Assembly: GCA_965178125.1 (NCBI GenBank) | Contig: OZ237737.1 | Coordinates: 1,240,001 to 1,304,000, forward strand | DNA: 64,000 bases | Direction: 5' to 3' | Source: Bilabrum cf. latius | Lineage: Eukaryota | Notes under the pieces: model-generated | What the model was told of the DNA's origin: nothing | Database searches by the model: none | The model's input: only the letters and a program-made list of their open reading frames with translations | Position numbers and translations under genes: made by a program | Part shown: piece after piece, positions 1 to 64,000 of the stretch | How positions within the stretch are numbered: the first letter of the stretch is position 1 | Layout of the letters: the number at the start of each line of letters is the position of its first letter

Positions 1-3000
1 CCGTGAACGAGCGCATCTCGATGATCCGATCCCTGAACATGGGGCCCCCGTCGGGAGCCCGCAGCGAGGCCGAGCCACCTCCCGAGCCGCCGCCGGTGCC
101 TGTTCCGCTACCGGTCCCGTTCACAACAGTCACGTTGCCGTCTCCTCCGGAGCCGCCATCGCCGCTCTCTTGAAGCACCACGAGCGGTCCTCCAGGAAAC
201 CCGCCGGATCCGTCTGCGGCGCCAAGGTTGGAGCCGAAGATCTTGATCCTTGCGTTTCCTTCGGTTGGTAGACCCGTGGCAGCGACCTTCGGGGCCACGT
301 CAGTGATGCTAGCGGAATCGTACGATGCCCGGAGGAACCGCGCACCCGGTCCGGATAAGCTCGGCAGCTGCCCGGCAACGTCCACGTCCACTCGAAGCAT
401 GGCCCCGTGCCCTGCCGGCAGCCTCACCTCGATAAACTGATGGCTGCGAGCCAGCACTCCGGGCTGCGTGACCAGAGAAGGCGGCGCAAGCGGAGCACCG
501 TTGCCATCGCAGCTTCGGATCTGGTCGTGGGCCCCAAACAGGATCACAGGGCAAAGGCCCAGGTTGTTTCCCACGATTCGCAGAACACCACCTATGGTGG
601 GCAAACCAGCGCCCTCCACAGAGGCAACCTCGGTGGCGACCGGCCGCCCCGCGTCTTGGGCAATGCCGCCGGTGCCCTAACCGGAGGACGGGCCGCCCAG
701 CAATTCTGCTCGGAGGATCGAGGGCGGGCTGTACTGGATCGAGCCGCCCACTCTAGATCGCTTCCAGTCAGTTCCAGTCCACGTCTGCACGGTCACAGGC
801 ACCGCAGAGCCCTCCCCCTCTGGCAGACGGCACCGCAGGGATACGGTGCCGGTGGTGGTGGCAAGAGCCGCGGTGGCAGGGTCATCCACGCCGCCGTCCG
901 ACTCTCCGTTGAACAAGGATGCCCCGTTGGCGCTGTACAGGCGGCAGACCCTCTCACGACCGGCCCTCCCCACCAGCACCGCCACTCGCTCGCCCACGTT
1001 AAGGTTCTCCACCTCCATGGTGATGTCCTCGCCGCCAATGGTGGGGACTTCAGCCGGAGCGTTCAGCTCGGAAATGTCCGGAGCCACGGACTGGAAGATG
1101 AGTCGCTCGCTAAGCTGCACCAGGGCCGCTGGGTTTGGGCCTCCCGTAGCTCCGGGATCGACGTACTGAAGAGAGTTGATCTGCACCTACACCCCGCCCT
1201 CTGGTGCAGTGGTCAGCAGCACGATTTCGTCGTCCGTCCACGAAATCACCTGCAGGGTGGCCTGCTCCGGAAGAGAGATCGACTCGAACTGGCGGAAAGT
1301 GAGGAAGATGCTCGGAGCAATCGGTGGTTCGAACGTCCCGAAATTTTGCCCATAGAGGGTCAACACACGAAGCCCGCAGTAATTGTTCGCTCCAGAAGGC
1401 TCTGGGCAGCCGAGGGAGGATGTGTTCGCGATGAAGCTTAGCTCCCCAGGGCGCGAGGGCGAGTTTAGTGCCAGGTAGTCCAGCCTCGGGTCGTGGTAGT
1501 CGAACAAGGACCCCGCACCATCCGTGATGGGGTCGCTGAACACAGCCACGTCAGCTGCTCGGTCCAGGGCCACGCCTCGGGGGTAGGCTGCGATCCTCAC
1601 CGCGCGGTCCAGACCATGACTCGCCGGGAGATCAAACACGACCTGGTGCCTGCCATCCTCTAGGATCCGCGTGGATCGTGGCTGGATGAGGGCACCCTGG
1701 GACGAGTAGTCGGCCGGGTTGCCGAAGGCCACAGCCACATCGGAGGCCGCATGGAGCAGGCCGAAATCTCGTCCCACTACCGTGACTGTGGATGGGTCCG
1801 TCACAGTGTCTGGGAACCAAGACGCGGGCGAGAGGGACTCCACGCTGGGCCGCGCGTACGACACGGACCCAACGCCTACATCCGAGGGGAGACTGCTCTG
1901 CTCTGCCACCGTCACAACAAACACGAGGTCCCTGCCGACTCCAGGCACCATAGTCGCTCGGATTTCCGTGTGGGAGACTAGCTCAATGTCAGTGGCCTCG
2001 TACACGTACCCAGGGAAGCCGCTCGAGGGCCCCGACTAGTCCGACTGGCCGCCGAACTCGCGCACCAGGGCCTCTCGGGTGCCGTACACGACGCGCTGGA
2101 GCACGAACGGGAGAGATCCTGGTCCGAAGTTTGTCCCAGTGATCCTGAGTCGGGTGCCTCCGTCCGTGGGCGCAGAGTTCACAGCAGCGCCGTCCGACAC
2201 GCGCCCCACGCTGGAAATCGAAGGCTGCTGGTAGCTCGTCACAGGGAAGGAGCTGTTCTGCCCATCCACGCTCAGGATCCACTCCAGGGCATCACCCGCA
2301 CCTGGCGCTGTCTCACACACCACCCGCACGTGCTCATCAGCGCCGCTGGCCATGCTGCAGCCCTGGGCTTCGAACAGAATCGTCCTGCGGCCGCCCCCGC
2401 CTTGCCCGTCCCCGCTGATTTCTGCCTCGTAGAAGAACCGAGACACCGAGGCAAACCGCGATGCAGGTCCAAGATTTCGGCCACGCACGACCACCTGCTG
2501 GCTGCCCACGGTCTCGGCGTCCTCTGCCCCAGGACCATCGAAACCAGCCACCGACGGCGGCTGGTACGAAATCACCGCCTCCCCCAGCACGCTGGAGGCC
2601 TGCCCGCCGACGCTCACTGCCAGGGCATGGTCCCTGCCGGTGCCCTCCGAGGTCTGGCACCTGAGCTCTTCGTGGGACCTGACCTCGCAGTCCCTGGCTG
2701 CAAACCAGTCCATCGACTGCAGCGCGTCGCTGAGAGCATCCCCGTCGCCGCGCTCCCTCCCACCCATGTCTTGCAGCGCGCCGCCGTCGGAGTAGTCCGC
2801 GCCGGCTCGCAGGCCTCCGCCTCCGTACCGCACCCAGTCCACCGACTGCCCAGTGAGGTCAGTAGGGCCAAAGTCCTGACCGAGCACGCGGAACACCTGC
2901 CCACCGGGAGTCACGGCCTCCTGGATGCTCTGGCCCTCCACCGCGGTAACACTCGGTGGCCTGTACCCGACCTGGGCGGCCTCGACCGTGATGCCGGTGA

Positions 3001-6000
3001 TGGCCTCCACCTGCGCCACTGCGCTGGCCAGCGCAGTCTCCAGGTCCTGGGGCTGCAGAGGGGAAGGCGGGGTGACGGACCCGTCATCCGGTATGACGGC
3101 ACCCTGCACCAGCAGGTCGTTGCCCATCTCTTCCACAGACCACCGGCCGTTCACACCGACCGCGACTGTCAGGTTGGTGCCCACGCCCTCTGGCACCGCG
3201 CACGACAGCTGCATGTGCGGCTGGTTGCCTGATGGAGACGGCTTGGAACAAGGGGCCTGGTAGAGCTTGCCGTCAGGCGTCGGGCCGTAGCGGACGTGCA
3301 CCTGCACGTCCTCCCCGAGCCACTGCATGGGTCCGAAGTTGTGCCCGCTTACAATTAGTCGGCTGCTCGCCACCCCCGCGCTACCGCGCGTCGGCAGCCC
3401 GAACCGCGACGAGGCTAGATTGGCCGACGGGGCGATGCTGGAGATGGCAGCCCGCCCATACCCCACCTCAGTCTGTGCCGTGCCGTAGACCACCTGGCCG
3501 TCCACCTCCACCATCCACCCGAGCCTGGTGCCCAGACCAGCGGCCGTGCGCACCGCAATCTCCGAGTTGATTACGCTGATGACGTCGGCTCGCAGCGTGC
3601 GGAACAAATACCTGGGATTCTGCTCCGGATCTAGCGGATCAAAGTTCTCGTCCGGCTGCGTGATACTGTCTGGGTCTACCCAGCCCGGGTTCTCCGGGCC
3701 GTACATGACCGACACAGCGGACACATTGTTCGAAAATCCCGTGCCCTGCAGGTACACAACCTGGCCGCCCGTCGTAAGCAGTCGCTGCACATCGAGACCC
3801 GTTACTCCCAGGCTGTCGTTACCGCGAGTGCCAGACACAAGCTCCAAAGCGGGTGGCTGGTAGCTGAGCTGCAGCAGCTGGGGAGCACGGAGCTCCCTGC
3901 CCTGAGCGATGATGGTGACGCGATGGTACTGCCCGTGACCTGGTCTTGAATTGCACTGGATCGTTTCGATGGCCTCTCCCAGGTCCTGAACTTCGCTAAC
4001 CACGCGGCAGCCAGTTGCAGTGTACGGTCCGTACGAGACCGCAATGGGGCCATTGATCCGGTCCAGGCCGACGCCTCCGATGATGATGATGCTGCTGCCG
4101 TCAGTCGCCAGGTTCCCCTCCGGCCCGTCGGATTCGATCAGATCAACGCTAGCCCCACCAATACCGGTGGTGTTGACCGTGACAAGAATAGTAACGTTCC
4201 GCGGCGCAGATTCCAGGCCATCCCCATCCGTGGCTCTGAGCTGCACGTTGTAAGCGGCCCTCGCTAAGTAGGTCGTATCGGTGGCAGCGTCTCTCACCAG
4301 CACCTCGTCGTTGGAAGTAATGGACAGGGCTTGCGTGATCGACAGCTGGTATGAAGTCCCGTTGAGGCTGAAGATGGAGGGCCCACGAAGAGATGTGGTT
4401 CCGTCGCTGAGCAACCCGCCGAACGTTGACGCCGCAGCGCTGCCACGATCGAACGAGAGACGCACACTGCCCACCGTCTGGGAGCCACTCCCGTCCTGCG
4501 TGACATTCGTGGCAGCGCCCGAGTCACCACCGGAGCTCTGTGCGTCCTCATCATAGACCTGCACGGCGGTGGAGAGCAGCAGCGGGAACGGGCCTGCCAT
4601 CGCCACGTCCTCGTCAATCGTGATGAACTGGGACGGCAAGATCCTAGGCGGGTCCGGCCCGTCGAGCAGCTTCAGGGTGACAAGCCCGTCGCTGAACAAA
4701 GAGTGGTCCTGGGCGTCGTAGGCCCTGACGATCAGCTGCACCTCCTCCCTGGCCTCGTAGTCCATCACGCCAAGGGCATCCTCGCGAAGCACCTGCAGCC
4801 GGGCCGCCGAGTCATTCACGCTCTGCATGCCGAACAGGGGACCCAGGCTTGCGTCGTTGTCGAAGGACCCGACCATGCTCACGTTGAATAGCAGAGGGCT
4901 GTTCTCGTCGTCGGTGGCCACGACCGCTTGGTTCGACAGTGTACCGGCTGGGGAGTTCTCCTCCAGCACGAGCGTCTGTCTCCCCGGGAAGCGAGGCGGG
5001 TCGTTGATGTTGTTCAGCCGAATCGTAATGAAGCCCACCGCGACGGCGTTGTCATCGTTGTCCGCCTTTGCGTGTACCCTGACCCTGTACGAAGCCGTGC
5101 GCTCGTAATCCAGCACGTCGTTCCTCACTGTGATCTAACCCGTACAAGGATCGATCCTGAACGCATTGTCGTTGCCTGGCTCGAACAGCTCGTAGGTGAC
5201 CGGCAGAGGAGACTCGGCCGTGAGGGGCTCGCCAACGAGGGTGCCCACGGGGCTGTGCTCGTCCACAAACCTCGTGCCGTTCCCGAACGAGGGCGGTTCC
5301 GTCCTGCAGAAGAAGTCCTCTCCCGTCCAATCGCCATTGATGTTGCACGTGCGGGTGGGAGACCCCACGCCGAAGAAACCGGCGGCGCAGCCCATCCTCA
5401 CCCTCTGTCCTCTGTCAGCGTCTGTAACAATCCCACCCTCAGGACAGTTCCTGCTCACGGAGAAGGACCGAACTCTAACGTCACCCTGGCTGGCAGCCAC
5501 GCCGGCGCTGCCTGTCGACGGGAGGGGGTTGGAGGCGGGGCCCTCGTCAGCAGTGAGAAGAAGATCTCCGTCGACGTACGCCTCGATGCGGATCGATCCA
5601 GGTCCGCCGGACTCGACCATTCCGTAGTTGAGCACAACACGCACCGTGTGCCATCCGGCTGGATTGTCTAGCACCCTGGAGGTGGACTGCAGCACCCTCG
5701 TGGTCGGGTAGCGGTCCCGCCCCGTCGGCTTGGTGACGCGAGCGATGCTGTGCACGGCTAGATCCGCACGAGCCGCGGACGAGATGGTCATCTTGTAGTA
5801 GTTCTCGTTCGAGCCTGCCGGCATGACCTCACCACCAGCATCTTGCAAGTGGAACACCACCCCGCCGTGGCCACTCACCACCCTCATCTCGGTCTCCACG
5901 GTCAAGCTGCTGGTACCGACCAGCCGCCCAATGTACTTGGGGTCCACTGGAGATAGGATGATGTCCTCGGCAAGTTCCTTAAGCCCGTGGTGCGAGACCC

Positions 6001-9000
6001 GCCTGGCACCATTCAGGGCCAGGAATTCGCGATGTCCCTCCGTCTCGTTGGCATCCGTTGTGAGCGTGGCGACCTGGGCCATGAAGTCGTTCGTCATGTG
6101 CGGGAGCACGCGGTAACCCTCCAGGGCAGCGGCACCCCGAGCAGCGATGGCAGCAGGGCTCGTGGCCCCATGTCTGAAGTGCTGGACGAAGTCATCGTGC
6201 CACAGGTCCTCGGTGCACGTAGCTGCGTTGGCCTCACCGCGAGAGATGGGGGGGCACGTGGGGCCGCAGTACGGCAAACTACCCTACCAGCCACCAAACT
6301 CGCACCGGAGGCTGCCCTGGCTGCCCGCCACCACGCTGTGAGACGAGTCTACGCAGCGCATGGGGCACTGGGCTCCACCCTCACGATTCGTCTAGGTCGT
6401 GCACTGCGTGCCTGCCGCGTGAGTGGACGAGTTCTGCCCGAGCATCAAAGCATTCACGTCGCAACGGAACGGTCGGCCGTACTTCTGGTCAAAGTAGCTC
6501 CTGATGTTGTTGTAGTCGGTTCCCCAGACGGCACCACCGCCCGAGATAAACTTGAAATACTCCAAGACCTCGCCCTGTGCCGATGCCGTTCCCGCCTCGT
6601 TCGCAAGGAACCTGAGCGGGTCATTGTTGTTGGCTTGGACGTTGATGTACCTTCCTTGCGCGTTGAAGGGACCGCTGATCAAGTGATTGGACTTGAACCC
6701 GTTGCGGGGCTGGCCAGGGATCACAGGAGTGGCCCCGAACCCGTCGGCTCTTGAGGCGGACCGCTAGTTCAGACGCATCCAGATGCCGCTGCGGTCACAG
6801 CAAGGAATAGAGATATATACAAAAGAAGCTAATAGGCAACAATGGAAAGTTGGCAATACTTATAGCAGTATTAATCTCGTAATAGTATCATTTCACGACA
6901 GTCGGCTGCACGGCGGTGGAGCACGAGCATTTAGCCTTTGTGCCGCAAACGACTCACCGGCAGTGGTAGCAGAAGCTGCGCGAGAAAACAGTAAGGGGCA
7001 AACCAAAAGCCAAGGTATCATAGTAGGCATTAAACAAGGGTGCAAAACAACAAGCTCATGATGAACTGATCGGCAGAAGAAACCAAGCTAATACGCGGTG
7101 TGCTGACGGCGGCGTACCCGTATCCAATGGGCAAGTAGCAAGACGGCAAAACGGCACCGTGCTCGCCCAACTATTCGACCGAATGCAGCAATGCTCAGCG
7201 ACACGATCAACTCACGCGTATGTCACCCTGTATTCGATGAGCGCGACCATGTAGTCGTTAGCAAAGTTGGTCTCCCGAATCGTAGCATCGTTCGAGGTCA
7301 GGCCGTTCTGCGGCGCGCGCCGACCGCTAAAACGGAACGCATGGTGCTGTCCGGCCCCGAGAATCATACCATAGGCCTGATCACCAGCACCAGCTCCGTT
7401 GCCTTTGGACATGATCCATGTCCACGCGCTCGGATTTTTGAATCGAGCGACGAGGAAGAAGGTCGCCTAAGGCCAGGTGATCGAGTTGCCGAACTGGGAA
7501 TTGGATATCAGGAATTGAGCCGCGCCAGTGGTCACGATGGCTGAATTCGGGCCCATCATCCCAGTCCGCAGCTTCGGCCTGCGGTCTGCATTCCCCTGGT
7601 ATGCGTGTATGCCCTGATACTCCGACTGGATCCGCCTGAGGCCCGGCGCACCGATGCCCTCCGTGAGCTTGCCACGATACCGAGAGAAGTCCCACCAGAG
7701 TCGTAGACCACGAGCATTGATTTGAGCCTGGTTGAGAGGGAAATTCACGATGGGACGGGGTGCCACGCCAGCGGTGGCAATGGCAGACAGCGGCCCGGCC
7801 ACGCCTACCTCGCCTACAGCAGCCACTCTGTACGTGTGCGGCACTCGCTGGGGCGCGTGCACGTTGAAGGTGACCAGCTGGCCGGGACTGGCCCCACGCG
7901 GGATGGGGAGCAAGTGCGATAGGGTGTTAGACCGTCCAGCGCTGCCGCACGCGCCAGCAACGCTAACGCGAAAGTGGTCGAACCGAGTGTAGAGCGTGTT
8001 GGTGGCAGCCATGGTGCCTCCGTTCCAATTGCGTACGAACAGAGCGGGCCGATACCGGCGAATTCGTCCGCCGTTCCAGCCACCATCGGCATTCCAAGTC
8101 CCAAACTGGCTCCAGTCGTCGTTCAGAGCCTCCTTGGACTGGAAGGAGAAACGCTGGGCGGCTGCAGAGTAGTGAATTCTGATCCAGCCTCGGCGATTCG
8201 GAGGTGCAGCCGTGTTTGCGATCTGTGAGGAGGGAGAAATATCGGAGGCAACATTACGCCTACAAATGTTGAGAAGGCAGTGAGCATCGGGAGGTCACGC
8301 TAGCCAGCAGTGCGTAGCATTCATCAACGAGGGTTTGGCAGTTGCAGACAAAGCCGTTATCGCATTAAAAAACATTAATATGTACCTCACCGGCCCAGTC
8401 CTCGAGCTCAGCAGCTTGCACTCGCGGAGCACCCTTCCCCGCCAGGTCGCGAGGAAGCAGCCCAGCATAGGCTGGTCGCCCTGGTCAGCGCCAAGGATGA
8501 CGATCCCGTTGTAGCTGTTAGACACGATCCTCGAGGCATCATTTCCTCTGACAGGATCCACGAATACCTCCACGCTCCAGTCGTGCCAGTGCTCGAATGC
8601 CTCCGGTCGCTTGAGCATCGGGGCATTTCCACGGCGCTGGTTGATGATGTCGTTGTGGTTCACATTGAGGCCTGGCCCCGCCTTGATGGTGAGCGAGCCG
8701 TCCGTGCGAGAGAGAGAATAGTAGCACCTGCTGGTGTCTTCCTCGGAGTTGGTCTGACAGGCAGGCGCGTCCCAGCTCCAGTGATGGTCCGGCATCGCCG
8801 CAGTTGTCCCCTCGAATTCGTCCTGGAAGCAAAGTGGCTCGGCCTCGACCTGCATGTGGGATACGGCGGCACCTGAGGAAGGCATCCTCGCCCTCACCTC
8901 GACGTGGTAGTCGTCGTTCGAGATGGGAAGAGCCTGCACGCTGGGCACCATCGAGGGCAGAGACCAGGAGTTGTCCACGGTGAAGGAGGCGGCGCTGCCG

Positions 9001-9840
9001 ACCCCCTCCTAAGGGGAGATGCCCGAACTGGCGCACTAACCGCCGTAGGAAGCGAGACCGGCAGCAGTCGTGGCCAAGAAGGCTCCAGAGCTGTCATACC
9101 CTCCGAACTCGTGGGCGGCCGCGGCGCAGACGCTCGAGCGGTCAGAGTACGAGCTGCATCCTTCCACGAGGTATGACGACAGGCCGCAGGCTGACGGACA
9201 CACGAACGCCAGGCTCGAGCCGACGTCGTGCTCGGTAATGAGGGCTGTCTCGTTCATCCTGACGTCGCAAGAAATCATCTCGCCTGCGACATGCACGGTG
9301 GTAGGTTGCATCGTCGGCACGCAGTAACAGCATCCACGATCGCTGTCGCTGGTCATGCTCAGCATCGGCGAAGCGTGCAGGGCTGAAGCAGCGATCCCAT
9401 GCGGGAGCGACGTTTAGCATGCGACCAAATGATTGCAAAATATTAAACCTGGGAGTCTCACCTCGATCTACAGAGACGATCTGGTACGTCTGGGCCGGTG
9501 ACGTATCCTCTGCGCTATTAACGCCGTGGGCTTCACATCCATCAATGCTGCCCGCGGCATCCACTTTCCGGACAGTGAAGGACCTCCGAAGCCTTAAATA
9601 TGACGATCCAAAGAGCTGTAGGGCAGCTCCGGCGCAGACTGGCCCCTCTGAGTACACAGGTCCGCACCCGACGAGTTCAGCAGCCTCAGCAGCCGCACAC
9701 GCTTGCGGGCATCGCACGACGGCTTCGTGGCCCGCAAGAGTAAGATCTAGGTCTTCGAATGAGGTTGAGCAAGAAACATCTGCGACCTGACCGGCGCAAC
9801 ATATTGCGCCAGCCGCAATAATCAGAAGAACGGCCCGCAT
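1..9840 (-). CDS. Giant secreted/cell-surface multidomain protein: signal peptide, 2x LCCL, LamG/ConA-like and FN3-like regions, sushi/CCP, cadherin repeats, many IPT/TIG-like repeats. The 3' end runs off the window.
   Basis: ATG at 9840 (MRAVLLIIAAGAICCAG, signal-peptide-like). Three phase-compatible GT-AG introns: 9383-9461, 8223-8390, 6789-7215. ORF fragments join in frame through 10 TAGs (9036, 9009, 7467, 6764, 6392, 6284, 5135, 2036, 1187, 677). Motifs: LCCL CPSAC..YSDRSSVCAAAAH; sushi RTCNINGDWTGEDFFC; cadherin VDEHSPVGT, FRIDPCTG*ITV, LDYE, NNINDPPRF, LEENSPAGT; TIG-like T.GG..I.G.NFG. Confidence 0.85.
6789..7215 (-). other. Spliceosomal intron (427 nt, AT-richer than the exons)
   Basis: On the minus strand, a GTGAG donor at 7215 and a CCGCAG acceptor ending at 6789. 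The phase-2 join restores YRVTYA-GIWMRLN. Confidence 0.8.
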
Positions 9841-10118
9841 GGTGTTGCAATGATCGTTAAGCCTACCAGGCAAGCACGGGCTCGAGAGCAGGCAATTAGC
9901 TAGAAATGGGATACTGCTGGTCCTAGACCAGAGACAATGAGAGCAAAGCTTTGATTTTTTGGCTTGCAGCAGTGTGCTGCACAGGCAGAGAAGGAATGAC
10001 GCGCTAGCAGCAAGTTGCACTTGCGGGTCCCGTGGCTTGCGACCAATTTGTTCGGGCCGCTTCAACTGCACTGCACTGATCTGTTCGCATTGCCTGAGCA
10101 GTTCAAAAAGGCGGAATT

Positions 10119-12023
10119 ATGTCCGGTTTCAGGATTATGCTAAAGCATGTTCGCTGCAGATAGATTGTTGTGCATAGGAAAACTGAAAAACGAGGCAGAA
10201 TTCCTGGAAATGTGGCTCAGCGATGCAGCACAAGCGCTACGGCGTTCAGACCAGAGTGGCTTCTGGATCACGATCGATCTGTCGGATCGTCGGATGAGTC
10301 CACCGGGCAACGGTGTTTAGATACTGCACAATTGCTGCAACAGCCTGCTGGGCGCGTTGCTACGAAGCAGATGCCGGGTTTCACCCGAATCATGAGCGAA
10401 TCTGGGGATCAAGTCGTTTCCGTCCTGCCATACAGCGTCTTGGATCGACACCAAGGGGATGCATTGCATGGAATGAATATAGATCACGCAAATTAGGACC
10501 TGTCGGACGGCAAACGAAGGCGTGTTCTCTGGCGGGGTGGATCGTTCCAGCCTCTGGCCGATGTTTCGCCCCAGGATGTCCCATCCGATTGGAAGGAAGC
10601 CTCGTCAAGCGCCGTGGAGACTTTTGTTACATCATTAGAGTCCAATAAACCCGAAGGTATGGCCTCTGTGGGTTGGCCCGAGAGGCAAAGCATCGATTTT
10701 CCTGTTGCAAACGGCGCTGTCATCGTGCAGCCGCGCGATCAGTACGAGACAGCAGTAGAGCTGTGCAAGGCTCACATGCAAATCAGAGACATTGGATTCA
10801 CTCTTCTGCGCGGGATCGACGCAACCGCAGAGGCCACCGAGCAGCTATGCCGCAAGCTGTGCTCGGGCAGGCTGCAGCGCACTGTGTACGGAGAAGGCAT
10901 GTGGCGCACCGAGGTGCGGGATAGGGAACAAGACGAGAATCGGAGCGAGAATTCAGGAGATCTTAGTGCTAGGCCTAGTCACGCCGGCCCCGGGGCAGTG
11001 GATCCGGAGACGGCCTTCAACGACACGGCCTACACGTCTGCTGCCTTGCGCTGCCACACCGACGGCAACTACTGGAACGATCCCCCGAGGCTGCAGGCTT
11101 TCCACTGCATCCAGGCCGACAAGGATGGAGGAGGCCTCAGCGTGCTGGTGGACGGCGTCGCGGCAGCGGAGAGGCTTCGGCACGCGGCCCCGGAGGCGTT
11201 CGCGTTCTTCGCGGGTGTGCGGCTCCCCTTTGGCCACGTGGACGCCGACTCGAGGTTCGTGGCGAGGCACTGCCCCATCACGCTCGCGACGCACGAGGTC
11301 GCCCCCGGCCGTGAGGCATGTGCTCCGATCGAGCGGATCCACTACAACAACGACGACCGGTGGCTGCCCCTTGCCGCTCCCGAGCACGTGAGGGCTGCAG
11401 TCAGGGCTCGGGAGGAGGAGTTGCAGCAGAAGAAGAAGAAGAAGAAGAAGGAGGAGAATGAGATAGAATCCAACAAGCAGGGGACTGCGGGTGCGACCGG
11501 TCTGCCGACGGAATCTGGTCAGGGAAGATGGTCAGAGTGGCACGGGCACGGGAGGAGCCGGTCGGATCCTTTGTACTGGCGTTGCGCGCCGTCGTGGGCC
11601 GTGGTGGAGGGCTTCTACAGGCATCTGCCCGCGTGGCTTGCTTGCTACAGGGATCCAGCGATGGAGCAGTGGCTGCGGCTGCTGCCCGGCGACGTGCTGG
11701 TCTTCGACAACTGGCGGGTGTTCCACGGCAGGTCCGGGTTCGATACCCGTAGCGAGAGGGTCTTGTCCGGGTGCTACATCTCGGATGACGAGTGGAGGAG
11801 CGCCGTGAGAGTGGCGGCGAGGAGGGCGGCGGCAGCGGCGGTGGACGTGCTGGATGCGGACGCGCCCACCCCGGTGCGGGCCGAGGTGGTTCCGGAACCG
11901 GGATCGCGCGGCGCCAATGGCGTGGTGATGTCCTGGGACGACGTGGACGAAGGGAAGAACTACGCGGAAGCCATGTGTGGCCCTTGGCAGACCCAGCGAA
12001 ACGAGCCGATGCTGTGCGATTGA
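10119..12023 (+). CDS. TMLHE: Trimethyllysine dioxygenase / gamma-butyrobetaine hydroxylase-family 2OG-Fe(II) dioxygenase (TauD/TfdA fold), 634 aa
   Basis: ATG at 10119 with an Arg-rich, transit-peptide-like N-terminus. In-frame TAG at 10161 and 10494. N-terminal GBBH-like WLLDHDRS..TGQR. Catalytic motifs HTDGNYWNDPPRLQAFHC, YNNDDR, FDNWRVFHGRSGF, RVLSGCY. Ends in TGA. Confidence 0.8.
11430..11450 (+). repeat. (AAG)7 microsatellite encoding poly-Lys inside an insertion in the dioxygenase domain
   Basis: Seen directly; translates as QQKKKKKKKEENE. Confidence 0.9.
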
Positions 12024-12209
12024 AGCGAGCAGCCGAACGTGGCATGTTGCACGGAAGACTGATCGCTAGCTTCCAGCGAGTGTGCCAGCACTTGCAGAGG
12101 TGGCTCGTCACACCGAGTTGGTAAACCTTTGGGGCGCTCGGCAAGCCAATCTGCCACTTAATTTCCAGTGTCGCACACCATTTTATCACATCTACGTGCA
12201 TTTCTGCTC

Positions 12210-13422
12210 ATGGCTGCGCTTGGAAGCAGCGTGAGCGGCTCTAAATCTCCACCAGCAGCCCCACTCTTGTTGATGGGGCGCAGATTTACAGATGATCTCA
12301 AGGATGGATCGTTTCGCGTGGCTGGAAAAGGAGTCCATATTGGAGAGAATCATGATGCATCGTAGGGCACCGGTTTGAACGTCTGGGACGGAGTGAGTAT
12401 CCTCTCCACGTGGTTACTTGCTCTAGTTGTATCGAGCGCACTTTGAAGCCTGGTGACCGCTGCAGCAACTCTAGTCGCAGAGCATCCTACTTGCCAAAGC
12501 TATGGAGCATATATTGGCGGGGGGCGCAGATGTATCGCCGACTATTCCACTGTCCACCTGGAGGTAGAACAAGCCCCTCAGAGTTCTGGAGCTGGGCTGC
12601 GGCACGGGGCTCGGGGGAATCTCTGCGGCTCTAGCACGCCCAAAATCGTATGTAGTTCTTTCTGATCTTCCCTATACCCTTGGTCTTGCCGAGGATAACG
12701 CGAAAAAATCGATTCCTGCGGGGTGGTCGAGAGTTGCGATCGCACCCTTGGATTGGACCTCGCCGATGGCTGGCTTGGCAGCCGACCCCGAGCTGGCAAG
12801 GGCGGCTCTGTCTGGTGGTTTCGATTTGGTTCTGGGAGCCGATGTGGTGTGGCTCAAGGAACTCGTCCTCCCACTCGTCCGCGCCATGAGAGCCGTCGCT
12901 CGGGTGCCTCACTGGAGCGAGGCGGAAAGAGAGCGCTTCAAGGGACGAGCTGCCGAAGCAGGAAGCATCGCAGCTGGCAAAGAGCTGCCGAAGGTGTCAA
13001 CGCCGATTCTTCCGCCGCTGGTACGGCCAGGTACAGAGATGCCGTCGGGCCTGGCGGCACGTCCTAGTGGCATCGCTGGTTCGGCCAGTCCACGCACCGC
13101 CTTCCTGGTGGCACACCAGACGAGGTCTATCGGAGCCGACAAAGAGCTGTTTTCCCTTCTGCGGGAGGCCGGCTTCAGCATAGTGCCGCTGCCGCTGGAA
13201 TTGCTTCACCCCGAATACACGGACAGAGATATTCAGCTCCTGCAGATTGTGCTGGAGGAGGTGATAGATGCGTCTTCATCTTCAGCATCCGGTGACGCAG
13301 CCCCGACCAAATGGGAGGACGAGCCGGCCGGACAGGGGGGTGCGGGAGACAAAGTAAAGGCTGCGAAAATAACGGACGGATCCGCTGGGAATGGTGGTGT
13401 AGCGGTTGATCGTGAGCTGTAA
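12210..13422 (+). CDS. Seven-beta-strand protein-lysine methyltransferase (Methyltransf_16 / METTL21-like)
   Basis: ATG at 12210, intron 12393-12480 (GTGAGT...CGCAG), in-frame TAG at 12363 and 12565. Motifs GTGLNVWDG-SILLA, RVLELGCGTGLGG, VVLSD, LDW, FDLVLGADVVW. Ends in TAA. Confidence 0.88.
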
Positions 13423-13549
13423 GTCTCAGAACAGTGTGCAGAGTCAAGTCAAGTGTGGCATTCGAGAGCCCGCATCAGCAGTCACTCAGTCTGGCCCTCA
13501 GCGAAGCTCAGGATCGCCATTCTGCGATCGACTGTCCGTAGCAGTCCGG

Positions 13550-14869
13550 TCAGACCAAGCGCACTATATGCGGCTGCAATGTTTTAGTTCCTGCGCGCTG
13601 CAGATTTTCCAGTGTCCATAGCGTCCTGATAGGCCCTGCAGTGGCCTCAGCAGGCAGCCATCTGACCCCTCTCCGCACGCCGATGCTGGCGGCCCACCGG
13701 AGCAGGTCGAATTGCACGCGCTGGACATCGCTAGGAGCCGCCGTGAGATCTGCTCTCCGCTGAATCAGCTCGCGCTGAGCCTGCAGTCCTGCGTACTTCA
13801 TCACCCAGTCGGACATGTCACCAAGAGTGTCGTACGGGACGGAGGTTGCACCCTGTGCTCCGTGTGCTGCGTGTGCTCCAATTCGCAGGCTAGGGGTAGC
13901 AGAAGCAGCGTTCTCAGCGCCCCCCTGCTCTTCATCTTCTGCGTCATGGCCGAAGACGTGCTCTGCAGTACCCAGCCTCTGTGCACGGGCAGCTCGGTGC
14001 ACCTCGCCGCGAGCAGCAGCAGCAATAGCAGCAGCAGCTGTTGCATTATGACAAGCCACTGCGTTTTCCCTGGCACGCTTGGAGCCCACTCGACTCGCCA
14101 GGGTTCCACCCGCGGCGAGGCTGGCTGAGCCTGAGGCAGACGTCGGGCTGTCGCTGCTTCCGCGCCTGGCGTTGCCATCCTCGTCGACGTTGCTATCTTC
14201 GTCTGAGTCATCGCTATCTAACTCAATGATCTTGGTCGCAAGACCATCGGGGGATGAGCGTGCCAGCCCCGCAGATACACCCTTGGCAAATTGCGCTTCC
14301 GGTGCTGATGAGGCGGAACTAGAGACACTGCATTTAGCTTGATTGATGCCTCCATTGCCTGATTTGTATGAATCATCGTCTTGCATAGTTAGATCTACGA
14401 AAAGTGGGCCCGCTTGGGCTTTCTTTGGTGCGCTATTATGCTGCGCAGCACCTGCTCCTGAACTGACGTTGCTGAGGCGTGCGCCAGGGCGTGTAAGTGG
14501 CGCTCCCAGCTAGATGGTATGGATAGAATCAGTCCCAAATAGACAAAAATTAGAGTCGTTGACCTGTTGATGATTCATCTGCGATGCGTGGGCGTGGATA
14601 CTATTCGTCGTTTGAGCTGATTCATGGGCCGCTATCATGCCATGCAGAGCGGAAACAATTGGCAGTTCTTTACTTGTATCGCAAAATCCATTACTATAGC
14701 ATGTACTGGGATGCCTAGAACAGGCATTTACTCTAGATGAAAGCAGATTCGCATGACCGACTAGACTGAGCAATTGCCTTGCTGCCGAGTGTGAACCCAC
14801 ATTCAACTCAAGCCTTACGCAAACAGGCAGATTCAAAACATAAGCATTCATCAATACCCATTGCATCAT
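13550..14869 (-). CDS. Hypothetical Ala/Ser/acidic low-complexity protein; start and 5' exon structure uncertain
   Basis: ORFs 14510-14869 and 13550-14386 share a frame, joined through TAG at 14510. Ends in TGA at 13550. No recognisable domain. Confidence 0.5.
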
Positions 14870-14987
14870 GCATTGCTGGAACTGAAATTCACCTTACCGC
14901 GCAAATCTTGAACTAAATTGGGCATCCAGTAGTGCAAGATTACCGGACTACAACCAGAAAAGGCTTTCCAGAGATGGCAGAAGAAAG

Positions 14988-15572
14988 ATGCGGAATATGG
15001 TCGCCACGTGGATTTCAGACCTTTCTCTGGCTATCTCCAGAGAGAATGCTGTGGCACGGCATAGTATGTTTGTTGAATTAGAACATGACATCAAGGCCTG
15101 CCATCTGGAATTCGCAGACAGCGACGACTCGGAAGACGACCGGAGTCATGTGCAGGACTTCAAAAGACGCAGGGTCAGCGCGTCGGCTGCGGGGCTGCGG
15201 TACCCGCGCAATGGTAAGGGGGTAGATTCCGAGGATGTGGATGGGGTCTCGCTCGATGCTCCCGAGGGAGAGAGCGACAGCCAGACAGAAGCTTCAGATC
15301 TGTCGGACGACGATACGAGCCAGCAGAGCGAGGATGGTGCCGAAGCTGGTGAGTGGAAGCGACCGAAGGCAAGTAAGCGAAGACGGTTCTCGGAAGAACT
15401 GTCCAGTTTGTCTGAGCTAAAGGATGATGATCGAGATGAGGATGGTGTGATGCCGTCAATTTCACTTAGTCCCGCGAACTTCAGGAATGTCGTGAACGCG
15501 GAGCATGCAGTGGTTAAGGTTTCTCAGTAGAGTGCTGACACCAGGCCTGCGAAACGTGCGCGAAATGACTGA
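14988..15572 (+). CDS. Hypothetical acidic protein with basic NLS-like clusters; start uncertain
   Basis: ORF 14988-15530 continues through TAG at 15528 to TGA at 15570-15572. D/E-rich, with KRRR and KRPK..KRRR clusters. Confidence 0.5.
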
Positions 15573-15733
15573 TTAGGGCGGGGGGTTTGCAAGAGGTCCT
15601 TTGTAGCGTGTTGAACTTTCAAGAAGAAGATTAAAACCAGAAAAGGCCACGCAACAAAGAGACCTAGCGCGCAACGGCGGCGTGGGCCAACTCATAAAGG
15701 GAAGCCGAGCTGCCATGAAGTCAGCTCAGAAAA

Positions 15734-18700
15734 TCATACGTGAGACCCAGCTCCAGAGACAGACTCCGTCTGCCTTGAGGCAACGGCTAGCTATCCGCCC
15801 CTGCAGTGCGAGATCAAGTCTCCCGATGCCGTCATCGCACCAGCAGGCATTGCATAAAGGTCAACAGGCAAGGCTGGAAACGATCGTGCCGGCGCGTCGC
15901 TCATGCTCGCTGTAGATGCACTCGATCCCGCCCTGCCCCTCCCTGCCGTCTTGCCGCTGGAGTCCACCACCAAGTCGGCGAGGCTGGACCGCTTCGAGCC
16001 TCTCGCCCTCGAGTGCCCAGGAGTGCTCCTGTGAGCCAGCCCCCTGCGCGCTTCGATTGCTGGCGAGCCGCTGCCACTACGGACAAGCCGTAGGTGGTAC
16101 GCCGCGCAGCTGCCACAGGGCCAGCTGAGCGTCACCGCCTGCCCGCCAAAGTGCACTGCACGATCGTGATGAGGCCGATCGCGGCCGATTCCGACCACGG
16201 GCGCGCCCTGAGGGGGCGTGTCACCATCCTCCGGGAACGTCAAGAGGCAGCCGGGTCTGTCGACAAATGGCACGCCTGCAGCTTCATCGCGCTGCTGGAT
16301 CCCACCTGCAACATCAGGGACAGGCCAGCCCCGTACAGCACCATCGGAGCAAGACACGAGAGCAACGCATCCCCACTGCTTTGATTCGCTCCAGATGCGA
16401 TGCAGCACGACTTGCTGGGCGGGCGCGTGGCAGCGGGCTTGGTGTATGATGCGGGCTTTAAGCCGCTGCCGATCACCGCTATCACCTTCATGCAGTGCAG
16501 TAGCCGCACCAGGACCATCATCCACCTCGCCTCGGGACGATCCTAGTAATGCCCGAACAAACACAGTACCATCCTGCTGCGCACTAGCAAGCAAGGCAGT
16601 CTTTTGCGAGCTTTTGTCCGAGTCTGCGAGCCTGCAATGAGCACACGAAACATCTGAAGCATGAGCCACTGAGGCATACATTGGTTCGGGCCCCCAGAGT
16701 GCTGTGACTCGAACCACACGCAAGTCTGGCACACCGGTAGTCACCAGCAGCTGGCACTCTGATGAATAGCACAGGACCGCTGGCATGGCCTGAGCTTCGG
16801 CACCAGATTCACGCCCGGCTGCCCCGTAGGTTTCGAAGGGTATCATAACGTCACAATCTCGAGCGGCAGCAAGCGGGTCTTGTACCACTGGGATACCAGA
16901 TCTACCATGGGCTGGGCCTTCCAGAGTCTTGGCAGCATCTGAAGCATCAAGGCTGCTGAGAGGCACTCGGAAGTGGCACGGCCGCACCCTTCGCTCGCCA
17001 GGTGCCGGTGTGCAGGATGCATCGGCCACGACTGCCCCCATGCTCGCCGATCGGCGCTGCACACTAATCGCTGCGCCTTTGCTACGAGAAACCGTTTCTG
17101 ATGCACCCACCTCGGGAGCGACACCTGGCCTACTGCCAACGAACACGTCCAGGTGCAGCTGGTTCTGCATGAAAAGCTCGGTCTCACTCGCATCCTCACC
17201 ACAGCCGCACGGCGCACTCACGATGCTTACAGATTGGTACAGCGGTACTCGGCAGCTGGGATCAGATGCAAGCGTGTGCCTCTTGGCCCCCGATGGCAGC
17301 GAACTCGGCTAAGCAAGCCACATACTCGGCAAAAGACTCCATCGAGCTGAGCTGGTGTCGCCGGTGCAAGAAAGGATGCAAAGCAGCGACTAACCCGTCC
17401 AAGAAGTTGCTAAAATGAGAGAAGAATCCAATCTGCCGCTGCAAAGAACTGCAAGCGCTGCGCAGCCCCCTTGAAAGTTGCTCGCCATCGAGGTGTCCGA
17501 CTTGCTCGGTAGCCCTGGGAGACTGGCAGGTGGTTGCATAATGCTATTCGGGTTTAATGTGTCGATTCGCAGCCGAAAGGAACCCGTCCTGCCAAATCGG
17601 CTTCCGGCAGCGGCCATACCCACCCTGCTAGATCCGATCCTTCGCATCGATTTGCCCCTCGTCGCTCTCTCGGGAAGGATACTTGTCTGCAGTCCAGTGT
17701 TCACTAGCTCGTCTGAGTAGTCAAATGCATCTGCACTCGCTCGACGACGTCGAGTGGATGCCCCTCCCACTTGGTGCGCCCGTGCCCGCACCAATGCAAC
17801 GTCAAGTGTAGCCACCGGCTGCCAAGCCCCATTATGATCTCGCACGAGTGCTGTGATAGATCCGGCCTGATTGGACAACACTAACGCGTCAACAACAGAC
17901 TTATCGGAACGTCGCAGCTGCCCAGAGGCATAGGCTACTGCAGAATCAGACACAATAGCCGCGCTCTCGCACCATTCCTCTGCACTATCAGTTGGTAACT
18001 TGCTGTGTGCGGTGCTAGCCGCTGCTGTTTGCAAGAATGTAGCAATAGAGATTGGAACCCTGACCGTGTTTGTCTAGAGTACCTCTTGCACAAAGTGCAA
18101 CGCAGCAGCAGCGAACTTTGGTCCGCCTGCCTGTGCTGATGCCATGGAAAGCAAAGCCATAGGGCTGGCATCCTGGCGATCTACCATATCCACCGCATGC
18201 TCCAGAACCGTTCTCAGCTGGACATAGACATCAGAGGGGATCGCTATATGTCGGGATGGCACAATTCTTGCCTCGCAGTAACTCAGGCATGACGAGATCA
18301 AGACTAGTCCCAGGAGAGGACTAGCTGTACACAGCGTGTGCAGCTCGCTCATCACAGCCACTCGGTCGGAATCCATGCAGCCTGCTTCAGTTGATTTGGC
18401 ACGTACACTTCGATCCATTTGTGCTGCTGTAGCAGTCAGACCGACTTTTCCTACAGGACTGGCATCCGGGCCAGGACCGGGGTCCTACTGGTTGACTGAA
18501 CTGCCCGTAGCCACCGAGGCACCATCAGATACGGAGCTATCGTCGTCATCGCCATCTGAGAAACTCATGACTTCGCCGAAATCACCGCGCAAATGCCGCT
18601 GACCATCAACTTCTAAATTGAAGGGCTCTATTTCAAACTCTGGTGTGCCTTGATGTGAGCTTGAAATGGACCTCATGTTTGGGTGAGACTCTAAGACGGC

Positions 18701-21700
18701 TGCTCCGGCTCCACTCGCGGCATGCTGCAGCCTCCTCGCGGTGGAATCCGGAGATATCGAACTCGACACGACGGATTTATGTTGCTCGCGAGACCTCCCT
18801 ATGATGGTTCGGGCGCCACCATGTTGCGATTCGGATGCATTCGAAGATAGCGTGGCCGAATCCCGCGGCGTAGGCTCCACGGTGCTGTCGAACATGCCTC
18901 CGCTGCGGACGTCGTCGTCTGCTGACGAGCACAAGGCGTCTACCACATCTAGCACTGCAATTGTGGGGACAATCTACTGGCCTAGCATCTCACCGATAGA
19001 GTCTCCCCGGTCACGGTCGACCGAGAGGCCCTGTAGCAGCTGCACAACTGGCCTGTTGCGGTAAGTCTCCAGCCATGCCCCGGCAGGCACGGCGTGTCGC
19101 AAGGATGCGTGCAGCACTCTATCCTCTCGCGAGCAGAATAACTCGTGCTCAAGCATTGAGGTAAGCTCACCTGCGCCTGGCTCGCACGTGCTGTCACTGT
19201 CCCCTGACCAGTCGAAGGGCAAGTGCACCTGCAGCAGTGAGAGAGTACCTGCTGCCGCTCCCGACCCAGATATGTAGAACGGAATCAAAGCCTCCGGTCT
19301 AGCAATAGGGCTCTTCTAAATGACTATGGTAGTTGGTGCGATGGCTGGGATCGCTCCAACCAAAGCTGCCGAAAATAGCGCTATTCCCCCGGCTAGCCGA
19401 GGTGAACCGTTCGAATGCAAGACTGGCGCGCGACTTGGGGTTATCTCAATGTAGCCCAGTTCTGCACCGGAAAACTGAAGGGAATCGCCCTCTGTCGTGA
19501 CATGCACCGGAAATATAGAGAATACGATTCGGCCGCTGCGGCAAGCTGCCCGCTTCACAGTACAGACGGATTGGACAGCATTCATACGCGTGGATAGCGT
19601 CTCTGCGCACCACTTCACCACTGCCGTAGGGTTCGATTCTTTAATAGATACATCAACATCGCTAGCGTATAAACGATCCAGTTGGTGAGTAAATTCGCTG
19701 GCTGCGGTGCACAAAAGATCGCGAAACGCTGTCGGCAACGCAAGCACGCCCCGAACTCGTCGACGAGCGCGGCCTGATGCGCGCAGTGCCTCAGGGCCCA
19801 CAGCAGCGGCAGCATTCTCCCATGCAACCAGCCGCTCCACGAGAATTTGGGCTGCCTAGCTAGTTGCTACCCGTCGAAGATACTTCTACTAGCTCCAGGC
19901 CGTCTTTTTCAATGCAGCACCTCCCACAGCCGCACCTGGCGATGGCGACATCAAACGACAGTGCATAGCAGTAAACCACGCGGCATTCGGCCCGGGTCGC
20001 CATCCTAGCAGGTTGCCTGCACCGAGCAACATGGGCGCAAACAAACGTGCCAGGCATGCCCACGTGATGACGGCTGCCTCAAGGGGGCTGTCAAAGGGAC
20101 GACGATGCCAGCTGCTGGCAAGAGACGTTTCACATACACGGACCTACTCGAGGCCTTGGAGAAGCACGGAAGCATCAAACACCTATTCTACCTGCGCTTC
20201 AAGCGCGTCTTCAACGTGATCGGGGGAGTCTAACGGGCACACCACATCCACGAGGGCTGGGAGAAGCTTGCCTTGCCAAACCTGCCCTGTGTCAGCGTCA
20301 ATGATGGCAACACCGTGCTGCTGCTTGTTCGTGTACCACCTGCGCAACTTGCAGTCTGATCGAAGCGATTGCAGCTAATCAGATCTATCAGTTTCTCGCT
20401 CAGCACCCTTGCCATTCCCGCAAAGAGTTCGCAGGCAAGTCCTGGCGGCCTCTCTGGTGCACCCGTATAGAAATGGTACGGGCGCCGCAAGAAGCTTGGA
20501 GAGCAGCTAACCTGGAACAAGCGGGAGCACAGGGAGCTCCCACTGCATCGGCAGAAGTAACTCAAGGAATGCAAGTACCGTGGCAGACACATCTGAGGGG
20601 CACTTCCCAATTACGATGGTTCGCCGCTCCGATACTAAGCCAAGCACGCCCTGCAGCACAGCAAATGACGAGAGTCTCGCCGCGCGACCCGTAATAGCCA
20701 ACAAGGGCAACCGTGTCGGACCGTGTGCGCCAAGCAGGGGGTGCCGAGGGAGAATGGTGTCGACTCCGTCCAGCAGATGACTCGATGTCTTGTCATTAGA
20801 GCCGTCTGTGGACCAGTCCGCTGCAGTCCTTCCGACGCATACAAAGCTGCGGGGTGGGCCATGGGTGCTTGAGCTCTACTTGGGATCAGTTGAGCCGTTC
20901 GAGGTACTGGCCGTGCTAGCATGACCTGAAGCCTTGTTGGCTGGAATGCGAAGTCCCGGGGAGATGGTAGCTGGTGCACTGCAGTGCTGCAGCTGGTCAA
21001 CCCATGGTACTAGCCTGTCCAGACCCGGCCCGCTGGTGGGGCTGGAGCAGTCCGGGCCTGGTGCAGCCACATAGTCCCCAGCAGCCAATTGGTGGCTAGA
21101 GGCAGCTATCAATGTGTTCAACAGCATCCCGGCTCTAGATCGCAGGAAGGGCACGGTGCTCATGCTCCTGGACACCAGCACCACGCAGACTTGAATCTGT
21201 GAGGTGGGTGGGCGCGCCGAGCTGCCAGCATCATGGTGTTTCAGGGCAACTGTGCAAGGACAGGAAGATGCTGCATAGACACGCGTGTGCGGTTCAGGTA
21301 GCCTGGTTACCAGCGCAACTGCCCTTTGCATGAACGAGTCGCGTGCATCGGCACTCGACGGCCCAGCCGCCCGCATGGAGGACCCGGTAGACTCCTCCTT
21401 TACTTCACCGCTGAGGGACTCAACAATGAAAGGCGCAAGTTGGGGCGGCAGCTAGGAATGCTCGCTGTCGGTCTTTGGCCATCTCCACAGCATGTGCTGC
21501 TCCATCCAGTGTGAGGCGGCTGCGTCAGGGTCTGTGGCACATTCTCGGTGTGCCGCAGATGGGCCGTCCCGGCCTGCCACAGCCCGCCACGCTCGCGAGA
21601 CCTCAGCCAGTGCCGGGGCATCGAGTGTCCTTTCCTAATCAACGCAAAGGGGCTCTCTGCCTGAAGTGACCGCTAATTTCCATCCAATCACTGCGCAATA

Positions 21701-24700
21701 ATCCACGAGAGGAATCCCCGGCGGACTGGTGCCTCCAAGCTGCGATATTGCAGCGCTAACCCGAACCTGCCCAAACTTAGAGAGCCCGCTAGATGGTGAA
21801 GCGTGTTGCGTCATTGAATCAGAATCGGAGGTATCTTTCTCGCTGGGTGAATCGGTCCGGCTTGCATCTCGAGCGCTTGTGCCGGTGGCATCAGCAATGC
21901 TTGCTTCGTTGCTCGCCGCCTCTTCCACAAGAACGGAAAGACGGCACGTCGGGCAGCCCAATGGACTCTATTCTGGTGCTGTAAATTCGTAGTATGACCT
22001 CGATTTGGTTCCCGTCGCAAATCGGTTGATTTCTAGCCGGACTGCGAGCAACACAGCAAAAGCAGGAATCGATCGCAGCGTTGAGCCACGCGACAAGTTC
22101 TAGCAACACGTTTGCCACCTCAAGCTCACGGGTTCCTAGAAGCATTGCCTTGTCAGCTGTAGCATCTGCTGCAGCGGCAAGGCATCTAATTTGGAACGAC
22201 CCAGAATCATCGGACGATACGACTGTCATGTCGTCCCCGATTCCGTGAAGCCCCGACGGGATCTTTGACGGCAAGCTGGCACTGCTAATAGAGAATCGTA
22301 TGCCATTCTCCTCTTCTGCGACATGCCAGAGACCGTAAAAAGGGACTAATCCTTTCAGATAGGGTGCAGCAACCGATGCAAGACAGCAAACAACTTGCTT
22401 GAAGCCTTACCAGGACTGAGCTGCTGGGTGCCGAGTACCATGCTAAGGACAGACACTTTGATTGTTTTCATGGCGCTGGATCCATTCTGTGAGTCATTGC
22501 TACAAAGCTCTGAATGACGGTTGAAATTGTCTACTGCATGTGTCACCGATTCGGAGCCGACACATCTGCGCCAACGCGCAGGCCATCTTGGCGGCTCTAC
22601 CCGCGGGTTCATGTACTAACGAGAGTGGATCATTCAAGCGCCTTACAACCAAAACCTGATGGCTCCACCACTCACTGAGACAAGCCCGAGTCTCACAGAA
22701 CCCTCGGACAGCAACGGCACCCAGCGCACAGACACGACGGGCCCGTGGTGTGGGATAGCCTCGTCGTCACACCCTCCCTTTGTGTCACCTTCGTCGCCCC
22801 TGCCAGAGTGCTCCTCAGCCGTGCTTGTCTCAGCTGCCAGTGGGGCCACTTCCGGTTGCCATGGCAGGGGCAGGGGCCAGGCCTCCCGCAAACGAGTCCG
22901 ACGTGCGAGCTGCTGACTTTGTCCTGGCACTGACCCTGGTTCTGGTAGTGAGTGAGATCTCTGTGGCGACAACTAGCCCCGTTGAGCAGCCGAGTTGCCA
23001 CTAGCGATGCCACGCTGGCCCGACAAAGCGCCGATCGAGCTTGCATGCGAATCACAAGACCCGAGCGTGCATGCGACACCACGCCTACCCGTGCTCCACA
23101 CATGCACGCGCCCATCTTCGCCTCCAGCCGCAATGCTCAGTCCGTCCCCGGCCCCAATTGAGTCCAATTCAGCCCAGGCATACGCATGCAGCCTGCCGTG
23201 TAATCTCGCCAGCACTCGCCGGCGGGCAGGTCGAAGCACCCCGGGGCCGCAACCATTATCGGAGCGAACGTTCTGTATGGCACTCACCTCGATGGGCCTG
23301 CCCCTCGGCATCGAAACCAGGGCCAACGCGGCTGATGCTGCGTGGACGGCCCGTCGGTGCTAGCCCCTGTCCCCAACATGGGGATTGCTCCACCGCCACG
23401 GTGCTGCAGGAGCAGCTTCATCCTCCGGTGCGTCTGGCTATGATGCAGACGGTGTATCACCGCGGCGCCGTTGCTTCCTGCGGCGCCCCTGTCTCGGAGA
23501 GTATGATGGTCGCTCGGCCAGCATGCTAGTGGGGGGCCCTACTGACACGCTCGAAGTCAGCACCGGGAGCGGCCCGCCCACCCTGCTCTCCAGCAGGCCA
23601 AGGTACCTTTCCCTAGCCTTGCGCTTGGCTCGCTCTCTCGCAGTGTCCGGAGAGACGGACCGAGAGCCAGCCCCGCTTGCGGACCGAGAGCCAGCCAAGA
23701 CGCTTGTTCCAGTCGAATCATCGAAGGCAAGCTCATCTTCATCGAGCATGTCTGGCTGATCAACTCCTGCCAAGACGCTTGCTGCGGCACTGCTGCTGCT
23801 AATCCTGGCGCCATGACCTTCTGTCCGTCTACGCTGGCGATCCACCACGCTCTGTCCCTCCGGCTCCACCTCATAGTTGCGCTTCCAGGCGGCACCCAAC
23901 GCACCCAATTCCGGCCATCTCGGATCGAAAGCAGCTGTTTCATCGATGCTGCTCGTTGACGCCTGCACAGACTGACTGTTTGCTCCTATAGTTGAGCTAC
24001 CTTCAGTCGCTATACCTGGGTTGGTCGCTGGCTCGTTGTGTTTCGGCCACGATGGATGGGGCGCCTGGCCCAAGCCCCGCTTGTGCCAGTACAGCGCAGC
24101 TGCAGCCTCTGCTCTGGTACCCATAGCAGTCAAGTCTACAGCAACTCCAACCATGGAATCGATCGACTAGTCATCTTGTACTTCACCGACCGCGCCGTCA
24201 GCCAAGGATTGTTTGGGAGGTTGGGATGCATTGCTGGCGCTTGCCTAGCCATTCGATTTCGAGTCACTCAACCCTGTTATCTCACGGCAGAAGAGCGGCA
24301 GTCGTAGAACAAGGTCAGGCGGACAGCCACTGCCTGCAACCACTGGGATATGCACAGCTTTGGGGCCTCGTCTGGCCGACTTCCGCGCGCCTCGAGGAGG
24401 CGTGTGCATGGAGGATGTACCTGAGCCGGCAGACGGTTCCCGTGGAGCGCAAGCAGCAGAAACTGCCCCATCCAAGTGCGACCATGAGTGCTACCACGCA
24501 AGCATGTGAAGTCGCTGTAAAGTGGGTCCGAGGTCCAATATCATTGCCCGGGGCCTGCTAGCACCTGTCGGTCGAGGCAACTGTCCGCACGCAGCAGTGG
24601 CAGTAGACTCGAAGGCCGATGCGTGCGCTGGCAAGGAGACAGAGCCGCGGCGTTCTGCAGCCCGAACTGCCGCTGATTGAGCGTAGCCGAGCGGTGCGTG

Positions 24701-26719
24701 CAGGCTGGCCGGGGGAGGAGCATAGTAGGACTCCGTGGGAACCCCAACTAGCGGCTCAGGGCAATGGCGACACAGACACGTCACAGCCGGAGCGCCCGCC
24801 TGAGTAGGCTTTGCGGGTCGCGAGCCCCGCATGGAAAGCACTGGTTCCAGTTGTTGCCGTAGTACCAGAGACATGGTGTATTCTTCCCGTTGAGGATTTG
24901 CCAGCATGATCCATCCCATTGTCTGACCGCCCGTCCATGTCGCAAGCAGAAGCAGGGTGCCGCACGTGCTTGATCGAGAGGGACCACAGGATGCCTGTGG
25001 CGTAAGGCTTCCATGCGCCGCCCATAGCCACGCAATCCCTGCAATGGATCCCTGCTCCTGCACGGCTTGCATGGTCCACACTGTCCTGCCGATGGAGATG
25101 TACCTGTCTCGCACTGCTCCCGTAAGTACTGTTGACACACGAAGCTCTCCGTCGCTCGAACCAAACGCAAGAAAGCGCGTCGACTCTGGATGAGGATATG
25201 GAGGAATACTTGGTACTTGCGCAGTCGGCATGCCGGAAATGACTGGAGATAGGGCCAGGGAAACGATTCCACCCTTCATCGCCTCCCACTCCTGGGCGGC
25301 AGCAGCACCACTCGTCCCAGGCAGACCGCTGTGCAGCCGGCTGTCCCACGTACAAATATCAGGTTGGACAAAACGGTTGTAGTGACTACCGACCGCAGAA
25401 GCCCACGCAGCAGGTGCTATCGCGCTGCTCGTCGCAGCGCCGCTCAATGAGTCGCTTGGCAGGCACAGGCGCACTCGCGAGAGCAGGACATCGCCACCCG
25501 ATAATCCAGCTGCAGCAATAATGCCAGCACCGTCTTCATCTGGAACAGCGTCAATGCTGATAGATTCCTGCGCCACTTGTGTGCTCTGGGCTCCAGAGCG
25601 AGCAGAGGTCTCTGTCCTTGCTGCTGCTGCTGCTGCTGCTGCTGCCGCGTCCTCCGTGGCAGCATCATCGCCAGCTTCGCTCGCGTCTCGATCAGCTAGG
25701 CGACCTGATCGACTAGCCTGGCTCTCCAAAGCGATTCCAATGCTTGCGACTGGCCTCCCTTCGAACTCGATTACCGCCGGGCCTGTATCGCCGGTTCTGC
25801 CGGGCCCGGCTCGCTTGGTAGAGCTAGTATCCGGTTCCTGCCGCTCTGTACTGTCAGGCTTTGTATCGTCTGATGCTCCTCTCGTGGTAGAGACCTTTCC
25901 ACCGCTGACGGGCTGCGTTGGTGCCATCTACGAGAACTCGAATCCACTGCTCGCACTCATGGCTTGTAGCAGCTTTCCTGGGCGGACTGCGTCAGTACCG
26001 GGAGGTGGCGGCTTCACGCAGGCTCTAAACAGCGCGAGCAAAAGCCCAATTCTTCTGTTTGTAGAGGTTTTACTGCCCCCATTCGACTTATACTCGGATA
26101 AAGACACATGAGCTGCGATTTTCGCGATACTGGAAGCCGACAGGCACAGCGAGACCGGCAGCGAGGAAGCTCCGCTTCGGATCGCAAGGCTGCCCGCTCG
26201 ACCTAGATCTTCAAAGCATGGTCCCCCGAGCCGAACCAGACCTTTCACGATACGGAGTGATACAATACCTTCGTGCTCGTGTAGGCCTTCTTGCTGCCTT
26301 CTCTTGATCATTTCGGACAGCTGGTGCATGGCTTCAAATTGCTGCGGTGATTCACGCAGGATTTCCTGGCCAATCGCGAGAGCGAAAGTATCGGCCACGT
26401 CACGACTGTGCGCACAATGCAGAAAGCTAGATTCGTAACTTGTTGGTTGGCAGCACAATTTGAGAGCCTCAAAGAAGTGCCCGCTCGTGATAGACCTCTG
26501 CATGGAATCGACCGCTGTCTGCCAGAAAGACGCCTTATCAATCGATATACTACCTGAGGCTTCGAGCCGAAGCTATTTTGCTATTTCTAACTTTCCCATG
26601 GCTGCACATGCGTCTGCCATTGCCAGTAGGGCTGCACGAGAACTCACGAAGGCAGCGCCTTCACCACTAGTGGATGTTCTTGCCCCGACTGGAACAGACT
26701 CCTGTTCATTGCCAGCCAT
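15734..26719 (-). CDS. Very large LisH-CTLH + WD40-like + possible C2 + uDENN/cDENN/dDENN + C-terminal WD40-like protein (putative Rab GEF/scaffold)
   Basis: ATG at 26719 directly after an in-frame TAA. About 26 in-frame TAGs. Introns 22566-22646 and 22316-22410, plus a less certain third one near 21979-22129. LisH-like LLAMADACAAMGKLEIAK*LRLEA; CTLH-like MQRSITSGHFFEALKLC; WD40-like FLAFGSSDGELRV and IAAGGEDGRVHVW; DENN motifs LVDYCAVIG, LWRWPKTD..LPPQLAPF, LVSERRTIVI..LLLPMQWELPVLPLVP, LAAPVPFLYG, VAIIDAD. TGA at 15734. Confidence 0.75.
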
Positions 26720-26848
26720 TTACGGAGGAATCTTCAAATTAAAAGAACAATTGATCTATTCACTGGCTTCTGGTTTTTCACGGTAATTTAAACGAGCCAA
26801 AAAGAATGCTTGGTCGGAGCTAAGTGCAAACTGCAACTGCCGCGCCGG

Positions 26849-26873
26849 CGGGCCGCCGCGGGCCGGCGGCCCG
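26849..26873. promoter_or_regulatory. Perfect 10-bp GC hairpin within a ~40-nt pure G/C tract in an AT-rich intergenic spacer
   Basis: CGGGCCGCCG-cgggc-CGGCGGCCCG, between the stop of the upstream gene (26984) and the ATG at 26719. Function unknown. Confidence 0.35.
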
Positions 26874-26983
26874 GGCGCTGCCTTGATCAAATTCGATCCA
26901 CCCATGATGGCTGGTACCGTGCTCACTGGGCACACCGTGTAACTTGCTTTGCAATAAGATAGAGATGCGGATCAAATGTAACA

Positions 26984-29900
26984 TTATTCTTGGTGCATGC
27001 CATCTGCTCTCTCTCTATTGCGCTGCTCGATCGCTTGCTTCGCTGCCCACCCGACCTCTTTCAAAGCCTGGCGCGACACGACGTCGTCGCTTGCCCCTAA
27101 AATAGCATCAATCCCTTCCACGCTTGCTGTGTTGGAGACGCCACTGTCAGCAATGAACCGAGCAATGCCGAGCACTCGCCGAAGCCGCCTCGCTTCAGCC
27201 ACAGGGATGGACGCATCACCTGCGAGCACTTCCGCTGCCGCAGCCTCGGCCATGGCCTCCGGATCCTGCAGGGAAGAAGATGCAGAGGCGGCCGCTCTGG
27301 CTGCCTCTGCCTGAGCCTCGGCCTCCAGCCCGCTTCCACTCCCGGGCCCCTTCAAGCTGCCCGAGGCTCCCTGCACCGCAGCTGTGACGGCTCTGTCGAG
27401 GGAGTCCCCCCGCACTCCGTGGGACCGTAGCAGGCCCTCGAGAAGCTCTCGCTAGGTGAGACCCATGGACACCGCGGGCCGCGGGACGCCCGCAGGGCTG
27501 GGCGAGGACCGCACTGACACCCGCGGGACCAGGCTCTGCCTCACTGGTCTGCTGTCCCTGGCGGCAGAGTCCCGCCTGCGAGTCCCCCCTCGCGAGCTGC
27601 TGCGGCTATGCGCAGGCCTGGCGCTGCCACTCGTGCCCGGTCTAGTGCCAGACGAGGCCGTCCCCGCGCGATCCGATTCGGCAGCGAAGCCCACCGCCCC
27701 TTCAAGGTCTCCGGCCTGATGCTTGCCCCTGCCCTTGGAAGATGGCCGGCTGCTGGCGGCAACGCTGCTCCTGCCGGTCCCTCCATGGCGCTCCCTGGAG
27801 CTTGCTTCCCTGGAGCTTGCTTCCCTGGAGCTTGCTCTCCCTTCTCCTTTGGCCTTCCCAGCCGGGCTTCCCTTCGTCTTTCTGGGGGGTGACTCCAGTG
27901 TGGTCGATGCGAGATCGGCTGCGAGCGGCGCGTCCAGCAGCCTCTGCACCAGCCCGCCCACGACGTTGTCCCGCAGAGCCCTCGGGTCCCTGGACGTGCG
28001 TCTCGCCAGCACCTCGTCCGGGGACGCTTGCTCGCTGAGTCCCAGCCGCCGCCGGATCTTCTGCTCCCGGGCAGCCTCCATCACGCTCGTGACCACGGAC
28101 TGTCTCCTCACCGTGCTAGAGACGCTCCTGAGGTTTTCGTCCTGGCCCTGCCCAGCCGCAAGCCGCGACGAGGCGTGAGTCTCGCCCACGCGCTTAGGGC
28201 GCCTGCCACCCATAAACATGGCCGCCTGCGCCTTGACTGAGCCGACTCCGCCTGCCTCGACCACTTCCATAAGCTCGTGCTGGAACTTGGCGATGTCGGA
28301 ACGGACCCTGACGGAGTCACGCTTGGAAGGGGTCTCGCTCAGCTGCCTGCCATCCACGTAGCCATCCGCTGCTACCTCGAGCCCCAGCATGTGGGCCGCC
28401 AGCTTGCGGTCTTCGGCCTTCTTTGCTGCACGAGACGACGAAGCTCCGTTGTCCGCCTCCTTGCCCTCGCCATCTCCGTCCTCGAAATCGTCGCCATACC
28501 CGTCCTCCTCGTCGTCACTACCAGAGGCGAAGGGCTTCCTGGCTGCCTTGGCTTGCTCTGCCCGCTTCGACTCTGGCTCGGGATCAGGAAGCGCTGCCCG
28601 ATCGTGAAGGTACGCAGCAACCTTGGACAGACCCATAGCGTCCGCAGCGCGAGCAGTGGACGGGTTGCATTTCTGCGCCAGCATGTGCATTCGCCGGATG
28701 GCCTCTCCTTCAACGAGACGGAGCACGGCAGCAATGCGATCCTATGGCACGACAACCGAGGAGAGATCGTCCTCGGCCGGACCGTGAGATGGGCTGATCG
28801 AGTATCCGCCGGCGATGCCGCTCATATCGCCTGCTTGGGGGCCATCTGGTGTGGTGCCCTCCATTTCCGGTAAGGCTGAACTGAGCGATATCAGGCTCGA
28901 AGGTGCCACGTCTGCACGTCCCTCGATCGCAGCTTCAACTCTGCTCTTGCTGATCTTCAGCAGCTGGCACATGTGCAACGCTCCCGCCCTCACGTCTCCC
29001 AGGAGCTTGCTGACAAAGTTCACCTGCCTTGCAACTGCCTGGGTCTTGTTTTCTTCCTTGCGGGCCTGTTCTTCCAAGCTCCTGGCATCGCGGTTCAAGG
29101 CAGCACGACCTGCCTGCGCATCCAAAGTAGCCAGCTGCGTTCGGAGCTCCTTGTTCTCTTTGCGCAGATCTGCTGCTCGGGACTCTAGAGCTGTCTGCTA
29201 TCCCTGCATAGAGGTTACGAGGTCTTCGCGCTGCCTCCATCGGTCCAGCAGAGTGGCTGCATCCTTTACTCCCGTGGAATCCTTGAGTCGAGCCATGGCC
29301 TGGAGCTCCTCCTGGTGCTACTCCTCCAGTTTATGCACTTCGGCTCGAGCCGCCGCGACCAGCTCCCTCTCGGACTCAGCCTTCTCGCGAAGCTCACGCT
29401 CCTCGTCGTCACCCATGTCGCCCGCCACAGCGTTAGCTATCTCTAACCGCCTCAGCTCACGCTCCCTTGCATCCTTCATGAGCTTCTGCTGGCGGTCTCT
29501 CTGCTTGCTGATGCGTTCTAGCATGCGAGCTCTGTCGGCCTGCGTGTCATCCCGTGTCTGAAGCAGCTTGGGAAGCACGGAGTTGCGGAGCTCGCCTTCC
29601 TCGTGCCTCAAAGACTCTTCCTCTGCTCGCAGCTTGGCTGCCTCTTTCTCGACCAGCTGCAGAGTCTCCTGCAGCCGATTGGCATAGCCGCCATCGGTCG
29701 CGGGGCTGCGCTCGCACGCCCTCATCACCAGCTTCAGGAACGCCCTCTGCTGCTGCGCGCTCTGCAGCGCGGCAGCGAGCGCTTCAGCGCGATCTTCCAA
29801 GGCACTCATGTACTCAAAACCGCTCGCAATCTCCAGCTTGGTCTTGAGAGAGGCATCGGGCCTGCCCCGGCGGGCTAGAGCGCCTAGATCTGGAGGCGGT

Positions 29901-32900
29901 TTCCTGGAGGCACCACTTGCTGCAGAGGCACCGAGCACAAGGCGACTGCTGTTGTGCCCGTGCTCTTTCGCGCTTTGCTGCTTAGTAGCGTCCTCAATGG
30001 ACTGCTGGATTGAGGTCTTTACCAGTTGCATGGACTCCAGGGATGGCACAGGGAGCGCAGCTTCAGGGTCTTCGTCCTCTTTTCCGGTGCCCGGGCGCCC
30101 ATCATCGTCGCTATGCTGCTTGCGCTCCTGCTGCTCGAGTTTGTACCTCGCCAGTGATGCCGCACCGGCGCTGGAGGCCTCCGTTCCAATGAACTCCGTC
30201 GACTTTTCCCTCAGCTCGTGCAAGTGCCCCTTGGCCTTCGTGACGGCCTCTCGCAGCTGATCCAGCTGCCTGCGCAGAACCAGGACACGAGACCTGGCGC
30301 TCATCAGCTGAACCTCGTAGTCGGTCAGGGGCTGGTCGCTGCTGTGCACTGCCACGCCACGCTTGAGCGCAGCGGCAACCTCAGCCTTTGCGGCGGGGGT
30401 CGCCGCTGCACGGATCAGCTCCTGCGCGGTGGTGGACCCCCCATCGAAGAGCGACGTCGAGCCGCCCACGCCAGGCACGCCCTCTTGGCCCAAGAGTCTG
30501 GACCTCGCTCCGACAGCCTCCGCGGCAGTGTGCTTCTTTCCAAACCGCTTTGCAACTTCCTCGGGCCGAGAGCCCTTGCTCCACTTGCGATTCCTGGCGC
30601 CCGGCTGTCTTGACCTGGACATGCCCTGTTTCTGCTTGGCCATCCGCTCGAGGCGCTTCTGGCCCTTGGCCTGACGCATACCCGTCTCCGCAGCGTCAGA
30701 GTCCGACGCCCCGACGTCTTCTCCATCGGTCCGAGCTGCGGCCTTTTCCTCGTTCAGGTCCAGGGTGCTCGTGCTCTCGCCCTTGCTTGACAAGGCGGCG
30801 CGAAGCTCCTTCCTTCGCTGGTCGGCTACCAGACTCCCGTGACCGTCGCGCGGATCCACGCGATTCTAGGGCGATGGAGCCACGAGAACTTTCGGCAGTG
30901 GATCCGTTGACCTGATCTAGGAGGCTGCCGCGTACAACGGTTGCTCTGGTCCTAGAAGCTGCTCGTCAGTCGCAAGCGCGGCCTTATCGCGCGCAGCCTT
31001 GTCTCGTTCGGCGTGAGGGTCAAGAATAGAACGCATCGATGCAAACTGTCCCTCCGCAGACATGACAGGGTACAGCGGTGTGCCAGGGCTACGAGGATTC
31101 CTGCTCTTTATCGCAGTGCTGCCGGGACTGACGCTGGCACGGTGACCTGCGGCGCCATCCTTGCTGACGAAGCTTCGCATGTGTCCCCGAATGGTACCCC
31201 GGGTCGCAAGCCGCGTGCCTGTACGGCTAGCCGATCGCTTGCTCGGAGGTTGGACAATTGGCTTCGTTCGAGCCTCGGATGGCAGCGCCAGCAGCGGGGT
31301 GCTGGATGCCGGCGGCCACGGAGCAGCTGCTGGCATCGGCACGATCGGCGGATGCACTCTTCGGGTGGTGCGTTTCGCAGCGAATGACCTAGGCGGCTGC
31401 AGCCCCATCCGAGCCCTAGCGACTTCACCCTAGCTGCTGAGCACCTGCTCCATGACGTGCTGCGCATTCGCGAGCGCAAGCTGGGGAAACTGCAGCCACA
31501 CCCAGCGCCGGTACAGGTACTGCCCGAGCGTCGCCTCTGGCTCCGATGCAGCCGGCAACGGAGGTGCCATCTGCAGCTCAATCACCGCCTTGGCGCTCGT
31601 TGCGCTCCCAGGCTTGAGAGAGCTATCGGTATCACCGTCACCCCCGGTGGGCGGCCGCACCCTCACCCCGAGAGCCTCGATGTCCTGCCAGCGAAGCGGT
31701 CGATGCAGGAAGCGGAGCATTTTCGACGGAACACTTGCGATGCTGGATCTGCCGCCTGCGCCGGTCCCCTTTGGCGGGTCGACAGCATCGCGGCTCGCAA
31801 GCTGCCGTGTGCCCGGCCTGGCGGTTTTGCCATTGCCCACAAATCCTGACGTGTCGGCCACTGAATCAGCGCCAGTTCCGCCCTCGCTGTCGTCCCCAAT
31901 GTACGCCTTCTCTGCTTCTCCAAACGACCAAAGAAACTCAGCAATGGTTTCAATCCGCTGACAAGCACGCACGAAGGCTGGCTTCCGTTCCAACATCCAT
32001 TTCTTCAGGCTTTGATCGTAAACTCGCACCGCATCGATCCGAGCAAAGTTGTCTCCGGCACCAGTCGGCAACCAAGCCGTCGTGTATCCTCGTCGCCTAT
32101 TTTCCTTGGCGCTTTTCTAGGCGGCGTGGCTCCTTTGGTCCTTTGGAACCATTGCTTGCTTCTCGTATCGATGCAGCGTGTCCTAGACACCCGCCATACC
32201 GTCAGTAGAAACATCTATGGCACTTGACTTGCTGGGCAACGCACCAAGGAGCAAGCTGCTGCAAGCTATCGCATCTGCAGCAGTAGCTCCAGCCGGTAAG
32301 ATCGCATGCTCGGCCTTTCCCCAGTCCGGTGGCATTCCAGCGGAAGGGGGAGGCGGCTCCCGGTCTAGGTCAGGATCAGCGGGATAGTGCAGGTGGTTCT
32401 GCATCTCGCGAGCCAAGTCAAGCACCGTGGGTACACCTCGCGATGGGTCTTGGCTCGCCACCGAGGAGCTAGCCCGAATTGCAGCGTCAATTGCGGAATC
32501 TTGGGTCCAGGCCAATGCCTCACCGGCAATGGAGCCGATTGAAGCCACGAGGTGCGTGGGCGGGGCCGTGGACAGCCCCGTGGCTGACATGCTGGCCCCA
32601 ACAATTCCATAGCACATCCTAAGACCGGAAGCAGCTGCAAGAACTGGCGGCAGCTGCGACTCGAACGGGTCTGACGGCGCAAAGAAGGCCGCAGCCTCGT
32701 GCGGCGGCGGCTTAACGCTACCGATGAGATCAGATGCGAGCTACATGGTCGGTGATTCCATGCAGCCGGGCATCGCTGGGGATGGCATCATCCCACCACC
32801 GTCTCTATCCCCGGCGCCACTTCCAGGAAGTGATACCAAGCCTATTTCAGCGGCAGCACCCGACACGCCGCGCGCTACCCACCGGAGCCACGGTAGGTGC

Positions 32901-35900
32901 CGAAGTACGGGGCCGGCCGAGTGAAAGAAATCAGACCATTCGGCGTTCATCGCACCCACCGGTCCTCCCTCGAGCGCAGGACAGAGAAACGCCATCTTGG
33001 CCCGCTGTGCCTCCTCGTCGGCAGACCCTGCTCGCCCCATCTGAGCCCCGGTCGCACCGCCGGCGACCATTAGGGCACCCAGCTGCAGGTTGCCCTCGGT
33101 GGAGCCGCCCACGTTGAGCACGCCCCGGGAGCCCTGCCCCGCACCCCTAGAAGACATGCTCCCGCGAGACGCGATCGAGCGCTCACCATACACGATGCCT
33201 TTCTTGAAGCCAGCCGTGGCCGGGTCAGCTGGACCAGCGTCGCCATCGTCTTCATCGCTCCAAGACTACGGCAGACTGTGTGCCCTGGCAAGACACATCC
33301 ACGCCTCGATCAAGTCGTTCCTCGTGTCGCTTTCCGCCCACATGTGCTCTGCTTCGCCCGTGTCTCCCACAACTCGAGCAAGCGCTTCCCAGCGCCTCCC
33401 CTGCTTCAGCAGCCAGGCCACTTCCCGAGACCTGCGTAGCAACGATGGTGACGCTCGAAGCAGCTCACACAGAGCGGAGCGAAGGAGCGGCAGTCCCCTG
33501 CCATAGCTCAACAAGCGCCTCCACACCACAGACCTGAGAATCGCTCGACCAGGAGGCAGAACGAGCCGGATGGCGGTGCCAGACACTTCAAAGACGGTCT
33601 GCAACACGGCTCGCAGGTTCCTCATGAGCTTGGAGAGCGTCCACTGCGGCAGCACAGGCAACTGACCGGTGGGGCTGCTGCCGAAGGACCCACCTGGCGA
33701 AGTGGATGCGCTACCCACTGTGCTGCGAGGCTCTTCTATGTCATGGTTTACCCTAGATGAGCCTCGCTTCTTGTCAAGCAGCTTGGCTCGCTTGCCTCGG
33801 GGGTCCTCGGCGTGGTACTTGGCAAGCACGCCGAGATCGTCGCGCACAAGCCTCGGAAACAAGGCAGCAAGTCCGGCCCCCAGCTCCGAGTCGGTGAGCC
33901 CTGACCTGGCCCCGTACAGCAAGCACAGTGCGGCAGGCAGCATGGGTCCCAGCCCCCTCTCGCTGAAGCCGTACGCCTCAGCTTGCCTGCCCGCGTTGGA
34001 GCTGCCAGCACCCGGCCCTGGCTTCGATACCGGATAGCCTGCCGACAGCGTCGTTAAAACTCGTTCCATAAGATCGCGTGCCCCCGTTGCATCCAGCCAA
34101 GACCGGATGCATGACTCGGCATCCAACCCGAGAGCGCTTGCCGCCCAAGCCCCCTGCCACAGATACCTGTGGAACAAAGCCACAGTCGCAAACGGGTGGG
34201 ACACGATGCGGCAAATCGTAGCTATGCTCACGCCAGACCACTCGTTGGACTCCATCGCATCACCACCTAGCTATACTTGGCCCGATCGCCCAGTCGCACT
34301 GCTCCCGAAGAAGCGCGACTTTGGGGAGGGCCGACCTCCACTCACCGGCAGCATTCTCGTTGAATCCGCTCGTCGCAGAGTCTCGATGGCACCCATGGCA
34401 CGAAGCAGGCGACCAAGCTTGGCCTCTGCCGCTTGTAAAGCAATCTAATTCACTTGCAGGTCGTTCGGTGCAGCAGTAGCTGCGGGGGGAACAGCCGGGG
34501 CCGACCCCCTGCGAGGAGGAACAGCCGGTTTCTTGGGAGGCGGAGGCCGGTCCGACTGCTGGGAATCGGTTCTGCCCTCGGCCTGTCTTGAAGCATTCCT
34601 TGCGCTGGCCTGCTCCTTGCTGTCCTCGAAGTCTTCGTCCTCGTACCCGCTCTCAGAGCTGTATCCCCCGTCGCTATCGTCGTCAGTGTCCTCGGCTCCT
34701 CTGCCTGAGCCAGTATCGCTGTCGGTTCTTGCTCGAGACAACTTCGGCTTAAACGCACCAGTCTTATTACCCTTGTCTCGGCCCCCTGCTTGGCGCATGG
34801 CTCCCGCCAATGCGCCGCCCATCAGCGCACTCTAGCGGCCCTTGAACTGTAGCATGCCGGTGCTGCTTCGCCGGGCATGTGAGCTTGAATGCCGGTCGGC
34901 GTCCACGGAACCGGCGCTAGAGGTCGACATGGCACTCCCACGGCGCCTACCTTCCGAGTCTGCATCTGATCTAGAGGTCGCAGGCAGCCTCGGGTGCTTG
35001 CTAGGCGTTCTGCCGCCGCGCTGCGATGGGCCGCGCCCGAGAGTACCCAGCGCTGCGCTTCCTTGCTTGCTACCGCCACCTCGGCTGTTCCTCTCCTTGC
35101 TCGGAAGAAACACAGAAATGGCCTGCTTCGCAGCCGCCTCCACCGCCCTCATCCCTGCGTGGCCAAGCACGCTCGCCACCGATGCCAGCCTCGCCTCCAC
35201 AGCAGACCACGGCCCGCAGCCCACGAGTGGCCAGTCGCGCCTCGCAATCTCAGCCAGGCTGTCGTCCGAGGGATACCGTAGCAGGCCGCCTTCCGCCTTG
35301 CTGCCGCCCCCCCTGGTGCCATCCCTACCGCGTGATCCCGCAGACTGCATTGAATCCTGAGCAGCCTGCCGCTGAATGAGCATGCGGCTGCTGGACCGCT
35401 GCACCCGCGAGAACGAGTCGTCTGGCCTGGCCCTGCCAAGCTGCAGCCCGGCCCCTTCCGCTTGATCGAGCTTGCATAGATCTTGCAGGATTTCCACGTC
35501 ATCTAGCGATGCGGTGGCAGTGGCAACCACCCTCACGTTGGGTGGGAGGTGCAGCGGAAGCCACTTGAGCCCAGTGAACACCTCGGATCGAAGCCGGTTG
35601 ATCCCGACGATGCACAGCACGAGTTTACCCCTCGAGGACGCGCGCTCCAGCACCCTCGCGAACTGCGACGCGAGCCGCCTCTCGTCCCAAGCAGGCTCAA
35701 ACCCAAGCTCAAAGAACGTGGATGCTTCGTTCACTACGTGCCGCAGCAGCCCCAGCACCGTCCTGCTTTCCCTCGACGCCCCTGTGACGTGAAGCACGAC
35801 GCACTCCTTGGACCCCCCCCCGGGCACTAGCAGTGCGGGGTCGGGCACCTCCATGGCATCTAGGCCACGCCATTGAAGATCCAAAAAGGCCTTGTTGTGT

Positions 35901-36823
35901 CCGCTTTTCCCGTCCGACAAAGCAGCGAGCCGCTACTGGCTGAGTCTCTGGACTCCCAGGTGAGCCGAAGCGATGGACATCCAAGCCCTCGGAGGCAAAA
36001 AGGCGGGGTATCCCTGTGTGACGTGCCATGACGACGAAGCAGAGGGTGAGCCCTGCGAGCTTGGAGTGGGCAAGGCGAAGGACACGCGCTCTGAAGCGCG
36101 GTGACCCCCAGCTGGGGAGCTGCCGCGCTCGCTGCTGCCGCTGCCGCTGCCGCTGGACGCCGAGCTGGCGGCATCTCCCGCGCTATTCCCGGTGCCACCA
36201 GGTCGCACGGCTTCCTGCTTGTCTCCGCTCGAGCTGCTAGCTGCGAGTGCAGCCCAGTAGGGAGTACCTCGTTCCGAGCTGCCGTCAAAAGCAGGCAGCG
36301 CAGCTCGTTGGGCAGGCGTGGTCGGGTCGCCAGCGGCTACTTGCGAGTTTCCCGACTGCGGCCCCCCGATAGGACTTCGCAGCGTTGAAAGCACGCTATT
36401 TTCCTCAGAGACACCTTGCGCCGGGCCACCGTCTCCACGACGACCTGCATCGCCAGCAGACTGAGCAATCGAAGCTGAGCGTCCCGCAGCTCGTGAATTT
36501 GAAACCATCCTGTGCGCTGCCCAATGGCTCAATGCCGCCCCCTTGCCAATACCAGACTATCCCACCAGAAGAAGTGGCGGCCGTGGCTCAGCTATCGTAT
36601 CAGGGTCGCAGTGATGACTCAGCTGCACAAGCATCCTTCGGACCGAAGGCAGCTGGTGCACAAACAGGGGCTGTTGTGTGTGGACCATGGCAGCAGCGTT
36701 ATGAATCGCAAACTCTCGTTCGAGGCTTCCGTTGCGCGGCTGCTAGAATGCGGTTGGTGGCACCTAGCGTTTCGTGAAATCAACGGAAGCATGTGCTGCA
36801 GCGCCGCTGCCACTCGACTTCAT
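26984..36823 (-). CDS. Intronless 3279-aa protein: degenerate NACHT-like P-loop domain (NPHP3/TEP1/NWD type) plus a C-terminal long coiled coil resembling outer-dynein-arm docking complex subunits
   Basis: Twelve track ORFs share one frame, joined only by TAG (18 counted). ATG at 36823, TAA at 26984. Walker A-like LLLVG*SGIGKG; Walker B region LVLCIVGINRL..LKWLPLHLPPNVRVVAT; LLYGARSGLTDSEL; RRSREVAWLLKQGRRWEALARVV; coiled coil AMARLKDSTGVKDAATLLDRW. Confidence 0.75.
27792..27836 (-). repeat. 15-bp coding tandem repeat x3 (ASSRE)
   Basis: tccctggagcttgct repeated three times on the + strand. Confidence 0.9.
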
Positions 36824-36980
36824 GATGGATGTGGCCCTTAGGCAAGCAACGCACTACTGAGTTCACAAATATCACCAAGTCCCAACCTATTTTTACACAG
36901 TTTCTGCGCTCAGGCGCTAAATTGCGAGGCAAAATAGAGTCGCTAACCGATACGTATCAAACTGCACGTTATAAACAGAA

Positions 36981-39900
36981 CGACGCCCTGACGTCGATCC
37001 CACACAGTGTGGCCGAGTGCCTCTGGAGTCCCGGCGGCGGAGGAACTGCGCTTCTGACTACTCCGTACGATGCATTTGAACCACTCGTGGTAGGCACGGG
37101 TAACCTCTTCGGGCCGCCAGAGCACTTAGGCTGGCAGGGATGCGCGTAGCTCCCCCTCGCCGTTCTAGCTGGCCTAGACCCCAGCTCCACCATCATGCAC
37201 ACACTCCGCACCTATTTTGGCGAGGAAGGGGAAGGAATCCACGGGCTTAGCCTGCGAGGACTCACACTGTCAGTGATGGCCCTGGCACAGCAGCGAGGGG
37301 GTTCAGTGCGACTCCACCCAGCCGACAAAGAGGGGACCAGCCTTGCCAACTGGTGTGAGCGACTCAACTCGGACGCCACCGATGACCAAGCGATCCAGGG
37401 CACGATGAATATTGCCATCTCCCGCACCCACTGTGAGGTCTTCATCCCTACAGGAATCAATCCGCCGGGTGGACACGGGTCCCGGAGGCACGCCTGCCTG
37501 GTGCTGCGACCTGAGCAACGGGAGGAGGAAGGAGATGCGGATGCCAGAGTTGTGCGTACGCTGTCAACGAGAGGGGAACTGAACGAGGAACCGGTCATGG
37601 TCCTATCAGTCCGCCCAGGAGACCAATGGGAGGACGGAGTGACCGGGGCGGAACTGCTTGGAGCTCTCCGGGTGATGCTTACGGATGAGCAGAGGACCGA
37701 CAGGACCTGGATACCGGAGTGCTTCCCCTGGATCAATAACCGCAATGCGGTAGTGGGGGACCGAGAATCTGTGTGGTTAGTCGCCCCCGGGACAAGCACG
37801 GCACATCAGCCACGAGGCGTCCAAGGTACTCGCGGGGGCTGGGATCAGATCAGGATCATGGACACGACCCCGCCCAAGTACGTCAGGATTGCAACCAAAA
37901 ATCTGGGACGCAAAGGGAACCTCGAAGCGATGGAGGTTGCCCTTACGGAGACCAAGATGCCCGATGTGTTTGTTGGCACGGAGACACAGGATGCTAGAGG
38001 ACGCTACGTCACTGACGTCCCGGACCTGTACGCGATGGAGACGAGGGCAGGAAACGGAGCCCCACACGGGGTATGCGTCGCCGTCAAACGAGATTCAGGC
38101 CTCGTACTGAGACGGTGGGCAGACATGGGAGATGATGACCTGGATGCGCCGGACTGCCTCGTATGTGACGTCCTGCACCACGACCGACGCATGCTGACGG
38201 TGATAGCCTGCTACAACCCACCGCAAGGGGCTGCCCTCGGGGCAGAGACAAGGGGCTCAGTATTGGGCAAGGCTTTCGTGGTCGATCCCCAGCTGACCCT
38301 TGGACAGCGACGGAGTCAAGGACCGGCAGGCAATTTCACCAGGGACCGACTTGTGGTTACCGGTGACTTCAACCCGACGTAGGCCCGGGACCAAGAGGGA
38401 GCTGGTCAGATGGACTGGTATCTGGAGAACGACATGGGCATGATCGACATGTACCGAGCACCTGCAGGGGGCGGGCCTACGCACAGAGGAGGCAACACAC
38501 TGGATGCCATCTGCATCTCCACTTCTGCGCAGCTGCAGCTAGTGTCCAGTGAAGTGGCTCAAGAGCCAGGCACATATTCAGACCACACGGGGGTGATTGC
38601 AGACCTGCTGGTCACAGTCCCAGAAGTGGAGGACCCGGCAACGCGAGCAACTGCAGTCCCAGCAACAACGGAGCAGGACGATGACGCCCCCTTCAGGGCA
38701 GCGTACTCACGGGTGTCCGACATGCATGTGCAGCAAGAACGCCTGGTTTGGGACTATTACGTCAAGGAATTCGGGTAGGCTACAAGTGCAGTCCGCGACA
38801 TCACTCATTGTGTGCTCGACGCAATTCGCGACCTCAAAAGCTCGACGGGAACCTCGGCTGACCGAGAGGCTGCAGGGCAAGCGGTTACGCAGGCCGTGTC
38901 CTCCGTCAAACTGCTCCTGCAAGGATGTTTCACGGCAGCAGCCGAGACTGTTACAGGCCGACAAATGGCAAACACCGGCCAGGCCGGGCACGTGGAAGCG
39001 TCACGCAAGCGCCACCGCAGGACCTGGGCGGCACGGACGAGATGGGCTGAAACGTGGGGAAAAGCCCATGCCAGCCTCAAGGCCCTTATCGCGGGACCAA
39101 CCACGGAACAAGCTCTTTCAGAGGCCAGAACATGCTTGGCTGCACATCGCCGAGCCAGCCTGCGCCTCGAAGGGCGACAGCGGGGGCTAGATGGACGGAT
39201 GCAGGCAACACTCTGGGGGAGCACAGAGGTGAACCAGTAGGCCCATGAGGGACAGGAGTACTGGACGATGCTCCTTGCCAACCTGGACCATGATCGACGG
39301 GCTGTCTTCGAGACCACCGAGCGAGGGGCACGCAGGACGGGCCACGCACTGCGGAACATGCTGGGAACAGCAAGTCCGAGGGAAGCCCACCGATAGATCG
39401 CTGATGCAATCTCTAGAAGGCAACGAGCTGCACCAGGACTGGAACCAATCACGAACCTAGGCGGAGAGGTGCTTACGGCCGTCGAGGATATCCTAGAGGC
39501 ACACGCACAGCAGCTCTCTCACGCAGGTGGGAATGGAAGTGCGGATGTGGGCGGATTTATGGCCAGGATTGCGCCGCACATGCCCAGGGCAGCGACACCG
39601 CTCAACCTATTCTGCAGGTCGAACGCAGAGGTGGATCAAGCACTGGACAAGCTCAAGCACAACAAAGCTGTGGGACCTGATGGGATCAGGGCGGAATTGC
39701 TGACCAAATGCTAGCCATGCTCTGAGGAGGACGGGTGTCTGCGGCGAAGTGACGCTCTGTTGGACCTCCTCAGGGCCATTTATAATCTCACACTCTTCTC
39801 GGGGATTCAGCCTGAGGCCTTTCAGGAGGGGTTCATGCGGCCGGTCTCCAAGCGCAAGCAGGGCACAGGAGTCACAGGAGTCGACGAATTCAGGCCAATA

Positions 39901-42545
39901 TGCTGGACCTCGGCTCTCTCGAAGGTCGTAAGCACCATCGCAAACCAGAAGGTCATGTGGTACTGCGAAAACCACGGACTCTTCGGCCAGGATTAGGCCG
40001 GATTTCGCATCGGCAAGAACTGCCAGCAGGCCTACTCAGCGGTGATGGAATGGATTACCCAACGAAGGGGTGCTGGAGGTTTTCTGGTATTCTTTGACAT
40101 CAAAGGAGCATTTGACAGTTGCAAGTGGAACATCATCGAGGCCATCATGACGGAGCAAGGATGGGGACGCCAGACGGTCCGCTTTCTCATGGCCCGCATG
40201 CAGGTGGCCATCCGCGTTCGAGACCCACTCACCAGGAGGGTCTCTACCAGAGTGCAGAAGACGGCGGGCACCCCCTAGGGCGAGATTCTGTCTCCCACCA
40301 TCTTCCTGGTACTGATGGGGGTTCTCCTGGAAACGCTGCGGAAAGAGAGGCTCCAGCACGGGCACCATCAAAGGATCGTGACCGACACCGGACGATACGT
40401 TGAATGTGGACAAGTCGGGTACGCAGACGACTACGTGGCACTGACGTCGAACTGGAACGAAGCAGTGGCGGTCATGAAGCTAGTCAAGAGCCTGTTTGCA
40501 CTTGCGGGCATGTAGCTGGGAATCAAGCCCCTGACAGCATCGGGCCAGGGAACCAAGACAGCGATCATGGCCTTTGGCTACGCTCGGGACTCAATTCCTG
40601 GGGACATGCCAGAGGGCGTCGCATGCAGAGCAGCGGACGCGGGAGAGACGGATGGGGAGTGGACCATCCCACTTGCCTCATCCTACCTGTACCTCGGTCT
40701 ACTCATTTCGACCCAACCAGTACGGATCAGCCCAGATGAAGTAGCTGGGCTGACGCAGGCGAGAGACATCTGGGTAATTGATATGGCACCCCACGTACGC
40801 AGGAGGATTGCGATGGCGTACCGGGCGGCCAGGGACATCACACGAGCGGCGGTGAACGGCAACTGGGCGGTCTCCCTGCACGCCCAGCTGCTCCATGCAG
40901 GAGCAATCACGAGTGCATTCTACGGAGCAGAGGCAGCGGCATGTGCAACAGGATGGGACACCTTGTCAGGATTAGGATATGGTTCCCAAGTTTTCTACGG
41001 GATGGAACTGAACCTGGAAGTCCTCAAGATGCTGGACAAATTCCTGCTGGATACGCGCTGGATGATTGTCAGCGGATCGACACAGGTAAGGCCCTTCACC
41101 ATGGGCGGTCGATACGTGCCAAACCTTGCGATGGACACTGAGCTGCTGACGGCATCGGCAGCAGGGCGTGTTGCTATGGGCCTGCTGGACCTGATCGAGT
41201 GTCCCTCGAAGAAGGGCCTTGATGTTGCGGCCAGGTTCATCCACCAGGGCCGATTCCTGCAGGGACCACCAGTACAGACAGGCCCACTCGGGGCCGCGCT
41301 GGCACTGGGATTCAGGATCAAGATGGCAGGGTGGACCCACCGGATCGATGACGCGAAGGACTGGCTGGGATGCCAGGAGACTGCAAAAAAAGTCACAAAG
41401 TGGAGGAAATCCAAATCCGGAGCTGCTGACCGATCGTTCACAAGCCTGAGCCTGGGATGCTCGCACGATCCGGCACTGTCGGATTGGGACCGGGAGAGAG
41501 CTGCGCTCGGAGTGGTCATGCTTAACCGGTACGCAACGAAGGGACGGTATGCCTTCGGACCAGGAGCCATGCCAACAGCAGCGGTGGTGCAGGAATACGG
41601 CCACCAAGGAAGACGAATTCTGCGCATCCGAGCTGGACAATACCCGCAACAGGGCACGCCCAACCTTCAAGTGATGGGCACCGCGGTAGAGCAGATGGAG
41701 CGGGCCGAGCATGACCATCATGCCGGAACGAGACCGTGGCAACCCGATGATGCGGATCAGAATAGAGGGAGGTCCCCTGCCTCCCTCCGGAAAGCATGGG
41801 CGAAGACAGCTCTCGCTCAGGACCCTTGGGACGAGAAGCTGGAGCGCACCAGCAGGGCCAAGCCAATCGTCGAAGACGCACTCACTCGGATAGAGCGTAC
41901 GATTGCGCGGTCATCGGAACGGACAGCTGTCAAGGAGCTGGCCAACCGAGTGGTGCAGGTGATCAGGAACCAGCTGCGCTAGCAGGAGTAGCTGACGTGC
42001 AGGCAGTGGATGCGAGGCGATGCGGCGGCTGCTCTTGCCGCCACGGCCACGCAAGAGCTGATAGCGGCAACCAATGCGAACGCTCGGCTACAGCGACGGG
42101 TGTTTAAGCCCCACGGCTTGCTAAGGGACATAGAGAGGCAATGGGCCAAAGGCATGAGCGCGTGCATGCTAGCCTCTCTGAAGGATCGTGAGACGCAGAG
42201 ACGGTCATGGAGGAGGAAATGGTGGGTCCCGGCAGGGGACCCTGATGTGGGACTGGACCGCGCTTTGTGCCGGGCACATGCTCCGCACCTGTATGCTTTC
42301 TCCCTGTGAAGGCATCAGGCTGAGGGCTTGTGGGGGACCACATTGATGGCGAATAAAGGGGACTCGGCGGTGTAGGCTGAGATTGGGGGGCCTTTGGCCT
42401 GAAAGGGTCGGGGGTCTTGTAGTCCTTGTTTGAGGACTCCTCTGGATTCAGGTGATCACTCGAACTCCTTCGGGGGCAACGGTGCATCTGGGTGCTTGTG
42501 GAATCTTTACCCAACAATGTATTTCTGTATTTCTGTATTTCCCCC
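36981..42545 (+). mobile_element. Non-LTR retrotransposon (LINE), single-ORF APE+RT type, apparently intact; 5' boundary uncertain (about 36900-37157)
   Basis: APE endonuclease and RT motifs in one frame, a structured 3' UTR and a (TATTTCTG)n tail. Inserted between two divergently transcribed host genes. Confidence 0.9.
37195..42309 (+). CDS. LINE polyprotein, 1704 aa (unknown N-terminal domain, APE endonuclease, reverse transcriptase, long C-terminal region)
   Basis: One frame with 10 TAGs (38380, 38776, 39238, 39394, 39712, 39994, 40276, 40513, 41980, 41989), no TAA, TGA or frameshift inside; ends in TGA. APE motifs: IATKN, DVFVGTET, GVCVAV, ACYNPP, VTGDFN, TLDAI, SDH. RT motifs: KAVGPDGI, FRPI..SALSK, *AGFR, FFDIKGAFD, GTP*GEILSPTIF, YADD, YLYLG. 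Confidence 0.92.
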
Positions 42546-42707
42546 GGGGGGCCTTTGGCCTGAAAGGGTCGGGGGTCTTGTAGTCCTTTGTTTTAGGGCT
42601 CCTCTTGATCTAGGTGATCACCCAAACCCCCTCGGGGGCGACGGTGCATCTGGGTGCTTACGGAATCTTTACCCAACAATGTATTTCTGTATTTCTGTAT
42701 TTCCCCC
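42385..42707 (+). repeat. Diverged head-to-tail duplication of the LINE 3'-terminal ~161 bp (copy 1 42385-42545, copy 2 42546-42707)
   Basis: Both copies start ggggggcctttggcctgaaagggtc and end acccaacaatgtatttctgtatttctgtatttccccc, with roughly a dozen internal substitutions. Confidence 0.95.
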
Positions 42708-43435
42708 CATCGGGCTCAGGCAGATGACACCACTGGCGACAAATTCTGGGTTTGAAGAATGTGCCCGTGCGTATGCCTGCCTGTGTTCACTTTATCAACG
42801 TGGTGCTAACACGTGCTGGGGTTGTGCCCTACAGGCAACGCCACTGTGTTGGAGCATAGCTCCACCGACAGGTTTCGTTGTGCTCGTTGCGTCCAATAAT
42901 ACCGCGTCCCAAACATTGAATAATAAGGTTATGCTTCGAGTTTGATTCCGGCCTCCGGAGTATGGGACGGGGGACGGACACACCACTGGCTGCGACCAAA
43001 ACTCAGGCTGTCGTGTTGGCGACCACTGGCAGTGGCTCCGAATGGATGGCCTGGTCGATGTGCACCGCCTAGATCTACTAAGAAACAAGTACCAACCACT
43101 CCAAGCATAGCCTGAAGACAACCCTACTCTTGGTGCTTTCAATGGGTGGCACGCATTCGGACCTGGCTGCAAGCTCGAGACGCTCTGATTCAGAGGTGCA
43201 ACGAGCAACCGACATAATCGATACGATCGGCCCTTCACTGGTCTAGATCGACCTTAGCACAGTTCGTGAGGCCAATCTAGTGCACGACTGTGAATTAATT
43301 ACTGATGCTCATCTGAGAAGTACCGATACATGCATTGCCCCCGTCTACATCGCAGGAAGGGCGTTGCATCGAGCTCGAGCGACAGTTGTATCCGCTGGAA
43401 GCTCGATCAACACTGGTCATGTAGCAAGTTCAGGC

Positions 43436-46400
43436 ATGGATGCATCGAAGAGTCTCGGGAGGCGGTCCGACTCCAGTCGTGATGTGCTTCGCAAGTTCGC
43501 GGGCAGTCGACAATCTCAAACTGGCCCGGGCCAAACCAGCCCAATGAAGTCCACCCGCAAAGCATCCGCTGGTGCGTCTTCGCGCGGAAGCACACCTGAC
43601 AAAAGTTTGGGGATGAACAGATCAGAAACGCCCCCTGCCATGCTCTCATCGGCCCTTGACGAGACGGTCTTCGAGGCCAGAGAGGCGCTTCCGGTGCACC
43701 CTTGCTGGGTCAGTCGACTGGGCTGGCTTGAGGTCATGCAAGACACCTCCGGACTTCAGATTGATGCATTACCCCCGGAAGCACAGCGGGCGATGGAGAC
43801 GAGGCAACGGGCGGCAACCGGTGGCGGGGCAGCCGCCCAGACCCCCAGGGGGGCCCCCGCCACCGGAGTCCCCCCCGGGCAGACGAAGCTGCTAGAACCG
43901 CAATCCCCCGGGTCGAAAAGCGGATACAAGGGCCCCCCGGGCAGCATGACCGCTGGGCTCCTGGCACTGACGATGGCTGAGATAGGAGGGGCTGAAGGTC
44001 CTGGGGACGATAGTGCAACGGGAGCTGGTAGTGCCGAGCAAGGCTCTGGCAGCAATCAAACGTCCGACGGTAGAGCTAGAGGCAATCATGGGAAGCCGAG
44101 ACAGCAAGCAAACAGCTTGATACTGCCCTTGGCAACTTTCGAGCACTTCACGATGGCAAGGCCTGATGGCATGGCTCGGTGGGTGGATGCCGTTAGGCTA
44201 AGGGCGGCGTGCACGTCGGCTGCAAGGGCGAAAGCTGTCAGTGATTTCTCCACGCAGTGGGCGACTCAAGGTGCCAAAGTGCTCGGGGCTGTCCCAGAAA
44301 CATCTGTCCTGCAGACCACAGGCCAGCACGGTGGTGCACCGCACGATGGCTTGCGCGGGAGCGTTGTCCACGGAGGCGTGACACGCACGCTCACTGCCAG
44401 CGAGTCGGCCGCATCACTCAGTGGTGCCCTTCGAACCTCGGAGCGGGGTGCAGAGCAAGCAGCTGCGCGCGCAGTCCAGAAGGCCGAGACGCTCGAGGGC
44501 GCAGTGCGTACAGACGCGGCCCGCATCATCCTTGCAGAGGCTGGCGCTGCGTGGCTGGTGGACCGACAGGTGGACTGCATCGAGCTGCTTTGCTGCTTGG
44601 CGTTGTTCTCGCGGGCCCCTGTGGGTGACCGGCTTGCTTTTGTTTTCGAGCTTTTCGACGCCAAGAAGGCCAAGGCTCTCCGCAAGCCCGCTGCTCTCCA
44701 GATGATCCTGATGGTGGCACAGTCGTGCAGGAAGGTCGGCCTGATCGCATTCCCGCCATCGATGGAAGAAATGCTAATGCTATTGGACGACCTGTTGCTC
44801 ACGGGAAAAGGTATCGATTCCACGAGGACCGCTGTCCCGTCTTCCATCTCGGCGCAAGAGGCGAGACACGTGAGGCAGTACCTCGACGGGGTCGGTGGGG
44901 ACATCGCCGGCAATCAGGCTATTGGTCTGGGAGGAGCTGACGGCACGTCGACTCGCGGTGAAGGAGAAGGCAGCCAGGTTGCCAAGTCAATGGGAATGCT
45001 GAGCCTGGCGATCCCAGCGTCGCCGCGGACCTCTGGTCAAGCCCGCGTCCAGAAGCCGCTTGCCACGATTTCGACAGCCAGCAGGAGCTCCATGGCGCCT
45101 AGCTCCACCAGTAGCAGCCACCACGTTGCCACGCCCCACGCGATCTACGGCGAGCCGCTCAGCGCGTCTCCCAGGGGCTTTCCAAAGAGAGAAAAGAAGA
45201 CGTTTACGAAGGGATTCGAGAATGTCCACACAGGCGACGACCTTGCTGTACAATCCGAAGATTCCCAGTCCAACCCTCGTCCAGTTCCACCTCCTAGAAC
45301 TGGCCAGCGGCATGCCTTCCAAAGGGGCGGCCGGGTCATGAAGACGGCTGCAGCCGATGCCCAGGCAAAAAGTGGGACACTTGATAGTGCCAGTGGACGG
45401 GACGATTCACATGCAGGGCAAGAGCTGCTGCTGAGTCAGCAAGCAACTGATTTGGGGCTGTGGGGCAGCGGTAGCGAGGGCTCGCTACAGAGCGTGGATT
45501 CGGCCGCTGTCCGCAGGGCCGGCAAGAGGCGCGGAAAGGCTGGCGCTCGAAGTCGGACTGGGGGTGAAAAAACAGCTGCATCTCGCGCGTCTACTGACAA
45601 GCTCATCAGCAAGCCGAAGAGCTCCCTGGAGCGGGCAAGCAGGATACTGAAGGAAGCGTCGCACCACGGCGACCGGGCCTACGCCATTTCGCAAGAGGCT
45701 TGGATGCATTGGGCCAGGACATCCGTGGTCGCATTCGAGTTCGTCAAGCTGCTAGAGGCAGAGCGTGTCCGTCTGCTTATCAAGGTATTCGGAGAAGACA
45801 TTGCTTCCGCACCAGGCTTTGCGACTGGAGTGTCAGCTGCAGAAGACACTAGCACAGTTGTTGCAGCTGCACTGCGCCAGCACCAGAATGCAGTGTCAGG
45901 CATGCAATCGACGGGGCCCGATGATGACAAGGGCAAGGAAAACGCTGGGGAGAATGCACTGGGGGGTGGTAGGTCGCAGGTGAGCCATTTTGCAGGCAGG
46001 GGGGCCCGCCGTGGTTCGATCACTAGACTGATCGGAGACGGCGTCAAGCACCGCAGACGGTCACAGGTGGAAGCGTAGCTGTCTGCGGTTGCTGGCGGTA
46101 GCATGGGTGCTGGTATCGCTGACGAGGTGGAGGGAGCGACCGACCCACTGAGTCTCTCTGCCAGCGTTGCCCTCGGGATCAGCACGAGCCATGCGCACCA
46201 CAGGGACGACCTTCGGCCCATCACGCCGACGTCCGCGGCTGTGATGGCGAGGGAAGCCAAAGAACGCCGCAGGGCCTCGCAGTCTTCTGTACGCAGCGGG
46301 ATTCACAAGGGTTAGTTGGCTGGTGGGGCGCCACGGAGGCGTAGCGTAGGCTCAGTGTCGTCACTCGGGGGCGGAGCCGGTGGCAGCTTGCAGCGGCCAT

Positions 46401-49400
46401 CGGACTCAAGGCGCACGCGCCGAGGTTCGATGCAGAGTGGGATTAGCCCCGTTCCTGCGGCTGCAGGACAGACGGCTGTATCGACAGAGAAGCAGGAGCG
46501 CCAGGTGACATACCCCAAGTCCCTGCCAGCCCGCCCGCCGATGCACTCTGCTCGCATCAGCAAGATCGCCACGGAACATGACCTGGTCTGGCTGTCGCGA
46601 GATCTTGGTTTCTCGATGGCAGAAATGCGGCGACTGCTTAGGTTGTTTGCTTAGTATGCTGGTGCTTCGGGCTAGGATCTCACGAAGCCGAAGCGGCCTG
46701 CCCCACCAGCAAAGGTTGTGTATCGAAACCGCAGCAAGCCGCTCGCACCAGTCGGCAGCTCTGACGCTGTCGGTCGCAATGTCAAGAAAATGCCCAGCCG
46801 GCCTGGGGCAGGGATTGTATCGCGCATGCTCACGTCACAAGAAGAAGAGGCCAAGGCGCAGGCAGCTGCGGCCGCAGCAGCCGGCTTGCCACCTCCGCCC
46901 GGACTTGCGCAGCATGTCGGTCAGTTCGGCAGTACCTATGGTGGCAAGGAGGGCAACCGATGGTCAGAGCTTGACTAGCTTGGACATCTCCGCGCGTTCC
47001 GCAACACTCTTGACATGGCTGAGTTCCGCTTCCTCATGAAAGAAGCCCTGGGCGGATTCGCAGGCGAGGACATCTTCGAGAGGCTTTTTGCGGTGATGGA
47101 TCTTAACAAAGACAGCTGCGTCAGTTTCTTGGAGTGGACAACCGGTCTGAGCCTGCTCCTCCGCGGCAGCAAGCAGCAAAAACTTGCGCTGATGTTCGCT
47201 GTCTACGACGAGGATGGCAATGGGTCGCTGTCGCTTGACGAAGTCCAGAAGTTTGTTCACAGGTCTCTGAATGGAACCACTCGAAAGGGGCGACATTCTG
47301 AAGGCAACAAGCGGGCGTAGGAAGACACGCAGGCGTTCGCAGCCGAGGTTATGCGTACCATTGACGCAAACTCGGATGGGGCCGTGACCCGCGAGGAGTT
47401 CGCCACGGCATTGATACGGGAGCCAGCGCTATTCGAGGCATTCTCCAGGTCAATTGCACCAGCGTTGGCAAGCAGTGCCCCTATCAATTTTGCGTACGCT
47501 GCGTAGACAGCCCAGCGTCGCATGGAGGACGAGAGCAAGCAGCGCGATGAAGTCGTCCGCAGGGTGGTTGAGCGCACGTCGCGTCTCGATCTCGGCCTGC
47601 TCTTCCGAGTGTGGAGGCGATACGGTGGCAGTCTTGGGGACAAGAAGAAGGGCGAAATACCAGATGCTCCCGGAGAAGGCGGGTCTTAGAACCCAAAAGC
47701 CGCAGGAGACGACGACGAGCCCGATGACTTGGACCTCAGACATGCCGCACGTACCGGAGAGCTCACGTTTCCAGCCTTTCAAAAGCTCATGGTAGCTGAA
47801 TTTGGAGTTACCCAAGCAGTGTTCCCGCTCCTTCGTCGAGTATACCACCACTTTGACGCTGCGATTGGGGATGGCAACGGGTCCCTCTCGGTGCATGAGC
47901 TGTTCCAAGGGCTCAGTCAGGTTCTCACGGGTTCGCTTGAGCAGCGCGCGAGCTTCTTCTTCGATCTCTACGACGCCAATTCTTCGGGGATCCTCGACTT
48001 GACTGAAATTGGGGCTCTCCTGTCTCTCACACGGAGCGGGGCTGACGATATTCTTCGCATAGGACGGGAGCAGCCCGGTGATGGGTCAGACGGCGGCAAC
48101 TCCTCGGAGGAAGAGGGCGGGCTTGACGGGGCCAGTAAGCACCACGCAAGCACGTCAGCGTTTGGTCAGGGTCGCCGGGTCGTCTCAGACGAGGCCAGGG
48201 AGAGGCGTCGACGTTGGAGGGAGCGACAGCGGGCCATGCGACTCGAGCGGTAGCGTAACCGGAGAGCCATCGTGGAGCCGCTCGCAGCCCTTGCCCGTGC
48301 GGGTCTGCCATCCACCCCGGAAGAGCTTCTCGGTCAACTGGATGCCAACGGTGATGGCCAGGTGCAGAAGTCAGAGTTTATCGCCGCCTGTCGCAGCAAT
48401 CCTCGCTTGCTTATCATCCTTGGGCTTGCGTTTGGCGGGCGAGCTGTGTCGGAGGTCATCGACGAAGAAATGGAGAAGGCGGGGCTTGGATCCGTGAATG
48501 GCAGCCTGGCGTCCAGCTCAGGCAGGGGCCCACGGAGTGGCCCTCCAACAGCATTGCCGCAGATTGACTTAACGGAAGAAGCCTCAAGCGGCGATGCGGG
48601 CGACGATAACAGCGATGCAGGCGCAACAGCCTCGCCAGAGCCATCTCCGGTGAGTCTTTCTGGTCTTAAGCCGTTTGCAGCGCGTGGAGGACCCGCACGA
48701 CTGACTGGACGGCACCCAGCGTTGTCACGCAGCCGCGTGCCGGGACCGATCGCTTGCCAATCAAACAGCAAGGCAAGTCTGCTGAGTGATTCAACGTCTC
48801 CGATGCGCAGCAGCAAGACTTCCCTGACTACTTCCGTTGGGGGGCGCCCCCGAGTCGGTACTGAGGACACTGCCACGAGTGCCGGCTCCACTGACTCAAC
48901 GGGTTCGGCGGACAACTCTCGAGGCGGCCGGCACAGCAAGCCACGAGATAGCGAGACCGAAGCAGCCGCCATGCAGGCGCGGGCTCTGCTGCGAGCACCC
49001 TCGGACTTGCAAGAATCGGACACAAGGCACCTGCGGAACGCATCGTCGAAAGCGACACTCGATTCGATCGCGGACCAGGCTGCCGTCTGTCCTGGCGACA
49101 CAGCCGGTGGCAAGGTCCTGGCAAAGACGCCGGTGCAGACCTCCGACCTTGCCTCTGACCTTGCCACCGAGATGGGCGCCACTGCGAATGGGTCTCTGTT
49201 TGCCCCAGGTTAGGAGCACGCCGCGTGGTTCCTGCTATCCAGAAGGGTTGCTGAGAACACAAAGCGCATCCTACAGCGCAGTGCGCTAGAGCGGAAACCA
49301 ACAGCACTCCTTGGCGAAGCTGGCGGACTCGGAGGGTGGGAAGATGGGGAGGCACCGAGCACAACTAGTGCTTTGCGCAGACACCGGGCCATACATGCTG

Positions 49401-51433
49401 CAACCGGCACAGTGTCCCCTTCAAAATCAGAGTCGCCGCGTGCTACAAGTCCCCGATCGCCCAGGGTTGACCAAACTGGTGCTGACTCGCCGCGGGTAAA
49501 GCTTGCTTTCGGAACGCAGTCACCAGCTAAAAGAGTGGCTGGGGCAGCCGCTAAAGCCTCGAATCGCGCTGATGCCCAGCCATGGTCCAGACACATGCGA
49601 ACGTAGCTAGCCATGATGAAGGCTCACGAAGAAGAGGAGCAAAAGGAGAAGTATCGCAGGGTGCAGGCCAGGCTCACCGCCGAACTGATGAAGGTGGAGC
49701 GCCTCGAGAGAGAGCAAGCCAAGGTCAATATCGCTTCCGGTGGGAGCGGGAGTGCTGGACAGGAAGCCGCACTAGCAGCTGCCAGCATCGCCGCAGCTTC
49801 GACGGAGCCGGGTGTGTCGGATTGGGGGTGGCGTCATGGGCTGCTAGGAGAGCTTGGCCGAAAGCGACTGGTTGGCTCTACCCGCGGCCGCCTCGGGCTT
49901 CACTCAGCCGTGCTGCCGGGCGCAGTGGGAGGCGTGGAGGGCGAAAACAAGGGCAAGGGCAAGGCACGGATTGCGTTCGGATGCACGGCCAGCCGCAACA
50001 CGCTCGAAGTAGCGATCCCCAGCCATCTCAAGGAGCAGGTCATCGCAGAGGCCATGCGCGAAGAACGCAAGAAGAATCCAATGCTAGGGATCACGAGCAA
50101 CCAGCCGGTATGGCGGGAGCGGAGCGCCACGTGGATGGAGGAAGATACGAAGTAGGCCGGGCGACATGGCCAGGTAGATGCCAGGGGCGGTGGTGCCGTG
50201 TAGGTGTCACCGATTCGCTAGGCCGGACACGTGGCCCAACCCAACGCAGTCCCACCCCAAGCTGGCGTTTCGCTGCAGAAGCTGACAGGTCGCGTCTTTG
50301 CGGGCGTCGGTGAGGCAGCCCTGCGCTCTGCCAGGCACGAGCTGCGACAGGCGAGTACACGGGAGGAGCGAATCATGATTCGTTCTCATCTGGTGCAACA
50401 GCAGAAGGTCTCAGAGCGGCTGGATGGAGCCCGTGCCAAGGCGCGGATGAACGCACGCATCAAGCACCTTCAAGTGCACAAAAGGCCTGCGCCCCCGGTC
50501 GTGATCACAGATGCGCCGCGCACCCTTTTCGCCGAGTCACGCTCTTCTGTAGTGGAGTCGAAATCACACGCAGAACTTGGTGGCCTTTCGCAGGCAAGCC
50601 AGTTGGAAGGCCTCAGCGCCAGCGACATCGAGAGATCCGTGTCGCCGAGCAGATCACCCCTTCTTGCTTCCTTCCATGGTCGTGCCACTGCCAGCCAGGC
50701 GGCTGCCATTGGATTCGCCCCCGTTCCCAAGTTACACATGGAGGGAATGTCGAAGGGGCAGCATCCGATGAGTCAGCTGCGAGGCGGGACATCCCGTGCC
50801 CCCGGACCACATGGAGTTCGACACGGCGGTGCTGCCGCCGTTCAAGCGGCTGGCAGGCAAGTGCTCTCCGCGAGGGAGCGGATGTTGCCTGTTGGTGGCA
50901 ACCCTGGTGGCATTGGTGGCAACCCTGCCACCAGGGCTAGGGCAGCAAAGAAACTAGCGTTTGGGAAAGCAGTGCAGAAGGGCGAGCAGAGTTCCCATCA
51001 CCCAGCAGAGCACGGACATGCAGCCAGCAGCGTGCACCGCCAAGACAGGAAAACACGCCGTCCAAGGGGAGGCTTCGGTAGCACAACCATTGAAAGCCTT
51101 CAGAAACTGCAGAAGAGGCTCGGGAGGCACGAGGGTGGAGGCAGCGCTTCTGAAGGGGCCAAGGCTAGGGGCAGATCTGGCGGGGTGATGTCCAAGGCGG
51201 ACGCAGCTGCCGCTGCGGCCGCAAGGGCGAAAGCCAGGCAGAGGCGGATATAGCGAGCGCACGAGCCGCAGAACTAGGTGTACTTCTATGGCAAAGGGCT
51301 CAAAACGCGCACGAAGCAGGCGACAGCGCGCGCAACTGCTGCTGCACTCGCCGCACGGGCAGCCCAGGCGGAGGAGGACTCGGACGATGAATGGGCCGGG
51401 GTCAAGGGTGTGCAGGACAATGTCATGTACTGA
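43436..51433 (+). CDS. Intronless 2665-aa EF-hand protein with two recoverin/calcineurin-B-like modules, a degenerate N-terminal module and long disordered regions
   Basis: Ten track ORFs share one frame, joined by 16 TAGs. ATG at 43436, TGA at 51431. EF loops DLNKDSCVSFLE, DEDGNGSLSLDE, DANSDGAVTREE, DGNGSLSVHE, DANSSGILDLTE, DANGDGQVQKSE. NCS-type linkers RGSKQQKLALMFAVYD and GSLEQRASFFFDLYD. Confidence 0.85.
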
Positions 51434-51808
51434 CAGCTTTCCTACCGCCATGGCGGTTCAGATGGCCTACATATATTCGAGCAATTAGATCTCAATATTG
51501 CTCAGCTAGGCTACTGGCACTTGCCGCACGTTGGGCCAGCCGTACAGATGGTGTGACCTCAGGCTGCGGCCTTTTGTCACACATACGTGCGCTTCATAGT
51601 TGAGGAAGTCGTGACTCGTGGCTCGCGGAGAGTGAGGTGAGTGTGTGGCAGTGTGGGCCGGTGCAGTAGGGCTTGCCTTGCTGTATCTGGTCACGGACGA
51701 AAGTCTACTGCCATGGTGGGGAAGGATGCAATATTTTGTGAAATCACCTCAAGAGCGCACGCTATCACGAAGAAACATCTGGAACGAGGGCCCATGACCT
51801 ACCAGACT

Positions 51809-52129
51809 TCACGCTTCAGCTGCAATGGCCGAAACCACCTAAGCTCCACCCTGAGGACCCATTTCCCCCTGGGGAGCGTCAGCATTCACGTTCCCTCCGG
51901 CGCCCGCTGCCGGCACCCCGTCCTGCTGCCCGTTCCGAGCCAACCCTGCCTTGACGTTGGCGATCGCCACGGCGAGGTTGTTGTTTTCGGCTGCCCCTAC
52001 AGCCAGGCTGGCAAAGTCCTCCCGGACCGCCCTTGCGAGCGCCCGTTTGGCCTTCGCTGCAGCCCTCCTCGATCCCTTCGAGACAAAATCGAGGATCCTT
52101 GAGTGGTCCTGCATGACCCGTGAGTACAT
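51809..52129 (-). CDS. Small hypothetical Ala/Gly-rich protein
   Basis: ORF 51839-52138 extends through TAG at 51839 to TGA at 51809. Coding-like composition, no recognised domain, start uncertain. Confidence 0.35.
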
Positions 52130-52226
52130 AGTGTGCAATGTGCAGCACCCATTGTTCGGTTACTGTTGACCTTAAACCAGATTTCAGGTTACAGAAGTCT
52201 ACGTTATTTACGAACAGAAGTCCGCC

Positions 52227-54758
52227 ATGTTGAGTGCCTATTCCAAACACTGGATTGAAGGCAAGGCCTCAATGTATCCTCTGTGGGTCATGGCTTTGCT
52301 TGCCGGCCTCGTGGTATCCCAAAATGACGTACATTTCGCAGCAAACACAGCAGTTGCCGTTGGGCGCTTTCGACATTTCTGGAATTCGAATGGATTCTGC
52401 CCGCCGTCGCCTCATGTCAATCAATCAGAAGAATACGACTTGGGTCTGGCCATGCATCAGAATCTGCTTCTGATCTCGTCAACGCCCAACACTCTAGTGT
52501 CCGACGCCGCCTTGGATCCATCCCTATTGCCGGCGGTGGCGCAGGAGCAGTGGCAAGTTCGGGTGCACTTTCTGTTTGACTTGATACGTTACACTGAGTC
52601 AAGACAAGAGCCGGCGACTGCAAGCAGCCTCCCGCCTCTTGACTACTCTCCATTGGTGACATTTATCGGCAGGCTGGTTGACTCTGGAATGCGCCCTGGC
52701 TTCGAAATCATGGGAAACCCAAACAATACGCTGTTTAGCAACTTTGATGACCCTGTTCAAGTGCACATGTGGGCTGACATGGTAGAGCAGGCCTTCTTGC
52801 GACTTATTGATCGCTTTGGGATCGAAATTGTCCGCCGTTGGAATCTCATGGGGTGGAACGAGATCGATTACCACGACACAGATGGTCTGGTGATGACCCC
52901 ATCTGGCTATTGCAACTACTACGATGCTACTCAGGAGGGGCTTCGTCGGGTCGGTCTCGAAGGCCAGATGGGCGCTCCTGACGACGGCCACATCATCGGG
53001 CCGATCGGATTCAGGTTCTTCGCCCACGTGCTGAACGGCACAGATTTCTTCACCGGAAAGGCGCCCGTCCTTCCTTCATACGTTGGCGCGCATCATAAGG
53101 GAGAGCCCACGAGCTCTCTCGGTCTGGCTTCGAGCATCCTCGCGGGCACCGCTAGCCAGCTATGCCAGGTGAAAGAAGCCGCCCCCGGCCTGCTGGGCAA
53201 GCAAAGGCCGGACGGGAAGCTCATCCCGTGGTCGAACGATGAGAGCGACCCCTTGGGAGGATGGAACAAGCTGGAAGAGTGGCGTGCAGACGCTAGGTAC
53301 CCTGCGATGATGGCCAAAGTCATCACGCAGCACTTCTGCCTCTGGGCCAGCCCGAACGCTTCAAGCCCTGCATGTCCCGGTGCTGCTTCGTTCCCATCTC
53401 CTTCGGTTAATTCGGGGCTCACCACCACTGGCTGCTCGGGTGTCAACCCCACTGGCCCCGGGGTGTTTCAAGGGGTCCCTCTGGGATTCCTCTCCTTCGA
53501 CGCTGCATTCATGAACTTCGGGCCCGACGGGTTCTGGGACCGGCGAACCTTCACTACGAGGTTCCTCATGAACAACAGCAGGCCTGCTCCTGGTGTTGAG
53601 ACCATCCGAAAGCTTTCCCTCAACGTGATGACACCTCTGAGCAGGCTTGGCGATGAGGCGCTGCAGGTGGTCGAATCTAGATCCAGCGGCCGTGCTACTG
53701 CGCTGGGCGCCGTGGCTTCCAGCGGATCGGCGCAGCAGGCAGTGGAACGTTCAGCACAGCCTTCGGTATCATTGATGTCACCGCCTACTTCTTTGTCGGC
53801 TTCATGGCCTCCTCCAATGTCCAATGTGTCGGCAATTGCTACCATGCGCAGCTCCACTGGCGAGGCCACCGTTATGCTGTACGGCTCGCAGGACGTCACA
53901 CAGCTGAATGGATCTATCAACGCCACCGTGGATATTGATTTGAGTGACCTGCTTGGTCTCGATTCAGGTACAGGGTACCATGGCACCGGTGCCGTCGTGG
54001 CCGTGGCGACCTACACGATCGCGGACAGAACGACAGACCCTAGGTCCGTGTGGGTGTCGGCCGGATCTCCCGTGTTCCCCGACCCCGCACTGCTCCGATC
54101 CATGAGGCATGGATAGGAAGTTGTAGCCGACTCGGTCCATCTGGTCAACGTATCTGCATCCTCGCAACAGGTTGCGGCAGGCTCCAATCTTGACCCAGAC
54201 GCACCTCGCGTCAGCCCGAGCTGGCGCCCCGACCAGTGGGAATCGGCCCAGCGGCATTTCGTGGCTGGGGAGGCAGTCGGTCGCGTGGATATGGGCACAC
54301 CGCGGCAGGATGGAGTTCTGCGACTGGGGGGGGCTGTTCCCCAGACTGGGGTCAGGGTGTACCACGTCTGCACCAGGGGTCCCAACCCCTAGGGGAATCC
54401 CCCTGACGGGGCCCCTGGCTCCCCTGCGTGGGTCCGGTGGCTGCCCAACCCCCCGCAGATGAACGAGAACGTGATAACGTGGGGAGACACCGACACTAGG
54501 TGCATCCGGACATTCGAGGTGCAGGGGCGTGTGGCAGGCGCAGCGGCGGGCGATGCCAATGGTGACTGGATCGACGTGCTGGACGGCGTGTCTACAGCAG
54601 CCAAAGCATACGTGCATGATTTGCGCGTGACACCAGGGACTCGCGCGGACCTGAATGGGTCGGGGATTTTGGCCGATGCGAGCCAATGGGAGTACCGGGT
54701 GCGAGCCGTTGACTACTGGGGCAGGGCGAGCGGTTGGGCCACTGGCCAGTAGAACTGA
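52227..54758 (+). CDS. IDUA: Alpha-L-iduronidase (glycoside hydrolase family 39) with a C-terminal FN3-like domain
   Basis: Motifs FWNSNGFCPPSPH, QVRVHFLFDL, PGFEIMGNP, WNE (acid/base), NDESDPLGGW (nucleophile), WRADARYPAMMAKVI, CIRTFEV, YRVRAVDYWGR. In-frame TAG at 54114, 54390, 54750; TGA at 54756. The likely start is ATG 52272, which gives a signal peptide. Confidence 0.9.
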
Positions 54759-55023
54759 TGGCTGCCATCACGATTGAATGAGTCGTCCACGGTACGGAAG
54801 TGCTGCACTGCGCTGTTGCAGAGGTGTGTGGGCGTGATCAGATCCGACAGGCAGGGCGGGTCATGATGCTGTGCACAAGATAAGGTAGAAGGCGGGCAGG
54901 CTGGCTCGTGCCGGTGGGTGGATCTACTGTGGGATCCGGAGCCGTGCGCTAGTTGCACCTGCTGCATCGACGCATATTTCCACAGCTTGCGAGCTTGCTT
55001 CAAGGTTTACTGGCAATTTCACC

Positions 55024-56603
55024 ATGCGAATCGAGTCTATGATAATAGTTTCTTGCATCTGCCTCACGTTTGCGGCGGCTAGCTCAAGTTTTTACTCAAT
55101 CGTGAGCCGCTGAGATCATTACAATAGTGTTATGCTACAGCGCTAAACTCAAGAAGATATTCACCATTCCAGAGGCCAATACCGCGTAATTGACAATGTG
55201 TTACATAAAAAATCATGCAGGGCGACTGGGGTGGTCAGGACACGACGCCGTGAGGAAATCGATCGCATGACTTGCTCGCATCTTCAGCCGCATGTTCCAG
55301 CAAAGCTCCGACAGCAAAAGCAGACTGGTGCCTCCCGCAGATACTACACGGATGCCGAGTTCAAGGCAGCAGCTGCAGTGTCTAAACTGGCTGAGAACGA
55401 GTGAGAACCGTGCTCAAGTTCCGCCTGCAGGCCCTGGTTCAGGTCAAAGTGCATCTGACGGTTGCATCAACGATAGCCTTTCGCACTGGTGTCCTCGACT
55501 CAACCACAGGAAGCCCGCCTTCGCTTTGCTCAACGGCGACAACTTCTACTCGTCTGGTATTCATGGAGATGCCACCAATTTTCGATTCCAGTCAACATTT
55601 GAGGACGTTTTCACTGGGAACGACGTGATCGACGATCTGGATTTCTACGCTGTTGCAGGCAAGTGAGTAGCGCTCTGACCTGATCATCCCGAATCACTCA
55701 TTGTTGCTAACTACATTGTGTGCGTCTCCAGCGAATCTTATTTCCGCTGCAGCCACGACTGGAAGGGCAACGTCAGCGCCCAGATCGAGCACAGCCGGCT
55801 GTCGAAGCGGTGGAACTACCCAGACTACTTCTACACCGTCAACGCTACTCTGTCCAGCGGTACACCGGGGTCCCAGAAGGAGTATTCTGTTGAAGTTATC
55901 ATGGTAGACACGGTGGTGCTAACCCTTGACTTTGCAGTTGAGAAGGGCGACGAGGACTTCGGCAAGCAGTACGTGAGCCGGACACTTTGACCTCCTTTGT
56001 GCCTGGTGTAGAAGCCTACTAGTCTGTCTTTTACCCGATCTTTGCTAATATTGTTACTCATTGTGCGCAGGAGATCCCCGAGGACGTGCGCGCGACCAAC
56101 TGGTGGGAGTGGCTGACCTCGGCCATGGAGAGCAGCACTGCTGATTTCCTCTTCGTGGCAGGGCACTACCCCGTGTACAGCCCCGGCTCCCACGGCCCTA
56201 CGTTTCTGCTGGAGCTGCAGCTGAAGCCGCTGCTTGAGAAGTACAACGCGCACTACCTGTGCGGCCACGACCACATCCAGGCCCACATCGAATACGAGGC
56301 GTCGCGTACGTCGTGGCAGGGTCCTTCCATGAGTGCTGCTATGCCGCATCGCACAAGAAGGACGTGCCTGCGGGCGCGCTCAAGTACATGCACGCGGCAA
56401 GCGCGCAGTGCAGCCTGACTGAAGAGGGGGAGGCGAGCGCTGCAGCCGCTGTGGCACAAGATGCCCACATCGAGGAGGTGCACGACACGGTTGATTCCGG
56501 GTTTGCTGGCATCTACTTCACCGATGCTGGCTTCAACGTGAAGTACTATGATAACGACCTGAATGTCAGGTACAACTCGTCGTCGTACGCACCTCGCAAC
56601 TGA
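55024..56603 (+). CDS. ACP5: Purple (tartrate-resistant, type 5-like) acid phosphatase, 6 exons, with an apparent 1-nt frameshift near 56297
   Basis: Signal peptide from ATG 55024. Phase-compatible introns 55102-55220, 55250-55340, 55401-55509, 55663-55752, 55973-56070. Metal-ligand motifs GDWGG, GDNFY, GNHD, VAGHYP, YLCGHDH. GVAYVVAG lies in a shifted frame. TGA at 56601. Confidence 0.85.
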
Positions 56604-56764
56604 TGTAGGGGCTCGTTCCAGTGGCGCGGAGCTGTTGCTAGGCGTTGTCGTATCTATTGATCCAGCAACTGTCCAGGCGAGTTGACTAATGACTTGAGCT
56701 CCACAGTTTTTCTCTTCGATTAACCTGCGCACGCTTTTTGTCAGCAAGTTGGCCCGACAGATCA

Positions 56765-58129
56765 TCAGAACTTGCCGGCCCGGTAGTCGGCGATTGCTTG
56801 CTGGATGCCATCCTCAGAGTTCATCACGAACGGGCCACGTGCCACGACGGGCTCGTCGATGGCGGGGCCAAGGAACACGACGACTCGCCCTTGCTTCCCA
56901 TCGCTGGGTGCCCTTGCCTTTGTACCTCCCCCTCGTAGTCGCAACCTGAGGGGAACTCTGGCTGACCGACCCGAGTCCTCACCTGCTCCTGCCGCGGCGA
57001 GTGGAGCAGCAGGCCCTGATTCAGCAGGGGGTTCAGACTCACCGGCAGAACCGCTGGGGCTTGATGACGCGGCGATGGCGCCTGTCGAACCCGTAGCTGC
57101 CACCTCGGTGGTGTCAGCCGCAGCCGCCACTCGCCCGTCGATGCTGCCAGACGCACGAGACAACGCGCCGCTCACCGACGCAGATTTCGCCACCCGGACT
57201 GGTGGCAGCAATCCTGCATGACCATGCTTCAAGATGGACGGGTCGCCGCCACCTTCGGCGCCTACAATGTCCCAGCCGCCGTGCACCGCATACGCAAACC
57301 CATTCCAGCCGGCCGGCACCTGAACCTCCGGCACGAAGGCTTGGTCCGACTCGGAGATAGGCTTCTCCCTTGCAGCCTCCAGCCAGGCTGCCCCGGGGCC
57401 TTCCTTGGCGCCATCTGCCCTCGGGATGCCTCCGTCGAGGCCGCCCCTTGTAATGTCCAGGATGAGCAGAGGGTGCGCCATGCGGGCCGGGCTCGATGTG
57501 CCAGGCTCTCCGAGGCTTCCAGTCAGCACCCTGCATGCATACCCATGGCCCAAGTCTAGCACGGGGATAGATTTGGCTGTGATATCTTCGTGGAATGGCT
57601 CCATCATCTTGGACTTTGACGGCAGGTTGAGCCAAAGCTGCAGCATATGTGTGTCTGCGCTCCCCTCCGGCATCTCGCTGTGAACTATGCCCTTTCCTGT
57701 GGTCATCACCTGCACATCTAGCCCGCGAACTACTGCAGTATTTCCTTTTGAGCGTCTGGAGTAGTCTGTATGGCGGAGTGCGCCCCGAAACAGGATGCTG
57801 ACAGTTACAAATCCACGGTGTGGGTGAGGCTCGAATCCACCCGGCTCTTTGATCCAGTCTTCCGCCAGTAAAAGGCAGGGCGACGCCTCGCTCCAATTTT
57901 TTACTGCTCCTACCACACCTGGGTACAGAACAATGTTTTTCTTGTAGCTTTGGACGCCGTCAGGCACTGACCGTGCCAGCCACGTCGCACCTAGGTACCG
58001 TGCGTGCGGCGTTGTTGGAGGTTCAGCAAGTACACTGCTGCCAGAATGTGAGTCTTTACCTTGTGATACTGACGCCATTATAGATGCAACTGCGACAATC
58101 GAAGCGATTCGACCTGGGAAGCGCTTCAT
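56765..58129 (-). CDS. PIR: Pirin (cupin superfamily) with low-complexity insertions
   Basis: GFEPHPHRGFVTVS, VQVMTTGKGIVHSEMP, LQLWLNLP, EPVVARGPFVMN. No internal TAG. Ends in TGA. Confidence 0.92.
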   Translation of the reverse strand: MKRFPGRIASIVAVASIMASVSQGKDSHSGSSVLAEPPTTPHARYLGATWLARSVPDGVQSYKKNIVLYPGVVGAVKNWSEASPCLLLAEDWIKEPGGFEPHPHRGFVTVSILFRGALRHTDYSRRSKGNTAVVRGLDVQVMTTGKGIVHSEMPEGSADTHMLQLWLNLPSKSKMMEPFHEDITAKSIPVLDLGHGYACRVLTGSLGEPGTSSPARMAHPLLILDITRGGLDGGIPRADGAKEGPGAAWLEAAREKPISESDQAFVPEVQVPAGWNGFAYAVHGGWDIVGAEGGGDPSILKHGHAGLLPPVRVAKSASVSGALSRASGSIDGRVAAAADTTEVAATGSTGAIAASSSPSGSAGESEPPAESGPAAPLAAAGAGEDSGRSARVPLRLRLRGGGTKARAPSDGKQGRVVVFLGPAIDEPVVARGPFVMNSEDGIQQAIADYRAGKF

Positions 58130-58332
58130 TCTGTCTTATCGCTAAACTGTAAGCACTGCCTGCGCCGTCGCGATGCGGAACTTATCACACAAGTAACTCA
58201 AGTCTGAACAAAACGAGCGCGCTCACACCAGTCAAGCTAATTGGCAGAAGCCTGCGACCTGCAAATGATTGCGACCGCCGGCGCTGTGCGGCAACGAGCC
58301 AAGAATCCGAATCCGCACAAATACTTCCAATC

Positions 58333-58383
58333 ATTTAAGCGGTTCGGTAACTTAACCCAACAATGTATTTCTGTATTTAAGCG
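58333..58383 (+). mobile_element. Extremely 5'-truncated LINE insertion (33 bp) flanked by a 9-bp target-site duplication
   Basis: atttaagcg at 58333-58341 and 58375-58383 flanks gttcggtaacttaacccaacaatgtatttctgt. The stretch acccaacaatgtatttctgtattt is identical to the LINE 3' end. Confidence 0.8.
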
Positions 58384-58421
58384 TAGTGAAAACCAAGACA
58401 GGCTGTGCTGCGCATCAAATA

Positions 58422-61400
58422 ATGTCATCTTATGCCAGCCGGTAGCGCCCTGCACGAGGTGCCACGGTTGCCCGGGCCCCCAAGCTGGCAACCGAGCAGC
58501 GATTCAGCCGCCGTACTCCAACGGACCGAAGGTTGGAGAACCTACGGCGCGGCGGCGGGGAGAGTAACCCTTCGAAGAAACAAATGTCAACTAGTTATTC
58601 ATCACCCGGAGCTCGTGGGCCCGCTCAGGCTGCTAGCCCAGAACTCAGATCTCGGGCGCGCTAGTCGAAGGATGCAGTTGACAGCCCGGGATTTGCAGCA
58701 AGGCGCGATGAGCCTCCTAGGTCTCCTGCAGAAAAATCAGCATTCTTACGATTGCTTGAGGAGGCTGAACAGACCGCGGATGCTATCGAAGAGGAGCCAC
58801 TAGAAGTTCATCCTCAGTTACTGGAGATTCACGAAAAGGCATTGGCCGAATCTAATAATATTGATGGCACAGGCTCGGCTAGCAAAAAACTGCTTCCACC
58901 GCTGCCTAGTGAGCCGAGTGGTTTGGAAGCTTAGACATCTTCGCCCCTGTTGCTCGCTCCGCCAAAATCGCGATTGACTGCCAGAACGCAACGGCCAGGC
59001 GAGGCTGGCCGCTCGTCCCCGCACGATGCTGGCTCTTACCTATCTCGACCAATTGGCAAGTCCCGTCTTACTCCGCGGCAAGGGCAGTGCAATGATCGGG
59101 CTGGACATAGCAGTGGCAGAAAGAAGGCTAGCGCTGCTCGGACAGCAGCTGCAGCAGCAGCAGAACTGCGGGCTCCTCGCCGACGAGCAAGCCCTGGCAG
59201 TAACACCCGCCAACGGACCATTAGTGTCGCAAAGAAGCCCGCCTGGGTCGGTGACAGGGTCGCACGTGAAGGTAAACGGGAAGGCACTGGTGACATCCGC
59301 GACGGGGCTAGGCATCATGGACCTTCAGTGCCTTCTTCCCATTTGCCTTCGCACCAGCCGCGCAGAGGCGTGCACACCAGGATCAGGCAGGCTGGATCCG
59401 CTGCAATCGCAGCGTGGGTGGGCAACGTCCTCCACGACGCTGCCACGGCAATGAGGGTTAGGAGGCTGCGCATCGACTCCGGGGACATGTCCTCCCTACT
59501 GGCTGACGACACCCCCGCTGCCATTGCCGCTCTCAGAAAGGTATTGGGACCTGTGGTGGACTCGGCCCGAGTGCGACAGATGATGAGGGCCAACTTTGCG
59601 CGGGAGTTTGGGGCCCACGGTAGGCCGGGCAAGCACCGCTAGCCCACAAATGATGGCAGTTCCAATGGACAACTGGGGGCAACAGGAAGCGCTGCGAGCG
59701 GTAGAGCCACTGACCGCAACGGCTCACCAGGTGCAGACACGGGCAATGCGAGCGCATCTGATTCCCGCGCGCGGACGCAAAGCCTTGAAGAGCTCGCTTC
59801 TGCCGCAGTTGCAGAGTTCGGGGACGAGGAGAGTGTGGCTGTGTCAAAGATGGCTGCAAAGCAAGCTCACCGCCGCGGGACAGCAGCGGCAGTGGAGCTA
59901 GGATCGCCACTCAAGCTTGCTCCAGGCAACCGAGTCGATTAGCTGCGGGGTGAGGGGAGTGCAGACCCTCTCGATTCTCTATCGGCCATGAAGGGTTCGC
60001 CCCTCAAGCTGGCGAGAGAGCGGCGGAGGGCAGACTTGGCCGCGGTGCTCCAAGATTCCACTAGGTCTGCCCACGCACTAGCCAACCTGCTCCATGCGAA
60101 GGCTCGCCAAGCTGCCGCTGCCCGGGCCCCGCCACCAGCGGTGGCTTCCACTGTCGGCTAGACGCACCCTGTCGTGGGACAGCCTGGTGTGCCCCTAGGT
60201 GATATGCCTCCAGCCACGAAGCGAGCAGATGCAAGCGAGGTCGCCCGTCGACTAGAAGGCGCGGCCGCTTTGCTGAACCAGGTGCTTGTGCGCCCAGGGC
60301 GTTTCATTGGAGAGTTTGGTGAGCCTGCGCCAGCCCAAGGTCTGCCTAGAGCCTCTGTGCTTAAAGCTCTTCGCTAGCTCGCCAGAGTGCTGCAGCAGGC
60401 ACTAATCGGATTTGGAGATGCTGATAGCCGCGCACAAGCTCTGAACGTTGCACAGCGGGGCTGCGAGTTCATGGTTGCGTGCGTCACCGTAGACGTGTCA
60501 GTGGAGGAGGAGCAGGGCCAGTCTTGCTGTAGCTAGAAGGTGCTGCATGCTGCCCTCTCGAGAGAGTCTACGGAAGCCTGCGTGCAGCTGAGGGTTGGTA
60601 ATGACGCAGCCTAGCAGTATGCACGGTTGGTCGAGCGCACGTCTGACCAGATACTTCAGAGTTCTCAGAGGCCTGGTACGGCGGCCTCTGGGGAATCAGC
60701 TCCGACGAAAGCTAGCATTATTTGGCGTGGCATCGAACAAGGAATGCTCTCTGGTGGCGGATATACAGACGGAGTTGCGTGGCTGCTGTCACAGCTGTGC
60801 TAGTCGGCAGGCGAAGATGCCGTCCTGCAGATTCAACAGTCGGCCAAACGCTTGCAGGGGACCGAGCTCGATGAGTTCAACCGGCAAGTCTCTCTAGTAT
60901 CTGCAACAGTCGCTGCAGTTTGCACGATCGGTGACTGGATCAGGACAGCCGTGGCTGCCACAGACACCATCAGCCGCACTGACATGCACGTATCCACGGG
61001 CTCTGATAATCGGAAGGCAGAGGCTGGCAGGTTGGTGCACGCATAGGATGCCAAGCGGCATTGGCAAGAAGCAGCAGCTGCTCGCACACCCGGAGCCTCT
61101 GGCACCGCTCTGCCCGGTCGTATTGGTGGTCACCTGCGGCCGAGCTAGGTGTCTGCCGTTGTGTCACCGCTCCAATCGGGAGTAGGCATGAAATCCGTTC
61201 CGCCCGTGTCGTCAAATGCAGTGATAAATCCTCCATCCGTCCCACCGCGGCAAGCCCACCTGCAGGGCCGCCAGACCAGACAATCGCATGTCGAAGGTGA
61301 CGACGCATTTGGCAGTCAGCTTTCCCCAGCGAAGGCCAGCCATTGCGAAGAAGAAGATTCCAGCGAACCTCAGTCCACAGGTTTGCTTTCACTCGGACAG

Positions 61401-64000
61401 GCAGTCCGCGAGAGGCTTGGCGGGACGGCTGCATCCAGCAAGGGTGGAAATGCAGACAAGGGAGCCAAGGGTGCGAGCGGAGGGAGCGCTGACTCGCAGC
61501 ATAGTGGTCCAGCATCCCAAGTCCAAGGCTTAGAATCAGCAAGCCCGCCTGCAAATGAAATAAATAGTGCTAGAGTTGCCGGAAGCCGTGATGGCGGAGC
61601 GAGCGGCTCTACATCCAGAGGAGTGTCTTCTCCTAGGTCAGGCTTTCGAGGTATCACTGACGCTGGCAAGGAAGTGCGTCCCGCTAGCGCTGGATCTGGT
61701 ACGGCAGGCTCAAGCGCCACAGCGTAGTAGCAGGCCGGTGCCGGTGCATCTCGGAAGACATCAAAATGGGAAATCGTGCAGCTGCAAGGGCCTGAGTTGC
61801 AGCCAACAGAACGCGTGCCTGGCGCACACAGTGGCAGAAGTGCATTGAGCTTCGATTCCTCCGGCCAGCACCAGGAAATGCGTCACCCTGAAGGGGTCGA
61901 GGTCACTGGTCCATACCCCGGCGCGGTAAGAGCTAGCGGAGTTGAACATCGTGTCCAAGGCGCAGCACGCGGTGACGGAGTGGGAGGCGATGACGGCTCT
62001 TCAGGCGGCAGTAGAGGTGCGAGCGGCCAGGCAGGACCGCAGATCGTTGAGTTGGGCCATTCTACGAGTCACGACGGCGTAGCAAGCGTTCCGCATAACC
62101 AAGGCGCTGTTCTAAGGACACTTGTCGGGACCCGTGCAAGGCTCCGCAGACTCACTGCTGTTGAGCTTGCCTCCCTCCCCGGCGTATACGGCCGGGTGCT
62201 TGGGCTAGGCATGGCTGCCAGAGCGCGACACCTTGGGAAAGTGGGCAGAATCAGCATGATTCTTCGCTCTCTTGGTACTGTGCATTTGTTGCTGCAGCGT
62301 GCCAAGTATTGCCACAGGAACGGATCGGCAGCTCGCCTGTTTGCAGTTGGCTTCGCCCTAATGTAGCACAGGAAACGACGCCTGTTCGCAGTTGCCTCTC
62401 GCGCAATGGCCCTTGGAGCTTTCGTCGCGGAGCACAGATGGCGCGTTGAGGCCAGAGAGAGGCGAAAGCACGTGCTCCTCAAGAAGGTGAGGGCAATGGG
62501 GGCCAAGGCAGCCAAGACACTCATGCAGAGGCGCTAGAAGAAGGCCAAAGGCGGCAAGGCACAGCAGGGGCAGAACCCCGACGACGATTTGCTTGCGTCT
62601 CTTGCGCTCACCAAGAATGTCAATTGGGACGTTGTTGACGAGGTGAGGGGTTCACTCTGGGACCAGCACCGCCGCGTGGTGCGCCCCAAGCATAACGCCG
62701 ATGGCGTAGAAGCCATGGGCGACTCAGACTCGGACGAGAGGGAGGGAGAGGGGGATAATGGTGCCGGCAGCCGGGATCTGGAGCAGGCAAAGAAATCTGG
62801 AATGACCTGGATGGATGCGTTCGGGCTCGACACGGACGGCACTCCGTACGATGTGTCTCCAGATAGCATCCTTCGGAACCTGCTTCGGCAATCTGCAGCG
62901 CATTACAGGTCAGAGGCAGCCGCTTCTAACGCCCCTGCGAACGTGACTCCACGAGTACAGCTGGCGGCTGCTGCGTCTCCACCAGACGGAGGTCACATTC
63001 AGCACTCTCGTCGCATGTCGCAGTTCACAAGGTCCGACAACGCAGCTGCCCTCCTGGAACTCAAGCAGCTGCCCACTCCTGCCCGAGGCCAGCGCAGAGG
63101 TGCAGGCGCTACAGGAGGCATGAAGTCGCCGGGGCAGGCCGCGGCAATCGTAGCCCAGACGGCAGACGAGATCACGCAGCTTGTGTCGCACCCTGCCTAG
63201 CTACGGCTCTCTGCGCGCTTGTTTCCTGATCTCATGGACGAGTTCGGAGTTCAGATGAAGGAGTCGAGTTCCCGACGGTCCACATCGGCAGCCGGAGGGG
63301 GCGCCTCCACGCCTCGGGCTGGCCGCAAGAGTGAGGTAGTTAAACGGCTATTTGATGACGGGGATGCCAAGCAAATGGACATAGCGCTCATGCGAATCCT
63401 GCAGCAACACGAAAAGCAAGTAGCAGAAGAGAGTGGCGATACAAGGAAGGCGCGTAGGAAGGGTGCTTCATTCAGCTCGCCGGGCGCGATCGAGACACCA
63501 TACGATTGGATTGCCTGTGCGCTGCAATCTGCGGACTTGGAGGCCTTGGGTGGGATGGAGGTGGTGGAAGCGCTCCTACGGATGCCTTGCTGGGACCGTC
63601 GCCTCGCTGACATCGTCAAGGCCCACGTGGCGAGGCAGCGGAGTCTCACCGCTGATGGCGCGCAGTACGACGTTGGGGCCGATCGCGCATTTGGTCCGGC
63701 GGAGCTGTTCGTCCTGTCTGTTCCCCTCGGAGTGTCGCAGGCGCAACAAAAGCTCAAGTGCTTGCAGTTCGTGGGCGGAGTCTCTGAATCTATTCAGCAC
63801 CTCCACGTCCCAGTGTCACGACTGCAGCGAGCCTGCAACGAGGTACTGCAAAGCCCCAGGCTGGTCGTCCTTCTTCGCGATGTGATGCTCCCAGCCGGCA
63901 ATGCTCTCAACACGCATTCTTCCAAGGCAGCTGCGTCTGGTATCAAGCTGTCGAGCCTGCCTGCTCTTGCCCGGACGCGCAGCAAGTCGAACGTGAGTCT
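58422..64000 (+). CDS. Large formin (FH2 domain) protein; 3' end outside the window
   Basis: ATG at 58422; one frame with about 17 TAGs. FH2 motifs TKNVNWDVV..GSLW, LFDDGDAKQMDIAL, FGPAELFV, ACNEVLQSPRL, LPAGNALN..ASGIKLSSLPALARTRS. Confidence 0.8.

What the first reader, a model, noticed from the sequence alone, without database searches (positions are those of the whole stretch)
1..64000. Non-standard nuclear genetic code: UAG = glutamine while UAA and UGA remain stops
Seen in sequence: consecutive track ORFs abut in the same frame and are separated only by TAG (about 100 cases by manual count). This gives uninterrupted frames of 9.8 kb (26984-36823), 8.0 kb (43436-51433) and 5.1 kb (37195-42309) with no TAA or TGA. 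All placed gene ends are TGA (12021, 15734, 42307, 51431, 54756, 56601, 56765) or TAA (13420, 26984). TAG occupies positions that are Gln in family consensus: RT *AGFR (39994), RT GTP*GEILSP (40276), cadherin IDPCTG*ITV (5135), dDENN ATS*AAQ (19856). It also occurs in a TAG-TAG-CAG run (61725). Established: eukaryotes usually reassign UAA and UAG together. UAG-only reassignment (NCBI table 15 pattern) is known from few lineages, such as the fornicate Iotanema and some ciliates. Inference: this GC-rich genome does not look like a ciliate, so it may be an independent and possibly undescribed reassignment. That would imply a tRNA-Gln(CUA) and an altered eRF1.
Basis: partly seen in the sequence, partly recalled or inferred. 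Interest (0 to 1): 0.96.

Follow-up and report, generated by a model that had tools for sequence, protein, structure and literature searches.

The report
UAG read as glutamine, nuclear genes
This GC-rich eukaryotic DNA uses the usual stop codon TAG as an ordinary glutamine codon, while TAA and TGA still end genes; this rare code variant is already known from a few protists, and the organism here could not be named.

Summary
Eleven long frames (17,877 codons) hold 106 in-frame TAG but no internal TAA or TGA. Reading TAG as sense raises the longest open frame from 1,032 to 3,292 codons. Reading TAA as sense changes almost nothing.

TAG means glutamine. The two TAGs in the retrotransposon's reverse-transcriptase motifs align to Gln in 147 of 155 and 148 of 151 homologous stretches. 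Pfam domains of four genes run across in-frame TAGs.

Contigs of three public runs are identical to the window over 40 coding TAGs. They skip two GT-AG introns, so they are cDNA. TAG is therefore neither edited nor spliced out.

TAA is not sense. About 43 internal TAA would be expected from the CAA/CAG ratio, and none was seen.

Four metagenome contigs with related elements show the same pattern: 91 TAG and 0 TAA or TGA in 6,048 codons.

The code matches NCBI table 15 and the code of Iotanema and some ciliates, so the kind is known. No tRNA or eRF1 gene was available, so the mechanism is inferred. The organism was not identified, so whether this lineage's code is already published remains open.

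The parts
2..6859 (-). Gene for a large extracellular protein (TIG, cadherin and Sushi domains). The frame runs off the window. It has 7 in-frame TAG, one of them (5135-5137) inside the cadherin domain match.
7212..10116 (-). LCCL-domain gene in at least three frame segments. A predicted GT-AG intron at 8223-8390 contains the only in-frame TGA.
   Evidence: the intron is predicted from the sequence only
10098..12023 (+). TauD-family dioxygenase gene with 2 in-frame TAG; ends with TGA at 12021.
12457..13422 (+). Methyltransf_16 lysine methyltransferase gene with 2 TAG in the frame (1 after the first ATG); ends with TAA at 13420.
15734..22503 (-). DENN-domain gene. The cDNA contig spans 15944-22503. 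There are 18 TAG in the spliced frame, one (20507-20509) inside the DENN domain match. Ends with TGA at 15734.
22042..22129 (-). Intron (88 nt, GT..AG) of the DENN gene, skipped by contigs of runs X5, X7 and X8.
22316..22410 (-). Intron (95 nt, GT..AG) of the DENN gene, skipped by contigs of runs X5, X7 and X8.
22643..26719 (-). Gene of unknown family (1358 codons) with 8 in-frame TAG. Ends TAA GGC GCT TGA.
26984..36862 (-). Gene of unknown family (3292 codons, no Pfam match) with 19 TAG in the frame. Ends TAA, followed by TGA four codons downstream.
36826..42309 (+). Non-LTR retrotransposon ORF (RVT_1) with 11 in-frame TAG; ends with TGA at 42307.
39994..39996 (+). TAG at the conserved Gln just before the GFR residues of the RT motif.
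   Evidence: Q in 147 of 155 aligned stretches
40276..40278 (+). TAG at the conserved Gln of the RT motif that reads GTP-Q-GE-LSP in homologues.
   Evidence: Q in 148 of 151 aligned stretches; Q in 4 of 4 PDB hits
43082..51433 (+). EF-hand protein gene (2783 codons) with 17 in-frame TAG, one (47318-47320) inside the EF-hand_7 match. Ends with TGA at 51431.
52176..54758 (+). GH39 alpha-L-iduronidase-like gene with 3 in-frame TAG. Homology and the GH39 C-terminal domain continue past two of them. Ends TAG AAC TGA.
56765..58135 (-). Pirin gene with no TAG; ends TGA TGA.
58356..63998 (+). Formin gene; the FH2 domain starts near residue 1767 and the frame runs off the window. All 17 in-frame TAG lie upstream of the FH2 domain, including TAG TAG CAG at 61725-61733.

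Best explanation
The window is nuclear DNA of a GC-rich (about 60%), gene-dense eukaryote. Its translation system reads UAG as glutamine and terminates only at UGA (6 of 9 complete gene ends) and UAA (3 of 9). This is the pattern of NCBI table 15.

Shown here: UAG sits in frame throughout long coding sequences, including inside conserved domains. It occupies invariant Gln positions. It is present unchanged in spliced cDNA contigs. UAA and UGA never occur inside these frames. Related retroelements from other (environmental) organisms show the same usage.

Inferred from what is established for other UAG-only codes: decoding is by a tRNA-Gln with anticodon CUA, which pairs with UAG but not UAA. 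It is accompanied by an eRF1 that has lost UAG recognition, as with the GTS-to-GGS change described for Iotanema. UAG now makes up about 13% of Gln codons in the window and about a third in the lower-GC relatives.
For: (1) Frame statistics. TAG as sense gives frames of 3292, 2783, 2286, 2163, 1881, 1827 and 1358 codons, against a maximum of 1032 under the standard code. In-frame TAG = 106, against only terminal TAA (3) and TGA (6) in 17,877 codons. Off-frame there are 105 TAA and 641 TGA.

(2) Identity of the residue. With TAG masked as X, the RT TAGs at 39994 and 40276 align to Q in 147/155 and 148/151 stretches of the 150 best library hits, and to Q in 4/4 PDB hits for 40276. Among four homologous elements (window, L001, L002, L004), TAG columns pair with Q or TAG in 35 of 60 ordered pairs (58%). 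True Gln codons do so in 119 of 239 (50%). No other residue exceeds 7% opposite TAG. Between the 90%-identical L001 and L002, 7 of 8 changes at TAG positions are to CAG or CAA.

(3) Host genes. Pfam matches span in-frame TAGs in the cadherin (554-604, TAG at residue 575), DENN (518-594, TAG 573) and EF-hand_7 (1366-1443, TAG 1413) domains. The FH2 and GH39 C-terminal domains lie downstream of 17 and 2 TAGs.

(4) RNA. Contigs of runs X5, X7 and X8 (two studies) skip 22042-22129 and 22316-22410, which have GT..AG ends on the gene's strand. X5 pieces cover 40 coding TAGs of three genes with 0 differing letters.

(5) TAA is not sense. Expected TAA = TAG x CAA/CAG is about 43 in the window, and 17, 52 and 32 in L001, L002 and L004. 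Observed internal TAA is 0 in all four. Allowing TAA as sense extends the two frames that end in TAA and are listed by only 2-3 codons at the 3' end; the methyltransferase frame stays open for at least 14 codons past its TAA.
Against: No tRNA gene was found in the window or in the four loci. No eRF1 and no peptide data were available, so the decoding mechanism is untested.

The Gln assignment rests mainly on a transposable element. In host genes the aligned residue at TAG was V (cadherin-23), H (DENND1A/B), A (GH39 homologue), V and Q (cochlin LCCL). All of these are variable positions in single comparisons.

The cDNA nature of the runs is inferred from intron-skipping contigs. The tool itself labels X5 'RNA? 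(probably DNA)', and contigs cannot exclude a minor edited fraction.

Two of the three TAA ends are followed by TGA within 3-4 codons, so those two ends alone cannot separate 'TAA stop' from 'rare TAA sense'. One gene ends TAG AAC TGA, so occasional termination at TAG is not excluded.
Confidence: 0.9

Rival explanations
1. Both UAG and UAA encode glutamine and UGA is the only stop (table 6 pattern, as in Dasycladales/Cladophorales/Trentepohliales, hexamitids and many ciliates). UAA is merely rare because the genome is GC-rich.
For: Two of the three TAA-terminated frames reach a TGA 3-4 codons further on. In ulvophytes with this code TAG is much commoner than TAA (passages of PMC2984419). The Atlas's nearest cluster for a relative's zuotin is chlorophyte, at 0.89, below the tool's 0.9 line.
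Against: CAA/CAG is 0.41 in the window, so about 43 internal TAA are expected and none is seen. In the relatives CAA is as common as CAG, yet TAA is 0 against 91 TAG in 6,048 codons. L001's frame ends at TAA. All three window TAA sit exactly at frame ends. In the zuotin tree the relative does not group with the named streptophytes.
Confidence: 0.04
2. The code is ambiguous: UAG is sense inside genes but also terminates near some 3' ends (context-dependent, as in Condylostoma, karyorelicts or Amoebophrya sp. ex Karlodinium).
For: The GH39 frame ends TAG AAC TGA. The DENN frame has a TAG 19 codons before its TGA.
Against: All 9 complete frames have a TGA or TAA terminator. TAGs are spread evenly from relative position 0.0 to 1.0 along the genes. 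The known ambiguous codes involve in-frame UAA and/or UGA as well (passages of PMC12005148), which are absent here.
Confidence: 0.05
3. UAG is a sense codon for another amino acid (Leu as in the rhizarian exLh and some phyllopharyngean ciliates, Glu, Ser, Tyr or Lys).
For: At variable columns TAG aligns to many residues: G/A/L at 39712 and E/K/Q at 40513; V, H and A in host genes.
Against: At the two invariant columns Q is found in 95% and 98% of stretches, with L once and E once. The substitution profile of TAG matches that of Gln codons, not that of E, L, K, S, Y or W. TAG changes to CAG/CAA in 7 of 8 differences between near-identical elements.
Confidence: 0.01
4. There is no code change: the TAGs are removed or corrected before translation (introns, C-insertion or U-to-C editing), or the frames are pseudogenes or assembly errors.
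For: The organism does have introns.
Against: cDNA-type contigs from two studies carry 40 TAGs unchanged, and only two short introns are skipped in 20 kb. TAGs lie inside conserved motifs with homology on both sides in the same frame. Pseudogenes would also accumulate TAA and TGA, and none is seen. Independent metagenome contigs show the same pattern.
Confidence: 0.01

Closest known systems
Iotanema spirale (Fornicata) nuclear code: UAG = Gln, UAA retained as stop (Panek et al. 2017, PMC5304391; PMC9161772; passages read)
   Same: Same assignment: UAG is sense for Gln and UAA still terminates. It is also a non-ciliate. The predicted mechanism is the same (tRNA-Gln CUA plus altered eRF1).
   Different: In the passages I read, Iotanema is treated from a transcriptome assembly; here there is genomic DNA with introns and a retroelement. 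I could not place this organism, so identity with or relation to Iotanema is neither shown nor excluded. The GTS-to-GGS eRF1 change could not be checked here.
Ciliate UAG-only Gln codes: Protocruzia tuzeti and two phyllopharyngean lineages; NCBI table 15 (PMC11687900, passages; for table 15)
   Same: Identical codon table; translation with table 15 reads the window's frames through.
   Different: The window has 56-65% GC, above the 27.4-53.6% reported for Phyllopharyngea (PMC11687900 passage; its S1 Table was not seen). TGA is the commonest terminator here (6 of 9), whereas UGA is the rarest in those ciliates. There are genes of 2,000-3,300 codons and a non-LTR retrotransposon among the genes. 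No phylogenetic test was possible.
UAR = Gln codes (table 6): many ciliates, hexamitids, oxymonads, ulvophycean green algae, Amoeboaphelidium protococcarum
   Same: A stop codon is reassigned to Gln, and TAG is preferred over TAA where GC is high (PMC2984419 passages).
   Different: TAA is not sense here (0 internal against about 43 expected; 0 of 6,048 codons in relatives). Amoeboaphelidium genomes are about 40% GC (PMC10608142 Table 1), and the relative's zuotin falls outside the fungal and animal sequences in the tree.
Rhizarian exLh and phyllopharyngean TARA MAGs: UAG = Leu, UAA stop
   Same: UAG alone is reassigned and UAA is kept as a stop.
   Different: The amino acid here is Gln, not Leu (L in 1 of 151 stretches at 40276 and not among the residues seen at 39994).

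Membership tests
UAG->Gln nuclear code with UAA and UGA as stops (NCBI table 15 pattern) | In-frame UAG inside protein-coding sequences, including conserved domains | tested here: met
   106 in-frame TAG in 11 frames. Pfam matches span TAGs in the cadherin, DENN, EF-hand_7 and RVT_1 domains.
UAG->Gln nuclear code with UAA and UGA as stops (NCBI table 15 pattern) | UAG falls at positions that are conserved Gln in homologues | tested here: met
   Q in 147/155 and 148/151 stretches at two RT columns. The Gln-like substitution profile holds across four elements. In host genes only variable positions could be aligned.
UAG->Gln nuclear code with UAA and UGA as stops (NCBI table 15 pattern) | UAA is not used as a sense codon and terminates genes | tested here: met
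   0 internal TAA in 17,877 codons against about 43 expected; 3 frames end at TAA. 0 TAA in 6,048 codons of relatives against 17-52 expected per element.
UAG->Gln nuclear code with UAA and UGA as stops (NCBI table 15 pattern) | UGA is not used as a sense codon and terminates genes | tested here: met
   0 internal TGA; 6 of 9 frames end at TGA; 641 TGA in the off-frames. The one in-frame TGA in the LCCL gene lies in a predicted intron.
UAG->Gln nuclear code with UAA and UGA as stops (NCBI table 15 pattern) | UAG is present in mature mRNA (not edited, not spliced out) | tested here: met
   Intron-skipping contigs of three runs are identical to the window over 40 coding TAGs. Limits: these are contigs, not raw reads, and the run type is a guess of the tool.
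UAG->Gln nuclear code with UAA and UGA as stops (NCBI table 15 pattern) | A cognate tRNA-Gln with anticodon CUA, and no tRNA(UUA) | not testable with these tools
   No tRNA gene in the window or in L001-L004. No whole genome is held.
UAG->Gln nuclear code with UAA and UGA as stops (NCBI table 15 pattern) | eRF1 N-domain change that abolishes UAG recognition | not testable with these tools
   eRF1 is not in the window and no genome is held.
UAR->Gln code (NCBI table 6) | Both UAA and UAG in frame at Gln positions, with UGA the only terminator | tested here: not met
   No internal TAA. Frames end at TAA in the window (3) and in L001.
Context-dependent stop/sense codes (Condylostoma, karyorelicts, Blastocrithidia, Amoebophrya sp. 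ex K. veneficum) | The same codon serves as sense internally and as terminator at gene ends; usually all or several stop codons occur in frame | tested here: inconclusive
   No in-frame TAA or TGA, and every complete frame has its own TGA or TAA end. Termination at a late TAG (GH39: TAG AAC TGA) cannot be excluded from sequence alone.

The most novel reading that the evidence does not exclude
An unrecognised, non-ciliate eukaryotic lineage has independently reassigned UAG to glutamine while keeping UAA and UGA as stops. It is represented here by a GC-rich genome with matching cDNA data and by lower-GC environmental relatives in at least two metagenome data sets. Because the change sits in a 60% GC genome where UGA, not UAA, is the main terminator, it would be a case that AT-pressure 'codon capture' cannot explain. 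It would also be, as far as my reading goes, a rare non-ciliate UAG-only lineage with genomic DNA in which tRNA-Gln(CUA) and eRF1 can be read directly.
Probability: 0.4. Interest if true: 0.8.

Novelty: new member of a known kind. Interest (0 to 1): 0.62.

Why it matters
Codes in which UAG and UAA have different meanings are rare. The passages I read list Iotanema, a rhizarian, Scotinosphaera, Protocruzia and a few phyllopharyngean and other ciliates (PMC11687900). Each case tests how release factor eRF1 can tell UAG from UAA.

A further lineage with genomic and transcript data, in a GC-rich background and with environmental relatives, would add an independent replicate for that question.

There is also a practical consequence. 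Standard-code gene callers shred these genes. The public protein collections already hold this window's and its relatives' ORFs as fragments that start and stop at TAG. Annotation, BUSCO-type completeness scores and metagenome binning for this lineage will be wrong until table 15 is applied.

Tried and rejected
Naming the organism failed.
- No whole genome is held.
- There was no Rfam match, hence no rRNA, in the window.
- Earlier findings of this scan were empty.
- The Atlas search on pirin gave only bacterial clusters.
- The GH39 search gave 1 hit among the 8000 candidates scored, and the TauD search gave 3. All were distant, and the only named one was a yeast.
- The zuotin gene beside a related element (L004) had its nearest Atlas cluster in Chlorophyta at 0.89, a lead only.
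- In a quick, unfinished IQ-TREE run of 44 rows that zuotin grouped with unnamed environmental sequences. It fell outside the named fungi, insects and streptophytes and next to a clade containing Toxoplasma and Cardiosporidium. This is a single gene from a relative, not from the window's organism, so I draw no placement from it.

Sequencing runs.
- No RNA holder is listed.
- Run X6 gave only 20-36-nt matches on the laid stretch, which is noise.
- No diverged strain was found, so a TAG-to-CAG polymorphism test on host genes was not possible.

Other tests without a result.
- Neighbour test: Q or TAG next to TAG is 0.069, against 0.061 next to Gln codons and 0.04-0.06 next to other residues. This has no discriminating power.
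- The FH2 PDB hits do not reach a TAG. The methyltransferase hits start just after the TAG.
- The first alignment for the metagenome scan had no conserved stretch. It was rebuilt with fewer sequences.
- The scan pattern contained Gln back-translated as CAR, so element copies with TAG at that Gln were not sought.

Literature. Searches for a further described UAG-only Gln lineage listed only the cases named above. Subscription papers and supplements were not searchable. Amoeboaphelidium was considered as the source and rejected on GC (about 40%) and on its reported UAR code.

Full report
WHAT IS THERE

The window is 64 kb with 56-65% GC and no N. No whole genome is held for it. It contains no tRNA gene and no Rfam match.

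Under the standard code the longest stop-to-stop frame is 1032 codons. With TAG read as sense there are frames of 3292, 2783, 2286, 2163, 1881, 1827 and 1358 codons.

As controls, I counted frames of at least 300 codons under each single change:
- standard code: 21 frames, 9,885 codons
- TAG as sense: 31 frames, 26,072 codons
- TAA as sense: 24 frames, 11,092 codons, almost unchanged
- TGA as sense: 77 frames, with the longest still 1032, which is the noise expected in GC-rich DNA

In the 11 main frames (17,877 codons) there are 106 in-frame TAG, 3 TAA and 6 TGA. Every TAA and TGA is the last codon of its frame. The other two reading frames of the same DNA hold 296 TAG, 105 TAA and 641 TGA. 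So TAG is barely avoided in frame, while TAA and TGA are excluded. 101 of the TAGs lie after the first in-frame ATG, and they are spread evenly along the genes.

THE GENES

Pfam identifies these genes:
- a TIG/cadherin/Sushi protein
- an LCCL protein
- a TauD-family dioxygenase
- a Methyltransf_16 enzyme
- a DENN protein
- two large proteins with no family match
- a non-LTR retrotransposon (RVT_1)
- a large EF-hand protein
- a GH39 iduronidase-like enzyme
- a pirin
- a formin (FH2)

Domain matches run across in-frame TAGs in cadherin (TAG at residue 575 of match 554-604), DENN (573 of 518-594), EF-hand_7 (1413 of 1366-1443) and RVT_1 (1057 and 1151 of 1019-1231). The FH2 domain lies downstream of 17 TAGs. 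The GH39 C-terminal domain lies downstream of two TAGs, and BLASTP homology to the single database relative continues past the first of them. These proteins cannot be made unless TAG is translated.

WHICH AMINO ACID

I masked TAG as X and searched 1171 residues of the retroelement against 1.84 billion representatives. I then re-aligned the 150 listed hits, which gave 170 stretches.
- The TAG at 39994 aligns to Q in 147 of 155 stretches.
- The TAG at 40276 aligns to Q in 148 of 151 stretches.
- Four other TAGs of that region fall in variable or barely covered columns: 39238 (2 stretches), 39394 (7), 39712 (G 22, A 16, L 13 of 95) and 40513 (E 6, K 3, Q 2 of 19). Two more (38380, 38776) are not covered at all.
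- PDB alignments agree: Q in 4 of 4 hits at 40276, and Q in 2 of 4 at 39994, with S in a group II intron RT and a poor alignment in one R2 protein.

In host genes the alignable TAGs sit at variable positions. They align to V in cadherin-23, H in DENND1A/B, A in the GH39 relative, and V and Q in cochlin's LCCL domain. Its dDENN example was not covered by any alignment.

RELATIVES

The nearest library hits are short ORF fragments from ENA, JGI and Logan assemblies, several of them lying on one contig. Some end exactly where the window has Gln, or start at the first Met after the conserved Gln. This is what a standard-code gene caller does to TAG-containing genes.

A scan of JGI metagenome contigs returned four loci with 50-54% GC. 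With TAG as sense they give these frames:
- L002: 2232 codons with 38 TAG, 0 TAA, 0 TGA
- L004: 2784 codons with 38 TAG, 0 TAA, 0 TGA
- L001: 1032 codons with 15 TAG, ending at TAA
- Their longest standard-code frames are 275-434 codons.

In a four-way alignment I counted ordered pairs in well-aligned columns (L001 and L002 are 90% identical, so the pairs are not independent). TAG pairs with Q (21) or TAG (14) in 35 of 60. Gln codons pair with Q (98) or TAG (21) in 119 of 239. No other residue exceeds 7% opposite TAG. Between L001 and L002, TAG positions are TAG/TAG 4, TAG/CAG 6, TAG/CAA 1 and TAG/GTT 1.

IS TAA ALSO SENSE?

No. CAA/CAG is 209/508 in the window, so about 43 internal TAA would be expected if TAA followed TAG. 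None is seen. In L001, L002 and L004 the expectations are 17, 52 and 32, and 0 is observed.

Allowing TAA as sense lengthens the two frames that end in TAA and are listed by only 2-3 codons at their 3' ends. The methyltransferase frame stays open for at least 14 codons past its TAA.

One caveat remains. Two of the three TAA ends are followed by TGA within 3-4 codons, and pirin ends TGA TGA. This could be selection for back-up stops, but from those ends alone 'TAA stop' is not proven. The statistics above carry the argument.

RNA

One 20-kb stretch (15734-35700) was laid against contigs of four runs. Contigs of X5, X7 and X8 (two studies) skip 22042-22129 and 22316-22410. On the gene's strand these begin with GT and end with AG, so these contigs derive from spliced RNA, although the tool labels the runs only as guesses (X5 'probably DNA').

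After splicing, an ATG at 22229 runs into the long DENN frame (my reading). X5 pieces of 6377, 3127, 1143 and 8411 letters match the window with 0 differing letters. Together with a short piece, they cover 18 + 8 + 14 = 40 coding TAGs of three genes. The only differences listed in the whole stretch are one G>A in X7 and one 1-nt deletion in X8, and neither is at a TAG.

Splicing-out of the TAGs is thus excluded for these genes, and wholesale editing to CAG is not seen. Contigs cannot exclude a rare edited form.

MECHANISM

The following is inferred, not shown. A UAG-only reassignment requires a tRNA with anticodon CUA, which cannot pair with UAA. It also needs a release factor that no longer competes at UAG. 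This is the argument made for Iotanema and the rhizarian exLh, and the Iotanema eRF1 carries GGS in place of GTS (passages of PMC5304391 and PMC9161772). Neither gene is available here.

COMPARISON AND NOVELTY

The codon table equals NCBI table 15. UAG = Gln with UAA kept as a stop is described for Iotanema spirale, Protocruzia tuzeti and two phyllopharyngean ciliate lineages (passages of PMC11687900).

The window does not look like those ciliates. Its GC is above their reported range of 27-54%. TGA is the main terminator here, whereas it is the rarest there. It has very long genes and a retroelement among the genes. These are impressions, not a phylogeny.

It is not Amoeboaphelidium, which has about 40% GC and a reported UAR code. 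It does not fit the ulvophyte TAR code, in which TGA is the only stop.

All my attempts to place the organism failed. Nine literature searches found no further described lineage. Subscription journals and supplementary tables were not visible; examples are S1 Table of PMC11687900 and the additional files of PMC5304391.

I therefore file this as a new member of a known kind. There is a real chance that the lineage's code is unpublished, and a real chance that it is simply a recently sequenced organism whose code is already known to its sequencers.

VERDICT

The mechanism is inferred and the organism is unknown.

Noticed in passing
window 7212-10116 (-): A gene with two LCCL domains is split over three frame segments. 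A predicted 168-nt GT..AG intron (8223-8390), AT-richer than the exons, contains the in-frame TGA at 8295-8297. A second likely intron starts near 9462. These introns were not checked against cDNA.
   Followed up: partly
window 22637-22645, 26972-26986, 56762-56767: Back-up stops: two TAA terminators are followed by TGA within 3-4 codons, and pirin ends TGA TGA. That is 3 of 9 gene ends with a second stop within four codons. This may be selection for tandem stops in an organism with altered termination, or chance.
   Followed up: partly
window 54750-54758: The GH39 gene ends TAG AAC TGA. Sequence alone cannot tell whether the TAG is read through or sometimes terminates.
   Followed up: no
window 36826-42309 (+); L002:90-6785; L004:1835-10186: An apparently intact non-LTR retrotransposon has the same TAG density as the host genes (11 in 1827 codons). 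Its environmental relatives carry single frames of 2232 and 2784 codons with long N-terminal regions that have no Pfam match.
   Followed up: partly
window 22503-22518 and 26976-26986: cDNA-type contigs of neighbouring genes end 14 nt apart (22503 and 22518), and one contig ends 8 nt beyond the TAA of the 3292-codon gene. This hints at very short intergenic spacers and UTRs, but contig ends are not transcript ends.
   Followed up: no
window 25608-25657: The read-laying tool skipped a 50-nt stretch inside the 1358-codon gene as a repeat, and all contigs break there.
   Followed up: no
L004:2-1303 (-): A zuotin (DnaJ plus ZUO1-like) gene lies next to the related retroelement and has no TAG in 434 codons. 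Its closest database relative is 73% identical and the next is 38%, so that organism's lineage is poorly sampled.
   Followed up: partly
window 22229-22306 (-): In the spliced DENN transcript an upstream ATG (22306) opens a short frame that ends at a TGA overlapping the likely start ATG at 22229. This may be a uORF.
   Followed up: no

Follow-up and report, generated by a model that had tools for sequence, protein, structure and literature searches.

The interval 36986..42545 of the window (the whole 64,000-nt stretch of DNA that was analysed) is an APE-type non-LTR retrotransposon (LINE). We consider it highly probable that this is one copy of a young, multi-copy family in a host that reads UAG as glutamine, that the TAG codons in its reading frame are ordinary Gln codons, and that this particular copy has lost part of its 5' end. 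The element, and every feature described below, lies on the + strand. Its borders were drawn from the ends of contigs in public runs X2 and X6 and from the depth of the element: in X2 a contig of unique flanking sequence stops at 37015 and a repeat contig starts at 36986 (the 30-base overlap is typical of k=31 contigs), while in X6, among the matches listed, loose ends are found beyond 42544.

Organization of the element

Translated with TAG as Gln, the stretch 37195..42309 (frame +1) is a single ORF of 1704 codons followed by TGA. It contains ten TAG codons, beginning at 38380, 38776, 39238, 39394, 39712, 39994, 40276, 40513, 41980 and 41989 (residues 396, 528, 682, 734, 840, 934, 1028, 1107, 1596 and 1599), and not a single TAA or TGA. 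Judged by how often TAA or TGA occurs when this stretch is read in its two off-frames (2.2% per codon), 37.5 such codons are expected (P(0) ~3e-17). The first-pass annotation had described one 1704-aa APE+RT ORF with UAG=Gln, free of frameshifts, with GDFN, SDH and YADD motifs and with TAG at the conserved Gln of both QxGF and PQG, and all of this holds: the motifs are found at residues 390-393, 462-464 and 1076-1079, respectively, and TAG934 (context GQD-q-AGFR) and TAG1028 (context GTP-q-GEILSP) stand opposite the Q of QRGF and the Q of KQGD in the solved R2 protein (phmmer alignment). Its figure of about nine standard-code fragments was too low: the standard code cuts the frame 10 times, leaving 11 pieces, the longest of 395 aa and 471 aa.

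The order of parts within this single large ORF is an N-terminal region, an APE endonuclease, a long linker, a reverse transcriptase (RT) and a C-terminal region of ~530 aa. The endonuclease domain (37879..38613; NLG, GTE, GDFN, LDAI and SDH motifs) gives a weak match in Pfam (E=0.017, 15.3 bits, under the curated cut-off of 24.5) and is defined by hhalign against the APE domains of eight remote LINE proteins (probability 92.6%, E=4.7e-7) and by its AF2 fold (pLDDT 64.5, pTM 0.74), which resembles the endonucleases of human L1 (8sp7, E=7e-9) and TRAS1 (1wdu, TM 0.69), with identity to these structures of only 12-16%; the set of APE catalytic motifs (N, E, D-N, D, D-H) is complete. The RT domain (39772..40719; QxGF, FFDIKGAFD, PQGEILSP and YADD) has a Pfam RVT_1 core at 39880-40518 (E=2.2e-17; 63.9 bits, cut-off 29.6), and its best sequence matches in the PDB are R2 (9nl2, E=1.4e-6) and L1 ORF2p (8c8j, E=1.3e-4). 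The C-terminal region (40720..42306), delimited by alignment with the metagenome relatives L002 and L003 up to a common C-terminus, is kept in relatives through the very last residues; it has zero Pfam hits, and a protein atlas search with it returned only eukaryotic RT-containing clusters (0.94). An RNase H family is missing from the Pfam scans of the element; when 15 remote relatives of full length were scanned, 5 had an RNase H match.

The ORF is followed by a 3' UTR (42310..42517), the last 133 nt of which belong to a 162-nt tail module starting at 42385, and by a 3' tail (42518..42541) that, by repeat count in the window, is (TGTATTTC)x3. The repeat unit is 8 nt, and the tail pattern occurs five times in the window, where shuffled sequence would give 0.00. 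A second tail module (42546..42707), 92% identical to the first and ending in (TGTATTTC)x3 at 42680-42703, lies directly behind; it is most likely a second, severely 5'-truncated insertion behind the first tail. The same arrangement – a tail and then immediately a truncated copy (to 39042, 41457 and 38247) – is found in three other contigs among the matches listed, and the contig of the unique 3' flank begins at 42677. Self-BLAST of the window found no LTRs, the 162-nt tandem module being the only repeat. Elsewhere in the window (58333..58383) a 33-nt copy of the tail end (58342-58374) is enclosed by 9-bp direct repeats, ATTTAAGCG, at 58333-58341 and 58375-58383: this looks like an extremely truncated insertion with a target-site duplication. 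Around the main copy no target-site duplication of at least 6 bp was found. The 3' end of L002 is a (TACT)x5.8 tail.

We infer a mechanism of target-primed reverse transcription combined with a preference for tails. The LINE RNA would be translated by the recoded apparatus of the host; the protein would nick target DNA and prime reverse transcription on the (TGTATTTC)n tail; incomplete reverse transcription would leave 5'-truncated copies; and the favoured landing site would be tail-like target sequence, the tails of resident copies included.

Copies of the element and the 5' end of the main copy

In X2 – which may be the sample behind the window's assembly, and hence not independent – the flanks have a depth of 41.5-42.2, and element contigs with zero or one difference have depths of 409.5, 435.9, 642.7, 689.3 and 890.5. 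Identical pieces of the element thus stand at 10-21x flank depth in the public-run contigs, and summed X2 depth increases from ~10-fold at the 5' end to 9300, or ~220-fold over flank, at the tail; being taken from contigs, these depths are approximate and are not copy numbers. Among the pieces placed on the element, 189 of 252 are at least 99% alike, and at several places inside the element loose ends lead into other flanks (among the matches listed). The rise in depth toward the 3' end is a gradient of 5'-truncated copies that share the 3' end. The family looks young and multi-copy, and it may, as had been proposed, be active at present.

The earlier description of the element as intact is doubtful. 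The main copy is probably 5'-truncated at 36986, because other copies continue upstream of this position (by at least 560 nt) and because the ORFs of relatives are far longer. A contig of 1860 nt in X6 (record 16), with the same depth as the rest of the element there (11.5), runs 560 nt beyond 36986 into sequence unlike that of the window, known by its last 30 letters; at 36986 X2 offers a single other predecessor, whose letters agree with these. The ORFs of the metagenome relatives L001 and L003 extend more than 1100 codons farther upstream. In the window, the frame of the ORF is likewise open 5' of the ATG at 37195, through the junction at 36986 and back to 36829, with an extra TAG at 37147. 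The in-frame open stretch within the element (36986..37194) is probably coding, a part of an ancestral ORF that was longer, and not a 5' UTR; the Cys encoded at 37141-37143 does not vary in the three-sequence alignment with L001 and L003, which gives weak support for coding.

If instead the copy is full length and autonomous, it would start at 36986 with a 209-nt 5' UTR and an ATG at 37195, and the longer ORFs of relatives would reflect a lineage-specific addition at the N-terminus. We judge this unlikely, while giving it more weight than any other alternative considered here. The 1704-codon ORF is without defect, starts with ATG and has all APE and RT motifs; the codon-usage signal of 36985-37194 is weak (+3.3 vs ~+15 in ORF controls); and an independent N-terminus is possible, since residues 1-230 together with the pre-ATG stretch have no significant homology to L001 or L003 (BLASTP E=1.8; hhalign probability 1.4%). 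However, the X6 contig passes 36986 at the depth of the element and not that of the host; the junction in X2 has a single alternative predecessor and not many different flanks; the frame is open right from the junction; and identical contigs gain depth along the body (410 to 890), as a truncation gradient would produce. A 5'-truncated main copy is likely not autonomous, because its promoter and the front of the longer ORF would be missing, though the part that is present carries no disabling mutation.

The meaning of UAG

The host genes of the window carry the same signature as the element. All 12 host ORFs examined contain in-frame TAG (96 TAG in 16,760 codons). TAA (3) and TGA (7) occur in them solely as terminal stops, in the 10 ORFs whose ends fall within the window, and none of these 10 ends at TAG. 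The host nuclear code is UAG=Gln with UAA and UGA as stops (the NCBI table 15 assignment), where the evidence that UAG means Gln comes entirely from alignments of the LINE family. TAG makes up 11% of Gln-type codons in the LINE (10/90) and 13% in host genes (96/748). Since the host reads UAG as Gln, the ten apparent stops of the LINE are ordinary Gln codons at host frequency, neither nonsense mutations nor a special adaptation; use of TAG as a sense codon is what any mobile element in a recoded host is expected to show.

The first-pass annotation would have been refuted by TGG, TAC or GAG instead of CAG or CAA at the TAG sites of sister copies. The comparison between copies spans 40245-40803 in the best-supported rows, and includes a contig of a diverged sister subfamily (record 6 of X2, found in X5, X6 and X9 as well) with 75 differences over 559 nt. 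Both TAG sites within its span pass this test: CAA stands at TAG 40276 and CAG at TAG 40513. Among the 36 of its 75 differences that are listed, 27 fall at third codon positions, and 27 of the 32 changed codons are synonymous with TAG=Q. More distant relatives tell the same story. In all three long metagenome relatives the frame stays open only if TAG is sense, with 38 in-frame TAG in the 2232 codons of L001, 15 in the 1033 of L002 and 37 in the 2701 of L003, and no TAA or TGA in any of them. Twelve codon pairs between L001 and L002 contain TAG (4 TAG/TAG, 6 TAG/CAG, 1 TAG/CAA, 1 TAG/GTT), and the PQG Gln position is Q in the public relatives P0004, P0005, P0010 and P0013. Together these comparisons point to strong purifying selection on the ORF and to interchange of TAG with CAG/CAA between subfamilies. 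They also bear out, along with the similar share of TAG in element and host, the earlier suggestion that the family evolved inside recoded hosts.

Might UAG be a sense codon for a different amino acid, or be ambiguous (a context-dependent stop or a site of read-through)? When the element is aligned with L001, L002 and L003, TAG in reliable columns is paired with Q in 17 of 59 cells, with TAG in 6 and with something else in 36; relatives have E, T or Q at TAG1107; and no tRNA genes were found in the window or in L001-L004, so that no suppressor tRNA – a tRNA-Gln(CUA) – is seen there. Against these points, the log-likelihood over the same alignments is best for Gln, by 20 log units (-147, vs -168 for Glu); the partner is CAG or CAA in 7 of the 8 discordant L001-L002 pairs; the sister subfamily has CAA or CAG at 2/2 sites; TAG falls on invariant Gln motifs; and 0/10 host ORFs ending in the window stop at TAG. 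We regard both another amino acid and an ambiguous UAG as very improbable.

Still less credible is the view that the organism uses the standard code and that the LINE is a pseudogene killed by many nonsense mutations. The ten cuts that table 1 makes in the frame would suit it, but 10/10 of these interruptions are TAG (TAA/TGA 0 vs 37.5 expected), there are no frameshifts, host genes have the same TAG pattern and the changes between subfamilies are mostly synonymous; the TAG-only pattern refutes it. Next to no weight, finally, attaches to a domesticated single-copy host gene of LINE origin, which would account for a long intact ORF with purifying selection but not for multiple copies that show a truncation gradient and lie in many different flanks, nor for a terminal repeat tail and a mini-copy with target duplication.

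The host is GC-rich (~60%) and intron-poor, and the domains of its ORFs in the window are eukaryotic (DENN, FH2, EF-hand, cadherin/TIG, LCCL, GH39, TauD); the TauD-type dioxygenase fits an aerobe better than an anaerobe. A nuclear code with UAG=Gln and with UAA and UGA as stops has been described for Iotanema spirale (PMC5304391), the assignment inferred here, including the retention of UAA as a stop. That code was derived from the transcriptome of an anaerobic fornicate (PMC5304391). Nothing ties the host of the window to this lineage.

Known systems and wider reading

LINEs of the CR1/L2 type (the 'stringent' LINEs) terminate 3' in short tandem repeats, and some LINEs, such as Zepp of Chlorella, insert into the tails of resident copies. 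Shared with these LINEs are a repeat tail (of 8 nt) in place of poly(A), a conserved 3' module common to many truncated copies, and new copies directly behind old tails. In this comparison of features the window's LINE differs in having no separate ORF1 and a much longer ORF. Its RT aligns to both human LINE-1 ORF2p and Bombyx/avian R2, though the matches are weak, and its endonuclease model fits the L1 and TRAS1 structures. R2, however, has a restriction-like endonuclease in place of the APE, and the long N- and C-terminal regions of the window's LINE are missing in LINE-1 ORF2p and R2.

Ciliates with reassigned stop codons already provide examples of LINEs in recoded hosts (PMC5405496, PMC11441545). 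Germline LINE groups in Paramecium tetraurelia end in short tri- to penta-nucleotide repeats (PMC5405496), and LINE families in Loxodes magnus include full-length copies that have diverged little and show insertion polymorphisms (PMC11441545). Compared by description, these are, like the element in the window, APE+RT non-LTR elements multiplying under non-standard nuclear codes, but the ciliate hosts are AT-rich, with UAA and UAG reassigned or an ambiguous code, whereas the host here has ~60% GC and has reassigned UAG only (PMC5405496, PMC11441545). Groups 1-3 of Paramecium have a separate ORF1, in contrast to the one very long ORF of the window's family (PMC5405496).

A broader reading, which we offer tentatively and think more likely wrong than right, places the element in a LINE lineage not described before. 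A single giant ORF of 2700 codons or more would characterize it, with an N-terminal region that exceeds 1100 residues, contains conserved Cys and His and has no assigned function; it would spread by landing on tail-like sequence, and has so far been found only in UAG=Gln organisms (the ~60% GC host plus at least two backgrounds of ~50-54% GC). If this is true, the lineage is effectively confined to one clade of UAG-recoded eukaryotes, which may in turn represent a new lineage with a UAG-only code. The code might also, as the first-pass annotation proposed, act as a barrier that isolates the LINE from standard-code hosts; this is a reasonable idea but not special to the LINE, since it applies equally to all coding sequences of the host.

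The LINE supplies clean internal evidence on the meaning of UAG, and so helps to document that a GC-rich eukaryote has a nuclear code of the rare 'UAG only' type. As a young high-copy element with an 8-nt repeat tail that lands behind its own tails, it is also usable as a marker for strain typing and as a system for studies of target choice. For annotation the consequence is that standard-code pipelines fragment the LINE, as they do all the large host genes of the window. That gene callers using the standard code would break the element had been anticipated, and fragments of its relatives already sit in public protein sets: P0004, P0010 and P0095 all start at the first Met past the position of TAG934.

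The reading frame and the genetic code of the host

With TAG read as sense, the ORF of the LINE (37195-42309, +) is a single frame of 1704 codons closed by a terminal TGA. It holds ten in-frame TAG codons (starting at 38380, 38776, 39238, 39394, 39712, 39994, 40276, 40513, 41980 and 41989) and not one in-frame TAA or TGA. In the two off-frames of this segment these two triplets together make up 2.2% of codons: 37.5 would thus be expected, and the probability of finding none is ~3e-17. The first-pass annotation had described one open APE+RT ORF on the assumption that UAG is sense, and the frame bears this out. It had also stated that the standard code breaks the ORF, which is correct, although the number of pieces is 11 rather than "about nine". 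The catalytic motifs that it listed are all present: GDFN (residues 390-393, counted from the ATG at 37195), SDH (462-464) and YADD (1076-1079). The same holds for its placing of TAG at the conserved Gln of QxGF (TAG934) and of PQG (TAG1028), since in a solved R2 protein the residues aligned with these codons are the Gln of QRGF and that of KQGD, respectively.

The reverse transcriptase is recognized by Pfam (RVT_1, E=2.2e-17), and the solved structures that match it best in sequence are those of R2 proteins and LINE-1 ORF2p. The endonuclease is too diverged for Pfam (E=0.017, below the cut-offs); alignment to APE domains from eight distant LINE proteins gave an hhalign probability of 92.6% (E=4.7e-7), and a moderately good AlphaFold model (pLDDT 64.5, pTM 0.74) had as its best Foldseek match the human L1 endonuclease 8sp7 (E=7e-9), the TRAS1 endonuclease being matched as well. 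Scans of the element and of its N-terminal, linker and C-terminal parts returned no further Pfam family (chance-level rows only), a word-based protein search with residues 220-1260 gave just two weak matches, and the element contains no LTRs. The C-terminal TAG-free stretch led to "RT-domain" clusters only in the protein atlas.

Treating TAG as sense also opens giant host ORFs in the window (2285, 2158, 1358, 3279, 2767 and 1871 codons, plus others), for example at 2-6856 (-), 15734-22210 (-), 26984-36823 (-), 43130-51433 (+) and 58386-63998 (+). The domains encoded are eukaryotic: cadherin/TIG, DENN, EF-hand, FH2, GH39, TauD, LCCL and pirin. The 12 host ORFs examined contain 96 in-frame TAG in 16,760 codons, and TAA (n=3) and TGA (n=7) are confined to the final stop of those 10 ORFs whose ends lie within the window, so UAG alone is reassigned, and UAA and UGA still terminate. 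On this pattern UAG is a sense codon throughout the host genome, with TAA and TGA serving solely as terminators. Few eukaryotes reassign UAG alone to Gln; the same codon assignment is described in a report on Iotanema spirale (PMC5304391). The host ORFs have few or no introns, encode proteins rich in Ala, Ser, Gly and Arg, and are ~60% GC. The host GH39 falls with fungal and bacterial clusters in the protein atlas, and a tRNA scan of the window and the metagenome loci found no tRNA genes.

Related sequences and the amino acid encoded by TAG

A full HMMER search returned 12,592 proteins at E<=1e-3 and five at E<=1e-30, the close matches being short fragments. Three of these public fragments (P0004, P0010 and P0095) start at a Met just after the position of TAG934, as would be expected if standard-code gene callers had stopped at the TAG. 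A scan of metagenome contigs yielded four related loci (L001-L004). L001 has 2232 open codons with 38 TAG and no TAA or TGA, and under the standard code it has no 300-codon ORF; L003 has 2701 open codons with 37 TAG; L002 has 1033 with 15 TAG, and ends in a TAA at a C-terminus shared with the window element, followed by a (TACT)n tail. The fourth, L004, is a decayed copy with frameshifts: positions 1-1934 are close to L001 and L002, and the coding sequence changes frame at least three times. Its GTPQGE carries a CAR codon where L001 has TAG, and two further public fragments (P0009 and P0013) match pieces of its frames.

Where the alignment is reliable, TAG stands opposite Gln in 17 of 59 cells and opposite another TAG in 6 of 59, with Gln the best assignment by 20 log-likelihood units. 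Over 621 aligned codon pairs, the close pair L001 and L002 differs by 163 synonymous and 48 nonsynonymous changes. TAG occurs in 12 of these pairs: four are TAG/TAG, six TAG/CAG, one TAG/CAA and one TAG/GTT. The comparison of TAG sites between sister copies that the first-pass annotation had suggested was run on a diverged subfamily contig covering 40245-40803, present in all four public runs compared (75 differences in 559 nt in run X2). This contig reads CAA at TAG 40276 and CAG at TAG 40513, that is, a Gln codon at both of the sites covered (2 of the 10 TAG sites), which favours TAG=Gln. Third positions account for 27 of the 36 differences listed, and 27 of 32 changed codons are synonymous if TAG is Gln. 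The TAGs of the LINE are ordinary Gln codons. TAG accounts for 11% of the Gln-type codons of the LINE and for 13% of those of host genes, so the family has been in residence for long enough to match host codon usage. Its relatives reside in other TAG-sense genomes of differing GC content.

The element had been said to depend on recoding. The ORF does need UAG as sense, but so does every host gene, and the dependence is therefore not peculiar to this element. LINEs are described as flourishing in recoded hosts, both in Paramecium (PMC5405496) and, with insertion polymorphisms, in Loxodes (PMC11441545). The observation is real and well explained by the code of the host, LINEs in recoded hosts being already known. 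A literature search found nothing specific on a LINE in a UAG-only eukaryote or on a code barrier to transposon transfer, which is no proof of absence; the idea of the code as a barrier is plausible, and fits the finding that all close relatives detected are TAG-sense. Of more interest are the family's very long single ORF, its unnamed clade, and the rare UAG-only code in a GC-rich host.

Copy number and the 5' end

Contigs of four public runs from four studies (X2, X5, X6 and X9) were compared over 34000-46000. In X2 the unique flanks have a depth of 41.5-42.2, and element contigs with 0-1 differences reach 409.5, 435.9, 642.7, 689.3 and 890.5; summed depth rises to ~9300 over the tail. This climb is the gradient that 5' truncation leaves in a LINE family with nearly identical copies, and corresponds to about 10-20 long copies and around 200 tails, bearing in mind that contig depth is not copy number and that X2 may be the source sample. 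In the downstream host gene, one X5 contig lacks a 90-base segment of the 5' part (43266-43355, GT..AG) that an X2 contig retains: this segment is probably a spliced intron, implying that X5 holds RNA. Element pieces in X5 have depths of 50-500 versus 10-22 for neighbouring genes, which hints weakly at transcription of the family.

The window copy itself had been called intact, which it probably is not: a 5' truncation at 36986 is likely. A junction of unique flank and repeat lies at this position, where the reading frame is already open, 70 codons upstream of the ATG. Other copies and relatives extend further: an X6 contig (1860 nt; depth 11.5, like the element, with host sequence at ~2) carries 560 nt upstream of 36986 unlike the window, the single alternative predecessor in X2 ends in the same 30 letters as this upstream part, which stay in frame with no stop, and the ORFs of L001 and L003 continue for >1100 codons upstream of the part matching the window N-terminus. 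Against truncation, the similarity of the N-terminal 230 residues plus the upstream stretch to L001/L003 is not significant (BLASTP E=1.8; hhalign probability 1.4%), and codon usage gives a weak signal ahead of the ATG. Among proteins of greater or similar length, no fragment of a longer copy spanning 36985-37146 was found.

In the N-terminal extensions (L001:90-3566; L003:1-3747) two Cys...His pairs are conserved; the Cys at 37141-37143 and the His of SRTHC in the window copy align with one of them. Pfam gave no family in these extensions or in the C-terminus of L002; at a guess, the extension might include a cysteine-protease-like domain. An AF2 model of 36985-37866 with L001 and L003 (pLDDT 34.3) was too low in quality for use.

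The 3' tail and the neighbourhood

The ORF is followed by a 3' UTR of ~230 nt terminating in three copies of TGTATTTC. Directly behind the first 162-nt tail module (42385-42545) lies a second (42546-42707; 92% identical), three contigs run from a tail straight into the interior of the element (at 39042, 41457 and 38247), and a 33-nt tail fragment (58342-58374) sits between copies of a 9-bp duplication. The three observations suggest that insertion is target-primed and favours tail-like sequence. No target-site duplication was found flanking the main copy, nor a second LINE copy in the window by tblastn with the LINE protein, and the RNA fold of the module is not distinctive (z=-1.33).

Two giant host genes diverge from the intergenic region (36823-43130) that holds the element. 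The 5' junction of the element is ~80 nt past the end (36903) of the X5 contig covering the upstream gene, which places it in the presumed promoter region. The tail module also occurs in X2, X6 and X9 with other sequence just upstream of 42384, at ~190-220x the depth of the flanks; another LINE subfamily may carry it too, or a short non-autonomous (SINE-like) partner may borrow the tail.
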